A stretch of 64,000 bases of DNA from an uncultured Planctomycetales bacterium (GTDB taxonomy: Bacteria > Omnitrophota > Gorgyraeia > Zapsychrales > Fredricksoniimonadaceae): contig CAZFNI010000002.1 of the NCBI GenBank assembly GCA_964520655.1, positions 128,770 to 192,769 on the forward strand. The letters are read 5' to 3'. The position numbers were made by a program, and so were the translations under genes. Under the pieces are notes generated by a model. The model saw only the letters and a list, made by a program, of their open reading frames with translations. It was not told where the DNA came from and did no database searches. Positions 1 to 64,000 of the stretch are shown in pieces. Positions within the stretch are counted from its first letter, which is position 1. Each line of letters begins with the position of its first letter.

Positions 1-1076
1 GTCCCAATTTCCGCTTTTAAAGACGATAAAAACGCTGACCGAGGATCTCTTGATCCATCAGCTAAAAATGAAAAATGTTCCATTGGCCCGTCTTTTTCTT
101 TCATAACATGCAAAGAATATTGAAAAGCAATTCGTTGATACGGCCTCGTTCCATCATAAAGTGGTATGGCCGGATTAAAGGTTTCAAAATCAAGATAATA
201 TAAAGGATATTTTAAAGTCCGAAGAAACGATTTTATTTCCTCATGATCAGCATGGACGCTGTTCTGCTTGATCGTGTGTCTTTGAATTTGCTGTTTATCC
301 GTCAGTTTATAATCCGCTGGTATTTCTTCTATGGTTTTAATTCCTTGCTGTAATAATTCAAACTTTTTCTCCTTCCCTAGCCAATACAGATTAAAAATAT
401 TTCTCTGGGGCAAAAAAGACCAGCATTGATCTTTTAACGGACACTCATATGGCTCTAAACACTGCATCCCGATTGACACATCCGGGCAGTTCTTTTGCGC
501 AATGGTGCGAAACATCTCCTCAATTCTTGCGGGAATCTGATTAGAAATAGCATTAACTTGATCTGAAATATCCTCGATAAGAAATAATTCGTTTAAATCC
601 AACTCCCCATCCCTCACATATTCATTATTAAGATGTATCAAATGACATTTTCGAATTTTTTGTCCGGCTTTCTCACAACAATATTTTTGGAACGCCACAT
701 CCAGAATATGCTCATCTTTAACACTCGTTGTGCTTTTAACTTCAACGATGTCCCAGAAATAATGATTGACCGGGTTTAAGATGTCAATTCGTGAATACAG
801 CTCATTAGCTAGAATACTGGCTTCAAATAATGGCTTTCTCTGCAAAAGCAAATTCTCTGTCTCAGAAATACTTTCCTTAAAATTGTTGTATGGAATATTT
901 ATCCCTTGCGAGAACATTTTTTTTGCCAATTCGCCAACCTCGTGGCCTTGGTCAAAAACAAATTTCGTTTCGGGATCAGTCGGTGGGATTTTTGATTTAT
1001 CGTTGAATGATATCCAGAGGTATTTATGACATTGTAGTCCGGTGAGATATTTGGATTTGGTGAGTAAAGTGCCCAT
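1..1076 (-). CDS. DUF2779-family protein with N-terminal PD-(D/E)xK (Cas4/RecB-like) nuclease-like region and Cys cluster; 3' end cut by window edge
   Basis: Not in the ORF track because it runs off position 1; found by manual minus-strand translation. Start is an ATG whose complement lies at 1074-1076. Translation: MGTLLTKSKYLTGLQCHKYLW...DIVEVKS...CPDVSIGMQCLEPYECPLKDQC...YPLYYLDFETFNPAIPLYDGTRPYQRIAFQYSLH. The YYLDFET and P(Y/F)QxxFQYSLH motifs are the hallmark of DUF2779. It begins 17 bp after the gajB-like stop, on the same strand. Confidence 0.6.
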   Translation of the reverse strand, partial: MGTLLTKSKYLTGLQCHKYLWISFNDKSKIPPTDPETKFVFDQGHEVGELAKKMFSQGINIPYNNFKESISETENLLLQRKPLFEASILANELYSRIDILNPVNHYFWDIVEVKSTTSVKDEHILDVAFQKYCCEKAGQKIRKCHLIHLNNEYVRDGELDLNELFLIEDISDQVNAISNQIPARIEEMFRTIAQKNCPDVSIGMQCLEPYECPLKDQCWSFLPQRNIFNLYWLGKEKKFELLQQGIKTIEEIPADYKLTDKQQIQRHTIKQNSVHADHEEIKSFLRTLKYPLYYLDFETFNPAIPLYDGTRPYQRIAFQYSLHVMKEKDGPMEHFSFLADGSRDPRSAFLSSLKAEIG

Positions 1077-1092
1077 GTTAAACAATTCATTA

Positions 1093-2208
1093 TCAATTTT
1101 GGACTATAAGTCTATTATCCACATATTCTATAATTCCATCGATATTTTCATCATCCGCGTAATTATAAACAATCCCCACACTGTATTTCGCTCTTGTGAC
1201 TGCAACATAAAACTTGCTCCGACTCGTTGGCGCTAATTCTGACCCATTATTCTTAATCCAATTCATAATAGGCTTTGTTGGATAAATCAAAACACGCTCA
1301 AAAGTGGATCCCTTGGAATTTCCATAATTAATAATGGCACATTGTTTTTTAGTACGTGTTTCTTTGATGCTGTCGCGCAACTGAACACAGCAAGAATACT
1401 CGGCGAAATAACTATCAATATCGTCCTCACGGACAAAAAAGACCCCATCGTGATTTGTAGAAATGTTCTGACCAGAATTTGTTGGCGCATGATCAGGAAA
1501 TATTTTGTTAGCAAAATCACATATTTTCTGATTGCTCCTGTAATTTATTGTCAAAGAGTCACGGTCGATCTCGAGATTCTTTTGAATCTTGCTATCATCA
1601 AAGAAATAAACAATTTGAGACTTCTTAAATTGCTTATTTTTTGAAGAATTGTTTGTTGAGTAAGTTCCCTGCCTCGGGTCTCCAACCAACACAATTCTGG
1701 ATGAAGAAGCAAAAAGTAATTTCAAAAGCTCCAAATCATACCCGGCTAAATCTTGGACTTCGTCTATAAAAATATATGGATAGATTCTCGTCAATCTATT
1801 AATGACGTCGCCATTATTTTGTTTATCGCATTTTAAAACGAACTTTGAAAGCTTGTCTGAATATATTCTATAATTATGATCAAAATAATATTTTTCTACT
1901 TCTGATTCCCTTGTAAATTTCTTTGACTGTCCACTTACGAGCGATAACCCATTTACTCGTCCTTCGAATATGCCACCTTGATATGGCCTAACGCCATGTT
2001 CTAATAGGAAAGAAAACCACGTCTGGATAGTGACATTCGCGGGTACACTACCGCTTTCAAAAATAAACTTCCCTCTGATCTCTTCCTCGTTCGCTTCGGT
2101 AAAAGTAGTAACAAGAACATTCTTATCCTTAACCTTCAAGGCCTCTTTTACCAAATAAGTTGTTTTGCCCGAACCTGCGGCGGCAATCACCAATTTATTC
2201 TTGCACAT
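1093..2208 (-). CDS. gajB: Gabija GajB-like UvrD/PcrA-type SF1 helicase (compact, 371 aa)
   Basis: Walker A AAAGSGKTT at the N-terminus, DExx box IFIDEVQDL, motif VI VAVTRAKYSV; overlaps the upstream OLD-family gene by 14 nt. Confidence 0.55.
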   Translation of the reverse strand: MCKNKLVIAAAGSGKTTYLVKEALKVKDKNVLVTTFTEANEEEIRGKFIFESGSVPANVTIQTWFSFLLEHGVRPYQGGIFEGRVNGLSLVSGQSKKFTRESEVEKYYFDHNYRIYSDKLSKFVLKCDKQNNGDVINRLTRIYPYIFIDEVQDLAGYDLELLKLLFASSSRIVLVGDPRQGTYSTNNSSKNKQFKKSQIVYFFDDSKIQKNLEIDRDSLTINYRSNQKICDFANKIFPDHAPTNSGQNISTNHDGVFFVREDDIDSYFAEYSCCVQLRDSIKETRTKKQCAIINYGNSKGSTFERVLIYPTKPIMNWIKNNGSELAPTSRSKFYVAVTRAKYSVGIVYNYADDENIDGIIEYVDNRLIVQN

Positions 2209-3850
2209 ACTCCCACTCTATTGCGTCTAAAATATACTGGGGTAATTTCACATCTTCGTTCGTATCAAATATTCTTAAAGCACAATCCGTTTTATTAGTC
2301 ACCATGTAATTGCTTATCGCGGACTGATCAGGATATTTTGTTTCATCAATATTTAAGGCACCTCTCAGGACAGCCAATTGTTCTTTATTAGCCTCGACTA
2401 TTTGAGGCTCTAAAGTCTTAAGGTCATTTCTTTGATCTGTACAAATTTTTATTGTTGGAGAATTTACATATTGCTGATATTTCTGTGTAACGTTTTTGTC
2501 AAAAGCCCCGTCATTGTCCGTCACAACTACTACGGGCTTTCTTATCTTTTCAGCAATTTCTAAGAATCTCAAAAATGATGTTCCCACAGAGATAACGTCC
2601 ACTTCATCTTCAATGGGTAAATTTCTTTTACTTTTTAAATATGCTTTTTGAACAATTAATTCATCTGAAGGCCCTTCAACAAGGATCGCTTTCCTGCATA
2701 AAATTAACCTCAACGTATCGTATCCGGCGAGTTTCTCGAAATACTGCTTCGTTTTCTCATCTAAATCCGTAATCCGAACTTCATTTCGTTTTAATGTCAC
2801 TCTGTCAAAATTAAGCAAAATTAAGCTCCCTAGCCCAAGTTTATTTGCCACAAAACTGCTATGCGTGGAAACCATAATTTGCTTTCCTTCATGTCCATCT
2901 TTGAGATGTTTAATCAATTTATTCAGTTTTGAATGAGATAGATGATTTTCTGGTTCCTCAAGCAACAAAATATTGGCTTCTTGTGATTTTTTGTGACTGA
3001 GGGCAAGCCTTGTCTTAACCAAGCACTGCTCCCCTCTACCCGCGTAATTAAAGGGAATTTCATCTAAATAGGTTGTTAAGCTTGTTTCCCAAGCTGTTTT
3101 TGTCGACACATCGACCGACAATTCTACTTTTTTATCAGATATCTGTTTTTGTTCTAACTCTTTATTTATTTCTTTTACAGCGGCGTCATCTGCGAAAGAA
3201 TCTTTTAGCCTTCTATGTGCCTGGGATATTTTTACTTTATGTTCGTCGGAAAGAAGATCACGAATAATGCGAGAAATATAAACATCTGATCCATTCTGAT
3301 AGCGACTATTGGAGGAATCAATTAGTGCGGATTTGAATGGTATCGTTCTTGGAGTCAACCTATCGTCACGGGCAAAAGAAGACCATGAAAAATCATAATA
3401 TTCTATAGGAAGCGAACTTATTTTGTCTCCGCCATCTACTAAGATTTTATATTCATTCTGATATTTTTCGTTGAAAAACATCTTGAATCGAACCCCACAT
3501 TCTTTTTCCTTTATGCTATTTCCGTTTCCTTCAAAAAGCGCCTTAATTGAATCATCTTCAATTTCAAAAAATAATTCGATCTGAATGTGCGGAGGTTGCA
3601 AGCGATTGCTAGTCGCTAAACTATCTAAATAATTTCTTATAACTTTATTGTTGAACAAAGATTGTGTTAGTTCGGTACCCACATATTTGCCATAAATCCA
3701 GCCGGAAAGAGCCAAATGGATCGCTTCCAAAATAGTAGATTTACCCGCTTCATTATCGCCAACTAAAATATTAAGATGCTTGTTAAGCTCTAGACAGAAT
3801 TTGCCTTCAAAGCATTTAAAATTTTCGATAATAATTTTCTTTATGTGCAT
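2195..3850 (-). CDS. gajA: Gabija GajA-like OLD-family ATPase with C-terminal Toprim nuclease domain
   Basis: N-terminal ABC/AAA ATPase typical of OLD family (IIIENFKCF...LVGDNEAGKST); C-terminal Toprim motifs ILVEGPSDE and VVVTDNDG; a class-2 OLD gene immediately followed by a UvrD-like helicase is the Gabija architecture. Confidence 0.6.
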   Translation of the reverse strand: MHIKKIIIENFKCFEGKFCLELNKHLNILVGDNEAGKSTILEAIHLALSGWIYGKYVGTELTQSLFNNKVIRNYLDSLATSNRLQPPHIQIELFFEIEDDSIKALFEGNGNSIKEKECGVRFKMFFNEKYQNEYKILVDGGDKISSLPIEYYDFSWSSFARDDRLTPRTIPFKSALIDSSNSRYQNGSDVYISRIIRDLLSDEHKVKISQAHRRLKDSFADDAAVKEINKELEQKQISDKKVELSVDVSTKTAWETSLTTYLDEIPFNYAGRGEQCLVKTRLALSHKKSQEANILLLEEPENHLSHSKLNKLIKHLKDGHEGKQIMVSTHSSFVANKLGLGSLILLNFDRVTLKRNEVRITDLDEKTKQYFEKLAGYDTLRLILCRKAILVEGPSDELIVQKAYLKSKRNLPIEDEVDVISVGTSFLRFLEIAEKIRKPVVVVTDNDGAFDKNVTQKYQQYVNSPTIKICTDQRNDLKTLEPQIVEANKEQLAVLRGALNIDETKYPDQSAISNYMVTNKTDCALRIFDTNEDVKLPQYILDAIEWEYVQE

Positions 3851-3985
3851 ATTTTATCCTGCAAGCTCGCCGCGGAAGGCTTTGGCTAAATAGCCAATCG
3901 GCCTTATAGTTTTTATACTGCCACTAGTTAACAGAACGTGATCAATTTGTTAGAATAGGGCTCGTAACCGAAAGGAGCCTTATTC

Positions 3986-4261
3986 ATGAAATACCGACAA
4001 TGGACCAGCAAACAAAAATCACAGATCGTACTTGAGGGCCTCTCCGGACAGATCGACATCACCAAACTATGCCAGAAATACCAAGTCTCGCAAGCGCAGT
4101 ATTACAAATGGCGCGACGCTTTCCTGGTCAACTGCCACCAGTCCTTTGAAGTCAAAAAACAGTCACAAAAAGAACAATATCTGGAAGGCAAAGTTCAAAA
4201 ACTGACCAAGATTATCGGAGATCTGACCATTGAGTTAAAAAAAAGCGAATACGAGCTATGA
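3986..4261 (+). CDS. IS3-family transposase OrfA (HTH)
   Basis: 91 aa; MKYRQWTSKQKSQIV...YYKWRDAF is typical of IS3/IS911 OrfA; its TGA overlaps the ATG of orfB (ATGA). Confidence 0.85.
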   Translation: MKYRQWTSKQKSQIVLEGLSGQIDITKLCQKYQVSQAQYYKWRDAFLVNCHQSFEVKKQSQKEQYLEGKVQKLTKIIGDLTIELKKSEYEL

Positions 4262-5046
4262 AACGAACCCGCGCCCAATCAACCATACAAAGAGACCTGG
4301 AACTGCTGGCCGTCATCAATCCGATCAAAACCGACCATCCCCTCTGGGGGTATCGTCGTGTCTGGGCGTATTTAAAATACCGCCAGAATTATTCCGTCGC
4401 CATTAATCGCGTGTATCGTATTATGAAAGAGCATCAAATGATCGTCACCAAACTTCAACGGTTACGCGCTCGACGCGGCCCCATGCGCTCAAAGCCACGA
4501 TCACATCAGCCCAACCACTTTTGGGGTATCGACATGACCAAGATAAAAATCTATCCCTGGGGCTGGCTGTATCTGTGTATCGTTCTCGATTGGTGCACCA
4601 AAGAAATCGTTGGTTATTCGTTAAGCATTCAGTCCAAAACCGATGACTGGTTATCAGCCGTTGAAATGGCCGTCAATAACCGATTCCCTAACGGCATCAA
4701 ATCCGATTTAAAAAAACAGTTGTTCTTGATCTCAGATAACGGCTGTCAGCCGACATCCCAGCGGTTCATGATGAACTGTTCGCTTTTGGGCATCAAACAA
4801 ATCTTTACAACTTGGTCTAATCCCAAAGGCAATTCCGACACCGAACGCGTCATGCGAACACTCAAAGAGGACCTGGTCTGGACCTATGACTGGGATAATC
4901 CCTTCGCCTTCAGCGAAGCCTTGAGAAACTGGATCGTCGCTTACAATACCGACTATCCCCATCAGTCCTTAAATAACATGACGCCGACGCAGTATTACGA
5001 ACAATTTAACAAAGAACCCGTTCTAACAAATTTTTCCCTTGCTTAA
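4258..5046 (+). CDS. IS3-family transposase OrfB (DDE integrase core)
   Basis: 262 aa; rve-type integrase catalytic core (WGIDMTKI..., LISDNGCQPTS, ...E). Confidence 0.85.
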   Translation: MKRTRAQSTIQRDLELLAVINPIKTDHPLWGYRRVWAYLKYRQNYSVAINRVYRIMKEHQMIVTKLQRLRARRGPMRSKPRSHQPNHFWGIDMTKIKIYPWGWLYLCIVLDWCTKEIVGYSLSIQSKTDDWLSAVEMAVNNRFPNGIKSDLKKQLFLISDNGCQPTSQRFMMNCSLLGIKQIFTTWSNPKGNSDTERVMRTLKEDLVWTYDWDNPFAFSEALRNWIVAYNTDYPHQSLNNMTPTQYYEQFNKEPVLTNFSLA

Positions 5047-5063
5047 GTAGTGGCATTACATTT

Positions 5064-6542
5064 TTACTTCCTCAATTTCTCAATAATCCCCTTAAAACTT
5101 TCCAACCCTGCTTCGATATTCTCAATAATCTCAACCGCAAGTACATCTGGATCGGGGAGATTGTCGAGATCAGTTAAGCTTTTATCCTTAAGCCAGAAAA
5201 TATCGAGGCTGGTCTTATCCCGGGCGACGATCTGGTCATAATTAAACTTACGCCAACGGCCTTCGGGATTTTTCTCCGACCATGTTTCCTTACGCTTGTG
5301 GCGGTTGGCTGGGTTATAACACTCACTGAACTCTTTAAGATCTTCAAACTTCAATGTATTCTTCTTAAGTGTGAAATGTATATTCGTCCGGAAGTCGTAA
5401 ATCCACACTTCTTTGGTTTGCGCGTTCTTGCTTGCTGGCCGATTATCAAAAAAAATGACATTTGCTTTCACTCCCGGCTTATAAAAAATCCCCGTCGGTA
5501 AGCGTAGAATGGTATGCAGGTCAGTTGTTTCTAAAAGCTTCTTACGCACGGTCTCACCCGCACCTCCCTCAAAAAGAACGTTATCGGGCACAACAACCCC
5601 AGCCTTACCATCAACTTTAAGCATGGTGTGGATATGCTGGACAAAATTGAGTTGCTTATTTGAAGTTGTCGCCCAAAAATCCTGACGATTATAGACAAGA
5701 TCTTCAGATTCTTCTTCACCTTCCTCATTAGTAAAGGTCATACTGCTTTTTTTACCAAATGGCGGATTCGTTAAAACATAGTCAAATCGCAGACCATTGT
5801 CCGCAATTAAGGCATCTGATCGCTCAACCGGTGGTAAATTGTCAAGATCGCCTATGTTATGCAAAAATAAATTCATCAAACACAAACGTGCTGTACTCTG
5901 TACAATCTCCCATCCTTTAAAAGTCTTAAATTTTAAGAATTGAAGTTCTTCTTTATTAAGTTGATAGTTATTTTTATTGGTAATGAAGTCGTAGACCGCA
6001 AGAAAAAAACCACCCGTTCCACATGCTGGATCAGCAATCATCTTTTCAGGTTCGGGGCGCATACATTCAACAATGGCTCGAATCAATGCACGAGGAGTAA
6101 AATACTGCCCTGCACCGCTTTTTGTATCCTCAGCATTTTTCTCAAGCAAACCTTCATAAATATCACCTTTAATATCTGCCCCTATCTTGACCCACATTTC
6201 TTGATCAATCATCTGGACAATACGGTAAAGCTTTGCTGGGTCGGTAATTTTATTTTGTGACTTAAAGAAAATCTTGCCGAGCATTCCGCTTTTCTGACCA
6301 AATTCACGTAAAAGCGTGACATAGTGCGTCTCAAGTTCTGCCCCACGCTTGCTGACCAATGTTTCCCAGCGATATTCCTTAGGAATATCCATTTTGCGAT
6401 TATAAGGCGGCTTTGAATATTCATCAGCCATCTTAAGAAACAACAAATATGTCAATTGCTCCAAATAATCGCCATATCCCACGCCATCATCTTTAAGCAC
6501 ATTACAAAACGACCAAACTTTTGATACCAATGCCTCAGTCAT
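5064..6542 (-). CDS. hsdM: Type I restriction-modification N6-adenine DNA methyltransferase subunit
   Basis: HsdM N-terminal domain (VWSFCNVLKDDGVGYGDYLEQLTYLLFLKMADE) and NPPFG catalytic motif; overlaps hsdS by 8 nt. Confidence 0.9.
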   Translation of the reverse strand: MTEALVSKVWSFCNVLKDDGVGYGDYLEQLTYLLFLKMADEYSKPPYNRKMDIPKEYRWETLVSKRGAELETHYVTLLREFGQKSGMLGKIFFKSQNKITDPAKLYRIVQMIDQEMWVKIGADIKGDIYEGLLEKNAEDTKSGAGQYFTPRALIRAIVECMRPEPEKMIADPACGTGGFFLAVYDFITNKNNYQLNKEELQFLKFKTFKGWEIVQSTARLCLMNLFLHNIGDLDNLPPVERSDALIADNGLRFDYVLTNPPFGKKSSMTFTNEEGEEESEDLVYNRQDFWATTSNKQLNFVQHIHTMLKVDGKAGVVVPDNVLFEGGAGETVRKKLLETTDLHTILRLPTGIFYKPGVKANVIFFDNRPASKNAQTKEVWIYDFRTNIHFTLKKNTLKFEDLKEFSECYNPANRHKRKETWSEKNPEGRWRKFNYDQIVARDKTSLDIFWLKDKSLTDLDNLPDPDVLAVEIIENIEAGLESFKGIIEKLRK

Positions 6543-7893
6543 GCTTCTTTTTTCCTTTCGACTTAACCTCTAAAGCTTCTTTTTCAGCTTTTATCCTTTG
6601 GAGCAAGGCCTTGGCTGAATTATCACCGGATGTTAAATTTTTGTGTTCTTTACGCCATTGCTCCGTTAAGTTGCCTTCAAATGCCTTCTTTAAAACACTC
6701 TGTCGAAGGACTTCGGCTTTTTGTATACTTTCATTAATGGTTAATTCAAGAGAATCGCAAAACGAAAAACGAGATTCTACATCCTCAACTATTTTTAACT
6801 GATCTTCCAAAGAACAAAAAGGAATTAGCAGATCTTTAATCTCTTCAGAATTAATATTATGAACTCCACTTGTCGATTTCGCTTTGCCTTCAATCTGATT
6901 CCTTAATTGTGGCGAAGATAGAATATACTGTAAATAATAGCTATTCAGATTTGATTTTAGCCTAAGCCGTATTAGATAACCTGCATACAGAGCATGAGTA
7001 TCTTTCTTGGTTACAATAGCTGTTTTACCTACGAGAGAAACACTGCCGTTAGAACGAATCATCAGCAAATCGCCTTCTATAAGTGAATATTTATTCACTT
7101 CATCATTAGTAAAATAAGCATACTTTAAATCAGACAGGTCAATATATTGACTCCCAATATTCGGTATTCTTAAAACAGCTTTCCCGATAGAATCTTTTCT
7201 ACATTTACGTGCCGTCCCATATTTAGGTTGTTCAATAAAATTTCCAAATTTTACAAAATCCTTCCCTATTGCTATTTGGTTTAACACCGAATAACGATAA
7301 ACTTTCAACTGCTCTTTAGCTTTTTTAAAATTTTCGATGGCGTTGTCGAGATCGGAAAAAAATTCTTCGATTACAGAAATTATGCGTTCTTGCTCGGCTG
7401 TAGGGGCAATTAATATTGGAATCACATTTACTTTTGATAAAGGGATTGAGGGCAAGGTGGTAGCATGAGCAATGTGATTGAAGTCAACTGTCTTAAGCCA
7501 ATAATATATCCAGTCACTTAAAATACCATCGTAGGGCATGGCAATTGCGATATGACTGACAACATACATATCCGTCTTTAATACTGCTCTTTGATTTAAT
7601 AGGCTTGATGCACCACTTTTAGTAAATAGAACCGTCCCCTTTGGAAAAAGTTTCATTCTTTCAATAGCACTATGATTAATGCGATCAGCTGTATCCATAA
7701 TATATTTACTTATCCCTAATCGCCCCATATCTTGGACACGGACAAAAGGATATGTGCCGTTATCGAAAAATTGATTTCCTTGAGGAGCAGGATTACCTGC
7801 ACCCAATTTTGTAATATTTCCAAGAGGAGCTTGTGCCCAATTTTCAGGAAGCATACTTCGATCATCTAATAAAACTGTTGAATTCTTTTTCAA
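6535..7893 (-). CDS. hsdS: Type I restriction-modification specificity subunit with two target-recognition domains
   Basis: 452 aa with two TRD-like halves separated by a coiled-coil conserved region; sits between hsdR and hsdM with 4-8 nt overlaps. Confidence 0.85.
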   Translation of the reverse strand: MKKNSTVLLDDRSMLPENWAQAPLGNITKLGAGNPAPQGNQFFDNGTYPFVRVQDMGRLGISKYIMDTADRINHSAIERMKLFPKGTVLFTKSGASSLLNQRAVLKTDMYVVSHIAIAMPYDGILSDWIYYWLKTVDFNHIAHATTLPSIPLSKVNVIPILIAPTAEQERIISVIEEFFSDLDNAIENFKKAKEQLKVYRYSVLNQIAIGKDFVKFGNFIEQPKYGTARKCRKDSIGKAVLRIPNIGSQYIDLSDLKYAYFTNDEVNKYSLIEGDLLMIRSNGSVSLVGKTAIVTKKDTHALYAGYLIRLRLKSNLNSYYLQYILSSPQLRNQIEGKAKSTSGVHNINSEEIKDLLIPFCSLEDQLKIVEDVESRFSFCDSLELTINESIQKAEVLRQSVLKKAFEGNLTEQWRKEHKNLTSGDNSAKALLQRIKAEKEALEVKSKGKKKHD

Positions 7894-10634
7894 GCTACCA
7901 GCACCTCGTTTAATTCTTCAATTAACTTGTCTGCCTCATCACCAAAAAGCTCATGGAGTTTTCCAAGTCCACCACGGTCGCCAAATGGCGACAACTCAAA
8001 GTCGTCTTTCTCAATATGAAATGACGTGGCAATGTGATCACGAATCATATAAAGCCATTCCATCTGCTCTTTTGTGAAATGCTTATGCCCTGATTGCGCG
8101 TGGACAACCCAATCACGAAAATTCCGACGTGCTATGGCATCGTAATCAGATAGTTTTTTATCTATGTTGACAATACGGCGAATAAGCCCCACTAAAGCCG
8201 TCAACTCACTCTTGGGGTTTTCGCTCACGTTCTCCAAATGCGCATACGCATCCCAAACCCGAAGCGGTGCTAAATTTGGTTTCTTCTCGCGCAATGTTTC
8301 AAAGACTTCCTTGATCATCTTGTAGGTTATTTCTCGCCTACGAAACGGCTGACTGTAAAAAATAACCAGCGCTTGAATCTCATCTTTATGTTGCTCAAGA
8401 AAACTTTTAAAATCCTGAATCAAACTTTGCGCTTGGTCTTTGGCCTGCTGATCCCACCCTGCGAAGGTAACACGGTCAATATTGACAGTATCAATGATCT
8501 GCTCAAAAGAGCGACGAACGGTTTCAATATATTCGTTGAGAGGTCCGTTAAAAATACTGCTAGCTTGTTTTGATAACTCTTCTTTAGCGCGTTTAAGTTT
8601 TTCATCTTGTGAAATATCAATAGTAGAGAAAAGTTGTCCTGCCTTTTCCTCAATACGATCCGGGTTATGTGCATCAAGTAGACCATTCACAACAGCACCT
8701 AAAGGCATTCCACCGGACAATTCTTTTATTTTCTGACGTTCTTTATCTTTAATCTGACGATCCATGCGCGTTAAACGATTTGCCAACGATAGAAAAGTAT
8801 CTTCATCCCGGGCGCCCATCATAACGGCATTAAGCAAATCTTTAAGTGGAACGGCGCTCTTACGTTCAAGAGGACGACTGTCGGTTTTAAGTGACTTTGT
8901 AACTCCAACAGCATCAACAACGACAAAATGATCTTTTTCATATTTTGCAGAGGGTGTAACTCTCCTAAGATCATCTAATCCAAGAGTTCTTGTTCCGCGG
9001 CCTTTCATTTGTTCAAAATAATTAGCAGAGCGCACGTCGCGCATAAAAAGTAAGCATTCTAAAGGCTTCACGTCTGTGCCGGTTGCGATCATATCTACAG
9101 TGACAGCGATGCGTGGATTGTATGAGTTTCTAAACTGAGCAAGCAAGGTATCGCCATCTTCTTCAGCTTTATAGGTAATCTTTTTACAGAAATCATTTCC
9201 TTCGGCAAACTCTTCCCGCACAATCTCGATAATATCGTCGGCGTGGCTGTCGGTCTTTGCAAAAATTAAAGTCTTAGGAACTTCTTTACGGCCGGGGAAT
9301 AACTCAGGCAACTTATTTTTAAATGTTTTAATAACATTACGAATTTGGCTTGGATTGACTACACTACGATCCAAATCTTTTCCAGAGTATTTGATTTCTT
9401 CATCCGTCTGTTCCCAGCGTTTTTTGCGAGTCAACCGTTCTCTCACATCCACAAATTCTTTGGCCTGAATGGTTCCTCCCTGCTGTGTTCGTTCTGTATC
9501 AATGATATAAACGTTGAATCCCACATTAACCCCGTCGGCGACAGCGCGTTCGTGTGGATATTCACTGACAACATTCTCTTTGAAGAAACCAAAGGTACGT
9601 TTATCAGGAGTTGCTGTCAATCCGATTAAGAAAGCATCAAAATAATCCAACACCTGTTGCCACAGGTTATAAATTGAGCGGTGACATTCATCGATGACAA
9701 TAAAATCAAAAAACTCAAGCGGAACCTTTTCGTTGTAAATTACAGGCATCGGTGCTTTTGGCTGCCATACTTCATTGGGATTAACCTCTTCAGCAGATTC
9801 GTCAAGCTCATCCCCTTTTAAAATCGAATAAAGACGCTGAATAGTACTAATACACACTTGACTGTCTTTTGAAACATAGCTCGACTTCAACCTCTGGACA
9901 TTATAGAGTTCAGTGAATTTACGATTGTCGTCGTTTGGTGTATATGCCATGAATTCCTGCTCAGCTTGTTTGCCGAGGTTTCTTGTATCAACGAGAAAAA
10001 GCACTCGTTTGGCCTTTGCAAATTTAAGCAGACGGTAAATGGAAGTAATGGCGGTAAAAGTCTTTCCACTTCCCGTTGCCATCTGAATAAGTGCTCGGGG
10101 GTAATTGTCTCTAAAAGATTTCTCAAGATTCCTGATGGCTTTAATCTGGCAGTCACGCAGACCTTTTTCATCAAGAACAGGTATATCTTGAAACCTTGCC
10201 CGTAATGTTTTTGGAGTCGCAAGCCATTCTTTAAATGTTTCTGGTTTGTGAAAAGAAAATACTTGGCGCGCTCGAGGTTTTGGATCGCTGAAATCGGTGA
10301 ATCGAGTTATTTCACCAGTGCTTTCATAAACATAACTAAGCGGAGCGTTATTGACATATTTAAGCTGTGCCAAAGCATATGCTTCAGCTTGTGCCTCGTG
10401 GACAGTTAGACGATGGCCCTCTTCCTCTCGCTTAGCTTCAATAACACCGACTGGTTTGCGGTCAACAAAAAGGACATAATCAACAGGGCCAATGTCGGTT
10501 GGATACTCCCGAACAGCAATGCCTAGTCCAGCATTAAAGTTCAATGCTTTTCTGTCTTGTACTTTCCATCCAGACTGAATAAGCAAGTCATCAATTTTAT
10601 CGCGGGCTATTTGTTCAGGGTTTTGATTTACCAT
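7890..10634 (-). CDS. hsdR: Type I restriction enzyme R (endonuclease/helicase) subunit
   Basis: HsdR N-terminal nuclease domain (...DLLIQSGWKV...DYVLF...), SF2 helicase Walker A MATGSGKTFT and DECHRS box, long helical C-terminus. Confidence 0.85.
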   Translation of the reverse strand: MVNQNPEQIARDKIDDLLIQSGWKVQDRKALNFNAGLGIAVREYPTDIGPVDYVLFVDRKPVGVIEAKREEEGHRLTVHEAQAEAYALAQLKYVNNAPLSYVYESTGEITRFTDFSDPKPRARQVFSFHKPETFKEWLATPKTLRARFQDIPVLDEKGLRDCQIKAIRNLEKSFRDNYPRALIQMATGSGKTFTAITSIYRLLKFAKAKRVLFLVDTRNLGKQAEQEFMAYTPNDDNRKFTELYNVQRLKSSYVSKDSQVCISTIQRLYSILKGDELDESAEEVNPNEVWQPKAPMPVIYNEKVPLEFFDFIVIDECHRSIYNLWQQVLDYFDAFLIGLTATPDKRTFGFFKENVVSEYPHERAVADGVNVGFNVYIIDTERTQQGGTIQAKEFVDVRERLTRKKRWEQTDEEIKYSGKDLDRSVVNPSQIRNVIKTFKNKLPELFPGRKEVPKTLIFAKTDSHADDIIEIVREEFAEGNDFCKKITYKAEEDGDTLLAQFRNSYNPRIAVTVDMIATGTDVKPLECLLFMRDVRSANYFEQMKGRGTRTLGLDDLRRVTPSAKYEKDHFVVVDAVGVTKSLKTDSRPLERKSAVPLKDLLNAVMMGARDEDTFLSLANRLTRMDRQIKDKERQKIKELSGGMPLGAVVNGLLDAHNPDRIEEKAGQLFSTIDISQDEKLKRAKEELSKQASSIFNGPLNEYIETVRRSFEQIIDTVNIDRVTFAGWDQQAKDQAQSLIQDFKSFLEQHKDEIQALVIFYSQPFRRREITYKMIKEVFETLREKKPNLAPLRVWDAYAHLENVSENPKSELTALVGLIRRIVNIDKKLSDYDAIARRNFRDWVVHAQSGHKHFTKEQMEWLYMIRDHIATSFHIEKDDFELSPFGDRGGLGKLHELFGDEADKLIEELNEVLVA

Positions 10635-10636
10635 AT

Positions 10637-11353
10637 TTATTCCATTTTTCCTTCATCAGCAAAACTGAAAAAATTATCACCGCCGATAATAATATGATCC
10701 TGCACTTTTATTTCCATTAGCTTCCCAGCATCACAGAGTTCTTTGGTAAATTTCTTATCTTGGGCGCTAGGCGCAGTTTCTCCGCTGGGATGGTTATGAA
10801 CACAAACGATTGATTTGGCGAATTTCTGTAAAGCGGTGTGAATTATTTCGCGGATAATTGGAAAGGCATGATCGACCGTTCCAACAGCGGCATCGGAAAT
10901 ATCTATGATTCGATTATTGTTATCAAGATAGACAACCTTAAAGACTTCGGTCTTAAGGTCGCGCATGTGGGGCAAAACGATGTCAACAATGTCTTTGGCG
11001 GAAGCGATTTTCTGCTTGCCCGGCGACACAACATCCTGCTGATAGCGCCGCCCGATCTCAAGCGCGGCCTGAATGTGGGCAATCTTAGCACCACCTAAAC
11101 CTTTGAATTCCTTCCAATCGCGGGTGTCGGTATGGGCCATGCTCCTGAAGGAGCCGAATTTACTCAGGATTTTGCGGGAAAGCTCCACGGCGCTGGTTCC
11201 GGCCGTGCCGGTGCGCAACAAAATAGCCAAGAGTTCTGAATTGCTTAAAGCACCCGCGCCTTTCTTGAGCAATTTCTCTCTTGGCCTGTCATCCAGCGGC
11301 CATGATTTGATGCCTGATAATTTTAAATTTTTCGTCACGTTTTCTGAACCCAA
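10637..11353 (-). CDS. radC: RadC-like JAB/MPN domain protein (UPF0758)
   Basis: LSNSELLAILLRTGT... helix-hairpin-helix region and JAMM motif HNHPSG; 3 nt after the hsdR stop. Confidence 0.8.
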   Translation of the reverse strand: MGSENVTKNLKLSGIKSWPLDDRPREKLLKKGAGALSNSELLAILLRTGTAGTSAVELSRKILSKFGSFRSMAHTDTRDWKEFKGLGGAKIAHIQAALEIGRRYQQDVVSPGKQKIASAKDIVDIVLPHMRDLKTEVFKVVYLDNNNRIIDISDAAVGTVDHAFPIIREIIHTALQKFAKSIVCVHNHPSGETAPSAQDKKFTKELCDAGKLMEIKVQDHIIIGGDNFFSFADEGKME

Positions 11354-11470
11354 TTCTTCCTAAAAAAGCGTCTGTTTTAATTCTGTGATAGCTACCCACC
11401 CCTCACTCGTATTAAAAATCTTATAACCTACATAACTCCAAATATTTATACTGAAATAACATCATCATTT

Positions 11471-11502
11471 TTGTCACAAAAAGCATATACTTTTTGTGAC
11501 AA
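11471..11502. promoter_or_regulatory. Perfect palindrome TTGTCACAAAAAG-CATATA-CTTTTTGTGACAA (13-bp arms); candidate operator/terminator at the distal boundary of the AbiE cassette
   Basis: Seen directly. Lies 14 bp past the phosphoesterase stop and ~120 bp upstream of the radC start. A near-identical palindrome sits at 13699-13728 on the other side of the cassette. Confidence 0.4.
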
Positions 11503-11515
11503 GATTTGGCACCAT

Positions 11516-12052
11516 CTAGTTAACCTTACCCTGCTTTTCTTCCTTCAGAAAATCAGAAATAGCAGAGGTGATCTGTTTAAAAGCGATCGGATAAAAATCC
11601 CAAACATCAACAGACAGATTGACAATCAAAGATTTTTTATCCAGCCGTTTCACCTTGTAATGCTGATGCACATGGCCGCAGAAATTCCAAGGCACCGATA
11701 GATCAGCATCTTCCGGCTTATGAATCATACAAATATCTTTAGCGCCATAATGGATATACATCTTTGTTATGATCGCATTGAGACTGTTGTTACGGTCATG
11801 ATTACCTTTAATGAATATGAACTTGCCGTTTAGCCTCTTTTCAAAGTTCAGGGCTCTCTGCTCTCCGCCTTCTTTTCCGCCTTTAAAAATAAAATCACCC
11901 AGAAAAAACACAGTATCCTCAGACTTAACCCGCTCATTGTGTTTGCGGATAATCGTTTCATTCATTTCCTCAACCGTTGCGAAAGGCCTGCCGCAATAGC
12001 GAATTATATTGAAATGTGAAAAATGATAATCGGATGCCCACCAACAATTCAT
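11516..12052 (-). CDS. Small calcineurin-like metallophosphoesterase
   Basis: 178 aa with phosphoesterase motifs SDYHFSH, LGDFIFKGG and GNHD; 3 nt after the AbiEii stop, same strand. Confidence 0.65.
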   Translation of the reverse strand: MNCWWASDYHFSHFNIIRYCGRPFATVEEMNETIIRKHNERVKSEDTVFFLGDFIFKGGKEGGEQRALNFEKRLNGKFIFIKGNHDRNNSLNAIITKMYIHYGAKDICMIHKPEDADLSVPWNFCGHVHQHYKVKRLDKKSLIVNLSVDVWDFYPIAFKQITSAISDFLKEEKQGKVN

Positions 12053-12054
12053 GA

Positions 12055-13128
12055 TCAGATCCTGTTAATTTTTTCTTCAATGATCCTCAGTTCTTCTATA
12101 ATGCGCTCAAATGATGGCGGCTCCTCAAAAAACATTTGTTGCATCTGACGGTAATCATTCTTTAATTGGCTCATTTGATCATCGCGAGGCAATAACCGCA
12201 AACCTCCCGGCTTTGCAGTGTCATAATGCGCCCAGTTCGCTTTAAAAAATAAAGTTTTATGATCCGCAACAGACTTAAGCAATGAAATATTTTCCAAAGC
12301 GCGTTTATAAATAGGTGAATCCGCCAGCGCGTATATGTCGTAATAATGCCGCGACATCCGTAGTGGTACATTCTTCTCAGGCGGATAATGATAAATCATA
12401 TGCAAGATCGTTGCTTTCTCCCAGAAAGTCCGCTCTGCGGCTAAAACACGTACAGAAGCCCCTTCAATGGCCGTCTCACCTGAAACATTGGTGACATACG
12501 GAGAAATGGTCGCGGTTTCAACTGGCCAATGATCGGATCGTGCGCCGAATTCAATTTTGACCGATGATCGCACATAGCTTTCCGCATTACTCGTCATGGC
12601 ATGAGGGAAAATAAACAAAACTGTTTGTCCGTCCTCATCTTCTGAATCCACTTCAATCTTCCACTCCTCTTTGGCACCCAGAACCGCCGTAACCGCTTGC
12701 CTTAAAGCAGGAAGAATTGTTTGATCAATGCTCTTCTTACAAACCAGTTGTAATTTTTCAAGCCGTTTCTGATTCTCTTTATTGCTTTCTTCTTTATCCG
12801 GCTCAATCGCTTCGGACTTCAATAAAAAAGGCCTCTCTATTGAAATGTCAATGTCCTCTGAAAAACGTTTAATCACGTTATAGCATTTTGAAAGGGATGT
12901 CCCTCCTTTAAATGTCAAATGCTCGCCTATTTTTGGTAATGAAAAAAGGATTTTGAGTATCCAGCACACCCAGAAATCCTTTTCGACTAATTGCGGCATG
13001 ATATTTAAATTAGCCGCAGTCACTTCAAAATAAGCGCGTTTATCTTTGTGCGGTAATAATGCGAATTTATTCATAAACTTCTCATTCTTGTAATTGCCGA
13101 AATATCGTTCCAATCCATGCGGGGGCAT
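12055..13128 (-). CDS. abiEii: AbiEii/AbiGii-family nucleotidyltransferase toxin (DUF1814)
   Basis: FKGGTSLSKCY...RFSEDIDISI nucleotidyltransferase motif typical of AbiEii; overlaps the upstream AbiEi-like gene. Confidence 0.75.
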   Translation of the reverse strand: MPPHGLERYFGNYKNEKFMNKFALLPHKDKRAYFEVTAANLNIMPQLVEKDFWVCWILKILFSLPKIGEHLTFKGGTSLSKCYNVIKRFSEDIDISIERPFLLKSEAIEPDKEESNKENQKRLEKLQLVCKKSIDQTILPALRQAVTAVLGAKEEWKIEVDSEDEDGQTVLFIFPHAMTSNAESYVRSSVKIEFGARSDHWPVETATISPYVTNVSGETAIEGASVRVLAAERTFWEKATILHMIYHYPPEKNVPLRMSRHYYDIYALADSPIYKRALENISLLKSVADHKTLFFKANWAHYDTAKPGGLRLLPRDDQMSQLKNDYRQMQQMFFEEPPSFERIIEELRIIEEKINRI

Positions 13129-13681
13129 AACGAAGGTCAGCGATCAGCTCGCGCTTATCATCCTTGGTTAATCTCTTTCTAAGTATTTCAATTGTTTTAT
13201 CACTCACGTGATCTTTGCCTAAATACCGCAAGGCTTGAATAACTAAACCGCTAACATGCCCCGCGGTAGCCATATTCTTGGGTGTGGTTCTTTTTAAAAC
13301 AATTTGCTGATTTTTGATCTGCACCTTACGATTAGCGCCGTCTGTCAAAAAAATAATTCTTGCCGGTACCTGCTCGGTCAAGCCCAGCAGATTAGCGGCA
13401 TATGCTCCGGAAGGCTGAATTTTCAGATTATCCCTTCCTGCCAATGCTTGAGCAAGACGGTCATAATTCGCAGGCAGATCTCCCAAAACAGGATGTTTTT
13501 CTGGGTAGTCATACAAACCGCGAGCAAGTCGGCGAATTGTTCCAGAATCTGCCAAACGTTCCAAAGCTTTGGCCACGGCGGAGCGGTTTCCGAGGTCAAG
13601 AAAGTGAGTTGAGGTGAACACCCAACCCCTTCTTCTTCCATAAATTTTACTAACTACTCTATTATAAATGCTTTGCGTCAT
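13082..13681 (-). CDS. abiEi: AbiEi-like antitoxin / transcriptional regulator (type IV TA)
   Basis: 199 aa; N-terminal winged-HTH-like region (GWVFTSTHFLDLGNRSAVAKALERLADSGTIRRLARGLY) and the characteristic pairing with AbiEii. Confidence 0.7.
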   Translation of the reverse strand: MTQSIYNRVVSKIYGRRRGWVFTSTHFLDLGNRSAVAKALERLADSGTIRRLARGLYDYPEKHPVLGDLPANYDRLAQALAGRDNLKIQPSGAYAANLLGLTEQVPARIIFLTDGANRKVQIKNQQIVLKRTTPKNMATAGHVSGLVIQALRYLGKDHVSDKTIEILRKRLTKDDKRELIADLRYAPAWIGTIFRQLQE

Positions 13682-13698
13682 TTATATCACCTCTTATT

Positions 13699-13728
13699 TG
13701 TCGCAAAAAGTATATAGTTTTTGCGACA
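13699..13728. promoter_or_regulatory. Palindrome TGTCGCAAAAA-N8-TTTTTGCGACA, 18-47 bp upstream of the abiEi start; candidate AbiEi autoregulatory operator
   Basis: Seen directly; consensus shared with 11471-11502: TGTC(A/G)CAAAAA...TTTTTG(T/C)GACA. Confidence 0.45.
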
Positions 13729-14117
13729 TACTGTCAAGCCATTTTTAGGAGAGGAATCGACGAAAATAACATTCTTTAATGTTCATTAAATAGTGAACAT
13801 TGGCACAAGCTGAACATTCGCAAGGGGCATTTCAATGGCGCAAAAAGTGGATAGTTTCTGTGGACACATTTATGTCAATTCATGTCACTCAAAAACAGCC
13901 TTTTTGACCACCGCAGGAGCATGTAGAATGCCTCTAAATACGCCTATTCTCCGTCCAGAAACGATTGTTTTTACCATTCTGAATAAGATTGCCACGGATG
14001 CCGATTTGAGTGACATTGACATCAATTTTTTGGGCCATAATCACTGACAACCTGCGCCTCGCCCGACCCGCATCCCCACACCCCCCCTGGAAGGACCCGT
14101 AAACAAAAAACCTATTT

Positions 14118-15248
14118 CTATTTATTGTTCCCTACCGGCCATAAAATATCATAATGAACACTGCGTCCCTTGCCGGACAATTGGCGCAATAACTTTTTCT
14201 CAAGCATGTCCGAAATCTCACGAAACGCGGTCGCCCTGCTAGTGCTTGCCAAGCTCACATATTTGCGGGTTGTTAATCCTCCGACAAATTCACCTTGCCC
14301 TTCATCCAACATACGGTTAAGGACTTTCTTTTGACGCTCATTAATCTCGGTCTGCGCATGTTGTGCCCAAAAATCCGCCTTGAGCAATACTTTACCAATA
14401 ATTTTATCAGACCTTTGAATAGTACGTTGATAGCACCCTAAGAACCAAAGAAGCCAGTTCGTCAAATCCAGATTGTCAGCCTTGGAACATTTTTCAAGAA
14501 TTTTATAATAACTGTCCCTTTCTTCCATGATCTGCGATGAGAAACTATAATATCGCACCTTAAGCTTTTCGTCCTGCGCCAAGGCCATATCTGTTAGACT
14601 CCGTGCAATGCGCCCATTACCATCTTCGAAAGGATGGATTGTCAAAAAATAAAAATGCGCTATCCCTGCACGCAAAAGTCCATCTGTGGTTGTGAAGCTC
14701 GCCTTCCACCATTGAAAGAATTTCCGCATTTCGGCTTCAACGGCTTCTCCCGGAGGCGCTTCAAAATGAACCCGTTCACGCCCCATAGGCCCAGACACAA
14801 CACGCATCGGCTCTTGGCCTCTCCATTGACCTACGCGAATCTTATGAAGTCCCGAGTAGCCTGTTGGAAAAAGCGCCCCATGCCAACCTTGTAATCGATC
14901 CCTATTAAGGGTCTTAGCGTAATTTTGAGTGGCATCCAGAATAATCTCAACGATGCCATCGACAGATCTGGATGATCGTCCTAGCCCAACTGTGGGAAGA
15001 CCCAAATGTCTTGCGACAGATGATCGCACCATTTGAAGATTAAGTAGTTCCCCCTCGATTTCCGATGTCTTAATGACTTCCTCAATTAAAATATCAGCTT
15101 GTGCCTCTTCTTCAAGCTTAAACCCCAATCGCTTAACGCGACCCAATAGATCACCCTGAGCAAGCCTCGCCTGTCCCAAAATCGACAAAAGGGTATTGCT
15201 GTCCCATGTGAATTCCGGCCAAGAATGATGTTGCCATATGTATTTCAT
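14118..15248 (-). CDS. Fic/DOC family protein (putative AMPylator)
   Basis: Canonical Fic motif HPFEDGNGRIARSL inside FYFLTIHPFEDGNGR. Confidence 0.85.
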   Translation of the reverse strand: MKYIWQHHSWPEFTWDSNTLLSILGQARLAQGDLLGRVKRLGFKLEEEAQADILIEEVIKTSEIEGELLNLQMVRSSVARHLGLPTVGLGRSSRSVDGIVEIILDATQNYAKTLNRDRLQGWHGALFPTGYSGLHKIRVGQWRGQEPMRVVSGPMGRERVHFEAPPGEAVEAEMRKFFQWWKASFTTTDGLLRAGIAHFYFLTIHPFEDGNGRIARSLTDMALAQDEKLKVRYYSFSSQIMEERDSYYKILEKCSKADNLDLTNWLLWFLGCYQRTIQRSDKIIGKVLLKADFWAQHAQTEINERQKKVLNRMLDEGQGEFVGGLTTRKYVSLASTSRATAFREISDMLEKKLLRQLSGKGRSVHYDILWPVGNNK

Positions 15249-15432
15249 TAATACCTCCTGAAGCGATTAAGCCTCATAATCGCTTCACTATATGAGGCAA
15301 TTATACTATTTAATCGCATCAATAACAAATTATTTTTTTATTTTAAAGGTGAGATAAAGAAGGGTTAATCAATACCAACAACAGCCTCAATAAGCTCCTG
15401 CATGGTGCGTCTATATTGTGGCCAATGGCCAC

Positions 15433-15625
15433 CCATATGTCTCCAAAAAGACCTTCAAAATTTACCTCCTAGAAAAGACATATAGATAGTGCCGTTTCCA
15501 CAGTTTCTAATATAAATTGACGTCCAGCCATATGTTTCTAAAAACACTTTCACAAACTTCTCCTAGTATAAATAGTGCCAGGTTCTATTTAATCGTGCGC
15601 TGTCCCCTATTTTTCAACCACCAGT
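15433..15625. repeat. Two tandem ~95-bp degenerate repeat units in AT-rich intergenic DNA; third partial copy at 16713-16762
   Basis: CCATATGTCTCCAAAAAGACCTTCAAAATTTACCTCCTAG...ATAGTGCCGTTTCC (15433-15527) versus CCATATGTTTCTAAAAACACTTTCACAAACTTCTCCTAG...ATAGTGCCAGGTTC (15528-~15625). Confidence 0.5.
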
Positions 15626-15769
15626 AAAGTATTTCCAACAATCTTTAACTAAAGCAATTATTCCCCATCCACATATCCCCCATATAAAATACTTCAAATA
15701 ATTACAGGTTTCTGCTATTTCAGCTAAATGCCTCTCAATTTGTTGAAGTGTATATTGTTTATCATCCAT
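15614..15769 (-). CDS. 51-aa peptide with a C-terminal transmembrane helix
   Basis: GGAGG is 6 nt upstream of the ATG (complement at 15767-15769). MDDKQYTLQQIERHLAEIAETCNYLKYFIWGICGWGIIALVKDCWKYFTGG; begins 14 nt after the stop of the 284-aa gene. Confidence 0.35.
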   Translation of the reverse strand: MDDKQYTLQQIERHLAEIAETCNYLKYFIWGICGWGIIALVKDCWKYFTGG

Positions 15770-15783
15770 ATAAACCTCCATTC

Positions 15784-16638
15784 TCATTGACTCTCTAGAT
15801 ACCCCTTCAATTTCCACTGTTCCAAAATATAGACTTTAAATCCCTCCACTGGTTTACTTCCACATATTCGAGCCAATTCCTCTCCTGTTTTTGTAAGCAA
15901 CACATTTCCAATATTCATTTCATTCTCTTTATCTTTAGACATTTTACACTCAACAATTTGTCCATAATATGCCACCTTAAAACTCTTAGGTAGCTTGGTT
16001 CTTAAAAAACCTGCTATTGCATTAAATTGAATCAATCCAATACTGTCCAAATGCGTCAAAGTATTAAAATTAATCCCATTCTTAATATAAATTTCATTAT
16101 GTTCATCATAAACAAGAGGAACTATATTCCCTATATGCCATCCAAAACCACAAAGTTTTGTAAATAAAATTGCATCACCCTTATCTAGGTCAGATAGAAA
16201 ATTAACAGTTCGTTTAGAGAAACTACCTGGCGAATTAGCTTCTCCTGCAAGGATACGAGACCATAACGATTGCATTTCTATATCAGATATAATTCTGCAT
16301 TTATCAAAAAAATTAGTTAGCCAATCTACTTCAATTTTATCCGGGCTAGAATCTTCCTTTAGCTGTGGCAAGGATTGTTCTACAATTTGTTCCATGATTA
16401 ATTGTTTTTTTGCCTCTTCTTCAATAAATCGCCTTACAGCTCTCTGTTGAAGCTCTGCAACTTGAATTATTCCTTGAGTTTTTATTAAATTTGCTTCAAC
16501 TTCTGCTTTAGCTATTCTTTTAATCTGGTACGGCCTAAACAATCCTCCAACTGCTTCAGAAACCTTCTCAATCAAAGTATTTGCAGGCTTAGAATAGTCG
16601 CCCAAATTTATAAGTGCTTTTGAAGTTTCGTCGCTCAT
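15784..16638 (-). CDS. Uncharacterised 284-aa soluble protein, resembles DUF2806-type defence-island proteins
   Basis: Complete ORF in an AT-rich block; segments LIEKVSEAVGGLFRPYQIKRIAKAEVEA and SLWSRILAGEANSPGSFSKRTVNFL resemble what I recall of DUF2806. No catalytic motif recognised. Confidence 0.45.
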   Translation of the reverse strand: MSDETSKALINLGDYSKPANTLIEKVSEAVGGLFRPYQIKRIAKAEVEANLIKTQGIIQVAELQQRAVRRFIEEEAKKQLIMEQIVEQSLPQLKEDSSPDKIEVDWLTNFFDKCRIISDIEMQSLWSRILAGEANSPGSFSKRTVNFLSDLDKGDAILFTKLCGFGWHIGNIVPLVYDEHNEIYIKNGINFNTLTHLDSIGLIQFNAIAGFLRTKLPKSFKVAYYGQIVECKMSKDKENEMNIGNVLLTKTGEELARICGSKPVEGFKVYILEQWKLKGYLESQ

Positions 16639-16712
16639 AACCTTCTCAAATTATTTATTGATAGCAAATTCTTCTTAGAAATTCTACCAAAGTCAGCAGC
16701 CAATGCTTCCAT

Positions 16713-16762
16713 CGGCCAACCGTAGGTTTCTAAAAATACTTTCAGAATTTAGTCCTCACAGT
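16713..16762. repeat. Third copy of the intergenic repeat (GGCCAACCGTAGGTTTCTAAAAATACTTTCAGAATTTAGTCCTCACAG)
   Basis: Aligns with the 15433/15528 units; sits upstream (minus strand) of the 284-aa gene. Confidence 0.45.
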
Positions 16763-17424
16763 ACATTTGTTTTGCAATTATTAAAATTCCTAAATGCTAA
16801 ATCATTTACCGAGATCCAAACACCATAAAACAAACACATTAAATTAAGAAGAAATATAACAGACAAATAAAAAGTTATTTTAATAGCAAGCAATAAATAA
16901 ATTTTAATAAACAAATAAATCCCCAACATCACAAACAAAGACAGAACTGCAAGAACAACAAAGACTGCAAACGGCACAAACATAAGCCATATCAATTTTT
17001 TTCGAAATTCAATTCTTGATTTTAGATAATCGTAATAGTCCTTCAAAGCATTCTTATATAAAGACAAATTCTTTCGATCCCTTTCCTTAAAAGATTCAAT
17101 GTTATCAAACACATCTTTCTCTAACCAGCTATTAGGCTCTCTATCCACTTTAAGTACTTGCATTAAATATGCTTTTTCTTTGGGATCAACTAAAGGATGT
17201 TCAATACGATATATAATCCAATTTCTAAATCGGTTATAGGAATCAGTTAAATCTGTTGAAATAGCCTGCATGCGAAATAAACCAAAAACACCTGACACAG
17301 TCGCAAACGTAGCTGAAAGCATAAGTAATCCAGAATAATACCCATTAAAAATGCTTATCAATTCCTTTGCTTCTAAAATTCTTAAATAATTATAAACACT
17401 GCAATAACATATAAATGAACACAT
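16756..17424 (-). CDS. Uncharacterised membrane protein (N-terminal TM, central soluble segment, two C-terminal TM helices)
   Basis: Hydrophobic stretches LLMLSATFATVSGVFGLF and LIWLMFVPFAVFVVLAVLSLFVMLGIYLFIKIYLLLAI; AT-rich codon usage unlike the flanking genes. Confidence 0.45.
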   Translation of the reverse strand: MCSFICYCSVYNYLRILEAKELISIFNGYYSGLLMLSATFATVSGVFGLFRMQAISTDLTDSYNRFRNWIIYRIEHPLVDPKEKAYLMQVLKVDREPNSWLEKDVFDNIESFKERDRKNLSLYKNALKDYYDYLKSRIEFRKKLIWLMFVPFAVFVVLAVLSLFVMLGIYLFIKIYLLLAIKITFYLSVIFLLNLMCLFYGVWISVNDLAFRNFNNCKTNVL

Positions 17425-17458
17425 ATAGTGAAAACCTTATTAAATTAAAGACAGCTCC

Positions 17459-17860
17459 CTATTTCTTAAATAACGATGAATACTTAGCCCAATACCCGCT
17501 CATGGAGAATACCTGCAATAAAACCATCGAAAGCGGGAGAACTAAATTGTTCACGCCGGGCGTCAAACAACCATGGAATAATAGAATATGCAAGGTAACC
17601 GGTGCAATAACAACCAGTGCCAGCGGCGCTGCTAGGCCGGTTAAGAGCATCAGTCCGCATATGACTTCCGTCATCTTTAATAAAGGGAAGAAATATCCCG
17701 TTGCCATGATCCCCTTCATAAAATCCATCGCCGCTTGCGGCATGGCCTGATCCTGCGGCATCGGCATAAGCCCAAAAGCAATGGCCAGCCCCATGCCTCC
17801 AAAAACAGCATAGATCAATCCTAAAATAATTCGTGCGGCTAATTGAACTTTAGTTATCAT
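17459..17860 (-). CDS. DoxX-family membrane protein
   Basis: 133 aa, four TM segments with DoxX-like pattern (RIILGLIYAVFGGMGLAIAFGL). Confidence 0.75.
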   Translation of the reverse strand: MITKVQLAARIILGLIYAVFGGMGLAIAFGLMPMPQDQAMPQAAMDFMKGIMATGYFFPLLKMTEVICGLMLLTGLAAPLALVVIAPVTLHILLFHGCLTPGVNNLVLPLSMVLLQVFSMSGYWAKYSSLFKK

Positions 17861-17910
17861 GTCGATCTCCTTCTCTTAATAATTAGGGACAGCCCCCTAT
17901 TTCATAAAAA

Positions 17911-18543
17911 TTAAGCAGCTTTCACACCTGGTCCAACCGGCGGATATTTCAAGAATTCTTTAGTTTTCTCTAAACGGTCAGATAGGCTTACTAAAGCTGG
18001 ATATTTAGTTTGTACAACAATATGTGAAAGCATTGAACTGGTAAATTGCCAGGCAACAGCTGTGGTGATGGATGCCTGGTTTAAATCCCCCTTAAAGATA
18101 TCGGGATGATTATTAAGCTCTTGCTCTAAATTCTCATAGGCGGCCAATAATTGTTCCGTGATCCTTACAACCAACGGCTCATACTGCTTTTCTTTAGGAC
18201 GCAAATTCCGTTCATAGACTAATTGAACGCTTTTTTCGCAGGCCGCTAAGGCAAGACCGGTAACTCTTAATTCACGCTGCAAATCGACACTATTTTTTGA
18301 CCATAAACTTTTTTGACCAATACAAAGATGTTCAGCCAATTCAAGGATCAAATTCGAATCCATCAGCACTTCTCCGTTATCGCACACAAACGATGGTGCT
18401 TTCACCACGGGATTGATCTTCTTAAACTGTTCATAAGTACTAAAAACAGAAATGGCCTTATGTTCAAAAGGGATCCCCAAACATTCCAAAGAAACAGCTA
18501 CCCGGCGAACATAAGGCGAATCTAACATCCCGATCAACTGCAT
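17911..18543 (-). CDS. Glutathione S-transferase
   Basis: Thioredoxin-like GST N-terminal domain (MQLIGMLDSPYVRRVAVSL...INPVVKAPS) plus helical C-terminal domain. Confidence 0.8.
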   Translation of the reverse strand: MQLIGMLDSPYVRRVAVSLECLGIPFEHKAISVFSTYEQFKKINPVVKAPSFVCDNGEVLMDSNLILELAEHLCIGQKSLWSKNSVDLQRELRVTGLALAACEKSVQLVYERNLRPKEKQYEPLVVRITEQLLAAYENLEQELNNHPDIFKGDLNQASITTAVAWQFTSSMLSHIVVQTKYPALVSLSDRLEKTKEFLKYPPVGPGVKAA

Positions 18544-18583
18544 ATTTTAATCTCCGTGAATATTTAAGGACAACAGCCTTTAA

Positions 18584-19075
18584 CTATTTCTTTTTCTTAA
18601 CCACTTTTTTCTTCACGGCGGCTTTCTTTGTCGCCGCAGCTTTTTTCTTTCCCTTAACCGCAACGGATTTAGTATCCTTAGCCTCAACCGGCGCTTGAAC
18701 CGGGGCTGCCGGGATCACGGCTTGATTAACTTTAGGAGCATTGCCTGACTTACGCAACGCAAAACATTCCGCGCAATACACCGGTCGGCCAGGCGTGGGT
18801 TTGAACGGAAGTTCACTGTCTTTTCCGCACTGAAAACAAACGATCGCATACTTAGGACGCGTATTCTGCGGCTGTGTCGGCCGCGAGGGCGCAGCAGGTA
18901 TTGTTTGGGCTGGACGCGCCGCCGCTGCTTTTTGCATGGCCAACGTCTGGGCTAGATCCGTTAACGATTTATTCATAAAATCGTCAAATTTATTGTTAAG
19001 GACAGCCAACTGCTCCTGGATCTGGACAAGAACTTTCTCAATATCGACATGTTGCGTTGATCTTTTCTTCATCAT
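18584..19075 (-). CDS. Hypothetical protein with CxxC...CxxC zinc-ribbon and poly-lysine C-terminal tail
   Basis: CFQCGKDSELPFKPTPGRPVYCAEC followed by KGKKKAAATKKAAVKKKVVKKKK. Confidence 0.5.
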   Translation of the reverse strand: MMKKRSTQHVDIEKVLVQIQEQLAVLNNKFDDFMNKSLTDLAQTLAMQKAAAARPAQTIPAAPSRPTQPQNTRPKYAIVCFQCGKDSELPFKPTPGRPVYCAECFALRKSGNAPKVNQAVIPAAPVQAPVEAKDTKSVAVKGKKKAAATKKAAVKKKVVKKKK

Positions 19076-19217
19076 AATCCTCCGCCGGGAAAACTACTTA
19101 TAAAACACACTGACAATTTCGTCTAATATACCCTCATTCGCCGGTATTATCAAATATTCTTTCTAAGCCCTCAGTCAGGTTTCCATCCATCATAGTGTTA
19201 TATGTATTATAGAGTTG

Positions 19218-19259
19218 ACTAAAAGAAATAGGGCCCCTATCGCTGGATAGAGGCCCTAT
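19218..19259 (-). terminator. Candidate intrinsic terminator downstream of the PEP-CTERM gene
   Basis: On the minus strand, hairpin TAGGGCCTCTAT-CCAGCG-ATAGGGGCCCTA followed by TTTCTTTT, ~25 nt after the stop. Confidence 0.4.
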
Positions 19260-19279
19260 GAATGTTGTTCTTTGAATAA

Positions 19280-20029
19280 TTAAGCCAAATGCTTTCTTTT
19301 AAGCAACATTCCGAACAATCCGCCACCTAGCAACACTAGAGATGCAGGTTCTGGGACTGGAGAAGCTGTTGTTTCAAAAGGAGTCACCTTAACTGACCAA
19401 TTATCAATACCGCTTGATGTCCCACCATCAACAACCCCAGGAAGACTCATGCCGGTAGTAGCCAGATAACCAAATGTGATCGGATCGCCGGATGCCGAGA
19501 AATCAAGCGTATTGGGACCGCCTGCAGTATTAATAAAATCAGCAGCCGTTAATCCAGAAAAAGAAAATGGGTCCCACGTTGTTCCCGCAAGGCCATCACC
19601 TGGTCCTTGAGCCAATCCAACAAACGAAAGACCAGGTCCTGAATGATAGACAGAGCCGGACTGCTCCAAAGCCAATCGGTAACCAACAACACTGGTTCCA
19701 CTCGTTCCGCCTAAGAATTTCAGATCAAACGAAAAGTCTATGGCAGAAATACCACCTGAAACACCCGGATCATAAACAGCCGTTGTGTTCTTATCCACCA
19801 CGATAATGCTTTGGAACGAATTCAGGCCTGAAACATTCATTTGACGAAATTCATTCGGGTTACCGCCAGCGGGTGTTTGAAAAGAAGAAAAACTGCCGCT
19901 GAGGAACTTCTGCCCGATCCAATGAGAATCGCTAAAAACCCCATCAGAAAACACCACTGATGCCCAAGAATTGCTGGTCAAGGCAATAAATACAAAAACC
20001 GTTAAAACAAACAATTTCATTTGCTGCAT
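19280..20029 (-). CDS. PEP-CTERM sorting-domain secreted protein
   Basis: Signal peptide; C-terminal VPEPASLVLLGGGLFGMLLKRKHLA (PEP motif, TM helix, basic tail). Confidence 0.8.
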   Translation of the reverse strand: MQQMKLFVLTVFVFIALTSNSWASVVFSDGVFSDSHWIGQKFLSGSFSSFQTPAGGNPNEFRQMNVSGLNSFQSIIVVDKNTTAVYDPGVSGGISAIDFSFDLKFLGGTSGTSVVGYRLALEQSGSVYHSGPGLSFVGLAQGPGDGLAGTTWDPFSFSGLTAADFINTAGGPNTLDFSASGDPITFGYLATTGMSLPGVVDGGTSSGIDNWSVKVTPFETTASPVPEPASLVLLGGGLFGMLLKRKHLA

Positions 20030-20194
20030 ACATCCTCCTTAACAATTGAAACAAAATTAACAGAATTTTGGCTTAAATTACCCTACAAAATAAATATTGT
20101 CAATAAATAATCACCGAGGAAGCCTTTCCCACTAGAAACTATGCCTTAGCACAACTCTTAACAAATCCGCCACAATTTTCTGCAGTGATCCTTC

Positions 20195-20938
20195 TTATTC
20201 CTCCCGTCCAGACACCTTCCTTAAGATCTCCACGAGATTCGCTGGAACATTATACCCTAATGACCGCGCCTTTTTTACATCATCCCAGGCGTGATCATAA
20301 TCCTTCACCTGGATGTAATATTGAGCCCTATACACATAACCGACCGCGTATTGATCGTCCATACGGATCACCGCATTAAGATCCGCCAAAGCTTTCTCAT
20401 AATCGGTCTTGACGATATACATAAAACCGCGGTTGATATAGGCGTCTTTTCTATCATTCTTAAGCTCAATGGCCTTGGTATAATCCGCGATCGCCTTATC
20501 ATATTCTTTTTGCGTTGAATAAATAGAAGCGCGGTCGTAATACGCATCGTCATTTTCCGGATCCAAACTGATCGATCGATCAAGATCCGCCAGGGCCGGA
20601 ACTAGATCATTTCTGGTCAAATACAACGCACCCCTGCCCAAATAGCCCAAGGCATAATTAGGATTAAGGCTTAAACTTTGATTATAAGCTGCCTCTGCTC
20701 TGGCTTGATCGCCTTTAAGAAAATAGGCTTTCCCCAACGCATAAAACGCTGTTTCTGATCGGGGATTTAATGCCGCGGCTTTGTTATAATTCTCTATGGC
20801 TTGATCCAGTAAATTCATCTTCAAATACGACGTACCGGCTCGTATCAGCTCTTGTTCAGTGAGGTCAGCGAAACATGGAGCGATCACTGTACTGGATAGA
20901 AAAAAAGCCAAAACAAACTGCTTCAATATTGAATTCAT
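20195..20938 (-). CDS. TPR-repeat protein with signal peptide
   Basis: Multiple 34-aa TPR units (AxxYxxLGxxYxxxGxxxxA patterns). Confidence 0.8.
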   Translation of the reverse strand: MNSILKQFVLAFFLSSTVIAPCFADLTEQELIRAGTSYLKMNLLDQAIENYNKAAALNPRSETAFYALGKAYFLKGDQARAEAAYNQSLSLNPNYALGYLGRGALYLTRNDLVPALADLDRSISLDPENDDAYYDRASIYSTQKEYDKAIADYTKAIELKNDRKDAYINRGFMYIVKTDYEKALADLNAVIRMDDQYAVGYVYRAQYYIQVKDYDHAWDDVKKARSLGYNVPANLVEILRKVSGREE

Positions 20939-20953
20939 TTCAATATCCCCTAA

Positions 20954-21589
20954 CTATTCCGGCAAAGAAGGTAATTCATTCACATCTTTTAACGCCTGCG
21001 GTCTTTGATATTTGGCGTAAGGCTTGAAATCATCCGCCGACAAAGTCCCGATCCACTGGGCAATGACCGATGGTTCTGAAGCGATATTGCCGCCTTGCCC
21101 TTTGGAAAGTTTGCCGTCTTTCACGGCTTGTTCTACTGTTTTATCCTTGATTTCATACACTGCCAACTCATCATTTTCTAGTTTCCAAGCTGTGACCAAA
21201 TACCCACTATCTTCATCTTTAGCATAATGGTCTTTAAGGCTGACTAAATGCCGACCCTCAATGGTTGTGGCTGGGCTCATGAAAGTGTCGTAACAAATGG
21301 CCAGATCCTGGCTGCATGCGTTAAATGCATCCTCCGGATCGACAAATTTGCTCTTTGCCCCAACAATGGTCAGATCATTGGTTTTAAGCGCCAAGAAAAT
21401 ATTAAGAAAATGATGTTTCTCCCCAACATCAGATGAACCTTTATCCTCTTTGAGCGCCCATTTACCCAGGATCCCTTTATACGATGGCTCATCATTAGTA
21501 AACGACAGTGGCTGGGTGGTTGTCAAACAGCCGCTTAAGAGCAATACCAGCGCCGGCACAATGAACATTCTCATAACAATACCTCTCAC
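20954..21589 (-). CDS. Hypothetical lipoprotein
   Basis: Lipobox LLLSGC after the signal peptide. Confidence 0.55.
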   Translation of the reverse strand: MRGIVMRMFIVPALVLLLSGCLTTTQPLSFTNDEPSYKGILGKWALKEDKGSSDVGEKHHFLNIFLALKTNDLTIVGAKSKFVDPEDAFNACSQDLAICYDTFMSPATTIEGRHLVSLKDHYAKDEDSGYLVTAWKLENDELAVYEIKDKTVEQAVKDGKLSKGQGGNIASEPSVIAQWIGTLSADDFKPYAKYQRPQALKDVNELPSLPE

Positions 21590-21607
21590 ATTAACATGGC
21601 TTATTGT

Positions 21608-21907
21608 TTATTCTGCCTCAGCTTCCGCCGCATCATGTTCGTCTTCATTTTTCATCTTTTCGGAAGCAGCTTTTGCTTTATCTTCCATTCTTTTATGAAC
21701 ATGCTTCTTATGCTTTTTAGCCTTTTCTTTCAATGCTTCTTTTTTGGCCTCGACATTCTCTCCTCTTTTAAAACGCGCATTGGCATTCGCATGCTCGATG
21801 GCCGCTTTACTTAGATGAGGTCCCTTTGTTACTCCTTCTTTCTTGGCAAAAGACAATGACGGCAACAACAGCATAACACCCATTACAAACACGATGATCT
21901 TTGTCAT
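21608..21907 (-). CDS. Small secreted lysine-rich protein
   Basis: Signal peptide then KE/KH-rich low-complexity sequence. Confidence 0.4.
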   Translation of the reverse strand: MTKIIVFVMGVMLLLPSLSFAKKEGVTKGPHLSKAAIEHANANARFKRGENVEAKKEALKEKAKKHKKHVHKRMEDKAKAASEKMKNEDEHDAAEAEAE

Positions 21908-21933
21908 AACAACTCCTTTTCGTTAAATATGTC

Positions 21934-22338
21934 CTATTTAAAATTTGTTAATATTAATGTTATCAGCTGAAGGTTTAAGAAATAGTAAACGCCGTTTAAA
22001 GCAAAAAGTTTCCACGGACGCCCTTCCCAGGTGACGGATCCCAACAACAGCGGCACATAAAAACCAAGCCATACAAAGAACGCCACGCCGTAATTGCAGG
22101 GGGATTTAACCGCGTGGATCAAATAGGCCAAGACAGTAACGGATAAAAATGTACCAAATATCGTTAACAGCAGCGCCGAAGCTTCAGGTTTTTTATCTTT
22201 GCAATCTTCGAACTTTTTCCCCACTAGCCCTGCCCATGTTTTTCCGAACAATGGACCGTACCAGATAAACCCGAATATAAAACTAGCCGCAACCGAGACA
22301 CCTAATGATAAAAAACTAAAATGCGTAAGCGGGCACAT
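21934..22338 (-). CDS. DUF1761-family membrane protein
   Basis: FIFGFIWYGPLFGKTW motif; start chosen at MCPL (complement at 22336-22338), just after the upstream gene stop. Confidence 0.65.
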   Translation of the reverse strand: MCPLTHFSFLSLGVSVAASFIFGFIWYGPLFGKTWAGLVGKKFEDCKDKKPEASALLLTIFGTFLSVTVLAYLIHAVKSPCNYGVAFFVWLGFYVPLLLGSVTWEGRPWKLFALNGVYYFLNLQLITLILTNFK

Positions 22339-22351
22339 AAGCTCTCCTTTG

Positions 22352-22813
22352 TTAATTGTTCTCTTCTTTGGATCTGTTGATCTTAAAATACTCTTCAGTG
22401 ACTGTCTGTGTTTTTTCAAAACGGTGATGGATACGATAACATAAAAAATAAAACAATGGTTTCACCGGATTGGTGAATTGATCAAAGAAAACATGCACGG
22501 TCAATCCCACCGCCGCACCCAAAAACAGCGGCCCCAGCTGATAGACCGTAATGATCAGCCACAACAACAATAGGTATTCATATCCATGAAAAAACAAGAA
22601 CAGCTTGGGATATTTGTTGTAACAGCAGAAATCCCAAAGATCCTTGTAACGGAACGGGAACTTTTTCTTAATGATCCAATATTCCAAATGATGATCCAGG
22701 TCGATCAACACCCCGCTTAAGAAACAGACCGCCGTCGCCGGCCAAGAGTGAACAACGCCCTGGAAACCTAGCGCAACCCCTGCTGACACCGCAACATGAT
22801 AACTGGCTTTCAC
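22352..22813 (-). CDS. Membrane-bound metal-dependent hydrolase (DUF457/YdjM-like)
   Basis: HVAVSAGVAL...IDLDHHLEY pattern. Confidence 0.55.
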   Translation of the reverse strand: MKASYHVAVSAGVALGFQGVVHSWPATAVCFLSGVLIDLDHHLEYWIIKKKFPFRYKDLWDFCCYNKYPKLFLFFHGYEYLLLLWLIITVYQLGPLFLGAAVGLTVHVFFDQFTNPVKPLFYFLCYRIHHRFEKTQTVTEEYFKINRSKEENN

Positions 22814-23076
22814 TTGATCAATATTTCCTTTTCCTTGCGGGACAATTTCTTGATCTTGATCTCTGCCTTTAACGCCCCGCTTAAAGTCCGAAACTTTTTC
22901 AAATAGACCAACTCTACTGGTCCTTTGCCGCGCAGATACTTAGCACCCTTGCCGTTATTGTGGTCAGCAAGCCTTTTTTCAATATCATTGGTATAACCCG
23001 TGTATAGCGTGCCCAAACGGCATTTGACCATATATACACAATACAGCGGCGTAAGGCTATTTTTTCCAACGGCCAT
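22810..23076 (-). CDS. GIY-YIG nuclease-superfamily small protein (UPF0213-like)
   Basis: YCVYMVKCRLGTLYTGYTNDIEKRLADHN; start taken at the internal MAVGK rather than the longer ORF. Confidence 0.65.
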   Translation of the reverse strand: MAVGKNSLTPLYCVYMVKCRLGTLYTGYTNDIEKRLADHNNGKGAKYLRGKGPVELVYLKKFRTLSGALKAEIKIKKLSRKEKEILIK

Positions 23077-23554
23077 TGATCTCATCCTCAACCCAGCGCA
23101 TCCCCACATCATCCGAGGCAACAATATTCTTTTTAGCGTCGACCACCATATAATACGGAAAAGCACTAATATGAAATTCTTTACGGAATCCCTCCTTGGG
23201 ATCTAAAAAGACCGGGGCACCGATTTGTTTGGCCATGTTCTGCAGCGCACTTAACTTATCATTACCGACTATCACCATTAATCCCGGCCTGTCTTTCTCT
23301 GCCCAGATCTTGCGGTAATTGTGGATAAAAGAAATGCGCTCCTTGCAGTGCGGACACCAGGGGGCCAGATAAATATACACACAATACTCCCTGCCGTCGC
23401 AAGGCTTCAAAGACGGTATCAACCCTTCTTCCTGTGACTCTGAATATGAAGTGAGGTGGTCTATCGCGCTATCAGGGAACTTGGCTGGATGACAGCCTTT
23501 CCAAAAGAACAAAATAACCAGCCCCACAACCATGTACGACAAGATCTCCCTCAT
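23057..23554 (-). CDS. Membrane-anchored thioredoxin-like (TlpA-like) thiol-disulfide oxidoreductase
   Basis: N-terminal TM helix and WCPHC active site. Confidence 0.7.
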   Translation of the reverse strand: MREILSYMVVGLVILFFWKGCHPAKFPDSAIDHLTSYSESQEEGLIPSLKPCDGREYCVYIYLAPWCPHCKERISFIHNYRKIWAEKDRPGLMVIVGNDKLSALQNMAKQIGAPVFLDPKEGFRKEFHISAFPYYMVVDAKKNIVASDDVGMRWVEDEINGRWKK

Positions 23555-24048
23555 GTCTTACCCTTCTTTGTCTGCGTTTTTTTTAATTTCGGCCAGTGCT
23601 CTTCACCCAATATATACCCAACGCAGCGGTCGGTATTGCAGCGGCAGAGGTGATCCTGAAAACTTTCAAAATCATACCCATAATTGTAAAAGATCTCATC
23701 GCCCTTTTTAATATTCTTCCGGGCAATGATCCAGATCTTGCCGCGGATGATCTCAGGCTCCGCGTTAGGATCGCAGGAATGGTTGATAAAACGTGCTTTG
23801 TTATAAGACACATTCCCGTCTATGTCGTAGCGTTTATTAAGTTCAAAAATATAGACCGCCCCCAGGGTTTCATTTTTCTTGTGTAAATTCACGTGATGAT
23901 GCCCCCGTCTCTCCGCCTCAGCCTTGGTGATACGCTCCCCGACATATTCGATGATGCGCTCTCCCTTGGGGATATCTTTTTTCGCAAAAACTCCCCGTCC
24001 ATGTATCCTGGAATTCCTAACCGTGATAAAATCTTCAATTTTTTTCAT
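23551..24048 (-). CDS. SET-domain protein (lysine methyltransferase-like)
   Basis: GRGVFAK..., RFINHSCDPN, FYNYG and post-SET CRCNTDRC motifs; start at MKKIEDF. Confidence 0.75.
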   Translation of the reverse strand: MKKIEDFITVRNSRIHGRGVFAKKDIPKGERIIEYVGERITKAEAERRGHHHVNLHKKNETLGAVYIFELNKRYDIDGNVSYNKARFINHSCDPNAEPEIIRGKIWIIARKNIKKGDEIFYNYGYDFESFQDHLCRCNTDRCVGYILGEEHWPKLKKTQTKKGKT

Positions 24049-25273
24049 TGTTCTTATCCATCCATCGTTTACCGTTAACCACGCGAGCCACCAGCATCCC
24101 GCACACATTATCACCGACAACATTCACCATGGTCGCCGGCGGATCAACCAAAGTTCCCAGCATGGTGATGATGGGCATGGCTTCCATGGGAAATCCGAAC
24201 ATGGTGATGATAAGGATCTCGCCAAGCATCCCACCTGACGGGATGCCGCTGATGACCGTCCCGCATAAGAGCGCAACACCGATAACAGAAGCAAAAGTGG
24301 CCGCTCCTTCAAATGGCATTTGATAGATCCCAAACAAGATCGCGATCTTCATGACCGCGGCCAGACAGGAACCGTCGCTGTGAACTGATGCCCCGATATT
24401 GACCACCATCTCGCGGACATCATTGGGAAGACCAATACGTTTAGCGGCCTCCAGATTGACCGGTAAGGTCGCCAGACCGCTGCCTGTTCCCCACGCGGTT
24501 AATGCCGGAGGTAAAATATTTGTCCAAAATATCCTGACCCCCTTTATGCCTCCGGCCAACCAGGTATACAACGTAAACGCCACCGCGCAATAGGCTAAAG
24601 CTAACGGATAATACAAAGAAACCGCCCTGAGATATGTGCCGAACAGCTGCGGGCCGAAAGTCCCGACCAGATAGGCAAAATAGGCCCCTAACCCGATCGG
24701 GGCATAGAGCATCACATAACCGATCACTTTCGTCATCACTTCATTACCGGAACTTAAAAAACTGGCAATGGCTTTGCCCCTAATACCGATCGTCGACGTT
24801 GCCAAACCGACCACAAAGGAAAAAATGATCAAGGCCAGCATATTGTTCTTAGAGAACAATTCCTTGAAATCAGGAACTGTTAACGTACGCACAAGCTGTT
24901 GCCCCAGGTCGACATGTTCAGGTTTTATCATCTGCGGCATGTTCACATGCACCCCTAATGCCGGAGGATAGTACAATACGCCAGCCAGCATGACCAACGA
25001 AGAAATGATGCCCGTGACAATAAAAACAATGACCATTACACCTGTGATGCTCCCCAGCCTGCGCATATCTTTCATATTCGCGACCGTCGATGCGATGGAG
25101 AAAAAGACCAGCGGCACAACCACAGTGAATAATAAATTCAAGAAAACATCGCCAAACGGCTTTAGCACGACAGCATTTTCTTTGGCCGCAAAACCCAATA
25201 CAGAACCGGTTATTATGGCCAGGATCAAGACCAGTGAATACCCGTATCCCTTCAGGAAGGAGCTCTTTTTCAT
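24035..25273 (-). CDS. Dicarboxylate/amino acid:cation symporter (DAACS/SDF family)
   Basis: Multi-pass transporter with SDF-family conserved segments; start at MKKSS, preceded by GGAGGA. Confidence 0.8.
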   Translation of the reverse strand: MKKSSFLKGYGYSLVLILAIITGSVLGFAAKENAVVLKPFGDVFLNLLFTVVVPLVFFSIASTVANMKDMRRLGSITGVMVIVFIVTGIISSLVMLAGVLYYPPALGVHVNMPQMIKPEHVDLGQQLVRTLTVPDFKELFSKNNMLALIIFSFVVGLATSTIGIRGKAIASFLSSGNEVMTKVIGYVMLYAPIGLGAYFAYLVGTFGPQLFGTYLRAVSLYYPLALAYCAVAFTLYTWLAGGIKGVRIFWTNILPPALTAWGTGSGLATLPVNLEAAKRIGLPNDVREMVVNIGASVHSDGSCLAAVMKIAILFGIYQMPFEGAATFASVIGVALLCGTVISGIPSGGMLGEILIITMFGFPMEAMPIITMLGTLVDPPATMVNVVGDNVCGMLVARVVNGKRWMDKNNEKN

Positions 25274-25560
25274 CAGTCTTTCCTCCTTTGAACACTGATA
25301 CCGCCGCAGATCATATACAAAATAAAGGCATTGAATGGAATGGATAACAGGATCAATTCTCCTATGCCCTGAGGTAATACCAAGATCCAGGGCAAACAAA
25401 ATGGGACGACCATGATCGCACTCTCCCCAGAGTCTCCGGTATTATGCTTGACTGAATAAAGGTGCATCACATAGGCCATGAAACCAAAAAATATAAATAA
25501 ACCAGCAGCCCAAAACCCCAGCACTGATTTTTTTAATCTTATATTACTGCTCATAAACAA
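25273..25560 (-). CDS. Small hypothetical membrane protein
   Basis: 95 aa, two or three hydrophobic helices; operon position only. Confidence 0.35.
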   Translation of the reverse strand: MFMSSNIRLKKSVLGFWAAGLFIFFGFMAYVMHLYSVKHNTGDSGESAIMVVPFCLPWILVLPQGIGELILLSIPFNAFILYMICGGISVQRRKD

Positions 25561-26065
25561 CCTTCAGCATGTAATGCCGCTCCCTGCCCGCCTCAAGCGT
25601 TGTATAATGTGCCAAAACGATCTCACCTTTTGAAGCAAAATCATATGCACCCTCATAATCCTTATTGTAGACTACTTCCTTAACTGATTCTCCCTGCATA
25701 TAGGCCCAATCGGAGATCCCTAAAGGTCTTTCAGAAATACGGGAGAATCCAACAGGAACAGCAATGGGGGGATTTGACGTGCCCGTCATGATCTGCGATG
25801 TCCCTAAACGGACAACAAATTCAACGGCATTATGGGCAATGAACTTGTCTTCGTCGACAATAATGCTTTCTTGGCCCAGGTCATCCGTCAAGACAAGCTT
25901 GATGGATCTAAAGACAGTGTTCGTTTTCAAACGCCAGTTGCTAACCCAAGGAGCTTCACGATCGAAATATAGAACGCCATGCGCGTCTTTCTCAAAATAT
26001 TCGCCAGCGTTCACAAAAGGACAAACCGCGGCCAGCCATATGCACAACGGCAAAATGAGCCTCAT
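25544..26065 (-). CDS. Secreted hypothetical protein
   Basis: Signal peptide MRLILPLCIWLAAVCPFVNA. Confidence 0.5.
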   Translation of the reverse strand: MRLILPLCIWLAAVCPFVNAGEYFEKDAHGVLYFDREAPWVSNWRLKTNTVFRSIKLVLTDDLGQESIIVDEDKFIAHNAVEFVVRLGTSQIMTGTSNPPIAVPVGFSRISERPLGISDWAYMQGESVKEVVYNKDYEGAYDFASKGEIVLAHYTTLEAGRERHYMLKVVYEQ

Positions 26066-26637
26066 TTCTCCATCCTCCGTTCGATCCTTTTGTCAGGGAC
26101 AAGCCACATGAGCGCCACCAAAATATAAAACACATTTGAGAACAGGACATAATAAAAACTTGACGCGATCCCAAGTAGATAAAAAACGATGGAAACCTTT
26201 CCTTTGAGGTCATTGCCTACAGCCTTGGCCAGCAATGAATCTTTACCTTCCGCCCTGATCAAGACCCGGGTTAAAATGAAATAGGCGCACGCCGCAAGGA
26301 ACAGCACAACACCGTATACGGTCACGGGCAAAGGAGCAAAGTTATTCTCTCCCATCCAGCCCGTTGTGAACGGGAACAGCGATAACCAAAACAGCAAATG
26401 TAAATTCGCCCACAACACCGCACCGTTGACATGCCGCACGGCGTGGAATAAATGGTGATGGTTATTCCAATAGATCCCCAGATAAATAAAGCTTAAAACA
26501 TAGCAAAAAAAGACCGGAAGCATGGGCGCCAAAGCATGGATATCCTTTCCATGCGGGACTTTCATCTCCAATACCATGATGGTGATAATGATCGCGATCA
26601 CACCGTCACTAAAGGCTTCCAGCCTAGATTTTGTCAA
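26062..26637 (-). CDS. TMEM175/DUF1211-family putative potassium channel
   Basis: RLEAFSDGVIAIIITIMVLE signature at the N-terminus. Confidence 0.7.
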   Translation of the reverse strand: MTKSRLEAFSDGVIAIIITIMVLEMKVPHGKDIHALAPMLPVFFCYVLSFIYLGIYWNNHHHLFHAVRHVNGAVLWANLHLLFWLSLFPFTTGWMGENNFAPLPVTVYGVVLFLAACAYFILTRVLIRAEGKDSLLAKAVGNDLKGKVSIVFYLLGIASSFYYVLFSNVFYILVALMWLVPDKRIERRMEK

Positions 26638-27022
26638 AAGAAGCCTCCTGTTTATCGTCGAACGCGAATTTTTTAAGATCTTCTAACCGGATGAATTTCA
26701 GCGCTGCCGCATGGGTTGAAGATAACACAACATAAGGGGCGCAGCCGTTCTCAAAAGCTTCCTGCCAGCGCAGCGCGCATAAACACCACTGGTCACCGGC
26801 GATAAGGCCTGGGAAATCATACTCCGGCACCGGAGTTGAAAGGTCATTGCCGGCCATCCTAGAAAACTTTAAAAAATCATCTGTGACCCGGATACATACC
26901 GTATGCTGCCCGACATCCTCCTTGCCTGTGTTGCAAGAGCCATCACGGTAAAACCCCGTCATAGGAAATTTGCAGCATGGCGTTAATTTCCCGCCTAAGA
27001 CATTGATCGGTTCATCCATCAC
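26624..27022 (-). CDS. DUF2237-family small cysteine-containing protein
   Basis: PMTGFYRDGSCNTG...HTVC...GNDL...FPGLIAGDQWCLCALRW pattern. Confidence 0.55.
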   Translation of the reverse strand: MMDEPINVLGGKLTPCCKFPMTGFYRDGSCNTGKEDVGQHTVCIRVTDDFLKFSRMAGNDLSTPVPEYDFPGLIAGDQWCLCALRWQEAFENGCAPYVVLSSTHAAALKFIRLEDLKKFAFDDKQEASFDKI

Positions 27023-28833
27023 GTGTTCCCCCTTGTCTGAAATGCTTTTTCCACTACGGCTGGATCCCAGCCATGCTTGACCAGATCCGCCTTTAGCTGT
27101 TCCTGCTCCTCGCGAGATTTATTCGAGGCCAACTCCAGCAAAATATTGTAATTAAAAAGCTGCTGAGCGTTGAACTTCTGTTCCCACTGGCGCTCCTCCG
27201 TGGAATGATCAAGAAGTCTGGCGATCAACGCGATCAACAATGGTAGAAGCAAAACAATGACCGAGGAAACACAATCAATGCTCATCCGCGGCACAAGAAG
27301 GTAAGGCATCGTCGATAAGAACGCATCCATCAAGTAATGCGCAGTGATCACGGCCACCAGCCCAAAACGCAAATACGCAAAACCCAGAATGATCCCCAGA
27401 CAGGTCACCTCTAAGCCCCTAAACCACATGGGATAGATCTGATAGCCCGTATGACCAACACCCCACATGAGCGCGGTTAGAACAACCGCCCACGCCCCTA
27501 AACGGTAACGCCGCAGCAAATTGATACCGAACAGGCGGAACATGGTCTCTTCGGAAAAGGAAGCCTGGAACGCGATCATCATCGCGGTAACAGCGGGGAA
27601 CGCCGAAGATGAAGCTTTGGACAGCCAGGATAATTCTTCCCAAACTCCGCAATAATGATACCCGATGTCATAAATGAACGATTGCACTCCAAGGATAAAC
27701 GCGCAAAGCGCGTAGCCGATCACGATCGATCGCGCTGTTGATGCAGAAAAGAATGACGACAGGATAGGGCTTAGAAAACCCCTGTTTTTCTTATCAACAT
27801 CTACTTCAAAACGCAATGACTCCCCCGCCAGCCCAGGAACTATGAACGCTAAGGCAATAAACAAGGGATTCAATAAATTCTCAACGATACGCCGCACGAC
27901 ATATCCGCCAAAGGCCTGTGTCGTTGAATATTCAAAGAGTAAATACTGGAATGAATTGAAAACTTCAATAAATAACAAAATATACAGAACGATCCCAAGC
28001 CTCACATAGAACGAACGGACGATCCTTGGCACGAAATGATGTTTATTATTGACCACCAGCATGATGGCCATGGTGAGCAAGCATAAATAGACAATTCGAA
28101 AGACAAGCGTTAAATTCCTGCCCGTCTGTTTCAAATTGTCAACATAGCGTTCAAACCCGTCAGGGATATCAAAATTGGCTTTGGTAAAAGATAAAATATC
28201 CTTACCGGAAACCGTGACGCTGGTGATCAATTTCGCGCTCCCGCCACCCAGGGCAGGATCCCAGGGGATATTCACCTTCGTTGATTCCCAACTGAACCTG
28301 TAGTCCGTCCTGTTCAATTGCTTCACCGTATTATCACTGTGCAGTAGATGATCTTGAGAGGAAAAACCAAACTGGTGTTTCAAAAAATCTAACGCTAAAA
28401 GCCTGGCGCTATCCTTTTCAACGAACGGCCGGCTTTCGCTTTCATCGATCACATGGCTGTAACCGATCACCTTACCAGTGCGGGAACTGACAAAAACCTG
28501 GAATTCTTCTTTTTGCTGTTCTTTAAAGAACCTGACTAACCATCCAAATAGATCATAGTCGATCTCTTTGATCAGCTTCTGGCTCGGCAATATCCCGATG
28601 GTGCGCTGCAGATACCTATCTGTTCCATCGTCTGATTCGAAAATAACAGCGGTTTGATAGCCCTTGGTGTCAACACCAAGAGACATAAGAAAACCACTGG
28701 CTGCTTCAAGAGCCTTGTCCTGTTTGACTGAAAGATCAATGTATTGATAACGCGGCAAGGCAAACTGCACCCACCACACAACACCCAGGAAAGCGAAGAC
28801 CAGTAAGATAGCAGGCGTTAAAAATCTTTTCAA
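27019..28833 (-). CDS. CPBP-family (CAAX/Abi) intramembrane metalloprotease with large N-terminal domain
   Basis: EETMFR, GHTGYQ and HYLMD motifs in the C-terminal TM region. Confidence 0.7.
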   Translation of the reverse strand: MKRFLTPAILLVFAFLGVVWWVQFALPRYQYIDLSVKQDKALEAASGFLMSLGVDTKGYQTAVIFESDDGTDRYLQRTIGILPSQKLIKEIDYDLFGWLVRFFKEQQKEEFQVFVSSRTGKVIGYSHVIDESESRPFVEKDSARLLALDFLKHQFGFSSQDHLLHSDNTVKQLNRTDYRFSWESTKVNIPWDPALGGGSAKLITSVTVSGKDILSFTKANFDIPDGFERYVDNLKQTGRNLTLVFRIVYLCLLTMAIMLVVNNKHHFVPRIVRSFYVRLGIVLYILLFIEVFNSFQYLLFEYSTTQAFGGYVVRRIVENLLNPLFIALAFIVPGLAGESLRFEVDVDKKNRGFLSPILSSFFSASTARSIVIGYALCAFILGVQSFIYDIGYHYCGVWEELSWLSKASSSAFPAVTAMMIAFQASFSEETMFRLFGINLLRRYRLGAWAVVLTALMWGVGHTGYQIYPMWFRGLEVTCLGIILGFAYLRFGLVAVITAHYLMDAFLSTMPYLLVPRMSIDCVSSVIVLLLPLLIALIARLLDHSTEERQWEQKFNAQQLFNYNILLELASNKSREEQEQLKADLVKHGWDPAVVEKAFQTRGNT

Positions 28834-30110
28834 ACCACCTCTCCGATCATTGTTTGCCCGGCACAGGACACAAAACGAACTCTCCTAAACCGGTTAAAAA
28901 GGTCATCGGTTGACTTGATCGTCACCCGCACATAATTATCCGTCAACCCTACCCAGCCTCCCTTAACCGCGGACTCAAACAACACATCCATTTCCAGCCC
29001 AACCTGAGACTCGTAATAGGCACGACGCTTGCGTTCAGACAATGCACGAAGCACCTGACTGCGTTTGGTGATGACCGCTGCCGGTAAAGCCTCTTTCAAA
29101 CGGCTCTTGGCCATCTGTCTTGCTGAATAGCTGAATACATGACAGTAATGGATAGGCGAATCCTTAAGCAAGGTCAGCGTATTCTCAAAATGAGCATCGC
29201 TTTCGCCGGGAAAGCCTACGATCACATCGGTCCCGATGCAGATATTATCCACATTATTGAACGCCCGGTCAGCAAATTCCAAGAATTCTTGAGCCGTGTA
29301 ATGGCGGGACATCTCGCTTAAAATCTGGTCATCACCGCTTTGCAGGGGGATGTGCAGATGCCGGCATAATTTCCCACTCCTCATTCGCTCAATAAGCTTG
29401 TCGGGGATGGTAGTCGGCTCGATCGATGAAATGCGGATGCGTCTTAATCCGTCGATCTTTTCTAACCCTTCAATAACATCCAAAATATCTTTTGATCCAT
29501 AACGGTAGGTGCCGAGATTGATCCCCGTCAATATGATCTCTTGATGTCCAGACTTCACCAGAGTATTAGCCTCAAGGAAAATATCCTCAAAAACACGACT
29601 GCGTGCTCTGCCGCGGGCATAGGGGATCTCGCAAAAAGAACAAAAGAAATCACAGCCGTCCTGAATTTTAAGATTGGCTCTACGGTGCTGACGGTCAATG
29701 GACGCAACAGGAAGGACAAAAGGATCTCGACTGATCGAAGGGGCAGTCACAAGCGGTGCCTGTGGTTCTGGATCCTCAGAAAGCACCCTGACTAGATCCA
29801 TCTTGCGCTCATTGCCGACGATCCAGGACACATTGGGTAAACTGGCCAACTGGTCTTTCTGCACTTGAGCCTGGCAGCCGACAAGCGCGATACGCGCTTT
29901 GGGATTAAGACGATTAACACGGTAAACCATGCGCCGCGTATCGGCATCGCCGCCCTGTGTCACGGTGCAAGTATTAATGACCACAATGTCCGCGGGATCC
30001 TTGAGGTCAACAACATCATATCCTTGCAGTGTGAAAGAATTCTCCAAAGACGCGGTCTCTGATTGATTAAGACGACAGCCGAATGTATGAAAAGACACGC
30101 GTTTGGTCAT
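28830..30110 (-). CDS. mtaB: MiaB-like tRNA methylthiotransferase, MtaB-type (radical SAM)
   Basis: MTTase N-terminal domain, radical-SAM CDFFCSFC and TRAM-like C-terminus. Confidence 0.75.
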   Translation of the reverse strand: MTKRVSFHTFGCRLNQSETASLENSFTLQGYDVVDLKDPADIVVINTCTVTQGGDADTRRMVYRVNRLNPKARIALVGCQAQVQKDQLASLPNVSWIVGNERKMDLVRVLSEDPEPQAPLVTAPSISRDPFVLPVASIDRQHRRANLKIQDGCDFFCSFCEIPYARGRARSRVFEDIFLEANTLVKSGHQEIILTGINLGTYRYGSKDILDVIEGLEKIDGLRRIRISSIEPTTIPDKLIERMRSGKLCRHLHIPLQSGDDQILSEMSRHYTAQEFLEFADRAFNNVDNICIGTDVIVGFPGESDAHFENTLTLLKDSPIHYCHVFSYSARQMAKSRLKEALPAAVITKRSQVLRALSERKRRAYYESQVGLEMDVLFESAVKGGWVGLTDNYVRVTIKSTDDLFNRFRRVRFVSCAGQTMIGEVV

Positions 30111-31075
30111 GAGACCTTAAGTTCCGAAAGATGTTTGATGCGTTTAAGCATATTCGGATGAGTTCCCAGTAATTCCATCATTTTCTCAGTTGGTGACAGG
30201 ATCACGTATTTATTGCGCAGCAAATACAGTTCATCCGCGTCGATCGTCCCGCTGTTGTCCATATCCAGCTGTTTAAGCTCCCGAATCTCCTTTAGCGCCT
30301 TGGAAGGATCATTGATAAAGAACGCTTTCATCCCCTCCTGGGTCCTCATGTCGGGAGAGTCGCCGTATTTCGCTGAACCATATACCAGCTTGAACAATGC
30401 TGTGGCTAAATGCTCTGGCTTATTCCCCAAATCGACCGCCCCCTTGTCGGCATAAAATTCTCTGATCCTTGAACCATACAGGACAAGCAAATTTGTAATA
30501 AAATAGAAAATAAATGCCGCCATCCCAATCACAAAACCGCTGGGGGCATTGCGGCTGTCCCTGCGGTTGCCGTACCAGATAAAATGCCAGGCAATACGAT
30601 ACAGGATCATCGGCACGACGGACAGCATCGTGATCGTCAGCACATCCCTGTTCTTAATATGAGTAAGTTCATGACCGAGAACAGCTTTTAACTCATTGTC
30701 ATTAAGCAAGCGCATGATACCCGCCGACACACAGACCCGTCCGTCATTGACACCGCGGCCGAAGGCGAACGCATTGGGCACATCAGATGGACAAACACAG
30801 ACACGCGGCATGGGGATATTGGCCTTGCGGGCCAGATCCTCGACCATATCCCACAGTTTCGGAAAATCATCCCGTTTAATATAACGCAGCTGCATGGTCC
30901 AGGTGATCAGCGACGGTCCAACCATGTACTGGATGATCATCATCCCAATAGAGAGCGACAAATAAAGATAAAAATTATATACCCCAAGAGTCGTACTGAG
31001 CATCACAATGGTCATGTAAATAAGCGAGAACATGACAGCGATCAGAATATACATTTGAATATGCAGCGGAACCAT
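30107..31075 (-). CDS. htpX: HtpX-family M48 zinc metalloprotease with a C-terminal EF-hand-like loop
   Basis: HELTHIKNRD zinc site and TM helices; C-terminal DMDNSGTIDADEL matches the DxDxSGxIxxxE EF-hand calcium-loop pattern. Confidence 0.8.
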   Translation of the reverse strand: MVPLHIQMYILIAVMFSLIYMTIVMLSTTLGVYNFYLYLSLSIGMMIIQYMVGPSLITWTMQLRYIKRDDFPKLWDMVEDLARKANIPMPRVCVCPSDVPNAFAFGRGVNDGRVCVSAGIMRLLNDNELKAVLGHELTHIKNRDVLTITMLSVVPMILYRIAWHFIWYGNRRDSRNAPSGFVIGMAAFIFYFITNLLVLYGSRIREFYADKGAVDLGNKPEHLATALFKLVYGSAKYGDSPDMRTQEGMKAFFINDPSKALKEIRELKQLDMDNSGTIDADELYLLRNKYVILSPTEKMMELLGTHPNMLKRIKHLSELKVS

Positions 31076-31093
31076 ACGCTCAACACTCCTTGC

Positions 31094-31456
31094 TTAAAAC
31101 TTTGATGTCATTAATAAAAACCAGCCTACAAGAAAGCATACACCGCCAAGCGGGGTAATAGCACCCAGCCACTTGATCGATGTGATGGACAATGCATATA
31201 AACTCCCCGAGAACAGGATAATGCCTGCCAATAAAAAGTACCCCGCCCAGATCACTTGACCATCTTTGGTGATGGTTGAGGCCCAGGCGATCACGAACAA
31301 CCCGAGGGCATGGATCAAATGGTACAACACTCCGGTTTTATACACTTCCAAATAATGTTCGGTTATCTTGCCCCTTAAGGCGTGCGCGCCGAAGGCACCA
31401 AGCATCACACCCAGCAGCATCAATAGCGACGCGATCCTAATCCAGACCATAGACAT
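31094..31456 (-). CDS. DUF423-family membrane protein
   Basis: LGAFGAHAL... pattern. Confidence 0.65.
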   Translation of the reverse strand: MSMVWIRIASLLMLLGVMLGAFGAHALRGKITEHYLEVYKTGVLYHLIHALGLFVIAWASTITKDGQVIWAGYFLLAGIILFSGSLYALSITSIKWLGAITPLGGVCFLVGWFLLMTSKF

Positions 31457-32681
31457 TCTCCTTTAAATAGTCAAGACCCAGGCGGAATGCTTCCCGCGTT
31501 GCCTTGACCCTCACATCGAACCAGATATCACCGCTGGTTCCTGACATACCGAACGCTTTTATCAACAATGCATTGTCCTTCGCGGATAATTGTTCACGCT
31601 GTTCTTCAACGTCGATCTTCTCTCCTAAAAACCCTTCAATATCAAAATTGATCTCACCGCGCTTATACGTCCCATCCTTCTGACGCGCAGTTAACATGAT
31701 CCTGGCTGGTCGTTTAAGCGGCATTGCGCAGCTGCCCTCAATGCCGTTACGGATGACTATCGCTCCTTTAAAACCCGCTCTCTCGGAAATGGCCAGCATT
31801 TTCTCGCCAAATGGCGGGTGATACGCTGAAGATATCATGATGTCCGCTTTTGCAGGGTTAATGAATTTCTCCAAAGTGCTTAAAAAAGGCCTCTTCACCG
31901 TCTGGCGTCTGATCTCTATCCATCGGTCAACCTGCGGCGCGATGTCTTGCTGGGCGTATATCCAGCCATAACGAGGCTTTACACTTCCCAGATCCGCGTT
32001 GCTCGCCGCGCGGGTATGCTCAAGATGGGACAACACATCCCATAAATTCATGACGAGCTTAGGCCCGCCGTTACGCCCCACCATGTGGATGACCCTGTAC
32101 CCCAGGCTCTGTACGTATTCGCCGACAATAGGCGTGACCATATACGCATGGTCGACCCCGTCGAATGGTTCGGCGATCGAAACGATCGGCTCCCCTCGAG
32201 GCACAGCCCCTTGAAAAGAAGGGGTTATTGTCTCCTGGATGGCCTGGGCTAATCCAGCGTATTCCTCCTGGGTCTCATAGCGAACCCTTAGCATGGAGGC
32301 GATAAAACCACGCGCGCCGTCGCCTTGTTCGTTGGAAAATAAGAACTTCCCCAAGTCATACGCTGTTGCTGTATCCAATGTCTTGCCTTGAGCCAATTGG
32401 TGGCAGACCCATTTGACAAATTCCGGCGCATCCGATGAGATATCCTCAACGATCTGATGGGCATCCGCAACCAACATAGACTCAGCTGGATCAACCCCTT
32501 TAGCCAAAAGCCCGGCAAAAAATGCTCCTTTTGAGGCCGCAGGCACCCTGCCTTCATCCAGGTCCGATTTGATCAAAGCCGCCAGCTTAAGGGTAATGCT
32601 CTTACTTCCTTTTTTACCGATCCCGACAGTCTTGATACCCTGGACAATGGCAGCGTCATTGTTGTCTAAAACGATCGCCAT
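31437..32681 (-). CDS. TrpD-fold (glycosyltransferase family 3-like, YbiB/TrpD2-like) protein lacking the GTGGD motif
   Basis: N-terminal helical region resembles the TrpD N-domain; the VGRNGGPKLVMNLWDVLSHL segment parallels TrpD GNRSVSSKSGSADVLEALG. Assignment is tentative. Confidence 0.35.
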   Translation of the reverse strand: MAIVLDNNDAAIVQGIKTVGIGKKGSKSITLKLAALIKSDLDEGRVPAASKGAFFAGLLAKGVDPAESMLVADAHQIVEDISSDAPEFVKWVCHQLAQGKTLDTATAYDLGKFLFSNEQGDGARGFIASMLRVRYETQEEYAGLAQAIQETITPSFQGAVPRGEPIVSIAEPFDGVDHAYMVTPIVGEYVQSLGYRVIHMVGRNGGPKLVMNLWDVLSHLEHTRAASNADLGSVKPRYGWIYAQQDIAPQVDRWIEIRRQTVKRPFLSTLEKFINPAKADIMISSAYHPPFGEKMLAISERAGFKGAIVIRNGIEGSCAMPLKRPARIMLTARQKDGTYKRGEINFDIEGFLGEKIDVEEQREQLSAKDNALLIKAFGMSGTSGDIWFDVRVKATREAFRLGLDYLKENVYGLD

Positions 32682-32790
32682 AAGTGTTTAATTATAAACA
32701 TTTTGGCTGAAAAGGCAACAAAAGCCTAGGGGGGTCTATCGCAGGGAATCCCATTGCATCAAGAGGAATTTATACTATAATGTCCCCCCT

Positions 32791-33762
32791 ATGCAGATCG
32801 GCCAAGTTAATATCGATAAACCCTTATGCCTTGCTCCCATGGAAGACGTTACCGAGCTTCCGTTCCGTATCATTTGCAAACGTTTGGGTGCGGATATCGT
32901 CTATACGGAATTTACTTCTTCTGAAGGGTTGATCAGGGAAATCCCCCGTATCATGGAAAAAGTCCGTATCTGCGATGAAGAACGACCGGTATCCATTCAA
33001 ATATTCGGCGGCCGGCCAGAAGCCATGGGCGGTGCGGCCGAGGTCATTGAAAAACTAAACCCTGATTTTATTGATATTAATTGCGGCTGCTGGGTTAAGA
33101 ACCATGTGGCCCGCAATGAAGGCGCGGGATTGCTGCGCGACCTGCCCTTGTTTGAATCGGTTGTCAAAGCAACTGTCAAGGGCACTAAACTGCCGGTGAC
33201 CGTCAAAACACGTCTGGGCTGGGATGAGAATAGCATTGTCATCACCGATGTCGCCAAAATGGTTGAGAACGTCGGAGCCAAAGCATTGACCCTGCACTGC
33301 CGCACCCGTTCCCAGGCACACAGCGGATTCGCGGACTGGAACTGGCTGGAAAAGATCAAAAAAGTGATCAAGATCCCCTTGATCGGCAATGGCGATGTCA
33401 CAAGTCCTGAGGATGTCAAGGCGATGTTCGAAACCGGCTGCGATGGGGTGATGATAGGACGTGGAGCGATCGCTAACCCCTGGATATTCCGTCAGGCTAA
33501 ACATTACCTTAAAACAGGCACATTAGAGCCAGAACCAACCATTGAAGAAAAAATCAACATGTGTATTGAACATTTGCGTCTTAATGTGCAATATAAAGGC
33601 GAGCGTTATGGTGTTTTGACCTTTAGAAAACATTATGTGGGCTATTTAAAAGGACTGCCCAATATCACACCGGTCAGGACAATGCTCATGACATTCACAG
33701 AATTAAACCAGGTTATTGACTGCCTTAATCAATATTTGGCGAACCACCATGAAAAAGTTTGA
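32791..33762 (+). CDS. dus: tRNA-dihydrouridine synthase
   Basis: LAPMEDVTELPFRIICKRLGADIVYTEF and the INCGCW catalytic Cys region. Confidence 0.85.
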   Translation: MQIGQVNIDKPLCLAPMEDVTELPFRIICKRLGADIVYTEFTSSEGLIREIPRIMEKVRICDEERPVSIQIFGGRPEAMGGAAEVIEKLNPDFIDINCGCWVKNHVARNEGAGLLRDLPLFESVVKATVKGTKLPVTVKTRLGWDENSIVITDVAKMVENVGAKALTLHCRTRSQAHSGFADWNWLEKIKKVIKIPLIGNGDVTSPEDVKAMFETGCDGVMIGRGAIANPWIFRQAKHYLKTGTLEPEPTIEEKINMCIEHLRLNVQYKGERYGVLTFRKHYVGYLKGLPNITPVRTMLMTFTELNQVIDCLNQYLANHHEKV

Positions 33763-35140
33763 TATCATTGTCATCGGTTCCGGCGGCGGTGCGAAGATAA
33801 CGTCCCCTGCCGCAAGCATGGGACTTAAAGTCGCCGTCATTGAAAAAGACAAACTGGGTGGCACTTGTCTTAACCGCGGCTGCATCCCCTCGAAAATGCT
33901 CATTCATCCGGCGGATGTGGCGCAGACGATCAAGTCCGCGCATCGTTTCGATATCATCAACAACCCGCAATTCGACGTCAATTTTGCCAAACTCATCGAA
34001 CGCATTTCCGCGACGGTTGACAGCGATTCCGCCAAGATCGAGAACAGCTATAACAAACACCCCAACATCGACTACTATCACGGAACAGCCAAATTCCTCG
34101 ACAACTATACAGTTGAAGTTAACGGCGAAGAGATCACGGCAGAAAAAATCTTCATCGCTGTTGGGACAAGACCTAGCATCCCTTCGATCCCTGATCTTGC
34201 TGGCACACCGTTTATGACATCCACGGAAGCTTTGCGTAACACCCATTTACCGCGCTCAATGGTCATCATTGGTGCAGGCTACATCGCCTGTGAATTAGGC
34301 CACGCTTATGGGGCGCTTGGCACTCAAACTCATTTTTTAGTGCGATCCTCTTTTTTACGCAACGAGGATGGCGAGATCGCGGCGGAATTCAACCGCACCT
34401 TTAGCAAACACCACCATGTACTCTTGGGCAGCACCCCCACAAAAGTTGAATATGATCATCACACCTTCACGGTTCATTACACACAAAACGGCGTTGAACA
34501 AAAAATAGAAGCTGAAGCATTGCTTGTGGCCACAGGGATCACTCCTAACACGGACACGCTTGATCTGATCAATACTGACATCGAACTAGCGCCGGGGAAT
34601 TTCATTAGGACCAACGATCATCTCGAGACCAATGTTCCCGGGATTTACGCGCTGGGCGACTGTATCGGCCGCTATTTCTTTCGGCATAGTGTAAACTTCG
34701 AAGGAGAATACCTATTCGACCAAGTCTTTAACGGCAAGTCCAGAACGCCGATCGTTTACCCGCCGATACCCCATGCGATCTTTACTGACCCGCAAGTTGC
34801 CGGCGTCGGGAAAACGGAAGAACAGCTGATCCAAGACGGCACCCCTTATGTCGTCGGCTCAAATCCTTATAAAAGCTCGGCGATGGGCATGGCCCTCTTA
34901 TCTGATTCAGGCTTCTGCAAGATCCTTTTCTGCCAGAAAACACGCAAAATATTAGGCGCCCACATCATCGGACCGGAAGCATCCAACATGATCCATATGC
35001 TGATCGCCATGATGAACAAAGACGGCACCCTAGATGATCTTTTACGCATGGTCTACATCCATCCCGCGCTGCCCGAGATCGTCCGCAATGCGGCACGCAA
35101 AGCCAAGACCGCATTTGATAATCATTTGATAAGAGCCTAG
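33749..35140 (+). CDS. FAD-dependent pyridine nucleotide-disulfide oxidoreductase (dihydrolipoamide dehydrogenase-like)
   Basis: GSGGGA FAD motif and GGTCLNRGCIPSK redox-active disulfide; start at MKKFD. Confidence 0.75.
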   Translation: MKKFDIIVIGSGGGAKITSPAASMGLKVAVIEKDKLGGTCLNRGCIPSKMLIHPADVAQTIKSAHRFDIINNPQFDVNFAKLIERISATVDSDSAKIENSYNKHPNIDYYHGTAKFLDNYTVEVNGEEITAEKIFIAVGTRPSIPSIPDLAGTPFMTSTEALRNTHLPRSMVIIGAGYIACELGHAYGALGTQTHFLVRSSFLRNEDGEIAAEFNRTFSKHHHVLLGSTPTKVEYDHHTFTVHYTQNGVEQKIEAEALLVATGITPNTDTLDLINTDIELAPGNFIRTNDHLETNVPGIYALGDCIGRYFFRHSVNFEGEYLFDQVFNGKSRTPIVYPPIPHAIFTDPQVAGVGKTEEQLIQDGTPYVVGSNPYKSSAMGMALLSDSGFCKILFCQKTRKILGAHIIGPEASNMIHMLIAMMNKDGTLDDLLRMVYIHPALPEIVRNAARKAKTAFDNHLIRA

Positions 35141-35144
35141 GGAA

Positions 35145-35579
35145 CCCTCAGGGACACGGGATGCTTCTTTCCAGATGCTCACCCCCCCAGCCCCCACAAC
35201 AGATGCACGTTAGTTGAATGCAATGCTTGAGGTTAATCGTTGAGTATGAATTAATAGGGTTGCATCTGGTGGGGGACGTTCGCATCTTGAAAGAACATCC
35301 CGTATCCCTGAGGGTTGGCTAGCAAATCCTTCCAAAGCTACCAAAGAAGAACAGGGTAATTTCATGAGATGCGAAACGTCCCCCGTCACATGCTTACCTG
35401 ATTAGAACTACAAACAATTTACCTCAACCGTACGCCAAACGAACTAGTGCATGTGTTACGGGGGTTGGGGGGTGTTGAGCGATCGAATGAAGATTACCCT
35501 GGTCTTCTTTCATGGCGAGGATGTTCAGTCATGCCGGTGACAGATACCAATGAATGGAAGCATCCCGTGTCCCTGTGGG
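35145..35579. other. Intergenic element with nested and alternative long complementary segments; candidate structured RNA or switch
   Basis: Arm A 35145-35178 (CCCTCAGGGACACGGGATGCTTCTTTCCAGATGC) is near-perfectly complementary to 35282-35314 and also to 35556-35579. The C-rich 35181-35197 pairs with the G-rich 35459-35476, and GGGGGACGTT 35271-35280 pairs with AACGTCCCCC 35375-35384. It lies between convergent gene ends. Confidence 0.35.
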
Positions 35580-35607
35580 TTACATGCCTCTTATGCAAAT
35601 TAATTTG

Positions 35608-36594
35608 CTACTGATTGATGCGGGCATTGCGGATAACGGCATTCTTGATGACAGCCCCGCTGCGGTAAAGATCTGCGATCTCCTGAGCACTTAAGGCTCG
35701 ATTATAGATGCGAATATCATCGAGATTTCCTGAAAAATACTCATTTGATTGAGCAGAGTTTGACCCTAAATAAACACTGACTGACGTGCTCGGAGAACTG
35801 CTTAATGAAGATAATGCCGGCGACTCTACTTGATTATCCAAATAAATACTGAGTGTTGGTGACGTTACGTCCCCTCCTACAACAACCGCAAAAAAATGCC
35901 AAACATTCAAAGAAGGCGTGAACGTACCAACATGCTGAAACAGTCCACCCGAAGTAGCGGCATAATATTGCAAAACACCGTTATCTATTCTTACTAATTT
36001 AAGTAAATTATGTCCTGAAGTCGCAAAATACTGACCAAAAATAGTTTGTAAAGAAGGAGATGATGATGTCTTGAAGAACCAACCCGATATCGTTAACGGC
36101 ACTTGCAAGGTATTGAAAGTAGTGGAAGCCCCCAAATTCACATATCGATTTGCAGCGCCGTCAAAACCTATACACCCTCCTCTTTTACAGTTAGACAGCC
36201 ATGTAGGAGCATTGACAAATGATCCATTATTATTGTTCCCGCTCCAATCAATCACTGTGGTTCCAGACCCTTCATTGAATTTCCACCACCCCACTAAGCC
36301 ATTCCTTAAGTCCGCATTTGCTGGATCAGAGAACCCTGCAATAAGCAACAACATCAGCACTTTGATGGCCAAGGCATGGATAGTGCTCTTAATAGGATCT
36401 AAAGCCTTATAGATCATTCTATGTTTTTCTAGATGGGACTTACCGTCGAACACCGAACTCTTGATCGTCACTCGAAAATGGCTGCCTTGCTTAGCTCCGG
36501 CGTGTCCGATATGTTTATGGGAATCATCCACGACTTCAAGAAGATCCGGTGAGAAAGCATCGGTTAAGAGGGCTTTAATCTTTGTTTTGCTCAT
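35608..36594 (-). CDS. BolA domain fused in-frame to a LamG-like (concanavalin A-like) jellyroll domain
   Basis: N-terminal ~80 aa is BolA (DDSHKHIGHAG...SHFRVTIKSSVFDGKSHLEKHRMIY...IHALAIK). The remainder has LamG-like features (WHFFAVV..., GNLDDIRIYNRALSAQEIADLY). Confidence 0.55.
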   Translation of the reverse strand: MSKTKIKALLTDAFSPDLLEVVDDSHKHIGHAGAKQGSHFRVTIKSSVFDGKSHLEKHRMIYKALDPIKSTIHALAIKVLMLLLIAGFSDPANADLRNGLVGWWKFNEGSGTTVIDWSGNNNNGSFVNAPTWLSNCKRGGCIGFDGAANRYVNLGASTTFNTLQVPLTISGWFFKTSSSPSLQTIFGQYFATSGHNLLKLVRIDNGVLQYYAATSGGLFQHVGTFTPSLNVWHFFAVVVGGDVTSPTLSIYLDNQVESPALSSLSSSPSTSVSVYLGSNSAQSNEYFSGNLDDIRIYNRALSAQEIADLYRSGAVIKNAVIRNARINQ

Positions 36595-36606
36595 AATTGA
36601 AAATTA

Positions 36607-37914
36607 TTGTACCATAGCGCTATGAACAAGGCACTGTCCATCAATAATTTCTCCGGGAATTTATGTGTTTCCTGCATCCAGGCCAAGCTGCACCAGGTCA
36701 ATGAATGGCTGTTGAATTACGAACAGAAATTCACGCCGCTCTATACGTCGGTAGATGTCCGCGATGCCGGTTTTAAGATCGCGGTTGTGGACACTAATTT
36801 ATTCCCTGCTGGATTCAATAATCTCTGTGAACATGGGCTTGAAGATGCCGTCACATTGATGAAGATCGCCATTAAAAAGCGCGTGCCGGAAGCAAAACAT
36901 ATTTTGATCGCGGCGGAAGAACATACCCGCAATACCTGGTACTTAGAAAACATCCGTATCTTGCAGGACATCATTACTAAAGCCGGTTTTACCGCAACCA
37001 TTGCCACCTTTTTTAATGAACAGCCGACGTTTTGCGAACAGGCGGCGCATGCCATGGAATTCCAGACGGCAACGGGTCAAAGCGTCAAGCTGCATTGTTT
37101 CAAACGCATCCTTGATCAGATCAAGAAGAATGAAATATCGATCGATCTGATCGTCATGAATAATGACTTAACCGCAGGGATCCCTGAAGACTTAAAGAAA
37201 ACGAATATCCCAGCCTTCCCTTCCATGCACGCAGGCTGGCACGCACGCCACAAATCTGAACATTTCAAACATGCTAATCAATTGATCAGTGAATTCGCTT
37301 CGATCGTTGGTATTGATCCCTGGCAATTCTCTTGCTTATACGCGCTGGAAGAAAATGTAGACACAAGCAATATTGACGACCTCAAACGTCTATATCATAC
37401 AGGGCAAAAACTGTTCAATGACATCGCCGCAAAATACAAAGAACACAACATCAGCGAGAAACCATTTATTTTTATCAAATCTGATTCCGGCACCTACGGC
37501 ATCGGTGTCATCCCTATTGAAGATCCACAGCAGATCCTGGATCTCAACAGTCGCAAGCGAAAAGACCTGATGCGCGGTAAAGGCGGCGATGTGGTCGATC
37601 GTTTCCTGCTGCAGGAAGGCGTTCCCACCATCCATTCAATAGCAGATCTGCCTTCAGAAGCCTGTTTATACCACATTGATAATGATTGTATTGGTGGATT
37701 CTATCGCACCCATAGTTCAAAGAACTCTCGAGAAAGCCTCAATTCACCTGGCGGGATGGCTTTCCAAAAAATGTGTCCGCATTTGGACAAATACGGACAA
37801 GACTGCGGGATCGAACATAATCTGAACATCTTTGACATTTACCGCATTTTGGGCCGCATTGCAGGCATCGCTGCTGCCAAAGAAATCGTTGAATTAGGAG
37901 GAACAGTACGATGA
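36607..37914 (+). CDS. gshA: Putative glutamate--cysteine ligase (bacterial GshA-like family)
   Basis: No motif recognised with certainty. Assignment rests on ATGA-overlap coupling to gshB and on size and character matching the short GshA family. The start is only 12 bp from the divergent BolA-LamG start. Confidence 0.4.
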   Translation: MYHSAMNKALSINNFSGNLCVSCIQAKLHQVNEWLLNYEQKFTPLYTSVDVRDAGFKIAVVDTNLFPAGFNNLCEHGLEDAVTLMKIAIKKRVPEAKHILIAAEEHTRNTWYLENIRILQDIITKAGFTATIATFFNEQPTFCEQAAHAMEFQTATGQSVKLHCFKRILDQIKKNEISIDLIVMNNDLTAGIPEDLKKTNIPAFPSMHAGWHARHKSEHFKHANQLISEFASIVGIDPWQFSCLYALEENVDTSNIDDLKRLYHTGQKLFNDIAAKYKEHNISEKPFIFIKSDSGTYGIGVIPIEDPQQILDLNSRKRKDLMRGKGGDVVDRFLLQEGVPTIHSIADLPSEACLYHIDNDCIGGFYRTHSSKNSRESLNSPGGMAFQKMCPHLDKYGQDCGIEHNLNIFDIYRILGRIAGIAAAKEIVELGGTVR

Positions 37915-38846
37915 AATTCCTGTTTTTGATGGATCCCCTGGAAACAGTAGTTTTCGAAAAAGATACTACCTTTATGCTCATGTGCGGAGCACACGAAAGA
38001 GGCCATGAAGTCTATTATCTTCCTAAAGACGGCATCAGCTTGATCGAAGGTAAACTATTCTTTAATGTGACCCAGGTCATCCCGCAAAGGATCGCTCACG
38101 AACCATTCCAGGAAGGCCGTTCATTTCTGCTTAACCAAAAAGATGTAGATGCTTTGTTCATCCGCCCAGACCCGCCGTTTGATGAACAATATTTGCTCAA
38201 CACCTGGCTTTTGGACCATTTACCCAAACGCGTTGCGGTGATCAATAACCCTAACGGCATCCGCACGGTCAATGAAAAGATCTGGTCGTCGCAATTCACG
38301 AACCTTGTGCCGCCGACGATCATCTCCTCGTCCAAAGAAGACTTGAGCGCTTTTATCCAAAAACACCGTAATATCATTGCAAAGCCGACCAACGCGTTTG
38401 GCGGGCAATCCGTTTTTCATGTGGAATACGGCCACACCAATACCAACGTGATCATTGAAACGTTAAGCAAAGGCTACAACCAGCCTATCATCCTGCAAAA
38501 ATATGTCCCTGAATCAAAAAAGGGTGACAAACGCATCCTTTTACTTTATGGGGAGATCTTAGGTGCTGTTTTAAGAGTGCACGGCAAAGGCGAGCATCGC
38601 AATAATTTTTATGCTGGCGGTTCAGCCGAAAGAACCACTATCACTGCCCGAGATAAAAAGATCGTGACCGCACTCAAACCGTATTTAAGAACATTGGGAC
38701 TGCATTTTGTCGGGATCGATATTTTGGGGGATTATCTCATTGAAGTCAATGTGACGTCTCCCACCTGTCTTCAGGAAATGAACAGGCTCTATGATGTCAA
38801 CCTGGAACAAAAAGTCATTGCTTTTGCCGAAAAATTGGTAAAATAG
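37911..38846 (+). CDS. gshB: Glutathione synthetase (ATP-grasp)
   Basis: N-terminal MKFLFLMDPLETVVFEKDTTFMLM... resembles the prokaryotic GshB N-domain; ATP-grasp C-terminus. Confidence 0.8.
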   Translation: MKFLFLMDPLETVVFEKDTTFMLMCGAHERGHEVYYLPKDGISLIEGKLFFNVTQVIPQRIAHEPFQEGRSFLLNQKDVDALFIRPDPPFDEQYLLNTWLLDHLPKRVAVINNPNGIRTVNEKIWSSQFTNLVPPTIISSSKEDLSAFIQKHRNIIAKPTNAFGGQSVFHVEYGHTNTNVIIETLSKGYNQPIILQKYVPESKKGDKRILLLYGEILGAVLRVHGKGEHRNNFYAGGSAERTTITARDKKIVTALKPYLRTLGLHFVGIDILGDYLIEVNVTSPTCLQEMNRLYDVNLEQKVIAFAEKLVK

Positions 38847-38853
38847 TCCGCTT

Positions 38854-39090
38854 ATGGAACTGACATTATACCATTTTGAATCTTGTCCCTACTGCCGGCG
38901 TGTCCGGGATTTCATGACATCGAACAATATCACGATCCCTATGAAGGACACCCAAAAAGATACTAGGAACCGCGAGGAGTTGCTCAAGATCGGCGGAAAA
39001 TCACAGGTTCCCTGCCTGGTCATTAACGGCAAGGCTCTTTACGAATCTTTAGACATCATCGACTGGTTAAAGAATAATTACAAAAAATGA
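38854..39090 (+). CDS. grx: Glutaredoxin
   Basis: CPYC active site, 78 aa. Confidence 0.8.
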   Translation: MELTLYHFESCPYCRRVRDFMTSNNITIPMKDTQKDTRNREELLKIGGKSQVPCLVINGKALYESLDIIDWLKNNYKK

Positions 39091-39344
39091 CCCTGACAGA
39101 GATCCAACAAAAAATTCAAACAGCCATACCAGATGCCGAGGTTCACGTCCTTGATCCGATGCAGGACGGTCAGCACCTTCAAGCATTGGTCATCTCCCCT
39201 GTATTTGCCGGTTTGCCGGTTTTCAAACAACAACAAATGGTCATGGCCGCGGTCAAGGACATCTTCACCGTTGTCCATGCCCTTGGCCTGAAAACATTCA
39301 CGCCTGAAAAATGGCAGGAGGTTAAACACAATTATGTTAACTGA
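39087..39344 (+). CDS. BolA/IbaG-family protein
   Basis: 85 aa, ...VHVLDPMQDGQHLQALVISPVF...VHALGLKT. Confidence 0.7.
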   Translation: MTLTEIQQKIQTAIPDAEVHVLDPMQDGQHLQALVISPVFAGLPVFKQQQMVMAAVKDIFTVVHALGLKTFTPEKWQEVKHNYVN

Positions 39345-39645
39345 TCAAATGCGCGCGGATATTGAAAAGACGGTCAAAACCAACAAAGTCGTGATCTATA
39401 TGAAGGGCACCCAAAACCAGCCCATGTGCGGCTTTTCCGGACGCGCAGTGCAGATCCTGCAGTCGTATGGAGCCCCTATCAAAGACTTCAACATCCTCGC
39501 GGATGAAAATCTCCGTCAGGGCATCAAAGAATTCACCAATTGGCCGACCCTTCCCCAGATCTTTATCAACGGAGAATTCATCGGCGGCTGCGATATCATC
39601 AGCGAAATGCACGAGAACGGCGAGTTAAAAAGCCTTTTTAGCTAA
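39334..39645 (+). CDS. grxD: Monothiol glutaredoxin (Grx4 family)
   Basis: CGFS active-site motif. Confidence 0.85.
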   Translation: MLTDQMRADIEKTVKTNKVVIYMKGTQNQPMCGFSGRAVQILQSYGAPIKDFNILADENLRQGIKEFTNWPTLPQIFINGEFIGGCDIISEMHENGELKSLFS

Positions 39646-39656
39646 TTCAAATAACG

Positions 39657-40901
39657 CTAGATCTCTTGCCAGTTGCTTGTGATAGCATTTTCGAAAGGAT
39701 TGGAAAGGGTAGCTAACGCTTGGTCATAATGCACTTCCCCATTATTCGATAAATTAACGGTTTTTCCAACTACTGCCCCATAGAACGCGTCATTATTGGA
39801 CAAGGTGATGTTTGTTTGCGGCGCATAGATCCCAGCATAGGTCGTCCCATTATTCGAGATCACCACTCCATTAGAACCAGTATACGTACTGTAAATGTTG
39901 AATTTTGACGGCAAATGAGATGCCGAATTAAAAAGCACATTGTTATCCGCTGATAAGACCCCATCTACATAAAGAGTTAAGTTCGCGCCACTGGCAATAT
40001 TAATATTGACATTGTTCTGAGTAGTCAGCGCCGTCGCACCCGTTAAATACAGACGGACATTACCATTTATGTTCAATATGGCATTATTATGGAGATCTAG
40101 TTTAGTATATTTGTAATCACCGCTATTTAATGTTCCTGTCGCATTATTGCCTAATGAATACGTACCTCCGCTGCTTAAACTAGTTAACGAAGATGGAACC
40201 ACCACCGCTGGCAAGGCCACGCTATTCGTATGCGTTGTCGTTCCCGACACCGTCGACCCATTGTCCATGATAACTGTGCCGCCGACTCCCGTTGAAAGAT
40301 TCCCCTGTACAGTGGCGTTATTATTGATATTAATAATCCCCGCTGATGTTCCGTTCGTGCCCACATTACCATTGGAAAGGATGTTGGCTCCGCCATAATT
40401 CCCCACAGATGAGTCAAAAGAATCAACAAGAGCATTATTTGATAACGTAACTTGACCTTGAGCAAAAATACCATGGTCGAAGATTTGCGGACGGCCTATG
40501 GTGGCTTGGATCCTCCGTTGAATCTTTGAAGCAGATGAACGGCTGGGCACATAGCCTGTTGTTTGGGCGGTTGTATTGGTGCTATCGAGCGTCGCATCGT
40601 AGTCACCATAAGTAGCCAGTGTGGCGGAAACTTTTTTATTTCCAGTCCCACAGGACGTACAGCTGGAACACGCAACGCCTGAGGTTTCATTGACCATTCC
40701 CGCACAATTATTAGTGTTGTATTCATATAATACTTTATTCAACCCCGCTTCCGCAACCCACATGGCAGAAGTGCTGTTAGCAGAACGCATAGAAACTTTT
40801 CGCTCATTGGCGCCGCGCATCAGGATCGCCGCCCCCAACGCCGTCAGCACCAAAATGACCAAAAACGCGATGATAATGGATCCTTGGGTATTGTTATTCA
40901 T
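39657..40901 (-). CDS. PilX-like type IV pilus minor component with long Ser/Thr/Asn/Gly-rich beta-helix-like extension
   Basis: N-terminal TM segment IIIAFLVILVLTALGAAIL (PilX_N-like); a 350-aa extension with NxT/S repeats. Confidence 0.55.
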   Translation of the reverse strand: MNNNTQGSIIIAFLVILVLTALGAAILMRGANERKVSMRSANSTSAMWVAEAGLNKVLYEYNTNNCAGMVNETSGVACSSCTSCGTGNKKVSATLATYGDYDATLDSTNTTAQTTGYVPSRSSASKIQRRIQATIGRPQIFDHGIFAQGQVTLSNNALVDSFDSSVGNYGGANILSNGNVGTNGTSAGIININNNATVQGNLSTGVGGTVIMDNGSTVSGTTTHTNSVALPAVVVPSSLTSLSSGGTYSLGNNATGTLNSGDYKYTKLDLHNNAILNINGNVRLYLTGATALTTQNNVNINIASGANLTLYVDGVLSADNNVLFNSASHLPSKFNIYSTYTGSNGVVISNNGTTYAGIYAPQTNITLSNNDAFYGAVVGKTVNLSNNGEVHYDQALATLSNPFENAITSNWQEI

Positions 40902-41361
40902 TACGCAGCCTCGTTCTTTCCGTCAGTAGAAATGACACCGTCCTGTTATAACTTGTTTTATCTGCCCGTATTTGCACCTGCAGCAAGGAACCATTAAGCG
41001 TGAACTTTAAATAGCCAATATTACTGGCGATCTTCTTCATTGTTCCCGCCGGATACTCTCTGATCAAGTTCGTCCCGCTTAAATAATACTGGATATTCGT
41101 CGCTGTTGGGATCGTGACCGCCAGTTTGTCATTGGTTGTCCCGCCGTAGTTGGCCGTGATCACCTGTGATGAGGCCTGACGAAGCTCCCGGCACATCCGA
41201 TCCGCCGCCGCCCTGGACTGCTGCTGCATATCAAGCAAAGTCATGTTCTTTGTGAAGATCGAGTTGCCAACTTGAAAAACGCCGTAGACCCCTAAACATA
41301 TCATCGTCAATAGGCTTAAACTGACCATTAACTCCACTAATGTATAAGCGTTTTTTTTCAT
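40894..41361 (-). CDS. PilW-like minor pilin (prepilin N-terminal methylation domain)
   Basis: KNAYTLVELMVSLSLL prepilin-type leader and hydrophobic helix. Confidence 0.6.
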   Translation of the reverse strand: MKKNAYTLVELMVSLSLLTMICLGVYGVFQVGNSIFTKNMTLLDMQQQSRAAADRMCRELRQASSQVITANYGGTTNDKLAVTIPTATNIQYYLSGTNLIREYPAGTMKKIASNIGYLKFTLNGSLLQVQIRADKTSYNRTVSFLLTERTRLRNE

Positions 41362-41771
41362 CCCGATATCATTGTCTGCAGCGACTTTGACTGACTCCTT
41401 CCTGAAGAATCATTCCAGCTGACTGTCACCGTGACCGTGACCGGATTATTACCACTGGATGAACTGCTGATACTTTCATTCTTTAAAGCACTAAGACCAT
41501 TGGATGTCACGGACGCTGTATTCCAAGTCCAGGTGCCTGCCCCGATATCGGAAGACAGATTAGAAAACGCCACATTTTTTATGCCCTCCATGACAAATTC
41601 CGCGTGCGATACGGCAACAGTCAAATTACGGCATTCTTCCTCAAGACGGCCATTATTCAAAAACAAGACCAGCATCACAGACAATGCATAGCCTAAAATT
41701 GCCGCTGTCAACAACAGCTCTGCCAAAGAAAATCCGCACTTGCTTTTCCTTAATTTCCTGTAAAAAATCAT
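41358..41771 (-). CDS. PilV-like minor pilin (prepilin N-terminal methylation domain)
   Basis: KCGFSLAELLLTAAILGY leader with G|FSLAE cleavage motif. Confidence 0.6.
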   Translation of the reverse strand: MIFYRKLRKSKCGFSLAELLLTAAILGYALSVMLVLFLNNGRLEEECRNLTVAVSHAEFVMEGIKNVAFSNLSSDIGAGTWTWNTASVTSNGLSALKNESISSSSSGNNPVTVTVTVSWNDSSGRSQSKSLQTMISG

Positions 41772-41939
41772 CTAACTCCTTTCATACATACCCCTTATAA
41801 AATATAACCTATCTAGTGAAAAATACAATGCGAGAAAACGCTATTTTAAAGACTTTGTTGAATATAAAATATCTGGTCTGATTCATATATTTATGATAAA
41901 ATTTGCCCTTTCAATGGACTGACAACTTAAGGACTTTTT

Positions 41940-43664
41940 ATGTCTACAAAACCAAAAAAGCAGATCAACGGCGCGCAGGCCTTAGTGGCGTGCCTTGAGA
42001 ATTTCGGCGTGGAATACATCTGGGGACTTTCCGGCGGAGCCGCCATCCCCATCTTTGACGCTTTGGTCGGATCAAAGATCAAATTGATCTTGACCCGCCA
42101 CGAACAAGGAGCAACCCATATCGCGGACGGTTATGCGCGGGTCAGCGGCAAGCCGGGTGTTGTGCTGGTGACCTCTGGTCCAGGCGCGACCAACACAGTG
42201 ACCGGGATCATGACCGCGATGATGGATTCAGTGCCCATGATCGTTTTGACAGGCCAGACCATCAGCTCCATGCTTGGCAAAGACGCTTTTCAGGAATCAG
42301 ACATTGTGGGCATCTCCATGCCTGTGGTCAAGCACAGCTACTTGGTCAAGAATACCAACGATATCCCGCGGATCATCAAAGAAGCCTGGGAAATTTGCCA
42401 AACCGGCAGACCTGGTCCTGTGCTCATTGACCTGCCCAAGGACATCACCTCCGGTGTTTTTACCGCTGAAACCCTTGATCCTCAAACGGATATCCCCGGC
42501 TACACCACACCGGGCAAAGCCAATAAATCTGATATCGCCAAAATGGCGAAATTATTCAAAGGCTCCAAAAAACCGCTATTGCTCGTTGGGCATGGGGCTG
42601 TGATCGCCAAAGCCGGCGACGCTGTCAAAAAACTGGCGGAAAAACTGCGCGCTCCCGTGACCAATACGCTTTTAGGAAAAGGCGAATTCCCTGAAACACA
42701 TCATTTATCTTTAGGCATGCTCGGCATGCATGGAACAGCCTATGCCAATAAAGCGCTGGTCAACTGCGACCTGATATTATCCATCGGTTCCCGCTGGGAT
42801 GACCGCATCAACGGTAATAATAACGAATTTTGCGTGAACGCGAAAAAGCTCCATATAGACATTGACTTTGCCGAGATCAATAAGATCGTCAAACCCGATG
42901 CCTGGGTCGTAGGCAATGCTAAAGAAGTGTTAGAAGAGTTGGTGAAGCTCGTTGAACCGCTAGACACGGCTGATTGGCTCAAAGAGCTGGAATTCTATAA
43001 AAAAGAATACCCTCTCAAATATTCTAATGCCAAAGGTTTGACCGCTCAGCAGGTGATTGATACCTGCTATAAAGAAAGCCGCGGCCAAGCGATCGTGACG
43101 ACAGATGTCGGCCAGCATCAAATGTGGGCCGCGCAATTTTATTTATCTGATAAAGGAAATCACTGGATATCATCTGGCGGTGCCGGAACCATGGGCTACG
43201 GATTCCCCGCGGCTCTTGGTGCTCAATTCGCTGATCCAAAAGCGCTGGTGGTGGCGATCGTTGGAGACGGTGGCTTTCAGATGACACTGTTTGAATTGTC
43301 GACCATGTTCATCCATAAACTTCCTGTTAAAATACTCATCATCGATAATAAATATCTGGGGATGGTGCGCCAATGGCAGGAGCTTTTCTTTGACAACCGC
43401 CTCTCAGGGGTCGATTTGGAAGGAAACCCGGATTTCGTGAAGCTGGCAGAAGCCTACGGCATCAAAGGCTTCCACATCAACAATCCAGAGCATTGCGCTG
43501 CTGTCATGCGCGAGGCATTGAATTACCCAGGCCCCTGCCTTATCCATGCGGAGGTCATCAAAGAAGACAACGTCTTTCCAATGGTTCCGGCAGGTAAATC
43601 CGCGCACCATATGATCATTGAAAAACCGACGCAAAAAATGGAAAAACCGACAGGCTCAACTTAA
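41940..43664 (+). CDS. ilvB: Acetolactate synthase large subunit (ThDP-dependent)
   Basis: ThDP-enzyme N, central and C domains with GDGGFQM ThDP-binding motif. Confidence 0.9.
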   Translation: MSTKPKKQINGAQALVACLENFGVEYIWGLSGGAAIPIFDALVGSKIKLILTRHEQGATHIADGYARVSGKPGVVLVTSGPGATNTVTGIMTAMMDSVPMIVLTGQTISSMLGKDAFQESDIVGISMPVVKHSYLVKNTNDIPRIIKEAWEICQTGRPGPVLIDLPKDITSGVFTAETLDPQTDIPGYTTPGKANKSDIAKMAKLFKGSKKPLLLVGHGAVIAKAGDAVKKLAEKLRAPVTNTLLGKGEFPETHHLSLGMLGMHGTAYANKALVNCDLILSIGSRWDDRINGNNNEFCVNAKKLHIDIDFAEINKIVKPDAWVVGNAKEVLEELVKLVEPLDTADWLKELEFYKKEYPLKYSNAKGLTAQQVIDTCYKESRGQAIVTTDVGQHQMWAAQFYLSDKGNHWISSGGAGTMGYGFPAALGAQFADPKALVVAIVGDGGFQMTLFELSTMFIHKLPVKILIIDNKYLGMVRQWQELFFDNRLSGVDLEGNPDFVKLAEAYGIKGFHINNPEHCAAVMREALNYPGPCLIHAEVIKEDNVFPMVPAGKSAHHMIIEKPTQKMEKPTGST

Positions 43665-43675
43665 AGAAGGTTCCT

Positions 43676-44176
43676 ATGACAATACCCACTGTCCCTACAC
43701 ATACGATCAGCGTTCTTGTTGCTAATAAACCAGGCGTCCTGGTACGCATCGCACTTGTTTTCGCCCGTCGTGGCTATAACATTGACTCCCTGGTCGTGTC
43801 TCCGACGATCAACCCGAAATTCTCTCGCATGACCATCACAGCCAAAGGCGACCTGGAAACGCTCGACCAGATCATTAAAAATGTTGGCAAGCTCATTGAT
43901 GTTATCCATTGCGGGGAGCATGACGCGACGCATTCGATCGAAAAAGAATTAGCATTGCTTAAAGTAAAGGCGACGCCCAGCGTCAAGACTTTCATCAGCA
44001 AATACACCCGTAAATTCCGCATCAAGGTCGACGACACCTCTGAAGGGTTTTATGTCATTGAACAAACAGGGACAACTTCAGAACTCAATGAATTTGAATC
44101 GGTGATGAAGAAATACACGGTCGAGATGGTGCGCACCGGCAAGGTACTGATCACTAAAGGCAAAGAAAAGACCTAA
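43676..44176 (+). CDS. ilvN: Acetolactate synthase small (regulatory, ACT domain) subunit
   Basis: HTISVLVANKPGVLVRIALVFARRGYNIDSLVV ACT domain. Confidence 0.85.
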   Translation: MTIPTVPTHTISVLVANKPGVLVRIALVFARRGYNIDSLVVSPTINPKFSRMTITAKGDLETLDQIIKNVGKLIDVIHCGEHDATHSIEKELALLKVKATPSVKTFISKYTRKFRIKVDDTSEGFYVIEQTGTTSELNEFESVMKKYTVEMVRTGKVLITKGKEKT

Positions 44177-44179
44177 GTC

Positions 44180-44590
44180 TTATTCATTGAGATGGCAGGC
44201 GGTGATCGGCGGCAGATCTTTGGGCGGCAAGATCACTTCATAAATATCGATATGGTCTTCCGTGACCTCGATCGATGATATCAAACAACGCTCTCTATCA
44301 ACGCTTGGATGGTCGATCCCTAAATATTGAGCGATCCCGGACTTTAATGCGTCCAACTCCAGATATAGAATAAATGACTGCTCACCTTCCGCCGCGTTCA
44401 ACGCGGATCGAACCATGGAAAAATCCAGATCAAGGACCCACTCAAGCGTTTTTCCTTTACAGAATCCCTTCAATCCTGTATCAGCCTCGATAGTGCTGGA
44501 ACAAGAGATCTTGGAAAAATCAAAACTTAATAATGTTTCATCAGGATTTAAACGGATATTTAGCCCGGATGAGCTGTCTTGACATGGCAT
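44180..44590 (-). CDS. Hypothetical protein, last gene of the giant-protein operon
   Basis: 136 aa, no recognised motif; 12 bp after the upstream gene. Confidence 0.4.
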   Translation of the reverse strand: MPCQDSSSGLNIRLNPDETLLSFDFSKISCSSTIEADTGLKGFCKGKTLEWVLDLDFSMVRSALNAAEGEQSFILYLELDALKSGIAQYLGIDHPSVDRERCLISSIEVTEDHIDIYEVILPPKDLPPITACHLNE

Positions 44591-44601
44591 ATGAGGAAAA
44601 C

Positions 44602-45549
44602 CTACTTATGCATCCGTTCTCTGAGCGCTTGCTTCATATCTTCTGCCCGTTCTTTAGCTGCCTGGGCCCTTTCTTTCGCATCATTCATCTTATCTTTAAC
44701 TACCCTTAATTTATCTGTATTGTCCTCGATCTTATCGTGCACCTCATCCATCCGATCCCGCATCTGTTCCATCAATTGTGAAACGCGCTCCTTAGAAGAT
44801 TTCATCTGATCCAGGTTCTGCTGACGCATCTCCGCCAGATCCTGCTGCCGTTCTTTGATCCTTGATAACACTTCCTTTTCATTATCCAAGATTTCCTGGA
44901 TCTTGATCTCCAATATGCCTGTCTTATCAGTCTTCATCGCCGCGATAGCCGCAGACTGTTCCAGTAGAACATTATGAATATTCTCGACAGAATCCCGAGC
45001 CCTGTTGTTATATTCACGGGATTTTTCTATGATGGCCTTCTGCATTTCAACAAGCTGGGATACTTGGATCTTCAGCGAAGTTAAACGATTTGCCAGATCT
45101 TCTTTGGGCCGCAGCAGATCAGCAATATCAATGTCTTTGACTTGCCTGTCAATGCCTGCGATGCCTTCCCGTAATTGGTCATTGAACTTAATGATCGCGG
45201 TCTCGTTACCAGCTAACTCTAAAGCCCTGCCGTTGAATTCATTGATCGCTTCTTTGAGTTTAAACAGGTCAAAATCCTGATATTCTTCCCTGTTGGCCTG
45301 CTCATATAATTTGGCCACACTGGTACTTTGTTTGATCAGGTCATCTCTTTGCTCGGTCATGCTCCCGCCTAGAATATCCTGTTGTTCTTTAAACTTTTTA
45401 ATACTATCTTTGATCTCGTTGATCGCGACCGAAGCCGTCAGAGATTGTCCCTTGGAATTCTTAACTATAGGCCGGAAAAAGATCATGTAAGTGACCATGA
45501 TCGCGCCTATGATGGCGATCACAGGGGCTAAATACAGTAAACGTATCAT
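44602..45549 (-). CDS. Membrane-anchored coiled-coil protein
   Basis: N-terminal TM helix then ~280 aa of heptad-rich charged sequence. Confidence 0.5.
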
Positions 45550-47507
45550 GTCAACTGTCCTTGTAAGCCTTTAAGATCAGAGATCGGCAGTCCGCACACA
45601 CCCTTCCTGCAAACGCTGACCTTAAAAGGTTGGTCCGTTGGTTTGATCTTAAGCACTAAGTTTGGTACATAGCATTTATACACCATTTTCCTGATCTGCA
45701 CAAGTTGTTGTGCGCTAACACCACCCGTTACTTGAACATCTACCGGGCCATCGCGCTGCATACTCATCGCTAAAAGAAAATACGTATACCCGTGAGGCGC
45801 TTTAACCAGGACAGGATAGAATCGCGTTTCTAATAAGCTTAATTTATCTCTGTATTCCTTTTTACCCGTTATAAAGAGCAATTTAGCAAAAACCATGGCT
45901 GCCATGGAATTTCCCGACGGCATGGCACCATCATAGATCTCGATCGGCCTGACGATCAACCCGGAATCTTCCTGTGTCATATAATATCCGCCGCGGCCGT
46001 CACTAAAACGGCGACAGCATTCCTCTACAAGATCCTCTGCTGTCTTAAGATACTTCTCCTGAGACGTTGCTTCATATAACATGATCAACCCATAAGAGAA
46101 ATAAACGTAATCATCCAGCATTCCGTTAATTCCTGATGCGTGAAGCAAAACGCCGTCCTTTAAATAATTCTGCAGAATATATTCCGCGCAATGTTGTGCC
46201 TGTTGAATGTATGCATCTTCTCCTAATGCTAGACCTCCCACACACAACGCCGCGATCATCAACCCGTTCCAGTCAGTCAGGATCTTGTCATCCAGATGCA
46301 GAGGCATGCGTTCTCGTCGGTATTCCAACAGCTTGCGGCGGGCAATATCCATCCGTTCCCCATCTGCAACAACGATATCTTTCGCAGAATACAGGATATT
46401 CACCGAAATAAACTCGCCATGCGGGTCATGGGCAACATTCCCATCAGGACTTACGCCATGATACATTTTAAACAGTTTGGCTTCGCTTTCGCCCAGGACC
46501 GCGGTGATCTCATGGTCAGCAAATACATAATATGCCCCCTCTTGCCCCTTACTGTCAGCATCATAGGCGCAATAAAATCCACCCTCAGGGTCTTTCATTT
46601 CAGCCAATACATAATCCATTGTGCGCCTGGCGATCTCTATCAATGCGCGATCTTGCGTCTTCTGGTAGCACTGGACATACGCAATGACAAGCAATGCCTG
46701 GTCATATAACATCTTCTCAAAATGCGGCACTTGCCATTCCTGGTCCGTTGCATAACGGTGAAAACCAGATGCCAGGTGGTCATGGATGCCCCGCTTCGCC
46801 ATCGTTGTCAATGTATGTTCAACCATGGGGAGTGTCGGACTTTCCTTGGAATCCATTGATAGCAGGAATGATAATGTGTGCCCCATGGGAAATTTAGGAG
46901 CATTGGAGAATCCGCCATGAACCGTATCATACTGTGCAGCTAACTTTTGAACGGCATCATCTAAGATAGAATAGTCGGTAGGTCCAGCATCAGTTTCTGC
47001 CGTCATCGACTGGCGCAGTATTGAAATAAGCTCATCTGAAGAAGAGAGTATACCCTCATGATCAGAGGTCCAGGCATTATGGATCGATAAAAGGACATCT
47101 TTAAATCCCGGAGAACCCCACTTGGCAGCAGGCGGGAAATATGTGCCCCCATAAAATGGTTTACCGTCAGGTTTAAGAAAAACAGACAGCGGCCACCCGC
47201 CTTGCCCTGCGATGGCCATGACCGCATTCATATAAATGTGATCGATGTCAGGACGTTCCTCACGGTCAACCTTGATGGCAACAAAATATTGATTGAGGAT
47301 ATCCGCGGTTGCCTGATCCTCAAAACTTTCATGTGCCATAACATGACACCAATGGCAGGTTGAATATCCGATAGAAAGGAAAATGGGCTTATGTTCTTTG
47401 GCGGCTTTCTGGAATGCCGCGTTCCCCCATGGGAACCAATGGACTGGATTTGTGGCGTGCTGTCTTAAATACGGACTGCGTTCAGCGGCTAAATGGTTAG
47501 TCACCAT
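45546..47507 (-). CDS. DUF255 thioredoxin-domain protein (YyaL/SPATA20-like; thioredoxin plus six-hairpin glycosidase-like domain)
   Basis: [39 protein letters not shown] signature. Confidence 0.8.
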
Positions 47508-50500
47508 TATGGAGAGTCAAACACTTCCAGGGTCTTTTTTATAGCTTCATCCCGGTCTACAGGGGGCAATTCATTTGTTTTATCAGATCTTTTATCAACG
47601 GTTACCGGGGACTGGGAAACAGGAGCCTGGATCTCCATTGAACTTACGGGAACAGTGACGGGAACCGGCTTCTCCATATTCGTCTTGGCCTGTTCCATGA
47701 ATTTTCGGGTTTGTTTAAAATCAGGCAAAATATCTTCCAGGTCTTTCAATTTATTATACGCGGCCTCATAATTCTCTTTCTTATACAACCCCATCGCTTC
47801 TTCATAGATCGCAGAGGCGCTTTCATTAAGCCGCTGCTCGATGGCTTTACGTTCATCTTCCAATTGCTTCTGATGTTCTTTGGCCTTTTTCGCTAGTTCT
47901 TCTTTTTTCTTATTCTCGATGATCTCTTGTTCTTTTTGTTTTTTCAATTCGATCTTACGCTGCTGCTCTTCCATCTTGGCTTTGGCAAGTTGATTCTTTC
48001 GATCCGCTTCCTGCTGCTTTCTTGCTTCTGCTTCCTGCTTTAGCTGATCCTTACGTTTCTCGATAAGTTCTCTCGCATGCTGATCTTCAAAATGCTTCTT
48101 TCTTTTATTAGAAAACTCTACCTGTTCCTGACGAGCTTTGTCATTATTCTGGACAGATTCTGCTTCATCCATCGAGATCGGTTTTACTGGTTTTGACTCT
48201 TCTACCTTGACCGGCTGTTCTTGCGCAGCAGGGGTAAGAGGTACACGCCGGAACATAAGTTCTTCATCTTCTTTTTCACGTTTGCGTTGTTCCCTTGCGC
48301 GTTCTTCATCTAATCGACGGTTCTCGCGTTCCTTAAGCCTTAAAGCTTCCATACGAATTTTTTCGCGCTGGCCGGATTCTTCGGCATACCTGCGCTGCCG
48401 CTCAAATTGAGCGTTCAATTCGACCTGACGGGCACGCTCCTTTTGTGCCAATGCGTTCGCCATCTTTTGTTTTCGGATCTGCTCGGCAATAAACAGGCTC
48501 CGTTCACGTTCATGGGCAGCACTGGCCCTGGCTGTCACTTTTTCATAATATCGTTCGATCTTGATCGAATACGCCTTCGCGGCTTTATACCCGTGATTAC
48601 TCAGATCATCAAAGATGACCTTTGCCGCCGTATATTTCTTAGCCTTATATAAAGCGATCGCGTGATCAAAGACTTCATCTTTGGAACGTTCTATTTCCAC
48701 CTGCTCATAATCCTGCCTTTCGCGCTTGGCTTTTTCGGCAGCAAGACGTTCAGCACGCTTTAACTTTTCTTGCTGTGCTTCCTCAAGAAGCATGGCCTTT
48801 GCCTGAGCCTGACGCTCCTTGCGATCCTTAAGCAAAACCTCCCGTGGTGTCAGTTTTTTGTTTATCGTCTTACTGACAACAGGCGCCTTTGGCTCGATCG
48901 GTTTTTGCTCAACATCAGTTTTTTCTTTAAGTTTTTGTTCAGGTCTTTCTTTTGGTTTAGCTTTTTCCTGGGATTCTTTGTTATCTTCCTGAACGATCGT
49001 ACGTTTAAGCGCTTCTAGTGTTTCCAATAAACTCTCTAATTCGGAGAACTTTGCCTTGGCCAGATTAAAATCTTTAGCCTTGGAAGCCGCCAAGATCTCA
49101 TCGTTAAGATTGACGGCCTTATCTGCCAATGTTTGAATCTCCGATTCCTGGGCCTGTCGCAGTTGTCTCCTGCGTTCTTCTTCCGCTCGGCGTCTTTCCT
49201 CTTCAGCCGCTTTCACCAGGATAGCCTCATGCTGGCGTTTTGCTTCCAGCGCCTGCAAACGGTCCTCTTCTTTGATCGTTCTTTCCAGGACGGCCTGACG
49301 CTCGGCCTGTTTGGCATCTTCTTTAATATGCGCCAAATACCAGCGGGTCATTTTGTAATTTGGAGAATCTGTTTCGATCTGGAGGAAAGAAGTGTAGGCT
49401 TCTTCAAATTTCTGATTGCGTAAATGAATGATCGCTTCATCGTATTGATATTTGATCTGGGCCATACGCTGTTCGTGAGCGATCTTTTCCTGACGTTTGC
49501 GCTCACGTTCTTCATCTTCACGCAGCTGGCGCAGGATAGATTCTTTTTGCTGTTTAATGCGGTTAAGCATCTCATCGACCTTGGCCATTTTCTTTTTGAC
49601 CGGGGCCATGCGTTTATCTTCTGCCAACATGCTGATCTTCTGCAAGACCTGGGCAGAACGCTGGGCCAACGATTCAATGATCTTAGCCTCGTCGATCTCC
49701 TGCTCTTTTGTCAATACGGTTTTGGATGGTTCTTGGACAATTGGAGGGATTTCACTCTTTTTTTCTTCATTCTTTTTTACTTCAGGCTTTTGTTCCGGCT
49801 GTTTGGCCTGTTCAACCCTGACCGCCTCTTTTTTAACGCGCTGCGCTTCCCGATTTAGGATCTCTTCTTCTTTGGCCTTGCGCCTGGCTTCAGCTTCCTT
49901 GGCCAGCATATCCTGTTTTTGTTTACGGGCCTCCTCCTGTGCTTGCCGCTTCTTTTCCATCTCAGCTATCTGGGCCTGCTTTTGAATATCCTTTTCTTTA
50001 ATAAGAGCGATCTTGGCAATATACGCTTTTGTGGAGCGATAGCCCGGTAATGTTTTATCCACATCATTGAATTTTTCCAAAGACTCATCGTAAGTCTTTT
50101 TATCAAACAAGTTGACCGCGGCTTGGTATACAAAAGCGACCTGTTCCTCCAGCTGCTTGATACGCTGCTTTTCTTTCTCCTGGGCTTCCTTCTGTTCAAG
50201 GGCTTCTTTTTTACGTTTGGCTACTTCTTCTTCCCATTGCTGAAGGGCAAGTTCCTTGGCCTTGATCTGATCAACACGGGCTTGTTCTGCCGCCATATCT
50301 TTGTCTGCACGCGCGATGTAATTACGGGAAGCTTTATAATCCGGAACAACCCATTCCACCTCTTCAAACTTCTTTTTCGCTTCCATATACTTCTTGTTCT
50401 TGTATAAACTCACGGCTTCATTATAAACAGTGTCCGCCTGGGCATTGATCTGGTTCTTCCTGTCTTTTTCTTTCTGCTCGATCTCCTTATGCCAGGCTTC

Positions 50501-51283
50501 CTTTTCACGCTGACGGGCACGCTGGGCTTCCTCCTGCTGGCGGGCTTCTTCCTTTTGGTCCGCCTTGGAAAGAGCAACTTCCGTCTGAATGATGTTCTGG
50601 TCAATGATCCTCAAATAACTATTTGTTCCCTTATAGTTATCCGACAATTCCTGAACATGAGAGAACATCTCTTTGGCTTCTTTATATTTTTTCTCTTTAT
50701 AATAGGCAACAGCCTGTTCGTAGGCGCCTGCAGCATCGGAAAGCTTAACCTGCTTTTCCTGAATCTGCAGACGAACCTGCTGCTTCTCCTGTCTCTTGAT
50801 CGCGATTTCCTGGGCTTTTAATTTTTCCGCGCTTTGGTTGATGTATTTCGTCATTTCAGGATGTTCAGTGATATTGATGGCCTTTTCAAAATATTCGCGG
50901 GCCTGATCAAACTTCCCTTCATCCTGCAGCTCCATCCCTTTTTCGTAATATTCCCTGGCCCGCTCCTCACGTTTTTGATTGCGTTTGACAACCGACTGCT
51001 CTTTGATCTTATCGTTGACGCGTTTTATATTTTCGCGGGATTTGATGATGAGTTTTTTCAGATCGTAGACGTAACTGGAAGCCGCCTCAGATGTATCCTG
51101 GTCAGAGGCAGCAGCCTCCATGTCGCCGTCTTTGGCTGGCTTGGAGTGGTCTTCATTGACAACAGCAGCAGCGGAATCAACCGAAGGCTCATTATCAAGC
51201 CCAGTAGCGGGCTGACCGGCGAACGCCGGAGAAGCTATTAATAATAGGAAATAAAGAATAACATATGACATAATTTTTATCAT
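47507..51283 (-). CDS. 1258-aa secreted, highly charged coiled-coil protein with seven dispersed TPR-like helical-hairpin modules
   Basis: Start is an ATG whose complement lies at 51281-51283, overlapping the giant gene's TGA (ATGA). Signal peptide [22 protein letters not shown]. Seven repeats of Y.EA..L...KKY.EAK..F..V....P.YK......Y separated by KE/RE-rich linkers. Confidence 0.7.
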
Positions 51284-54200
51284 TCTAACACACCCTTTTG
51301 AGCATCGGCTACTATTTTCTCCCATAATTTTCTCGCCTTGACATATTCGCCCGTCACATAATAATCCTGCGCGGTCTTGTTGTATTCCTGCAATTTCTCC
51401 TCAAATGCGATCTTGCCTCGGATAAATTCGGAGGCCTCATCGAACATCATCTGGCCAGCGATGATGATATCTTTGTAGATCTGCTGGGACTCTTCAAACT
51501 TACTGGCTTTCTGAGCTGCTGAAGCAAGCACGAACATATGGTTTAAGTCGACAACCACCTTGCTGTCAGGTTTTTGCAATTCCCTCGATACCATGGCCCA
51601 TGCCCATTCAGCGACCTTATTATCCAGCCACTTTTCTTTAGCCCGCTGTTTCTCTTCCGGAGAACGATCGTAAAGTTTGCCGCTCATCCGCAAGAACGGC
51701 CCCTGAGAAGTATAATTCAGATTGGTCAGATCGTCGTTAAACTGGGTAAAGTTCCAACCCAACCCCAATTGCGCGTAATCGTTGATGTTACGGGTCGCCT
51801 CCATCAATAAGCCCTGCTTGCTGTCTTTCGCTTCGACCTGGGTCAGATTACGTAATTCGGTACTCAATGTCCAATCCCGATCAACCTTGTAATTGATGCG
51901 GTGGATCATGAGCCATGTGTGCGTGCGGTTGAATTCAAATCCAGTGACTTTCTCGTCGTTGATCCTGAACGCGAACTTTTCCGCCAACTGCCAGGCATCA
52001 TTGACATCATACACCCCCTCAACGCCGAACACCTGGGTACGGCTCTGGGCGACATCAGTCACTGCACCAGCAGATTGTCCGACAGGGCCGGCATTTTCTT
52101 TATAGGCATATTGACCGATCATATTCAAACGATCGAAATTAACAGGCCTGTAGGATGCTCCCAAGATAACCTGCTTATGCCGCTCTTCGATCGCGCTGGT
52201 GGTGACATTCTCCGTCTTGGAATATTCGAGCTTTGCCGAAACGGACATGTTGTCCGTGATTTTACCCTCTAACGCATTATAAAAAACATACTGTCGTTTA
52301 TTTTCATTGCCTTCATCGAAACGGAATTCCACTTTCGCTGAATCTTTCAAACGTTCCATGGCAAGCTCAGGATCTTTCCATACATACCCCGCTCCAAGGG
52401 CGATGGCCGTCCTGTCTGTCTTTGACCCGTCAAGGTTCTGTACTTTACCTTTTTCCAAACTACCCAAAAGAGCAAGCTTGTCATTGACATCTCCGGTCAA
52501 ACCAAAAATATTGGATTGTGATACAGCCCCGCTTTGGTCGCCGACAGCGCGCGTCAAGGATGCCTCAACCTTCCTGCCGTCCTGCTCTTTGGCCAAGGCG
52601 TATTTACTGTTAGACGTTGTTCCTGTCGGTGTGATACCAAATGAACGTTCGCTGACAGCCTGAAGGCGGTCATTGATCTTCGCCTGCTGAGAGACGGCGA
52701 TCGTTGTTGTTTTTCCACCCTGGGCATTGTCATCAACCTTGACGCTGGATGCCGTGGTCAGGTTATCATTAACCCGTTTGTTGGCCTCTACAGAAATAGA
52801 ATTGCTTGCGGTCGTTGACGTATTGGTCAGTCCTTGAAGTCCGATCGTACTGGTGGTGCCCTGGTTCATGCTGACCGCTGTTTTGATCGTTGTGTCTTTA
52901 TCGATCACGCCTGTAGTCGCCGCTACCGTCGCTGTCGTCACCGTCTGACCATTAGCCGCCGCGGATTTTCCAACCAGCGCATCAACAACTGTCTGCTCAT
53001 TGATCCGGGCACTTGTTCCGACCGTTCCGGAAGTTGTTTTTGTACCCGTTGAAGAGTCCGTCGAGGAAACGGATGCCGTGGCAGAGACCTTATCATTGAT
53101 ATCCTGCTTGGCGCCAAAGGTCGTCGTCTTGGCACTCTCTCCTGTAGCCAGCTGCGTCAGCGTATAGGCCGTTGATAACGCCAGCTTATCCGTGACATTC
53201 TGGGAAACGCCAAACGTTGTCGCTGTACCCGCTTTGCTAAACGCCTCCTGAGCAGAGATCTTCAAACGGTCCGTCACTCGTCCTTGAGCGCCGATCGTCG
53301 TGATATTATTATTCGCATTGCTGATATCAAACTGCTGGCCGGCGGTTAATGTGACCCTGCCGTTAAGCGCATATTCCGCCTTCCCTGCCAGCGACTTTGT
53401 GACCTGATTTGTCGTGGTGACCAGATCCCCGATCTTATTCTTGACCTCCTGGATCTGATATGCCCCGGTCAATTTCAGACGTTCGGACTCATGCACGACC
53501 TGGACAAGAGTGGTGCTTGTTTCGCTGGCACCGACCTGGGCCACGGTTTGTAAATTGGCATTATTGATGAGTTTCTGTATATCCGTGCGGGCTGTGACGC
53601 GTGTCAACGGAGTTAGATCAAAGGTCAACGCTAAACCGGCTAATTGTTTACCTTGCTGCGACGACGATTGCACTGAGGTGAACGAATCTTCGATCCACTT
53701 GTAATACGATGCAACACCCAATCGGTTAAAGAGTCTGGCATCTCCTTTGATGCCATACGCAACACCATTGGCCGCATCACCAGACTGCAGCTGCGTGAAT
53801 GAAATACCCCCATCAGTGGACACATAGGAACTGACACCTAAGGATTGCGTTTGGGCATACTCAGCTTTCACGGTCGCATCCGGTCCTAAATGCGCGGTCA
53901 CGTCCGTACCCTTCATTTCAAAATTCTTATTGGTCTGCGTTTCTTTTACATATGTCCCGCCAATGACCACATTGTCGCCCACGGCTTGCGCGACACGCGC
54001 ACCTTCAGAAGATTCCGTTAACTTGTCCTGCACATAATATTCATAATCCGCGACCACGTAGATCGGATTGCCGTCGATCAGATCGGTTGAAACGATCGAT
54101 TCTGATTTCGCGATCATGGAAACCGGCTGCCAGAACAGGATACGCCCCTGTCCCTCGTCTAATTCATAGTCCGCCCCGTTCTTCATCTCTTTGGAAGACA

Positions 54201-57200
54201 ATACCAGACCGGTCACTTTGTCGCGTACTTCAATGCGGATCTTATCCGTTGACTGTACGACGTCCTTGTTCTTTAAGAAATATAAACTGCCGCCCGTCCC
54301 CAAAAATTCATTGTGGGATGGTCGTTGCTGGATCTCAGCATGGAACAAAACAACTTTCGTGCGGGCATCGCCGTAGGGGTTATTAGCCACGCTTTGGTAA
54401 TCTAATTTACCTCCGTAGAATGAGCGGGTGAAATTGGCAAATTCCGTATTGTTAAAATCGACCGCGTAATTGCCCCACACCGCCTGTGATTTATCCCACT
54501 GCACCATCAAATACAACGGCCCCTGAGTATCGGTCGCGTCATAATTGATCGAAGACTTATCGCCGTAGATCGGATAATAAGTGGCCGGGTCGAGTTTCCT
54601 ATAAAGCTCCTTTTGCTGGCGATCCGTATCAAAAGAAGATGTCACCAAATATTTGCCCATGATCTTGCCTTTGAGATAATAGGATGCTTTGCCTTGATGC
54701 CAGAATTTATTCTGGAAATGATCGCTGGACTGGATGGGTTCGACATTGCCGCGGTTGAAATTATAACCAACTTTGGCATCGCCCAAGCCAACGAACATGA
54801 AATAGTCATCCCCGACCTTGATCGGTCGCGTATAGCGCTCAAGGCCGACCGTTGGCGGTAATGATAACGGCACAGGCGTCAAAGACGGCGTTATTGCGGG
54901 CGGAGAGATCTGATCCAGAGGATTTGGCGGCACAATTTCTCCTTTGTCCTGAGGACCAATGACCTCCAGATTATAATCGCCGTTGGGCAGAATGATCTCG
55001 ATATTATCCGTTTTGTCCGCCGCCGTGATGCCAGCATCCAGCATTTCTTTGGGGGTCAGTCCATAATATTGTTCCAGGGGAATATCCGCAAAAACAGCAC
55101 CGCCCTTTAAGACCCGCACCGATTTGATATCCTGCCCCTGACGGTTAATGTGGATCGTCTCACCAGCGATCGTGATACCTTGCTTCTCAAGCGCATTGAC
55201 CGCTGATTGCGTATCCACCCATTTGCGGTAATTATCCGCCTGCTGTTTGCCCCAATCAGATCTTGTTTCCTTGTCTTTTTCTTTCTTGTATTCCTCTTCG
55301 GTCTCGATAACGCGTATTTCCAAGGGTTTCTCCATGGTCAGGTCACGCTCTCCCTTTTCATTCTTCACGCTGAGGACATACGCATAATGATGATCAAAAC
55401 GGATCATGCGCTCATCGTCGCCGCGGCCATTCCAGATGATCGGGTCATGGATGTTAAAACGCGTCCCGGTAAAGTGTTTGACTAATTTTTTGGTATCACG
55501 GTCGATGATGTCGAGCTGCCAGGAATCAAGGAAGGCCGCGTAATTGGTGAATATTCGAAATTGGGCCGGTTTAAAAAGGCTGGTATTATTGTAAATGACT
55601 AACGTCTCCTTGCCCTCCTCAGGACTGAACATCGCAACATTAAGTCTTGGAGCAGGCTTATTCTTATCCTGATTGAGCGCGATCTTTTCATTAAAGAAGA
55701 CTGCGTCCTTGCCCACGACCTGCTTATTGTCCATATTCACGCCAAAATTGACCTTGGAGATGGAGCCGTTGGTCACATCTACAACAACGGCCTTGTCCGT
55801 CGTTAAATAGGACCCGGGCGGCAACGTGCGTTCATCTATGCGCAGCATATGTCTTCCAGGCAAAACGCCCGGCCAGCTGTATTTCCCTTCCCTGTCCGCG
55901 GTGATGACCGTCCCGTCGTCCGTCACGATCTGGACATTGGGGATAGGCCTCTCGACAATGGTCGTCCCTTCCGTCGGATCATATTCCGGTGCATCTTGTT
56001 GGCCGTTCTCATTTAGATCATAAAACACTTTGCCGATCACTGTCCCCATGTCAAACAGCGGATCCATAACGACCTTGACCGATTTGGTCGTCGTATTAGA
56101 AATGACCAGGCCGTTGGAATATTTGGCCTGCGCCACGTTCTCATACGTCCCGCTGGCCACACCGGCACCGACAACCAACTGATATTTCAGTGTTTTAGTG
56201 ATGCCCGGACCGATCGATCCAATGGTAAAGGTCAGCGGTCGATTGCCTGAGGGGTCCGCGATCCCGATACCGTCTAACAATACGCGGTTGCTCAAATATT
56301 TAAATCCGGGTGGGATCTTATCCACGAGCACGATATTATTGATCGTTTCCGAGCTGGAAAGGTTCTGGATCGTCACCGCGTACGTCACGACATCCCCGAT
56401 GCGCACCTCTGTTTTATTAGCAGACTTCTCAATGCGTAACAGGAATCGATTAATATCCACCGGATGGTCGATCTGCAGGATCACGTTATTGACCGTAAAA
56501 GTCTCTCCCTTGGAACCCGTCGTTACCACTTTCCCAACAGGGAAGGTCGTCAGAACGGACGGATAAGTGAAATCGGGATTGGAAAGCTGGATATAATAGT
56601 TCCCGTTAGCCGCCAGGAAACTATATAAACCGTCCGTCCCCGTGACAAATGGATTTGTATCATTGCAATCCAGGTCCCTTAAGACCGTGATATTTCCGCT
56701 GCCGTCGCAGGAGCTAACCTCAGCCAAATGATTATCCGAGGCACGGTAAATAGCGACTGAGGCATCTTTGACCACATTGCCTGTCGTGGAATCAAAAACA
56801 TATCCGAAAGGATCGGTCAATGATAAACTGATCAAGTCGCTGGAGACCCCATCAACAACAACAGAGACATAATTTGTTCCTTTAAGCAAACTCGTGGTCA
56901 CCGCAAAAGAATAATTTCCTGTCCCGTCAGTAGTAGAGGATCCGATAGACGACAAGAGCAAGCTGCCTGCACTATCATTAGCTTTGACCACAACAGCCTG
57001 CCCCGGTTTGCCAACCCCTGTAATGACCGGTTTATCGCCCTTGATGCGTTCATTATTGACCGGCGATGTGATCTGTGGCACTTGCGACGTGGTCGGCGCA
57101 AGGACGACCGTCAGGTCATTTTGAGGACCAGGGACTTCAACGAAGGAACTGCTTAGAACATAAGGTGTCAAATAATTATCATCGGCAACGGTGCTGATCC

Positions 57201-60200
57201 TCAATTTTACTCCCGACGCAACGCTTGTGCCGGCATCGGTGTCGTCATCGTGCCCTAACACCACACGGTAATTTCCATAAGCATTCGCCCTGGTCGTGGC
57301 AACGATCACCTCAGTTCCCGCTTCATTAAGCCCTTTAATGCGGACATTGGTGTTCGGCGGCCCTGTCCCGATAATGACAGGCAGCTGCCCGACTGTACGA
57401 TTGTCCGCCGGGGCCGATAGCTGTAAAGACACAAACAGCCAGTTCGTATTGTTATTCAAAGAATCCGTACATTCCAGACAGGTCACAATACTGGTCAAAG
57501 CATTGGAGTCTTTAACATCCACCAAACTCGCCGTTTGGTCGCCATTAGGAAAGGTAATATTCCAGGATGATCCTGAAGAGCTGGAGCGCAGCTGTATTAA
57601 AGAACCGACCGCGCCGGTAAAATTAAAAATATTATTAACGGTCTGATTCGATCCAGCCGTAAAGGTGATCACTTTTGCCGGGGTTGTGGAATACCAATCA
57701 TAGAATGTCGTATTCCCGGTGATCAGCGCGGCTGATGCGGTATCCATGGTGACACGACCGCTGGAAGTCGTGAACGTCCCTCCGCTATGCGTCCAGTCGC
57801 CGGCGACTGTGAAGCTCTTCGCGGTCGTCGGAGCGGTTAACACGCCTGAGGAGATCACAACCGCCCCATTGGCATCGATATTCCCGTTGGTTGCCGTCAG
57901 CGTGCCGCCATTTATCGTCAATGTACCGCCCGTGGTCAATGTATTGGCATTAGTAGAAATATCCAAGGAACTGCTCGTCACACTTAAGTCATGGGCCAGC
58001 GTCAACGCACCGTTGGTAATGAACAGGTCTTTAGTGCCGTGCGTATCATTGATCACTACATTGTAATAATCCGTGGCTCCAAGATCAGGGATCGTAAAAG
58101 TATCCACAACTCCATCGCCGTTGCCAGTGAACAAAAATGTACCGTGTGCCACATCCATGGTGCCGAAACTGATCGTCTCACTACCAAACAAGGACACCGT
58201 CCCGTTATTGGTCAAGGCTCCAGTTACGGTCATATTCTTGCCGTTTAAGGTTAAAGTCGAGGAAGCATTTGTGGTCAATACTGCCAAGGTCACATTGGTG
58301 GATAATGACGGAAGATTCGCAACATTGGTGACCACCGCCGCATCTGTGCTGTTTGGAACGATCCCCAAGTCCCAGTTTGTCGGAACATCCCAGTCGGTGG
58401 ATGTTGTCCCTGTCCATGTCAGTGTGGCACCGCCGAAAGTCCAATTGGTGTTGTTGCCGGAATCAACTGAGCTGCTGCGTGCCACCAGCGTTACGCCGCC
58501 GGACGCGTTATTATCCTTAACATCCATGAAATTGATCGACTGCGTCCCTCCCGCCGTCAACGAAATATTAGCCTGACTTCCCGAAGATGTACTGCGCAAG
58601 GACAACAGCTGGCCGGATGCGCCGGATAAAGTCAAATCATTGCTGACCGTCTGCGTCGTCCCTGCTGTTAAGGTGAGCGTATCGGCAGCCGCCATCACTT
58701 TGCGTAAACGATAGAAGGTGGTCGAGCCCGCCATGGTTTGACCAGTCCCGTCAAAAGTCACCTTGCCGCTGGCATTATTAAAAGTCCCTCCCGAATGCGT
58801 CCAATTCCCGGCAACGGTAAAGGCTGTATTGGTTGTGGCCGCGGGCGCGTTGAACGTTCCGCTTGAGATCACAACCGCCCCGTTGGCATCAATGATCGAA
58901 TTCGTGGCCGTCAAAGTCCCGCCATTTACCGTGAGCGTACCTCCTGTTGTCAGCGTGTTGCTGTTCGTTGACGTATTCAAAGACGAGCTGGTCACACTCA
59001 GATTATTAGCCAATGTCAGATCGGCATTAGTAATAAACACATCCTTGGTCCCGTGTGTGTCATTGATCGTCAGATTATAGTAATCCGTCGCACCGAAATC
59101 CTTGATCGTGACCGTATCAACAGTCCCATCACCATTACCAACATAAACAAAGGTTCCGTGCGCTGTGTCCATTGTCCCAAAAGACATGGTTTCTGACCCG
59201 AACAGCGTGATCGTGCCGTTATTAGTCAATGCCCCGCTCACACTCAAATTCTTGCCGTTTAATGTCAGATTGGATGAAGCATTGGTCGTCAGCGTCCCGA
59301 TCGTGACGTTTGTCGCCAACACCGGTTGATTGGCAACATTGGCGATCACCACATTATCGATCGATGTTGGAACGATCCCGATATCCCAGTTACCAGAGGT
59401 ATCCCAATCCGTTGAGACTGTCCCTGTCCAGGTCATGGTCGCTGCGCCGAAGATCCAGTTGGTGTTATTCCCCGTATCGACCCCTCCGGCGACAGCCACG
59501 AGCGTCAGACCGGAAGCCGTATTGTCCTGAACATCCACATAACTGATAGCCTGGGTTCCCCCCGCCTGTAAATTCAGATTCGCCGCTGATCCGCCGACAG
59601 AACTGCGGATGCTCAGCACATTGCCTGCAACCCCATTTAACACCAAATTATTGCTGATCGTCTGTGTTGTGCCCGCGGTCAATGTCAAGGTGCTGGCTGC
59701 TGCCACCACTTTGCGCAGCTGGTAAAACGTCGTCGAACCCGCCATGGATTGAGAGGATCCATCAAGCGTCACTTTACCGTTATTTGCCGTGAAAGTCCCT
59801 CCTGAATGGGTCCAATTGCCGGCCACCGTAAACGCGGTATTGGTCGTTGAAGCAGGCGCTGTCAGCGTCCCGCTTGAGATCGTAACCGCTCCATTGACAT
59901 CGATCGTTGAATTTGTGGCAGTCCACGTACCGCCATTGACCGTCAAAGCCCCACCCACCACAACGGCATTGCTGTTGGTCGACGTATTCAAGACCGCCGC
60001 CGTGACGCTTAAATTGTTGACTAGCGTTAATGCGCCATTAGTGATAAATGTATCGGGTGAGCCATTGGTGTCATTGATCGTCAGATTATAATAATCCGTC
60101 GCGCCGAAATCCTTGATCGTAATGGTCGTGCCGGTATTGGTCCCCACATACGTGAATGTCCCGGGATTGACAATGTCCTGTGTGAGATTCAAGGTCTCCG

Positions 60201-61272
60201 TACCCTTTAACTTCACATTACCGCTGTTGGTAAAGGTGTTCGTCACGGTGATGTTCTTGCCGTTTAGATCAACAACCGACCCCGCTTGCAGCGTTAAATT
60301 CGCGATGGTGACATTGGTCGCCAAAATTGGAGCATACACAACTGATCCGCCCACTGGCTGAATGGTTACAGAATCGCCGGGAGCAGGCACAACCCCGCCG
60401 CTCCAGTTAAAGGGATCGTCCCAATCGGTTGACACAGTTCCGTCCCAGGTAAATGTGCCGTTGCCAAACGACCAATTGGTATTGTTGCCAGCGTCGGTTG
60501 ATGTTAACCCTGCAACCAAGGTCATGCCGGTGGCATTATTGTTATGCACGCTTAGATATTTCATGTCCTGAGCGCCGCCGGTCTGCAACTTTAATTTCGC
60601 CTGCGGATTAGCGCCTGATTTTTCCAAACTCAACAATTGCCCAATGGCTCCCTTTAATGTCAATAAATGCGTCACCGTCTGTTCTTCCGTGCCATTGGCG
60701 GAGAATGTGAGCGTATCGGCGGCGGCCGTGACCTTGGTCAAATTATAGAATGTTGTCGTCCCAGTGATGGTCTGGTTGGTCCCGTCAAAGGTGACTGTAT
60801 TGGTGCCGGGTGTATATGTTGCCGAATTCAACCAGTCTTTGCCGATGGTCATATTCAATCCATTGGCCTGGAATGTCCCAGCCGTGTTAGAAAAATTATT
60901 ATTGATATCCGCAACAGCAGGGGTCAATGACAGCGTACTTGCTCCATCATGAGTCAAGTTATAAAACGCATTAGCAAGCCCGCCTGTGTTTAAGATCTGT
61001 GTGCCAGAGGTGCCGTTAAAGGTGACTGTCCCTGTGCCTGAAGTGAAGACACCCGAACTAATCCAGTTTCCAGACACCGTGATCGACCCGGTTGTTGTGA
61101 TCAGCGTACCGCTGTTATTAACATCACCTGGAACGATCAGGGCACAGGCTGCCACATCGAGGGTACAATTAGCGGGGATCGTAATACCGGCGGCGAAGAG
61201 CTGCGAAGAGAAGATACACGCAAAAAAAAGAACGTATATATATACTCTGAAATTTTTTAGAAAAATTGACAT
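51280..61272 (-). CDS. 3330-aa secreted giant surface protein with ~335-aa tandem repeats, DUF11-like domain and beta-rich C-terminal region
   Basis: Single uninterrupted ORF with a signal peptide. Residues ~100-1300 are four repeats marked by TFY(N/Q/R)L(T/R)KV...TDWD...DFGATDYYNLTINDT. A DUF11-like segment follows (DKIPPGFKYLSNRVLLDG...TFTIGSIGPGITKTLKYQLVV). About 1000 aa of alternating-polarity beta-strand-like sequence precede a TPR-like tail. Confidence 0.8.
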   Translation of the reverse strand: MSIFLKNFRVYIYVLFFACIFSSQLFAAGITIPANCTLDVAACALIVPGDVNNSGTLITTTGSITVSGNWISSGVFTSGTGTVTFNGTSGTQILNTGGLANAFYNLTHDGASTLSLTPAVADINNNFSNTAGTFQANGLNMTIGKDWLNSATYTPGTNTVTFDGTNQTITGTTTFYNLTKVTAAADTLTFSANGTEEQTVTHLLTLKGAIGQLLSLEKSGANPQAKLKLQTGGAQDMKYLSVHNNNATGMTLVAGLTSTDAGNNTNWSFGNGTFTWDGTVSTDWDDPFNWSGGVVPAPGDSVTIQPVGGSVVYAPILATNVTIANLTLQAGSVVDLNGKNITVTNTFTNSGNVKLKGTETLNLTQDIVNPGTFTYVGTNTGTTITIKDFGATDYYNLTINDTNGSPDTFITNGALTLVNNLSVTAAVLNTSTNSNAVVVGGALTVNGGTWTATNSTIDVNGAVTISSGTLTAPASTTNTAFTVAGNWTHSGGTFTANNGKVTLDGSSQSMAGSTTFYQLRKVVAAASTLTLTAGTTQTISNNLVLNGVAGNVLSIRSSVGGSAANLNLQAGGTQAISYVDVQDNTASGLTLVAVAGGVDTGNNTNWIFGAATMTWTGTVSTDWDTSGNWDIGIVPTSIDNVVIANVANQPVLATNVTIGTLTTNASSNLTLNGKNLSVSGALTNNGTITLFGSETMSFGTMDTAHGTFVYVGNGDGTVDTVTIKDFGATDYYNLTINDTHGTKDVFITNADLTLANNLSVTSSSLNTSTNSNTLTTGGTLTVNGGTLTATNSIIDANGAVVISSGTFNAPAATTNTAFTVAGNWTHSGGTFNNASGKVTFDGTGQTMAGSTTFYRLRKVMAAADTLTLTAGTTQTVSNDLTLSGASGQLLSLRSTSSGSQANISLTAGGTQSINFMDVKDNNASGGVTLVARSSSVDSGNNTNWTFGGATLTWTGTTSTDWDVPTNWDLGIVPNSTDAAVVTNVANLPSLSTNVTLAVLTTNASSTLTLNGKNMTVTGALTNNGTVSLFGSETISFGTMDVAHGTFLFTGNGDGVVDTFTIPDLGATDYYNVVINDTHGTKDLFITNGALTLAHDLSVTSSSLDISTNANTLTTGGTLTINGGTLTATNGNIDANGAVVISSGVLTAPTTAKSFTVAGDWTHSGGTFTTSSGRVTMDTASAALITGNTTFYDWYSTTPAKVITFTAGSNQTVNNIFNFTGAVGSLIQLRSSSSGSSWNITFPNGDQTASLVDVKDSNALTSIVTCLECTDSLNNNTNWLFVSLQLSAPADNRTVGQLPVIIGTGPPNTNVRIKGLNEAGTEVIVATTRANAYGNYRVVLGHDDDTDAGTSVASGVKLRISTVADDNYLTPYVLSSSFVEVPGPQNDLTVVLAPTTSQVPQITSPVNNERIKGDKPVITGVGKPGQAVVVKANDSAGSLLLSSIGSSTTDGTGNYSFAVTTSLLKGTNYVSVVVDGVSSDLISLSLTDPFGYVFDSTTGNVVKDASVAIYRASDNHLAEVSSCDGSGNITVLRDLDCNDTNPFVTGTDGLYSFLAANGNYYIQLSNPDFTYPSVLTTFPVGKVVTTGSKGETFTVNNVILQIDHPVDINRFLLRIEKSANKTEVRIGDVVTYAVTIQNLSSSETINNIVLVDKIPPGFKYLSNRVLLDGIGIADPSGNRPLTFTIGSIGPGITKTLKYQLVVGAGVASGTYENVAQAKYSNGLVISNTTTKSVKVVMDPLFDMGTVIGKVFYDLNENGQQDAPEYDPTEGTTIVERPIPNVQIVTDDGTVITADREGKYSWPGVLPGRHMLRIDERTLPPGSYLTTDKAVVVDVTNGSISKVNFGVNMDNKQVVGKDAVFFNEKIALNQDKNKPAPRLNVAMFSPEEGKETLVIYNNTSLFKPAQFRIFTNYAAFLDSWQLDIIDRDTKKLVKHFTGTRFNIHDPIIWNGRGDDERMIRFDHHYAYVLSVKNEKGERDLTMEKPLEIRVIETEEEYKKEKDKETRSDWGKQQADNYRKWVDTQSAVNALEKQGITIAGETIHINRQGQDIKSVRVLKGGAVFADIPLEQYYGLTPKEMLDAGITAADKTDNIEIILPNGDYNLEVIGPQDKGEIVPPNPLDQISPPAITPSLTPVPLSLPPTVGLERYTRPIKVGDDYFMFVGLGDAKVGYNFNRGNVEPIQSSDHFQNKFWHQGKASYYLKGKIMGKYLVTSSFDTDRQQKELYRKLDPATYYPIYGDKSSINYDATDTQGPLYLMVQWDKSQAVWGNYAVDFNNTEFANFTRSFYGGKLDYQSVANNPYGDARTKVVLFHAEIQQRPSHNEFLGTGGSLYFLKNKDVVQSTDKIRIEVRDKVTGLVLSSKEMKNGADYELDEGQGRILFWQPVSMIAKSESIVSTDLIDGNPIYVVADYEYYVQDKLTESSEGARVAQAVGDNVVIGGTYVKETQTNKNFEMKGTDVTAHLGPDATVKAEYAQTQSLGVSSYVSTDGGISFTQLQSGDAANGVAYGIKGDARLFNRLGVASYYKWIEDSFTSVQSSSQQGKQLAGLALTFDLTPLTRVTARTDIQKLINNANLQTVAQVGASETSTTLVQVVHESERLKLTGAYQIQEVKNKIGDLVTTTNQVTKSLAGKAEYALNGRVTLTAGQQFDISNANNNITTIGAQGRVTDRLKISAQEAFSKAGTATTFGVSQNVTDKLALSTAYTLTQLATGESAKTTTFGAKQDINDKVSATASVSSTDSSTGTKTTSGTVGTSARINEQTVVDALVGKSAAANGQTVTTATVAATTGVIDKDTTIKTAVSMNQGTTSTIGLQGLTNTSTTASNSISVEANKRVNDNLTTASSVKVDDNAQGGKTTTIAVSQQAKINDRLQAVSERSFGITPTGTTSNSKYALAKEQDGRKVEASLTRAVGDQSGAVSQSNIFGLTGDVNDKLALLGSLEKGKVQNLDGSKTDRTAIALGAGYVWKDPELAMERLKDSAKVEFRFDEGNENKRQYVFYNALEGKITDNMSVSAKLEYSKTENVTTSAIEERHKQVILGASYRPVNFDRLNMIGQYAYKENAGPVGQSAGAVTDVAQSRTQVFGVEGVYDVNDAWQLAEKFAFRINDEKVTGFEFNRTHTWLMIHRINYKVDRDWTLSTELRNLTQVEAKDSKQGLLMEATRNINDYAQLGLGWNFTQFNDDLTNLNYTSQGPFLRMSGKLYDRSPEEKQRAKEKWLDNKVAEWAWAMVSRELQKPDSKVVVDLNHMFVLASAAQKASKFEESQQIYKDIIIAGQMMFDEASEFIRGKIAFEEKLQEYNKTAQDYYVTGEYVKARKLWEKIVADAQKGVLE
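57370..60970. repeat. About four tandem copies of a ~1.0-kb divergent DNA repeat inside the giant gene
   Basis: Spurious plus-strand ORFs at 57719, 58763 and 59789 have near-identical translations spaced 1008-1044 bp apart, mirroring the ~335-aa protein repeats. Confidence 0.7.
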
Positions 61273-61380
61273 TATCTAGATAATAAGATCTGGGTAAATA
61301 AAATAATTTAGAAATTCGCGCGCCCAAATACTATTTTATTTCATAAAGGAGAGGAAACAACGAAAGAATCAGATATTTTA

Positions 61381-63036
61381 TCAATTTGCTCTCAGGATGA
61401 TCGGCAGATTATTCGATAAAGATCCCTTCATGTTCTTCGTTCTAAGAAAATACTGCAGATTATATTGTGCTGTCGTATCAAACGGGTCAGCCTGTACGGA
61501 ACGCCTGAAATACTCTTCCGCCTTGCGTATATCATTGAGCTTCAAACAAACAACTGCCAATGTATTAAGGGCGTTACGCGCTTTAGGTTCAATGGCCACC
61601 GCTTTCGTTAAATACTCTTTGGCCTTTTCCAGATTCCCCTGAAAAAGGGCGATCGACCCCAGATTAGAATACATGATATAATCCGGGTATTGTCCCGTTA
61701 ATGCCATCTGATACTGCTCTGAAGCTAGATCAAGTTTTCCATGTGCAAAATAATACCGGGCCATATACATATGGATCGGTTTAAAGAACGGACTTTGCTT
61801 GAGCCAATATTGACTGTACGTCAATTCATTGTTCCATAGAGCATTGTACTGCCAGGTAATCAAGATAAAGCCTGACAATAACACCGCAGCGATCCCCAAC
61901 GTTATTTTCGAGAATATGCCCTTCGATAAAACAACGATCCCGTCAGCAAGGATCATAAAAAACCCAATGGACGTGAAGGTAAACCAGTGAACTTCGATGA
62001 ACATGTACTGGCCGTGAAACAGCGCGCCAGCTCCTAACAACATCATCCCTAACACTGTCCACGACAAGCCAAGCAGCATCCACGCCCTGTCTCTTAAATA
62101 CTTCCAGGCGATCCAAATAGCCCCCGTCCACGCTGATACCCCCATGATGCACCAAACATCAACACTGTCGCGGACCACGGGTTTAAAGACCGAGATCACA
62201 ATGCCGTCGGGAATAAAAAAACGCGAGATGTACCAGCCCTGCAGGGCAAACCACGACGCCAGATATTCCCACACGCTCATGTGATAACCGCTAAACTTGC
62301 CGAAAATATTCACGCTTAAGCTGGCCCATTTCAACCGCAGCAAAAAATAGATGATCGCCGTGATCCATAGTGTCTTTTGCTCAAACCATATCTGATGAAC
62401 GGGTTTGCGCTGAACTACAAACGACAACAACGCCAGCGCCAAAGGAAAGACAAACGCATTCTCATGGCAAAACAGCGCCAAAAGCAACAAAACGGAAGCC
62501 GCGGCGTGTTCCTTAAACGTTATTTTCTTAAAGCACAAAATCCACGCGCAGCTAAACAAAATCAATAATTGGACCGCAAAAATCCCAGCGGTCTTAAAAT
62601 TCACAATGATACCATTTAGTGGATGAACCAGCACAAAGACTGAAACAAGTACCGCAAATACAACATTTCCGGACAACTTAAAAAGAAAACGGCTGATCAA
62701 AAAGCTCGCCGCGATAAAGATCAAAAGATTGATCACATGCATCAAAAACACATTCCCGCCGGTGATAATGCAAAAAACCTTGGGGATAAGAAGAGCCAGC
62801 GGCCGGTAATAAACCTCCGTCGATGAACCTTCCAGATTCAGCATCTTTGCCTTATCCGGAACGACATTGATCCACAAATTCTTTGGGTCGCGGGAAGCCG
62901 CGTCAAAGAACACGTGGTCATCAATCATCATGGGATGGTTTAATCCATTGATAAACGCCAACAAACCCAAGACGAGAAAAAAAATCAACAGGTTATTGCG
63001 ATTCGATAAGAAGAGGGTAATTTGCTGCAGATTCAT
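61381..63036 (-). CDS. Polytopic membrane protein (GT-C/PMT-like?) with C-terminal TPR repeats
   Basis: More than 10 TM helices; an IDDHVFF acidic motif in the first loop; three or four C-terminal TPR units (...YSNLGSIALFQGNLEKAKEYLTKAVAIEP...). Confidence 0.45.
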   Translation of the reverse strand: MNLQQITLFLSNRNNLLIFFLVLGLLAFINGLNHPMMIDDHVFFDAASRDPKNLWINVVPDKAKMLNLEGSSTEVYYRPLALLIPKVFCIITGGNVFLMHVINLLIFIAASFLISRFLFKLSGNVVFAVLVSVFVLVHPLNGIIVNFKTAGIFAVQLLILFSCAWILCFKKITFKEHAAASVLLLLALFCHENAFVFPLALALLSFVVQRKPVHQIWFEQKTLWITAIIYFLLRLKWASLSVNIFGKFSGYHMSVWEYLASWFALQGWYISRFFIPDGIVISVFKPVVRDSVDVWCIMGVSAWTGAIWIAWKYLRDRAWMLLGLSWTVLGMMLLGAGALFHGQYMFIEVHWFTFTSIGFFMILADGIVVLSKGIFSKITLGIAAVLLSGFILITWQYNALWNNELTYSQYWLKQSPFFKPIHMYMARYYFAHGKLDLASEQYQMALTGQYPDYIMYSNLGSIALFQGNLEKAKEYLTKAVAIEPKARNALNTLAVVCLKLNDIRKAEEYFRRSVQADPFDTTAQYNLQYFLRTKNMKGSLSNNLPIILRAN

Positions 63037-63832
63037 GAATGACCTCGACCATGCTGTTATGGTTCTGAATATTGAATGCCGCCTTTTTTCTCACACCCTC
63101 TTTAGTCTGGTAAATAACTGACGGAACATCCGCAATCACATCCTCGCCGCTAATATACCATTCCCCTTTTGAAACCTTGTGGATCAGATCAACAGCGTGA
63201 CGCTGCTTATCATAATCGTTAGGGTCGATCCCTGCAACCACTACCTGCCTTTTTAGACGCACCGCACCGTTCTCATCTGCCTCAAAAACAAAACGTCGGT
63301 TGAATTGTTCGCTTAACACTTTCCATGAATAGATTGAACCTTGCGGACAATTGGGCTTGCGGGCATAGATCCATTCTTTGGTCACAACCCCTCCCTTGCC
63401 ATCTTTTGTCTGCACATAAATAAACATATCTTCTTCACGGTCATACACATAAACCGGAACGACCCAACCCTTATAGAGAAACTGTTTAAACGATCTACCT
63501 TCATTATCCAGGGTCAACCGTATACGCGCTGACATATCAAGATCCTTAAGATCTTTATCTCCCCTGGATATACTGATCCGTTTATCGATCGTTGAAGTGT
63601 GGAGATAGAACTGTGTTTTAACATTGAAATGATCTTTTGCACCAGAGGAAAAGGTCACAGCTACATCGTTAATATCTACAGACGCCTCATCTTTAAGCAT
63701 CAGCCCATTATTCCGTTGTGCAATGATCTTAAGAACCAGCTCAAGATCGTGAGGCTGAAGCGGAATATTATCCGCATATGTCGTCGATGTATAAATCAGG
63801 AGGAATATAAAAATGATCGATCGCATGAACAA
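62993..63832 (-). CDS. Secreted hypothetical protein
   Basis: Signal peptide MFMRSIIFIFLLIYTSTTYA; no recognised motif. Confidence 0.45.
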   Translation of the reverse strand: MFMRSIIFIFLLIYTSTTYADNIPLQPHDLELVLKIIAQRNNGLMLKDEASVDINDVAVTFSSGAKDHFNVKTQFYLHTSTIDKRISISRGDKDLKDLDMSARIRLTLDNEGRSFKQFLYKGWVVPVYVYDREEDMFIYVQTKDGKGGVVTKEWIYARKPNCPQGSIYSWKVLSEQFNRRFVFEADENGAVRLKRQVVVAGIDPNDYDKQRHAVDLIHKVSKGEWYISGEDVIADVPSVIYQTKEGVRKKAAFNIQNHNSMVEVIHESAANYPLLIESQ

Positions 63833-63837
63833 GAAAT

Positions 63838-64000
63838 ATTAGAAACCCATGTCGTAATATAAACCATTATTGGAAACTGCAGTTGAGGGGTCCGTAATCT
63901 TGACGACAAAACCATCCTGAGTACTAAGCACTGAGCCATATGTACTGACTTGGAAACCACTTTGACTTGCTGCGTTTCCCCCAACAAAAAGCTTGCTGTT
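63838..64000 (-). CDS. C-terminal fragment of a putative outer-membrane beta-barrel protein (5' end outside window)
   Basis: Manual translation of the minus strand ends ...STAVSNNGLYYDMGF* with a terminal aromatic residue, typical of an OMP last beta-strand; not in the ORF track because it is edge-truncated. Confidence 0.35.

Follow-up and report, generated by a model that had tools for sequence, protein, structure and literature searches.

A DUF2779 double-nuclease gene as an occasional neighbour of short-type Gabija in a bacterial defence island

The locus

The window, that is, the whole stretch of 64,000 nucleotides that was analysed, carries the 3' end of a chromosomal defence island. Read along the minus strand, the island runs from Fic through an AbiE pair, a phosphoesterase, RadC, a type I restriction-modification (RM) operon and an IS3 element to gajA, gajB and a DUF2779 gene. 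The genes furthest upstream (10637..15248, minus strand) were assigned by Pfam matches and are co-oriented with the rest; they encode a DUF4172-Fic protein (15248..14118), DUF6088 (13681..13082), AbiEii (13128..12055), a metallophosphoesterase (12052..11516) and RadC (11353..10637). The type I RM operon (5064..10634, minus strand) has the same orientation as gajAB and is composed of hsdR (10634..7890; Pfam ResIII/HSDR_N/EcoEI_R_C), hsdS (7893..6535; Methylase_S) and hsdM (6542..5064; N6_Mtase/HsdM_N). On the plus strand, an insertion sequence of the IS3 family separates the stop codon of hsdM from the start codon of gajA (3919..5055; Pfam HTH_Tnp_1, rve and HTH_21), with orfA at 3986-4261 and orfB at 4258-5046. 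The element is bounded by imperfect inverted repeats, each about 40 nt long, with TG..CA ends, and its GC content is 0.46-0.47 vs 0.36-0.38 in the flanks. Without this insertion, the RM operon and gajA would be about 72 nt apart.

The last three genes are tightly packed on the minus strand. Pfam and PADLOC place gajA (2195..3850; 551 aa) among OLD-family proteins with an ABC-type ATPase and a Toprim nuclease, and gajB (1093..2208; 371 aa) among short UvrD-like SF1 helicases. The two genes share 14 nt, as gajB begins before gajA ends. The DUF2779 gene (1..1076, minus strand), recognised from its translation and PF11074, is represented by its 5' 73% (358/491 codons); its reading frame runs off base 1 and is thus cut by the window edge, as described in the earlier note. 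That note also put the gene 17 bp after the helicase stop on the same strand. The strand was correct, but direct reading of the sequence gives a spacer of 16 nt from stop codon to start codon (1077..1092), with the gajB stop codon at 1095-1093 and the DUF2779 ATG at 1076. A terminator-like or promoter-like site in this spacer, named beforehand as speaking against a link between the two genes, was looked for and none was found. Because of the 16-nt gap and the lack of a terminator, the DUF2779 gene is probably co-transcribed with gajAB.

A short-type Gabija pair

The window GajA matches Pfam AAA_15 (1.1e-20) and OLD-like_TOPRIM (1.8e-11), and it aligns over its full length with the PADLOC GajA model PDLC00102 (1e-206; residues 1-546 on model positions 1-531/532). 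Its Walker A residues G36/K37, the pair E298/E299 and the Toprim residues E392/D445/D447 are invariant among 34 homologues. GajB matches Pfam UvrD-helicase (5.9e-16), AAA_19 and UvrD_C, and the PADLOC GajB model PDLC00148 over its full length (1.1e-131). Among 31 homologues, its Walker A residues G12/G14/K15/T16, D149-E150-x-Q152, R179/Q180 and R339 are invariant. The gene order is also conserved: gajA is the gene immediately upstream in 79 of 80 loci with a gajB homologue, the exception (L080) having gajA about 3.2 kb upstream. By these profile matches, gajA and gajB are a short-type Gabija system, composed of a class 2 OLD nuclease and a UvrD-like helicase. The Gabija-like OLD ATPase-Toprim gene and overlapping helicase gene first read from the sequence are therefore borne out by Pfam and PADLOC as well as by the overlap, and the profile searches proposed at that time (OLD/Toprim, UvrD and DUF2779) all gave matches far beyond chance.

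To our knowledge, no member of the short-type subfamily has been studied experimentally. When the family profiles were compared with PDB, the solved Bacillus cereus Gabija chains were not reached at E<=0.01; the closest relatives of known structure were the T. scotoductus class 2 OLD protein (6P74) and UvrD/AddA/RecB. By analogy to studied Gabija systems, GajA would nick or cut invading DNA, and GajB, an SF1 helicase/NTPase, would engage DNA ends. Gabija has been reported to work at DNA ends free of RecBCD (PMC12407980).

The DUF2779 protein

The complete gene product, whose recovery had been proposed, was found as P0242 (491 aa), which is identical to the window translation at 358/358 residues. 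The window fragment matches Pfam DUF2779 at residues 293-357, the first half of the domain (2.4e-20), and full-length P0242 matches PF11074 at 2.7e-43. Family alignments and the model place a PD-(D/E)xK core, D98 ... E112-x-K114 (RIDIL ... WDIVEVK), at 735..785 (minus strand). Conserved columns mark the cysteine triad C206-x5-C212-x5-C218 (423..461, minus strand), with C16 (1031..1029, minus strand) as the fourth cysteine. The start of the DUF2779 domain, RNase H-like and of the DEDDy type, covers 1..200 (minus strand) by Pfam and invariant columns and includes ExoI, D296-x-E298 (YYLDFET); ExoII (F370-E371) and ExoIII (Y469-x3-D473) fall outside the window. Residues D98, E112, K114, D296, E298, E371, Y469 and D473 are invariant in alignments of 27 and of 60 family members. 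The four cysteines are invariant in the set of 60 and conserved in at least 90% of the set of 27; they may form a 4Cys Fe-S site like that of Cas4, AddB and EXO5. The initial description of this protein was accurate: the Pfam DUF2779 match, the PD-(D/E)xK N-terminus, the cysteine cluster and the motifs WDIVEVK, YYLDFET and FQYSLH are all present.

An AF2 model of P0001, a protein 87% identical to that of the window, has a pLDDT of 91.6. For its N-terminal domain Foldseek found RecE, Cas4, EXO5 and lambda-exonuclease-like folds; for the C-terminal one it found HSV polymerase exonuclease, TREX1 and RNase H folds. Motifs and model together show, at the level of fold and motif, a self-contained gene for two predicted nucleases, a Cas4/RecB-like Fe-S PD-(D/E)xK nuclease and a DEDDy 3'-5' exonuclease. 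The family has been placed among 3'-5' exonucleases (PMC3985635, PMC13621843). None of the papers searched links DUF2779 to Gabija or to other defence operons.

Linkage of DUF2779 to gajAB

Linkage was surveyed in 80 short-type gajAB loci from different species, of which 75 could be evaluated for the gene at +1. DUF2779 occupies this position in four of the 75 and lies within 8 kb in 6/80 (two beyond the four at +1), so that more than 90% of the loci are without it. The view that DUF2779 stands outside canonical Gabija thus holds. Co-occurrence itself, the survey suggested in the earlier note, gave a divided answer. On one side, DUF2779 is the commonest +1 cluster downstream of gajAB among 542 neighbour clusters, and linked loci fall into four separate GajB clades (Saccharibacteria, Oligoflexia, Arcobacter and the lineage of the window). 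Its frequency at other positions predicts about 0.28 occurrences at +1 vs four observed (rough Poisson P 2e-4, a figure that is indicative only because the samples are small, the gene calls are crude greedy longest-ORF calls and the loci are not phylogenetically independent). On the other side stand the low count at +1 and the reverse search, in which gajAB was found in 0/86 DUF2779 loci (80 metagenomic and 6 viral). The pairing of gajAB and DUF2779 nevertheless recurs in a few unrelated bacteria, above chance.

Could DUF2779, where it occurs, bind GajAB as a dedicated effector or sensor and be required for defence or alter it? The rank of DUF2779 at +1 speaks for such a three-component variant, as do the tight or overlapping gajB-DUF2779 junctions (-4, -4, +1, overlapping, +16 and +33 nt) and the precedent of accessory or replacement modules in type II Gabija. 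The three genes are also co-inherited at similar divergence, with identities of 83/89/84% between the window and L001 and of 80/72/78% between L046 and L048. This reading seems improbable to us, however, since DUF2779 accompanies just ~5% of related gajAB loci and is absent from the nearest GajB relatives of the window (73-79% identity), and since other genes stand between gajB and DUF2779 in L046 and L066. Moreover, L052 and L060 have the same gajAB cassette (GajA 86%, GajB 83%, 77% at the nucleotide level), but nucleotide homology stops about 30 nt inside DUF2779 and the DUF2779 proteins have just 37% identity, a pattern that speaks against co-evolution of an interface. The closest homologues of the window DUF2779 protein serve other neighbours. 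DUF2779 therefore does not look like a Gabija subunit or a new core part; it resembles an optional add-on or a habitual neighbour. Of the two roles left open earlier, accessory component and independent island gene, the data fall in between.

Other neighbours and cassette exchange

Close homologues of the window DUF2779 protein (67-72% identity) are encoded downstream of hsdR, Drt3a/b, type I RM and type II RM genes. The five nearest homologues and three plasmid copies that were examined all sit among defence genes, the plasmid contexts being Ssp/Pbe-like, PDC-S26 and NACHT/Mokosh-like. The gene upstream of DUF2779 has the same orientation in 65/76 loci, and the median gap is about 30 nt. PADLOC defence families (REase_I, HEC-05, PDC-M55C, Drt3b, Drt6, PDC-S11, PDC-S26, PDC-S01 and DndC) account for about one sixth of these upstream genes.

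Such contexts would suit a nuclease that works on its own as a single-gene defence (or against plasmids) and that came to stand behind gajAB through island packing and cassette exchange only. Hypervariable neighbourhoods (453 neighbours in 413 clusters) point the same way, as does the identity of about 55% between phyla, which suggests horizontal spread. L048 has two DUF2779 copies, one broken by an in-frame TGA, and this fits the turnover of defence genes. We regard this explanation as somewhat unlikely. The enrichment is specific to +1 (four cases there vs two for the remaining positions up to five genes away), and packing alone hardly explains 4-nt stop/start overlaps. In addition, PADLOC 2.0 does not cover the family, weak Cas4 matches aside, and the majority of sampled neighbours are not defence genes.

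Many of those neighbours are housekeeping genes (SurE, GrpE, TrpA, transporters). In JCVI-syn3.0 a divergent member of the family is quasi-essential (PMC13621843), and this points to a role outside defence, in that lineage at any rate. DUF2779 might accordingly be a housekeeping nuclease of DNA repair or recycling that flanks an integration or recombination hotspot. In keeping with this, the DUF2779 flank is constant and the upstream content variable between the window and L004, where RadC lies on the other side, and the same pattern is seen between L003 and L004. It recurs between Arcobacter L085 and plasmid pM830MA, which have SbcCD-like and DUF2779 flanks in common and either gajAB or a DUF4145-NACHT ATPase in the slot between them. 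Still, we give this reading little credence. Synteny is not conserved even among fairly close homologues, DUF2779 is found on plasmids (33 records), and the duplicate in L048 carries a nonsense codon. A hotspot flank would also have to be re-created in four phyla, always 3', co-oriented and a few nucleotides from the cassette. L052 and L060 have gajAB in common but not DUF2779, and a conserved core flank should behave the other way round within a lineage.

A proposed portable tail gene

The best explanation as a whole, which we hold tentatively and with slightly less than even confidence, is that DUF2779 is a portable tail gene that borders variable defence slots and encodes a system-agnostic end-processing nuclease. 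The gene would be widespread and would form the downstream border of slots for the exchange of defence cassettes in several phyla, probably sharing a transcript with them. Gabija, type I RM and DRT3, as well as a NACHT ATPase and PDC-S26, would be among the cassettes swapped upstream of it. Its product would degrade, from both polarities, nicked or linear DNA that the upstream system produces or holds. With Gabija upstream, GajB and DUF2779 would make a split RecB/AddAB-like helicase-nuclease. Such a system-agnostic role would explain recurrent tight linkage without obligate dependence. The module swaps between L052 and L060 and between L085 and pM830MA speak for the proposed role at the slot border. 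Against it, a recombination hotspot with no functional link can also yield the conserved-flank pattern.

Comparison with known systems

The PF11074 family belongs to RNase H-like clade F.17 and includes the UU173 family and MMSYN1_0389 of JCVI-syn3.0. The window protein has the two-domain build common to this family, Cas4-like PD-(D/E)xK and DEDDy, with all catalytic residues kept. It also keeps all four cysteines, whereas MMSYN1_0389 has two (PMC13621843) and the Saccharibacteria copies have lost most of them. With Cas4 and Cas4-family nucleases the protein has the N-terminal fold and the 4Cys pattern in common. Foldseek matched 4r5q (7.7e-4), 7mi4 and 4ic1 and, weakly, the Argonaute-associated ACE1 (9iac); PADLOC Cas4 models match at 2.7e-6, and Pfam Cas_Cas4 stays below threshold on the full-length protein (E=0.22). 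No cas genes were found among the annotated neighbours. Solo or accessory Cas4-family nucleases such as ACE1 are likewise found alongside another immune system, but the window protein differs from Cas4 in its fused DEDDy exonuclease.

RecBCD and AddAB combine an SF1 motor with a RecB-family nuclease. In the window, GajB, whose profile matches UvrD, AddA and RecB, stands beside a RecB-family PD-(D/E)xK nuclease whose cysteine cluster is of the AddB/Cas4 type, and DNA ends are the known or predicted site of action of both. In the window, however, the parts are on separate polypeptides, a DEDDy exonuclease is added and the partnership is hypothetical; no Chi-recognition or RecA-loading parts were identified.

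The Gabija systems of B. cereus VD045 and P. aeruginosa PA14 have the same two-gene order, an ABC-type ATPase-Toprim gene followed by an overlapping SF1 UvrD-like helicase gene, and the Walker and Toprim motifs are likewise intact in the window. The window pair differs in belonging to a distinct short subfamily: its GajB of 371 aa is matched by the PADLOC GajB models of 458-515 positions over their N-terminal two thirds only. It differs further in the additional nuclease gene downstream. Type II Gabija, in which GajB is joined by a MazF-like GajC, is a precedent for modularity and shows that GajB can partner another nuclease (PMC13069673). The name GajC is thereby already in use. In type II Gabija the nuclease stands in for GajA, whereas in the window GajA is retained and an unrelated double nuclease is added.

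The Gabija-Like Pair and Its Setting

The gajA gene (3850..2195, minus strand) encodes a 551-aa protein of the OLD family, with an ABC-type ATPase and a Toprim nuclease that match Pfam AAA_15 (1.1e-20, residues 1-335) and OLD-like_TOPRIM (1.8e-11, residues 385-447). It is followed by gajB (2208..1093, minus strand), whose 371-aa product is a UvrD-like SF1 helicase with matches to Pfam UvrD-helicase, AAA_19 and UvrD_C. The PADLOC models PDLC00102 (1e-206) and PDLC00148 (1.1e-131) match GajA and GajB, respectively, from end to end, and models of other subfamilies also match (GajA 1.9e-40, GajB 4.1e-28). Together with the 14-nt overlap of the two genes and the upstream position of gajA, these matches bear out the Gabija architecture proposed in the earlier note, an OLD ATPase-Toprim protein with an overlapping UvrD-like helicase. 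The Walker A and B motifs of both proteins, the Toprim acidic residues and the helicase motifs are all intact. In GajA, G36/K37, E298/E299, E392 and D445/D447 are invariant across 34 sequences, and in GajB, G12/G14/K15/T16, D149/E150/Q152, R179/Q180, R224 and R339 are invariant across 31, the window's sequence being included in each set.

On sequence grounds, the pair joins an already annotated group, the short subfamily among class 2 OLD/UvrD pairs, as a new member. The nearest solved relatives in the PDB are the T. scotoductus class 2 OLD 6P74 for GajA and UvrD/AddA/RecB for GajB. The B. cereus Gabija chains in the PDB were not reached at E<=0.01 by phmmer or by family profiles of the pair, and the accurate label is therefore "Gabija-like, and called Gabija by PADLOC".

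Co-oriented genes upstream of gajA encode DUF4172-Fic, DUF6088 and AbiEii, a metallophosphoesterase, RadC and a type I restriction-modification (RM) operon, hsdR-hsdS-hsdM. Between hsdM and gajA sits an insertion sequence of the IS3 family on the plus strand (3919-5055), with TG..CA ends, ~40-nt imperfect inverted repeats and a GC content of 0.47 vs 0.37 around it. It lies 5-8 nt past the hsdM stop and 68 nt ahead of the gajA start, and it interrupts what would be an unbroken run of RM, Gabija and DUF2779 genes in one direction. Without the element, the distance from RM to Gabija would be ~72 nt. The insertion may affect gajA transcription. In locus L167, AbiEii and then a metallophosphoesterase (3049-4684) lie upstream of a 77%-identical gajAB, as their counterparts do in the window (11516-13128), which suggests that the two loci have a larger island segment in common. 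The remainder of the window is ordinary chromosomal content, e.g. GshA, acetolactate synthase and a MiaB-like protein. It also holds a 3330-aa ORF (51280-61272, minus strand) with no Pfam match at E<=1e-5, flanked by TPR proteins, of which a 1272-aa one follows (47507-51325) and another precedes (61381-63036).

A Third Gene Encoding a Predicted Double Nuclease

The third gene begins at an ATG at position 1076 on the minus strand and is cut by the window edge at base 1, leaving 358 codons inside. Its spacer from the gajB stop is 16 nt; the tight, co-oriented junction described earlier stands, with its length corrected from 17 nt. An independent promoter or terminator at this junction, named in the earlier note as speaking against linkage, was considered, and no terminator-like hairpin or promoter-like site is predicted in or beside the spacer by such scans, which are weak evidence, the more so since the host may be a cyanobacterium.

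The fragment inside the window matches the first half of the PF11074 domain (2.4e-20, 73.5 bits against a cut-off of 23.3). The full-length protein was recovered through its 90% cluster. This 491-aa protein, P0242, is identical to the fragment at 358/358 residues, and its contig has the length (203,739 bp) given for that of the window's GajA and GajB; it is taken as the product of the gene and covers profile positions 1-126 of 126 (2.7e-43, 147.6 bits). Since a search of PDB sequences with the DUF2779 profile gave no useful match, a fold search was needed. The AlphaFold model of an 87%-identical homologue, P0001, is confident (pLDDT 91.6). Foldseek matches its N-terminal half to the PD-(D/E)xK nucleases RecE, Cas4, EXO5 and LHK-Exo (lambda-exonuclease-like), and its C-terminal half to folds of DEDD exonucleases and RNase H.

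The PD-(D/E)xK core residues D98, E112 and K114 are invariant in the family alignments. Four cysteines (C16, C206, C212 and C218), invariant in a 60-member alignment and nearly invariant in a 27-member one, conform to the Cas4/AddB-type 4Cys pattern. The DEDDy motifs D296/E298, E371 and Y469-x3-D473 are likewise all invariant in the family; D296/E298 fall within the window, and E371, Y469 and D473 lie past its edge and were read in P0242. The DUF2779 identity, PD-(D/E)xK N-terminus and Cys cluster recognized earlier are thus upheld by profile, conserved residues and fold. This domain and motif reading agrees with two computational papers that discuss the family (PMC3985635; PMC13621843).

A Cas4 of a CRISPR system was also considered for the third gene. 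Pfam Cas_Cas4 (PF01930) scores P0242 below threshold (E=0.22, 12.1 bits against a cut-off of 22.7), PADLOC Cas4 models match the DUF2779 protein weakly (2.7e-6), and 0/15 annotated genes of window 1-15248 are cas genes. The candidate was ruled out because of the sub-threshold Pfam score and the lack of cas neighbours.

Distribution Seen From gajAB

An alignment of short GajB was scanned against one genome per species (185,579 species), giving 335 relatives, of which the best 80 loci were kept. All 80 contain gajA, as the gene directly upstream in 79 and ~3.2 kb upstream in L080. Among these best 80 of 335 relatives, 75 loci extend far enough to be assessed at the position directly downstream (+1), and in four of them DUF2779 stands there: L085 from Arcobacter, L048 from Oligoflexia, and L052 and L060, both from Saccharibacteria. 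Counting L046 and L066 as well, 6/80 have the gene within 8 kb, and the family HMM found no further copies in the 80 loci. DUF2779 is missing beside the three metagenomic gajB genes whose products are nearest to the window's GajB (75-79% identity), at L007 (73%) and at 8/8 viral-contig gajAB loci, and the partial +1 gene after a 75%-identical gajB in L168 is not DUF2779. More than 90% of short-type gajAB loci do without DUF2779, and the third gene is therefore dispensable for them. These frequencies agree with the earlier placement of DUF2779 outside canonical Gabija; the conserved co-occurrence that was to be checked did not emerge, the association being above expectation and far from conserved.

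The arrangement nevertheless recurs and is position-specific. Of the 542 clusters formed by 771 proteins encoded around short-type gajAB, DUF2779 is the one found most often at +1, with four cases observed vs ~0.28 expected from its frequency at other positions within five genes (rough Poisson P 2e-4, which ignores relatedness of the loci). The linked loci are spread over four separate GajB clades. Their junctions are 4-nt ATGA overlaps (L052, L060), 1 nt (L048) and overlapping (L085), beside the window's own and one of 33 nt in locus L001. The adjacency is not random. Counts here and below cover the best 80 loci per scan, with genes called by a simple longest-ORF rule and loci that are not independent. 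A dedicated third subunit of Gabija would fit this positional preference, but co-occurrence at +1 is not conserved, and such a subunit is improbable.

A DUF2130 protein is the +1 gene of short-type gajAB in three Campylobacterota genomes (L064 9084-10376, L070 2828-4150, L079 9085-10389). It also adjoins an "ATP-dependent endonuclease" on the A. butzleri plasmid NZ_CP104379 (L184 1111-2397). OLD-family nucleases may thus have a second companion here, one confined to a single lineage.

Distribution Seen From DUF2779

The DUF2779 family is large: 3,758 of the candidates scored pass E<=1e-5, and identity across phyla is ~55%. Upstream of the five nearest homologues of the window protein are found gajA-gajB (83% identical homologue), hsdR (72%), type I RM (71%), Drt3a/Drt3b (70%) and type II RM (67%). 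gajAB was found at 0/80 metagenomic DUF2779 loci (41-54% identity) and at 0/86 DUF2779-centred loci, viral ones included. Viral contigs carry few copies of DUF2779 or short gajB and show no co-occurrence. Among the plasmid matches listed, no record has both genes; DUF2779 occurs in 33 records (mostly Arcobacter, Aliarcobacter and Helicobacter) and short gajB in 70 (mostly Xanthomonas, Rhizobium and Agrobacterium).

The gene upstream of DUF2779 is co-oriented in 65/76 loci, at a median gap of ~30 nt, and the neighbours are hypervariable (453 proteins in 413 clusters). An independent gene of the island would suit the hypervariability better than the position-specific excess behind gajAB, and is unlikely. 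The upstream genes are a mix of housekeeping and defence genes, the latter making up roughly a sixth (REase_I, HEC-05, PDC-M55C, Drt3b, Drt6, PDC-S11, PDC-S26, PDC-S01, DndC, GmrSD and Schlafen-like); per-member PADLOC counts are approximate because families, not members, are reported. Type I RM, rather than Gabija, was considered as the real partner. It lies upstream of DUF2779 in the window, L003, L005, L046 and L052. This reading was not adopted because type I RM is rarely the gene directly upstream (2/71 sampled loci) and is common in islands generally.

The three plasmid copies of DUF2779 examined all lie amid defence-type genes. On the Planktothrix agardhii plasmid p2 (L183, NZ_LR882954.1 1-9526), a co-directional array runs from SspD through two hypothetical proteins (one ORC/CDC6-like), a PbeA-like helicase and an MzaB-like HATPase to DUF2779 and a PLD-family protein, and looks like an unclassified phosphorothioate-linked defence locus. 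On the A. butzleri plasmid (L184), PDC-S26 (PDDEXK_4, 5905-6993) is directly upstream of DUF2779 with a 1-nt gap. On an A. cryaerophilus plasmid, the neighbours are SbcCD-like genes, a DUF4145-NACHT ATPase, MkoC-like helicases and a dGTPase. PDC-S26 also occurs directly 5' of DUF2779 in one metagenome locus (set L086-L165), unrelated to L184.

Module Exchange and Co-Inheritance

DUF2779 borders variable defence slots in several phyla. The Arcobacter locus L085 and the A. cryaerophilus plasmid pM830MA (L185, NZ_MK715471.1 59471-74937) share their flanks at 66-74% nt, SbcD/SbcC-like genes upstream and DUF2779 downstream. The slot between them holds gajAB in L085 and a 954-aa DUF4145-NACHT ATPase in pM830MA, where MkoC-like helicases and a dGTPase follow. 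In L004 and the window, RadC (56% identity) and DUF2779 (67%) enclose quite different defence genes. The Saccharibacteria loci L052 and L060 have almost identical gajAB cassettes (77% nt), nucleotide homology ends ~30 nt into DUF2779, and divergence is discordant (86/83/37% for GajA/GajB/DUF2779). Intact blocks whose three genes diverge in step are also seen, between the window and L001 (83/89/84%) and between L046 and L048 (80/72/78%). A housekeeping gene that flanks a hotspot would match the constant border and the many housekeeping neighbours, less so the pair L052/L060, alike in gajAB and unlike in DUF2779, and is improbable.

L048 has two DUF2779 genes (9085-10581 and 11984-13492), 41% identical to each other. 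The one directly behind gajB carries a single in-frame TGA (9832-9834), which could be a pseudogene mutation or a sequencing error.

Possible Role of the DUF2779 Protein

DUF2779 also stands behind RM, DRT3 and NLR-like genes, and for this reason it is seen as system-agnostic rather than Gabija-specific. The favoured reading, held tentatively, is that it encodes a DNA-end-processing tail nuclease that serves behind Gabija and other cassettes. The genes gajA, gajB and DUF2779 would be co-transcribed. By analogy with studied Gabija systems (among others PMC12407980), GajA of the window would nick or cut DNA, and GajB would take the ends that result or that come in. The DUF2779 protein could then degrade those ends with both of its domains, the Cas4/RecB-like one working 5'-3' and the DEDDy one 3'-5'; with the SF1 motor GajB it would resemble a split RecB/AddAB. 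A bolder version is rather doubtful: a portable finisher module, a private RecBCD-like double exonuclease co-transcribed behind many cassettes (Gabija, type I RM, DRT3, NLR-like ATPases and PDC-S26), would destroy ends from both polarities and form a split helicase-nuclease with short GajB. Such a finisher would boost or complete the action of the upstream defence cassette.

Relation to Known Systems

Gabija ranks with the commonest anti-phage systems, and its self/non-self discrimination at DNA ends is still debated. A double nuclease found repeatedly behind Gabija and other DNA-targeting cassettes would be a testable candidate for a shared DNA-end processing helper, a role that would offer a first way into the function of the uncharacterised PF11074, with its thousands of members. 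If the finisher proposal is true, DUF2779 would stand for a class of shared accessory gene new to bacterial immunity, and a large DUF family would gain its first function. If the link is only positional, the Gabija pair itself is of an ordinary, already annotated type, and the locus is still a clear case of a slot in which cassettes are swapped beside a conserved gene.

Among the papers searched, the seven that mention DUF2779 and the two that mention PF11074 do so outside any Gabija context. The appended DUF2779 gene makes this locus a variant arrangement of gajAB for which no earlier description was found. In the described type II Gabija, a MazF-like GajC replaces GajA (PMC13069673). The change is a different one: GajA is replaced there, whereas here DUF2779 is appended to the pair.

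Follow-up and report, generated by a model that had tools for sequence, protein, structure and literature searches.

How does a bacterial chromosome come to hold anti-phage systems packed side by side, and where does such a region begin and end? Defence-island assembly is usually inferred from clustering statistics, and the question is raised anew by a locus at which the seams are visible at base resolution. The locus lies at the left end of the window, by which is meant the whole 64,000-nucleotide stretch of DNA analysed here, from an uncultivated, Omnitrophota-like lineage. A sequence-only reading had described positions 1-17450 as one dense defence island with at least five anti-phage modules, in which uncharacterised AT-rich genes at 15.25-17.45 kb were embedded as prime candidates for new immunity functions. 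HMM searches found all of the named modules in the places assigned to them, all on the minus strand except the insertion sequence (IS), and the count of at least five is borne out by four PADLOC-recognised systems and a Belisama-type DUF2806 gene. The boundaries have to be redrawn: 15429/15430 marks the end of the strain-specific island and 16755 that of the clear cassette array, and the left end lies beyond position 1. The reading favoured here, with a probability of about 0.78, is that positions 1-16755 form the promoter-proximal portion of an array in which integrative elements, sharing a single insertion site in miaB, were stacked in tandem by a large serine recombinase (LSR). The idea of clustered defence genes is thereby kept in that the island is dense, and is altered in that the genes would form a site-specific tandem array in miaB and not a diffuse cluster.

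Architecture of the array at miaB

The product of miaB is the tRNA ms2i6A37 methylthiotransferase. The 5′ end of the gene (ribosome-binding site (RBS), start codon and the codons for KVFLETYG) is present in three diverged copies at 16755-16717, 15566-15525 and 15473-15430, referred to here as heads A, B and C. A DNA pattern search with AARGTNTTYYTNGARACNTAYGG returned three matches, all on the same strand, where 0.01 were expected. Most differences between the copies are synonymous, and every copy breaks off after GGNTG, with G following; the insertion point lies after the TG of a Cys codon at about codon 10 of miaB. Each head adjoins a tail, and the resulting attL-type junctions (a target half-site plus a conserved element arm) occur three times in the window and at least 14 times at other loci; their tails are of two types. 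The three head junctions divide the region into units E1, E2 and E3, and in the reading direction of miaB (minus strand) the succession is head A, E1, head B, E2, head C, E3:

16717..16755, minus: head A; 23 nt shared exactly with the native miaB start in the relative L026
16655..16716, minus: tail A, a diverged type 1 P′ arm; recombinase frame G-RWKHWLLTLVEFLRRICYQ, then a stop
16716..15525 (1192 nt), minus: E1, DUF2806/Belisama-type cassette
15525..15566, minus: head B; RBS, GTG start, KVFLETYG, broken after TG; distal end of E1
15474..15524, minus: tail B; recombinase-frame reading GRQFILETVETALSICLF, then a stop, taken straight from the sequence
15524..15430 (95 nt), minus: E2, tail B plus head C; a vestige without cargo
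15430..15473, minus: head C; RBS aggagg, TTG start, KVFLETYG, broken after TG at 15430
15365..15429, minus: tail C, the type 2 P′ arm with which E3 begins; recombinase frame G-HWPQYRRTMQELIEAVVGID, then a stop
From 15429 past the window's left end (at least 15.4 kb), minus: E3, strain-specific defence island

Head A is probably the ancestral chromosomal 5′ end of miaB. The tail C junction is 87.6% identical to a junction in metagenome locus L034 and is related to one in L030 (L030_3024). From this junction E3 runs through Fic, AbiEi-AbiEii-phosphoesterase, RadC-hsdRSM, IS3, GajAB and DUF2779, and the remainder of E3 and the body of miaB lie to the left of the window.

Sister strains and the join at 15430

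Two metagenome contigs from Logan, L001 and L003, match the window at 100% through E1 and E2 down to 15430, past which they read CQMNEYDSELVRSIL... into an intact miaB. E3 is thus a presence/absence polymorphism, with sister strains that carry an intact target site where E3 begins. Although the window probably comes from a MAG, it is very unlikely that the join at 15430 is an assembly chimera that brought in E3 from another organism. Such an error would agree with the findings that no Logan contig spans 15430 into E3 and that GajA has no exact match on record, yet the junction has the canonical head and tail structure, and the L034 junction to which it is 87.6% identical is an independent one, with the same type 2 tail followed by the same AbiE operon. 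Furthermore, the MiaB protein encoded on the window's own contig (P0161) is identical to the sister-strain sequence and matches the continuation in L001 and L003. The miaB gene call in the window genome starts at an internal Met; such calls occur with or without an adjoining recombinase and hence are not diagnostic.

Cargo of E3

The visible part of E3 contains the following features:

3..1076, minus: DUF2779/Cas4-like PD-(D/E)XK nuclease (Pfam PF11074 2.4e-20); left-most visible E3 cargo
1093..2208, minus: gajB, short UvrD-like helicase (PADLOC GajB 1.1e-131, full length; Pfam UvrD-helicase)
2195..3850, minus: gajA, ATPase plus OLD-type TOPRIM nuclease (PADLOC GajA 1e-206, full length)
3916..5058, plus: IS3-family IS; orfA 3986..4261, orfB 4258..5046 (HTH_Tnp_1, rve)
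5064..10634, minus: type I restriction-modification (R-M) operon, transcription order hsdR, hsdS, hsdM
5064..6542, minus: hsdM (PADLOC MTase_I 1.7e-192)
6535..7893, minus: hsdS (PADLOC Specificity_I 1.9e-70; Methylase_S model matched in two stretches)
7890..10634, minus: hsdR, EcoEI/EcoAI-like type (PADLOC REase_I 4e-53; Pfam ResIII, EcoEI_R_C)
10637..11353, minus: RadC-JAB metalloprotease (Pfam RadC 8e-39, UPF0758_N; NCBIfam 234 bits, cutoff 180)
11469..11504, no strand: palindrome TTGTCACAAAAAGTATATGCTTTTTGTGACAA, the third operator-like abiE copy, after the phosphoesterase stop and ahead of radC
11516..13681, minus: AbiE with a third gene (abiEi, abiEii, metallophosphoesterase)
11516..12052, minus: calcineurin-like metallophosphoesterase (Pfam Metallophos; phrog_547 1e-38)
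12055..13128, minus: abiEii (PADLOC 6e-107; GGTSL and DID motifs)
13082..13681, minus: abiEi (PADLOC 1.6e-70)
13699..13860, no strand: predicted abiE promoter/operator region; palindrome GTCGCAAAAACTATATACTTTTTGCGAC at 13699-13728 over a TTGACA-17-TATACT promoter
13819..15380, minus: Fic module, absent from the otherwise collinear L034 element (alignment gap)
14118..15248, minus: fic, DUF4172 plus Fic plus C-terminal wHTH (PADLOC SoFic 1.8e-43)

PADLOC recognised Gabija, type I R-M, AbiE and a SoFic-like Fic, and gave no match for RadC. Catalytic motifs are intact in Fic, GajA, GajB, HsdR, HsdM, AbiEii, the phosphoesterase, RadC and the DUF2779 protein, and the modules may confer immunity, each acting as its family is known to. 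Gabija is represented by an ABC-type ATPase with an OLD-family TOPRIM domain (GajA; domains AAA_15 and OLD-like_TOPRIM, Walker A motif) and an adjoining UvrD-like GajB, the two genes overlapping by 14 nt. The first 358 codons of the DUF2779 gene lie in the window and its 3′ part beyond the edge; its product has a weak PADLOC match to Cas4 (2.7e-6) and a DIVEVK motif, and Gabija was found beside none of its homologs at 15 homolog loci. The IS3 element, bounded by terminal inverted repeats at 3916-3955 and 5021-5058, sits between Gabija and hsdM and disrupts no gene. The type I R-M system is complete, with hsdR, hsdM and hsdS all intact and the motifs NPPF, DECH and PD-ExK present. RadC has the motif HNHPSGx7SxxD, and its gene, which ends 2 nt ahead of the hsdR start, is probably co-transcribed with the R-M genes.

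The genes abiEi and abiEii form a bicistron with an overlap at 13082-13128, and the phosphoesterase start abuts the abiEii stop. This trio is collinear in L034, with amino-acid identities of 68, 56 and 87%. AbiE systems carry an inverted-repeat operator in the promoter for autoregulation by AbiEi. In L034 palindrome GTCGCAAAAACTATATACTTTTTGCGAC is conserved, any change in one arm being matched in the other; positions 13836-13860 hold a related copy, and the copy at 11469..11504 is 86% identical to the predicted abiE operator region of L034. In Fic the motif HxFx(D/E)GNGRxxR takes the form HPFEDGNGRIAR, the inhibitory motif TSEIEG is present, and the PADLOC SoFic match spans 16-347 of 361 model positions. 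An equivalog of Shewanella SoFic was rejected, as NCBIfam NF046030 scored 56 bits against a cutoff of 550, and the protein is described as SoFic-like only.

E1 and the gene outside the clear junctions

Beyond E3 lie the AT-rich genes that had been put forward as embedded unknowns:

15614..15787, minus: doubtful 57-aa ORF overlapping the DUF2806 stop codon (ATGA); C-terminal hydrophobic segment
15784..16638, minus: DUF2806 gene (Pfam PF10987 5e-39, residues 65-269); sole substantial E1 cargo
16756..17424, minus: 222-aa multi-pass membrane protein, upstream of the outermost clear junction (head A)

The AT-rich block is real, with a GC content of 0.34 in the DUF2806 gene and 0.29 in the 222-aa gene (the same in L026), against 0.47 for 18-64 kb. 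The description of its genes as embedded, prime new-immunity candidates does not hold as written. DUF2806 belongs to a separate 1.2 kb cassette that occurs in strains without the large island, and its family is a published one. Belisama, an abortive-infection system built on the DUF2806 domain, has been validated in Vibrio cholerae (bioRxiv 10.1101/2024.07.02.601686), and DefenseFinder already reports it (PMC12724379). Judged by sequence, the protein is a candidate Belisama-type abortive-infection effector, probably immune in function but not new. Like Belisama it forms a stand-alone unit, E1 holding between heads A and B the DUF2806 gene and the doubtful 57-aa ORF; the latter is also called as a gene in L001 and L003 and matched no family. 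DUF2806 homologs (3560 at about 60% identity) occur across phyla, including within type I R-M operons beside Fic, and a structure search of the PDB yielded no match for the protein.

The 222-aa gene lies outside the clear junctions. Pfam, PADLOC, NCBIfam and PHROG profiles matched its product to no family, and a single homolog was found among 5.8 billion proteins. This homolog, in the related MAG L026, keeps the position upstream of miaB with one unrelated gene between (TM218 - X238 - miaB), and its divergence, given as 62%, is housekeeping-like. Nothing found for the protein points to a defence role, and with this one relative the gene comes close to the housekeeping synteny that the sequence-only reading had named as counting against its own proposal.

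Recurrence in other metagenomic loci

A remnant-specific pattern search identified nine metagenome loci with head-plus-tail junctions, and a relaxed search showed at least two heads in five of the nine (L029, L030, L031, L033 and L035); in L031 and L035 the arrays terminate in native miaB. In L034 the type 2 junction recurs, and the AbiEi-AbiEii-phosphoesterase trio again comes after it. Annotated cargo elsewhere includes ParE, zeta toxin, Doc, RhuM-Fic (PADLOC PDC-S23), a DUF4160/DUF2442 pair and DUF4062-HATPase_c_4; many of the remaining cargo ORFs match no family, and nearly all cargo genes share the orientation of miaB. The head-then-tail pattern offers a search handle for cargo genes, many without a family, which are better-founded candidates for immunity genes than the two ORFs singled out earlier. 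Most of the metagenomic cassettes, together with E1 and E2, have no recombinase gene.

Recombinase and proposed mechanism

An LSR gene abuts miaB in two independent related genomes, encoding a 595-aa protein in L037-L040 and a 561-aa protein in L091/L092, each with Resolvase, Recombinase and Zn_ribbon_recom domains. Both end 4 nt inside the called miaB, overlapping a supplied head that begins MEEQQ... On the viral contig L045 a 67%-identical recombinase reads ...CFCAPSDA-RWRQCYIPILQLLGDVHMKA to its stop, and its ORF crosses a head mimic (RVLLRTFGC) and a tail-like sequence, which is the form of an attP. The tails are open in the recombinase frame (RWVQYCT..EFLRRIY, then a stop), and vary more at third codon positions (0.42) than at the other two (0.27 and 0.28); they look protein-coding because the C-terminus of the recombinase reads through attP. 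No recombinase of any kind is visible in 1-64000, the miaB-proximal end of E3, where the gene would sit, being off-window, and no recombinase gene with a type 2 tail, the type of the E3 junction, was found.

From these observations the following mechanism is proposed. In this scheme every element opens with a tail that is conserved and corresponds to the P′ arm of attP, and closes with a miaB head of its own. The supplied head (RBS, start codon and about 10 codons) would re-create both a functional miaB 5′ end and an attB-like site, and therefore further elements could stack. Integration would be carried out by an LSR encoded at the miaB-proximal end of an element; the last codons of the LSR gene would extend across attP and share bases with the supplied head in a different reading frame. 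Since attP would thus fall within the enzyme's own ORF, each integration would swap the C-terminus of the recombinase, exchanging its last 17-20 residues. An LSR presumably moved the elements in this genome, and cassettes without one may move in trans. That single-gene cassettes and 15-kb multi-system islands accumulate at the same place would be explained by three things together: the conservation of one miaB site, an attachment site that renews itself, and a candidate family of recombinases. An attP inside the recombinase, dual-coded with the N-terminus of the target, may interest developers of serine integrases, as the sequence discloses attB, attP and the enzyme alike. More tentatively, the locus could be an integron-like gene-capture platform run by LSRs, with recombinase-less mini-cassettes mobilised in trans and stacked upstream of miaB, and with read-through expressing both cargo and miaB; here the C-terminus swap could switch directionality or expression. 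This wider scheme is possible, though less probable than its negation.

Alternative explanations

A single contiguous island at 1-17450, arisen by generic clustering with AT-rich unknowns embedded in it, would account for modules that are all adjacent and co-oriented and for a GC content below the genome level throughout. It is nevertheless highly improbable, since three miaB-head junctions partition the region, some strains have E1 and E2 without E3, and the 222-aa gene lies outside the junctions at a position near miaB that is kept in a relative. A similarly poor case, and if anything a slightly poorer one, can be made for head copies produced locally, by duplication or unequal crossing-over at the miaB 5′ end, with cargo arriving between the copies by unrelated means: the copies are tandem and direct and E2 is just 95 nt long, but the head differences are mostly synonymous, as separate origins predict, and after each head comes a tail whose sequence is conserved across unrelated metagenomes and a viral attP.

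The same array might have been made by another enzyme, either a 5′-end-restoring tyrosine integrase of the dusA-island type or, for example, a Y1/HUH transposase. The islands in dusA likewise restore a 5′ end (PMC4482086), and two relatives, L026 and L032, have a Y1_Tnp gene at a distance of 1.3-1.5 kb upstream of their first head. This is unlikely, if less so than the two preceding accounts. In no locus examined does a tyrosine integrase abut miaB, whereas a serine recombinase does so in the two independent genomes. The window has no Y1_Tnp homolog, HUH transposition would leave the head duplication unexplained, and the coding frame of the tails, which continues a serine recombinase ORF, argues against both enzymes. 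An LSR-built array at miaB thus remains the preferred reading.

Comparison with known systems

The SCC/SCCmec elements of staphylococci use Ccr LSRs and one site at the 3′ end of rlmH, stack in tandem and include recombinase-less pseudo-SCC. The array resembles them in its LSR-associated single site in the end of an RNA-modification gene, site re-creation, tandem stacking, recombinase-less cassettes and accessory or defence cargo. It differs in that the target is the 5′ end of miaB and not the 3′ end of rlmH, so that an RBS, a start codon and some 10 codons have to come from the element, and in that the recombinase ORF extends across attP and shares bases with the supplied head in a different reading frame; the lineage, too, is another, being Omnitrophota-like.

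Islands in dusA, which encode a tyrosine integrase, likewise target a tRNA-modification gene at its 5′ end and substitute element-borne sequence for that end (Farrugia et al. 2015, PMC4482086). The same paper cites rimO, a MiaB-like gene, as a mobile-element target in Polaromonas; it describes no tandem cassette arrays, and the enzyme associated with the present array is a serine recombinase. With sedentary chromosomal integrons such as the V. cholerae superintegron (Darracq et al., bioRxiv 10.1101/2024.07.02.601686) the array shares small, co-oriented, mostly single-gene cassettes that are rich in TA and Abi genes, and DUF2806 (Belisama) is a cassette in both. An integron was considered and rejected: no tyrosine recombinase was found among the proteins scanned, IntI, attI and attC are absent, the repeats consist of a gene's 5′ end (the miaB heads) and of coding tails (the recombinase C-terminal arm), and large multi-system elements use the same site as small cassettes.

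Gabija, type I R-M, AbiE, SoFic and Belisama are matched in domain content, gene order and catalytic motifs, the Fic being SoFic-like and the DUF2806 protein being assigned by its domain. Unlike the known type I R-M and AbiE systems, those of E3 have RadC coupled to hsdR and, as also in L034, a translationally coupled metallophosphoesterase as the third gene of the AbiE operon.

Defence modules of the region

An ORF map together with HMM scans (PADLOC, Pfam, NCBIfam and PHROGs) recovers every module that the sequence-only reading had listed. Full-length PADLOC matches are obtained for Gabija (GajA 1e-206, GajB 1.1e-131) and for the type I restriction-modification (R-M) system (methyltransferase 1.7e-192, specificity subunit 1.9e-70, restriction endonuclease 4e-53); the Abi pair (AbiEii 6e-107, AbiEi 1.6e-70) and the SoFic model (1.8e-43) are likewise matched. 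With Pfam, NCBIfam and PHROGs, matches extend to DUF2779 and DUF2806, RadC-JAB, the pair of IS3 transposase genes and a phosphoesterase of the calcineurin-like type. The catalytic motifs are intact in all modules, and therefore none looks decayed. The GC content is 0.34-0.46 in the modules, 0.29-0.34 in the block described as unknown and 0.47 in the remainder of the window. Scans of the window found no tRNA genes and no Rfam families. The defence content itself is ordinary, and the interest lies in the mechanism of its assembly.

DUF2779 was considered as a third Gabija gene and ruled out, as GajA/GajB lie near none of 15 homolog loci. RadC-like genes adjoin DUF2779 homologs in two archaeal MAGs (L018, 11567-11884; L019, 9-566), and therefore these two accessory genes co-occur elsewhere. 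The IS3 element (3916-5058) has its end about 5 nt past the hsdM stop and sits 66 nt upstream of the gajA start, for which reason the Gabija promoter may have been displaced or replaced.

Copies of the miaB 5′ end delimit stacked elements

A degenerate search of the window finds a nine-codon copy of the miaB 5′ end, here termed a head, three times on the minus strand (0.01 expected). Each head has its own ribosome-binding site and start codon, the differences between them are mainly synonymous, and all break after GGNTG then G. The sequence that follows a head is termed its tail, and the elements (E1 to E3) are arranged as follows.

16755-16717, minus strand: head A, directly after a 222-aa gene; base-identical to a relative's native miaB start
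Between heads A and B: E1, a 1192-nt DUF2806 cassette
15566-15525, minus strand: head B
Between heads B and C: E2, a 95-nt vestige
15473-15430, minus strand: head C
15429-15365, minus strand: tail C, with the recombinase-frame reading G-HWPQYRRTMQELIEAVVGID*
After head C: E3, Fic through DUF2779, at least 15.4 kb; right boundary 15429/15430, left boundary off the window

Logan contigs of sister strains match the window at 100% identity between 16769 and 15430; beyond 15430 they diverge and encode MKVFLETYG-CQMNEYDSELVRSIL..., the N-terminus of an intact MiaB, whereas in the window this start breaks after codon 9-10. Because the sister strains match through E1 and E2 and then have intact miaB at 15430, E3 was acquired last and is strain-specific. 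P0161 (MNEYDSELVRSILRKANYEF...), the MiaB of this contig, matches the sister-strain sequence, which places the body of miaB on the same contig. The lineage is placed by the close homologs of MiaB, which bear Candidatus Omnitrophica names. Relatives in the genome-contig scan reach at most 54% identity. The dense run of defence modules thus stands as described, but not as a single block, since the strain-specific E3 has its right boundary at 15429/15430 and the heads split the region.

The view that the tail is a relic of miaB (codons 11-30, frameshifted) gave way when the recombinase frame was recognised. A Y1/HUH transposase as the cassette recombinase was set aside, being absent from the window and leaving the duplication of the head unexplained. 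Elsewhere in the window, a MiaB/RimO-family paralog (28830..30110) is 29% identical to MiaB, and giant ORFs of 1272 and 3330 aa occupy 47507-61272 (minus strand); at 48-51 kb the AT skew is strongly negative.

A candidate serine recombinase whose gene would end in the tail

The tails form an open frame, +1 with respect to miaB, with a coding-like pattern (RWVQYCT..EFLRRIY*) and a variability of 0.42 at the third codon position versus 0.27 and 0.28 at the others; no start codon lies upstream of the tail frame. In related genomes, at L037-L040 and L091/L092, a large serine recombinase (LSR) of 595 or 561 aa (Resolvase, Recombinase and Zn_ribbon_recom domains) ends 4 nt inside the called miaB, and its last ~40 codons overlap the element-supplied head (MEEQQ...VLLETYGCQMNEYD) in the reading frame of the tail. 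A 67%-identical recombinase on the viral contig L045 (IMG/VR), whose other genes include those for a replication protein and the small subunit of a terminase, reads ...CFCAPSDA-RWRQCYIPILQLLGDVHMKA* straight through a head mimic and tail-like sequence. As the L045 gene runs through both, the tails probably encode the C-terminus of the recombinase in its excised form. From its sequence the L045 arrangement is read as the attP configuration, and integration would replace the tail-coded C-terminus by a few residues read from miaB.

There is no recombinase within the window, and a recombinase matching type 2 tails, the class of tail C, was not found. A wider search of IMG/VR gave 44 loci with more remote serine recombinases; among them the miaB-head mimic is confined to the L045/L046 clade. 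A MiaB called from an internal methionine was rejected as a marker of an adjacent recombinase, two of four such cases having one and the other two being plain miscalls. L058 (IMG/VR) has a native-looking miaB N-terminus (FFVRTYGCQMNEHD) at about 1098 and, ~1.9 kb downstream of it, a distant serine recombinase (3001-4194, 26% identity), an arrangement unlike the head/tail arrays. The recombinase-bearing miaB island L037, from another Omnitrophota-like genome, holds a TIR-domain gene (1214-1915; CAP12-PCTIR_TIR, PADLOC PDC-S35 2e-86) wedged between hsdS and hsdR.

Recurrence and cargo of the cassettes

A candidate signature of the family is GARACNTAYGGNTG followed by GCCRWTGG. Nine JGI metagenome loci have the remnant-specific pattern (head then TGG), and a relaxed pattern reveals arrays of two or three cassettes, those at L031 and L035 ending in native miaB. 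Every head is followed by one of two conserved tails. Annotated among the cargo are two cases of ParE, zeta toxin, Doc, two RhuM-Fic fusions (PADLOC candidate PDC-S23), a DUF4160/DUF2442 pair and DUF4062-HATPase_c_4. Many further cargo ORFs match no family, and nearly all cargo is oriented as miaB. Neither the miaB head pattern nor the type 2 tail pattern has a match in viral contigs.

The DUF2806 gene of E1 had been counted among the unknowns, but its domain is no longer an orphan: DUF2806 defines Belisama, a single-gene system of the V. cholerae superintegron that at high MOI leads to lysis from which the culture does not recover, and whose over-expression is toxic (bioRxiv 10.1101/2024.07.02.601686). 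Belisama already figures in DefenseFinder reports (PMC12724379) and is not reported by PADLOC-DB 2.0.0. Homologs of the window protein number 3560, at ~60% identity, and come from very different phyla; on long contigs, two of the three examined lie within type I R-M operons, with hsdM-Fic on one side and hsdS on the other, and the third adjoins an AAA_21 ATPase. The AlphaFold model of the window protein (pLDDT 73) consists of a long N-terminal helix and a mixed alpha/beta C-terminal domain, with no significant neighbour in the PDB. The protein is a candidate Belisama-like abortive-infection effector, and because the model has no such neighbour its mechanism is held at that level. At the homolog loci L022-L025, type I R-M operons have hsdM set apart from hsdS/hsdR by genes for Fic, DUF2806, HicB, YhcG-like nucleases and DUF4160/DUF2442 pairs; the small genes of these gaps recur as miaB cassettes in L035.

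In the metagenome locus L034, the type 2 junction of the window (87.6% identity) comes immediately before AbiEi, AbiEii and the phosphoesterase (68, 56 and 87% amino-acid identity to the window), and the three-gene AbiE variant is therefore conserved; relative to L034, the Fic module (13819-15380, 1.56 kb) is an extra insertion in the window. The PdeM/phage-type metallophosphoesterase (11516-12052) is translationally coupled to abiEii (module 12055-13681) and keeps its 87% identity in an independent element, and together they look like an AbiE variant with a putative third component. A palindrome resembling an abiE operator occurs at 13699-13728, at 13836-13860 and again at 11469-11504, in the gap that separates the stop of the phosphoesterase gene from the start of radC, as well as in L034 (788-823 of the oriented locus). 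Through the predicted operator at 11469-11504, the radC-hsdRSM operon might also be under AbiEi control; alternatively, this copy may be a plain terminator hairpin.

Comparison with known systems

Composite SCC islands stack in tandem, use serine recombinases at an RNA-modification gene and include cassettes that lack a recombinase, features that the miaB array appears to share. Like the array, dusA islands restore the 5′ end of their target gene (PMC4482086), and integron arrays have in common with it small, co-oriented toxin-antitoxin and Abi cassettes, Belisama included. These are the closest analogues and none is identical: the miaB array is distinguished by the end of the target that is used, by a dual-coded attP inside the recombinase gene, and by the presence of 1-kb cassettes and a 15-kb island at a single site. 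A literature search found no link between LSRs and miaB.

The 222-aa membrane protein and its surroundings

The 222-aa membrane protein (16756-17424), put forward as a prime candidate for a new immunity function, finds no support as such. It lies outside the junctions, and a search of 5.8 billion proteins gives one homolog only, located upstream of miaB in the related MAG L026 (7142-7798; order TM218 - X238 - miaB - nadA) and 62% identical, like the neighbouring housekeeping proteins. Both genes have a GC content of 0.29 in genomes of 0.43-0.49, so that the 222-aa gene is compositionally foreign although near miaB in both. X238 is a different gene (GC 0.35) with no family match.

Inside a DoxX-like ORF (17459..17860), a fourth, degenerate head-and-tail-like sequence (TTTTTGGAGGCATGGGGCTGGCC; 17783-17805, minus strand) is identical to junction C at 23 of 27 positions, with 0.05 chance matches expected in 64 kb. 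If this is a real relic, an older 1069-nt cassette would comprise the 222-aa gene together with the remainder of the DoxX-like ORF, in agreement with the GC of 0.29 of the former; given its overlap with a conserved DoxX motif, it may instead be a coincidence. The DoxX-like gene is bordered exactly by direct repeats of 28 nt (17443-17470 and 17881-17908; 86% identical), of which the window has only these two copies where chance would give none; this suggests that the gene is itself a small inserted unit of another kind.

Follow-up and report, generated by a model that had tools for sequence, protein, structure and literature searches.

A predicted self-regulating AbiE toxin-antitoxin pair inserted directly before a conserved small metallophosphoesterase gene

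The locus described here is a predicted self-regulating AbiE toxin-antitoxin (phage-defence) pair, which is inserted directly before a conserved small metallophosphoesterase (MPE) gene. It lies in a 64-kb stretch of DNA, the whole of which was analysed and is called the window below. We consider it probable that the locus consists of an ordinary AbiE module, complete in itself and docked directly upstream of a conserved phage-type MPE, and that one of its two palindromes (P2) is the operator and the other (P1) a relic operator. The features are as follows; other loci are given by L numbers where they have to be told apart.

10634-5064: type I restriction-modification genes hsdR/S/M, after the radC-like gene and in the same conserved block downstream of MPE
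10637-11353, minus strand: radC-like JAB gene, conserved block downstream of MPE, with hsdR/S/M next
11471-11502: P1, TTGTCACAAAAAG-N6-CTTTTTGTGACAA, putative orphan AbiEi-type operator of the 'AC' subtype
11516-12052, minus strand: MPE, 178 aa, aq_1665/YfcE/Vps29-like, start codon ATG 12052-12050 (domain, motif and fold evidence)
12055-13128, minus strand: abiEii, 357-aa open reading frame, DUF1814 nucleotidyltransferase toxin, stop codon TGA 12057-12055
12059-13774, minus strand: block common to AbiE loci without MPE (blastn), the predicted transferable AbiE unit (promoter/operator, abiEi and abiEii)
12075-14118, minus strand: 2.04-kb segment absent from the closest relative, L001, where the flanking blastn matches are contiguous
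13082-13681, minus strand: abiEi, 199 aa, DUF6088-type AbiEi, predicted antitoxin and putative autorepressor (profile matches)
13695-13688, minus strand: abiEi ribosome-binding site, AAGAGGTG
13698-13729: P2, TGTCGCAAAAA-N8-TTTTTGCGACA, predicted AbiEi operator of the 'GC' subtype, spanning the spacer and the -10 box
13709-13737, minus strand: abiE promoter, -35 TTGACA (13737-13732), 17-nt spacer, -10 TATACT (13714-13709)
13779-13800: ATGTTCA-N8-TGAACAT, another conserved palindrome, located in the leader ahead of the abiE promoter
13835-13862: P3, degenerate palindrome-like copy, TGGCGCAAAAAGTGGATAGTTTCTGTG, 84% match to P2 over 25 nt

Reading of the sequence together with the list of open reading frames places abiEi, abiEii and MPE, in that order, on the minus strand. 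An earlier sequence-only reading had named AbiEi, AbiEii, a calcineurin-like phosphoesterase and both palindromes; all of these elements were found, and their coordinates were refined. The abiEi product matches PADLOC AbiEi over its full length (1.6e-70) and Pfam DUF6088 (3e-47). It scores only 20 bits against Pfam AbiEi_4 (cutoff 25) and is far under the cutoff of NCBIfam TAA_AbiEi. AbiEii matches Pfam PF08843 (1.2e-39; 137 bits, cutoff 22.5) and PADLOC AbiEii (6e-107, alignment from residue 19), and its nucleotidyltransferase motifs, FKGG-T77-S78 (hGG[ST]) and D92-I-D94 (DxD), can be read directly from the sequence. The alignments with the PADLOC profile and with many homologs begin only at residue 19, so the true start of abiEii is probably M19 at 13074, giving a protein of 339 aa. 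The abiEi and abiEii reading frames overlap by 47 nt; with a start at M19, abiEii would instead lie 7 nt from abiEi. A gap of 2 nt separates the stop codon of abiEii from the MPE ATG, and the conserved ribosome-binding region of MPE, AACAGGATC, falls within the 3' end of abiEii. Because of this gap, and because a promoter/terminator scan found neither a promoter-like nor a terminator-like site between abiEii and MPE, the analysis supports a compact three-gene transcription unit. The three-gene operon that had been proposed is thus supported, with a gap of 2 nt instead of 3 nt. The Rfam matches in 11300-14200 were all below threshold and attributable to chance. The setting of the locus is a defence island in a genome of Candidatus Omnitrophota. 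RadC follows MPE in L007, L008, L012, L015 and L023, with HsdR at 85% in L023.

The closest known systems are the mycobacterial MenAT systems and AbiE, a type IV toxin-antitoxin and abortive-infection system found in Streptococcus agalactiae and Lactococcus, for which type VII has recently been proposed. As in AbiE and MenAT, the locus contains a bicistronic antitoxin-toxin pair, in which the DUF1814 toxin carries GG[ST] and DxD motifs and the antitoxin belongs to the AbiEi family. By homology, AbiEii would block translation by extending tRNA 3' ends, and AbiEi would neutralise AbiEii. Unlike known AbiE, the antitoxin falls in the DUF6088 branch, under the threshold of Pfam AbiEi_4, and about 40% of close relatives have a phosphoesterase gene appended to the operon; the system described here is known from sequence.

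In the promoter scan, the abiE promoter matches the consensus at 11 of 12 positions and is the best site in 10.5-14.3 kb. P2 (TGTCGCAAAAA-GTATATAG-TTTTTGCGACA, with 11-bp arms, at 13699-13728) spans the spacer that follows the -35 TTGACA and covers the -10 TATACT. It had been claimed that the palindrome at the other end of the genes overlaps the abiEi promoter. An overlap does exist, at P2 (13698-13729), which is the promoter-proximal copy because the genes run from right to left. A degenerate pattern that fits both P1 and P2 has exactly these two sites in 64 kb and 0 matches in 100 dinucleotide-preserving shuffles. P2-type dyads are found 6-24 nt (mostly 17-20) ahead of abiEi in about 50 related loci, always at a fixed position in the promoter with the -10 box at their centre, and an equivalent of the -35 box, GCTTGAC(A/T), is kept in every intact abiEi locus compared, 2 nt ahead of the palindrome. 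Arm positions 5 and 6 vary (A/G and C/G, respectively), and dyad symmetry is kept at these positions in 36/36 and 33/36 distinct operators. P2 is predicted to be the AbiEi operator because the dyad recurs before abiEi in about 50 loci and because the two arms change in concert. Together with the promoter overlap, these results back the earlier suggestion of an AbiEi autorepression site, for P2. AbiEi and Rv2827c autoregulate via inverted repeats that overlap the promoter (PMC7319586). From these precedents, AbiEi, a winged-helix antitoxin, would bind P2 over the -10 box and repress its own operon. An inverted repeat that overlaps the promoter is a likeness to AbiE, as would be expected for negative autoregulation. 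The predicted operator differs in form: it is a single dyad of 30-32 bp (11-13-bp arms and a 6-8-bp centre that holds the -10 box), whereas the operator of known AbiE consists of two 23-bp repeats 3 bp apart. The operators fall into the subtypes GC, AC and AG, which largely track the AbiEi clades. This natural operator series, paired with AbiEi clades, could be used to dissect the DNA specificity of AbiEi.

The other side of the AbiE module is its junction with MPE. MPE also follows Fic, RhuM, RloB, PIN, Panacea, ATPase and kinase modules, and it is 67-92% identical while its upstream neighbours change. In most cases MPE overlaps the gene before it or follows it within 0-30 nt, with a few gaps of 70-105 nt. 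In L005, L013, L030 and L006, where another gene has taken the upstream place, remnants of the abiEii 3' end persist ahead of MPE. A distant MPE clade shows a like pattern, and the MPE tree is intermixed as to the upstream module. The shared block can be delimited by blastn: homology to L081 (91%) covers 13774 to 12059, and that to L082, L083, L088 and L106 (about 80%) covers 13746/7 to 12064-12067. Homology to AbiE loci without MPE thus ends at the abiEii stop codon, excluding MPE and P1. In L001 (MPE 92%, Fic 89%), Fic is joined straight to MPE without AbiE, and the blastn matches to window positions 15448 to 14119 (Fic) and 12074 to 11529 (MPE) are contiguous. We propose that MPE invariably stands last, behind toxin-antitoxin and defence modules that can replace one another, and that this holds for Omnitrophota and, as an independent case, for Chlamydiota and Verrucomicrobiota. 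The modules would be exchanged by recombination, with the right-hand breakpoint just upstream of the MPE ribosome-binding site, and MPE, without a promoter of its own, would be transcribed by read-through from any operon upstream. As a promoterless, invariant last gene behind swapped modules, MPE would therefore be a preferred docking partner, co-expressed without being an obligate component of AbiE. A point against this is that its tight or overlapping junctions with diverse upstream genes could reflect translational coupling needed for function. Even if MPE is no more than a docking gene, the locus is an example of a precise hotspot of cassette exchange, where one toxin replaces another between a constant AbiEi/operator and a constant MPE.

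Two known arrangements resemble this one. Toxin-antitoxin-chaperone (TAC) systems are tripartite toxin-antitoxin systems with a promiscuous accessory gene. As in TAC, a single conserved third gene stands behind several unrelated toxin-antitoxin families in one operon. Unlike in TAC, the accessory gene here, which is known from sequence, encodes a member of the phosphoesterase enzyme superfamily rather than a chaperone, and is dispensable in many close relatives. In P2/P4 prophage/satellite hotspots (P2 here not being the palindrome), defence systems are flanked by conserved genes. The likeness lies in interchangeable defence or toxin-antitoxin cargo beside a conserved phage-related gene, in sharp conserved boundaries, in scars of past occupants and in an integrase near several chlamydial loci. 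In contrast to these hotspots, the conserved gene is co-oriented with the last gene of the cargo and often overlaps it; therefore, MPE appears to depend on the promoter of the cargo.

The main alternative is that MPE is a true third component of AbiE and other toxin modules, an eraser that would either reactivate auto-phosphorylated AbiEii by taking off its inhibitory phosphate or detoxify by hydrolysing the nucleotides attached to tRNA 3' ends by AbiEii. We regard this as possible but unlikely. A search of other genomes for AbiEii genes followed by a small MPE gene, the pairing on which the idea of a third component had been built, was positive. The junction of abiEii and MPE, with a 2-nt gap or an overlap, is homologous in about 30 Omnitrophota loci and in 17/17 complete triads, and divergence is correlated between AbiEii and MPE (r = 0.66) as it is between AbiEi and AbiEii (r = 0.69). 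The homologous junction in all 17 triads and the similar correlations fit a co-inherited functional unit. Three AbiE subfamilies (AbiEi_4, AbiEi_1 and DUF6088 types) directly precede homologous MPEs in Verrucomicrobiota, Chlamydiota and Omnitrophota, and no other partner of this MPE family comes close to AbiE in frequency. The commonest-partner status and the three subfamilies in several phyla exceed what a passive docking site predicts and count against the docking reading. Among the 51 close AbiEii relatives with enough flanking sequence, MPE is present in 21, and no other downstream family recurs more than 3 times. However, the remaining 30, including the nearest AbiEii relative (L081, 92%), have no MPE; there, abiEii is followed by unrelated genes, for a MiaB-like radical SAM protein, PGK, AsnB, a methyltransferase, LMW-PTP or PRiA4. 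Moreover, about 8 of 31 AbiE-linked MPE copies are truncated or frameshifted, and AbiE is intact in most of these loci. Judged by gene order, the AbiEii-MPE linkage is real but optional. A promoter of its own and a lack of linkage to AbiEii had been named as arguments against a joint function of MPE and AbiEii; no internal MPE promoter was found and the linkage is recurrent, but it does not extend to those 30 close relatives. In the searchable literature on AbiEii or DUF1814 with a phosphoesterase, there was no relevant report of a phosphoesterase fused onto AbiE operons.

The chemistry also bears on both sides of this alternative. AbiE/MenT nucleotidyltransferase toxins are silenced by antitoxin-induced auto-phosphorylation, which for AbiEii is induced by AbiEi, and are reactivated in vitro by a Ser/Thr phosphatase; the natural phosphatase for AbiEii in cells is an open question according to the authors (bioRxiv 10.64898/2026.01.19.700257). 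The phosphoesterase-AbiE fusion in dozens of loci, with three AbiE subfamilies and in several phyla, provides a concrete candidate for this in-cell phosphatase. AbiEii in the window retains Thr/Ser immediately after the GG motif, a candidate counterpart of the phosphoacceptor T65 of S. agalactiae AbiEii. Other frequent partners of MPE also move phosphate or NMP groups (Fic, P-loop kinases), and a low-molecular-weight phosphatase follows abiEii in L094, L096 and L097. Against this, MPE also stands behind PIN, Panacea, RloB and ATPase modules, which have no chemistry in common with AbiEii.

The MPE protein itself points to phosphodiesterases. It matches Pfam Metallophos (1e-6), and all metal-binding motifs are present (D8xH10, G52D53, G83NHD86, H111 and G126HxH129). 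Among 28 homologs, D8, H10, D53, N84, H85, H111, H127 and H129 are invariant and G126 is nearly invariant (at least 90%). An AF2 model (pLDDT 89.9, pTM 0.87) has the four-layer alpha/beta-beta/alpha fold, and Foldseek matches it to 1XM7 (3e-10), Vps29 (1e-5) and MJ0936 (1S3L; 1e-4). Profile comparisons gave 3e-17 for 1XM7 and 1e-38 for phrog_547. With its five metal-binding motifs in a compact domain of about 180 aa, MPE is like the aq_1665 (PDB 1XM7)/YfcE/MJ0936/Vps29 branch and PHROG 547. We know of no member of the aq_1665/YfcE/MJ0936/Vps29 branch with a toxin-antitoxin link, and to our knowledge the function of aq_1665 is not known. The modelled fold is phosphodiesterase-like, as are its fold neighbours, which speaks against the third-component reading. 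Assignment as a PPP-type Ser/Thr protein phosphatase was rejected: GDxxDRG is absent, motif II reads LGDFIFKGG, and the match to lambda phosphatase 1G5B is poor (E = 0.06, TM 0.40). The ligase-associated nuclease PdeM was likewise rejected (NCBIfam TIGR04123, 43 bits against a cutoff of 150). The match to PDB 6NVO, 'Nuclease MPE', is 1e-4 and covers residues 47-139 only. MPE homologs at 45-56% identity lie in phage-like replication modules, and no toxin-antitoxin neighbours were found beside them, a further point against a third component. A phage collection contains 849 records with an MPE homolog, although its search yielded no functional annotation, and an exact look-up of MPE in assemblies gave no match. 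A wider proposal would make MPE a promiscuous third component of toxin-antitoxin operons of the PVC group and, for AbiE, a dedicated toxin-resetting enzyme that arms AbiEii by dephosphorylation or clips off the nucleotides added by AbiEii to tRNA 3' ends; AbiE and MPE would then form a three-part switch, and P1, as a second AbiEi site, would tie the radC and type I restriction genes into the circuit. We consider this doubtful.

P1 (TTGTCACAAAAAG-CATATA-CTTTTTGTGACAA) has perfect 13-bp arms and lies between MPE and radC, 13 nt past the MPE stop codon and 118 nt ahead of radC. Its sole difference from P2 is a symmetric A/G change in each half-site, and its arms are identical to those of the AC-type operators of L102, L114 and L108. 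In a comparison of operator flanks, P1 lacks the -35 and the ribosome-binding site. From these sequence comparisons, P1 is a predicted orphan operator of the AbiEi family, of a subtype other than that of P2. None of the 138 other loci has a palindrome or operator after MPE, so that P1 is unique among 139; orphan operators also occur in L013, L030 and L059. AbiE modules stand downstream of MPE in L017, L018 and L074. Most likely, a second AbiE module was formerly present between MPE and radC, where L017 and L018 still have one, and P1 would be what is left of it. The perfect arms are unexpected for a decaying relic and count against this. The 64-kb window has no second abiEi gene that matches the AC-type P1, and no abiEi remnants were found after P1, where the sequence shows just a weak resemblance to that which follows the orphan operators in L013 and L030. 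An AbiEi protein may still bind to P1, or P1 may form a hairpin at the 3' end of the mRNA.

Use of P1 as a working distal operator, at which the resident AbiEi would bind together with P2 and loop the 2.2-kb operon, or act as a roadblock or regulator at the head of radC-hsdRSM, seems unlikely to us. The perfect arms and the near identity to P2 would fit it, as would the position of P1, just past the last gene and with a TATAAAT box about 19 nt further on; in L013 and L030, the same GTATAAATAT box follows the orphan operator at an equal distance, and L116 has two operators 126 nt apart. However, operators are absent after MPE in all other loci, the AC subtype belongs to an AbiEi clade other than that of the resident GC type, and the promoter scan shows nothing promoter-like at P1. 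Rv2827c uses several inverted repeats with graded affinities, which favours a distal operator, but AbiEi and Rv2827c failed to bind each other's (non-cognate) repeats; therefore, cross-recognition cannot be assumed (PMC7319586).

A role of P1 as RNA, in which a 3' stem-loop would terminate or stabilise the transcript of abiEi, abiEii and MPE, is improbable. A 14-bp hairpin does lie 13 nt past the stop codon, the folding energy of the 91-nt stretch is -22 kcal/mol (z = -3.7 relative to shuffles), and unrelated hairpins are found after MPE in other loci. In contrast, the stem is AT-rich (4 G-C among the 13 pairs of the perfect arms) and is followed by AAAAAUGAUG instead of a U-tract, and the sequence is that of an AbiEi-type operator rather than a generic hairpin. 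The terminator scan was silent at P1, which thus does not have the form of an intrinsic (Rho-independent) terminator, one of the roles suggested for the distal palindrome.

Finally, that P1 and P2 are recombination sites (cf. Xer/dif modules, attC), which bracket and mobilise the three-gene cassette as its edges, is highly improbable, since the near-identical palindromes (11-13-bp arms, 6-8-bp centres) do flank three genes in a cassette-swapping hotspot but the shared blocks run from 13774/13746 to 12067/12059 and not from P2 to P1 (they extend about 10-45 bp beyond P2 on one side and on the other reach only the abiEii stop, 560 bp away from P1), 0/138 other loci have a site on the MPE side, P2 is always fixed in the promoter, and no site-specific recombinase was found among the scanned neighbouring genes, a scan that left out the open reading frames at 3986-5046. 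Both palindromes are predicted AbiEi-type operator sites, not edges of a mobile cassette.

Two further palindromic elements lie upstream of the abiE promoter. P3 is degenerate and occupies the place that in other loci is held by ATGTCCAC-N6-GTGGACAT, an element of a different palindrome family; it was rejected as a third operator and is probably not an AbiEi site, as judged from its sequence. The ATGTTCA-N8-TGAACAT palindrome is present upstream of the cassette in at least 14 related loci.

In the window, abiEi, abiEii and a gene for a 178-aa metallophosphoesterase (MPE) are three co-directional minus-strand genes, as seen in the sequence and the ORF list. The features of the region are as follows.

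1093-2208: Gabija GajB (1e-131)
2195-3850: Gabija GajA (1e-206)
3986-5046: IS-like ORFs, adjoining Gabija
5064-10634: type I restriction-modification genes hsdM/S/R
10637-11353: radC
11471-11502: palindrome P1, after the MPE stop codon
12052..11516, minus strand: MPE, 178 aa; matches calcineurin-like families
13128..12055, minus strand: abiEii (PF08843, 1e-39; PADLOC AbiEii, 6e-107)
13681..13082, minus strand: abiEi, 199 aa (PADLOC AbiEi, 1.6e-70; Pfam DUF6088, 3e-47)
13698-13729: palindrome P2, at the abiEi promoter
14118-15248: SoFic-like Fic protein

The abiEii start is probably M19 (13074), since the alignments to profiles and to many homologs begin at that residue. The three-gene arrangement described in the sequence-only reading was borne out, except that the spacing between the abiEii stop codon and the MPE ATG is 2 nt, not 3. 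A complete Gabija system lies beside IS-like ORFs and type I restriction-modification genes, which makes a defence island of the window's first 16 kb. Elsewhere in the window, two very large neighbouring ORFs (1272 aa and 3330 aa) occupy the minus strand at 47507-61272.

For comparison, we collected 80 genomic loci by the MPE profile and 59 metagenomic loci by AbiEii (139 loci, designated by L numbers). MPE relatives at 67-92% identity all came from Candidatus Omnitrophota MAGs or PVC-labelled MAGs, and on this basis the window most likely belongs to Candidatus Omnitrophota. For the census from the AbiEii side, relatives 57-92% identical were used, and 51 loci possessed at least 600 nt after abiEii. 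MPE directly follows abiEii in 21 of these and is absent there in the other 30. Thus, the order AbiEii-then-phosphoesterase, which had been proposed as something to seek in other genomes, does recur among close AbiEii loci, yet it is facultative. In the 30 MPE-less loci, abiEii is followed by genes for MiaB-like radical SAM, phosphoglycerate kinase, asparagine synthase, methyltransferase, LMW phosphatase or PRiA4_ORF3, and no gene family was seen there more than three times. The LMW phosphotyrosine phosphatase gene lies about 60 nt 3′ of abiEii in L094:3288-3701, L096:2397-2804 and L097:1711-2118; it may be a further phosphatase partner or may be there by chance.

The extent of the AbiE unit was examined by blastn against loci that have AbiE and no MPE. 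Homology to L081 runs from window position 13774 to 12059 (91%), and that to L082, L083, L088 and L106 from 13746/7 to 12064-12067 (about 80%). Because homology is confined to this block, the sequences indicate that the transferable unit is promoter/operator, abiEi and abiEii, ending at the abiEii stop codon and excluding MPE. The flanks are closest to those of L001 (Fic 89%, MPE 92% at the protein level), in which MPE follows Fic after 13 nt without AbiE. Thus, relative to L001, the window has a 2.04-kb insertion (14118..12075). P1 lies outside the AbiE unit, 560 bp from its right-hand boundary, and no P1-like palindrome was found 3′ of MPE in the other loci of the 139-locus set. Therefore, the proposal that the two palindromes are the edges of a mobile cassette does not hold: the shared block stops at the abiEii stop codon and P1 has no counterpart 3′ of MPE elsewhere in the set. 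As recombination sites, the palindromes are essentially excluded by the boundaries of the homology blocks.

The gene upstream of MPE varies among the Omnitrophota loci.

Upstream neighbours of MPE in Omnitrophota
AbiEii: at least 10 loci
Fic: L001, L009, L014, L032
AbiEi and RhuM: L015
AbiEi and DUF6577: L005
AAA_21 and RloB: L016
AAA_14/DUF4143: L030
P-loop kinase: L017, L018
Gp49/HTH pair: L019
AbiEi_4-AbiEii and ApaH-like MPE: L013

The gaps between upstream gene and MPE are mostly 0-30 nt or overlapping, with a few of 70-105 nt. At L013:5181-5894, an ApaH/PrpE-like 237-aa metallophosphoesterase is encoded between the AbiEi_4-AbiEii pair and the conserved 178-aa-type MPE; therefore, two different phosphoesterases stand behind one AbiE module. 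The AbiEii-MPE junction (ATTAACAGGATnnnnnATG) is homologous across all triads, and remnants of the abiEii 3′ end persist before MPE where a different gene is now found (60 nt in L005; shorter in L013, L030 and L006). Therefore, AbiEii-MPE is an old arrangement of this lineage, overwritten by later exchanges. Over the 17 complete triads, AbiEii identity between pairs of loci tracks MPE identity (r = 0.66) about as closely as AbiEi identity tracks AbiEii identity (r = 0.69). Truncation or a frameshift affects about 8 of the 31 AbiE-linked MPE copies (L021, L026, L055, L100, L101, L126/127 and L136), and AbiE is intact in most of these loci.

MPE homologs at 35-40% identity, which are 65-95% identical among themselves, occur in Chlamydiota, Verrucomicrobiota and Acidobacteriota. 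There again, MPE is the last gene of discrete units, and tyrosine integrases are close by in several loci.

Upstream partners of the distant MPE homologs
AbiEi_4 and AbiEii: L037, L049, L052, L058, L073
AbiEi_1 and AbiEii: L053
AbiEi_2-like gene: L041
HTH-peptidase M78 and PIN-like gene: L045, L050, L051, L054, L056
HTH-Panacea and 122-aa gene: L040, L043, L063
ATPase: L038, L044, L062, L076
RloB: L048
DUF1398: L039, L046

From these tallies, AbiE (three subfamilies) is the commonest partner of the MPE family and far from the sole one. The MPE tree is intermixed as to the upstream module. Relatives at 45-56% identity lie within phage-like replication modules, and an MPE homolog is encoded in 849 phage records; MPE itself matches phrog_547 at 1e-38. 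In chlamydial and verrucomicrobial loci, a separate palindrome, CTGTTCAA-N6-TTGAACAG, is found 66-216 nt past the MPE stop codon (L038:4982, L040:6723, L044:6594, L049:6565, L052:6119 and L068:3766). It lies immediately 5′ of a tyrosine integrase gene in L049 and L052; for the element carrying MPE it may be an operator, or else a site related to attachment.

The metal-binding motifs of MPE are all intact, and its AF2 model is confident (pLDDT 89.9). The nearest structures to MPE, aq_1665 (1XM7), Vps29, MJ0936, SapH and LpxH, are all of the compact phosphodiesterase branch. MPE lacks the PPP motif GDxxDRG, and lambda Ser/Thr phosphatase is only a distant match (E = 0.06). At L018:5456-7607, genes for a P-loop kinase (AAA_18/AAA_33), MPE and an RNA ligase (PF21189 OB domain and PF09414) stand in tight succession. 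A kinase-MPE pair is present at L017:174-1866, and a near-identical ligase start follows MPE at L022:1-600 (read from the sequence). By its gene content, the L018 trio resembles a polynucleotide kinase-phosphatase-ligase set for RNA repair, split into separate genes around MPE, and this context hints at nucleic-acid end chemistry.

Both palindromes are present at the positions first reported. A pattern that fits both P1 and P2 matched nowhere else in 64 kb, and 100 shuffled sequences gave no match. The promoter scan gave a top sigma-70-like site for the region (11/12; -35 at 13737-13732, -10 at 13714-13709), and P2 occupies its spacer and overlies its -10. In about 50 of the 139 loci, the P2 dyad, TGTCnnAAAAA-N8-TTTTTnnGACA, is found 5′ of abiEi at a distance of 6-24 nt (mostly 17-20), flanked by a conserved GCTTGAC(A/T) -35 before it and an AGAGGTG RBS after it. 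Among 36 distinct operator sequences, the variable arm positions (A/G and C/G) are dyad-symmetric in 36/36 and 33/36, respectively. The subtypes that these two positions define, GC, AC and AG (n=3), largely track AbiEi protein clusters. AbiEi and Rv2827c are autoregulated via promoter inverted repeats (PMC7319586). On the pattern described here, which is expected of a dimeric repressor site and matches that precedent, P2 is predicted to be the AbiEi operator, and we infer that AbiEi binds to it. Promoter overlap, conservation and arm symmetry thus agree with the earlier suggestion of an autorepression site.

L116 has two AbiEi-type operators (3275-3304 and 3401-3430), 126 nt apart, 5′ of one abiEi. 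The copy farther from the gene combines a left arm of AG type with a right arm of AC type, as a hybrid, and the arrangement recalls the multi-repeat Rv2827c promoter. In L014:458-1834, L032:1527-2906, L015:4356-5979, L005:4404-5828 and L011:3578-5996, the DUF6088-type AbiEi and its operator are constant but the toxin behind them is not AbiEii: it has been exchanged for a 246-aa Fic protein, a RhuM/PDC-S05 protein or DUF6577.

The arms of P1 (TTGTCACAAAAA...TTTTTGTGACAA) are those of AC-type operators of other AbiEi clades (L102, L114 and L108); the resident operator is GC-type. P1 lacks the two elements, -35 and RBS, that are present beside each intact abiEi promoter, and nothing abiEi-like was found in the sequence after it. 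Orphan operators also exist in L013, L030 and L059, 5′ of non-AbiEi genes, and L030 retains half of a GC-type operator 40 nt farther 5′ of its orphan. Past P1, the sequence is weakly similar to what follows the orphans of L013 and L030, with a GTATAAATAT box at equal distance. The MPE-radC interval is variable (empty, a 169-aa ORF, RhuM or RNA ligase), and AbiEi or a whole AbiE module lies 3′ of MPE in L017, L018 and L074. The most economical reading of these sequences is that P1 would be the leftover operator of a former AbiE module between MPE and radC. Room is left for a retained function as a distal operator or roadblock, in keeping with the perfect arms of P1. The arms equally suit an RNA 3′ hairpin, for which there is also room: the 91 nt around P1 have a folding energy of -22 kcal/mol (z = -3.7). 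However, P1 has no U-tract behind it and is not called by the terminator scan, and on these points the idea that the distal palindrome is a classical terminator is not supported.

We propose that AbiE is an autonomous module, autorepressed through P2, which would have docked directly before a conserved phage-type phosphodiesterase gene, as many other toxin-antitoxin and defence modules are. MPE would lack its own promoter and be co-transcribed with whichever gene precedes it, and P1 would be an orphan operator left behind by an earlier module. This four-part picture seems reasonably probable. That MPE is instead a real third component of AbiE is unlikely: MPE is facultative, some copies are truncated, its partner modules are unrelated and its fold is of the phosphodiesterase type. 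In its favour, recent work shows that AbiEi-induced auto-phosphorylation at T65 inactivates AbiEii and that a phosphatase restores its activity in vitro, and the cellular phosphatase is explicitly described as unidentified (bioRxiv 10.64898/2026.01.19.700257). AbiE itself, the logic of its operator and hotspots in defence islands have all been described before; in the searchable literature, we found no report of a phosphoesterase gene repeatedly joined to operons of AbiE and of other toxin-antitoxin systems.

Between Fic and the abiE promoter, a leader of about 200 nt (13866-14082) is 74-79% conserved in L059 and L003 and partly in L015; its gene strand has no ORF that reaches 50 aa, and Rfam gave no match. 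A second family of conserved palindromes, ATGTTCAC-N6-GTGAACAT, lies 60-100 nt 5′ of the AbiEi operator (13779-13800 in the window) and also occurs in L007, L008, L009, L011-L014, L026, L030, L059, L090, L101, L114 and L116. It is often accompanied by ATGTCCAC-N6-GTGGACAT about 60 nt farther 5′, and the window has an additional third GAACATT half-site. ATGTTCAC-N6-GTGAACAT could be bound by a regulator common to the whole hotspot.
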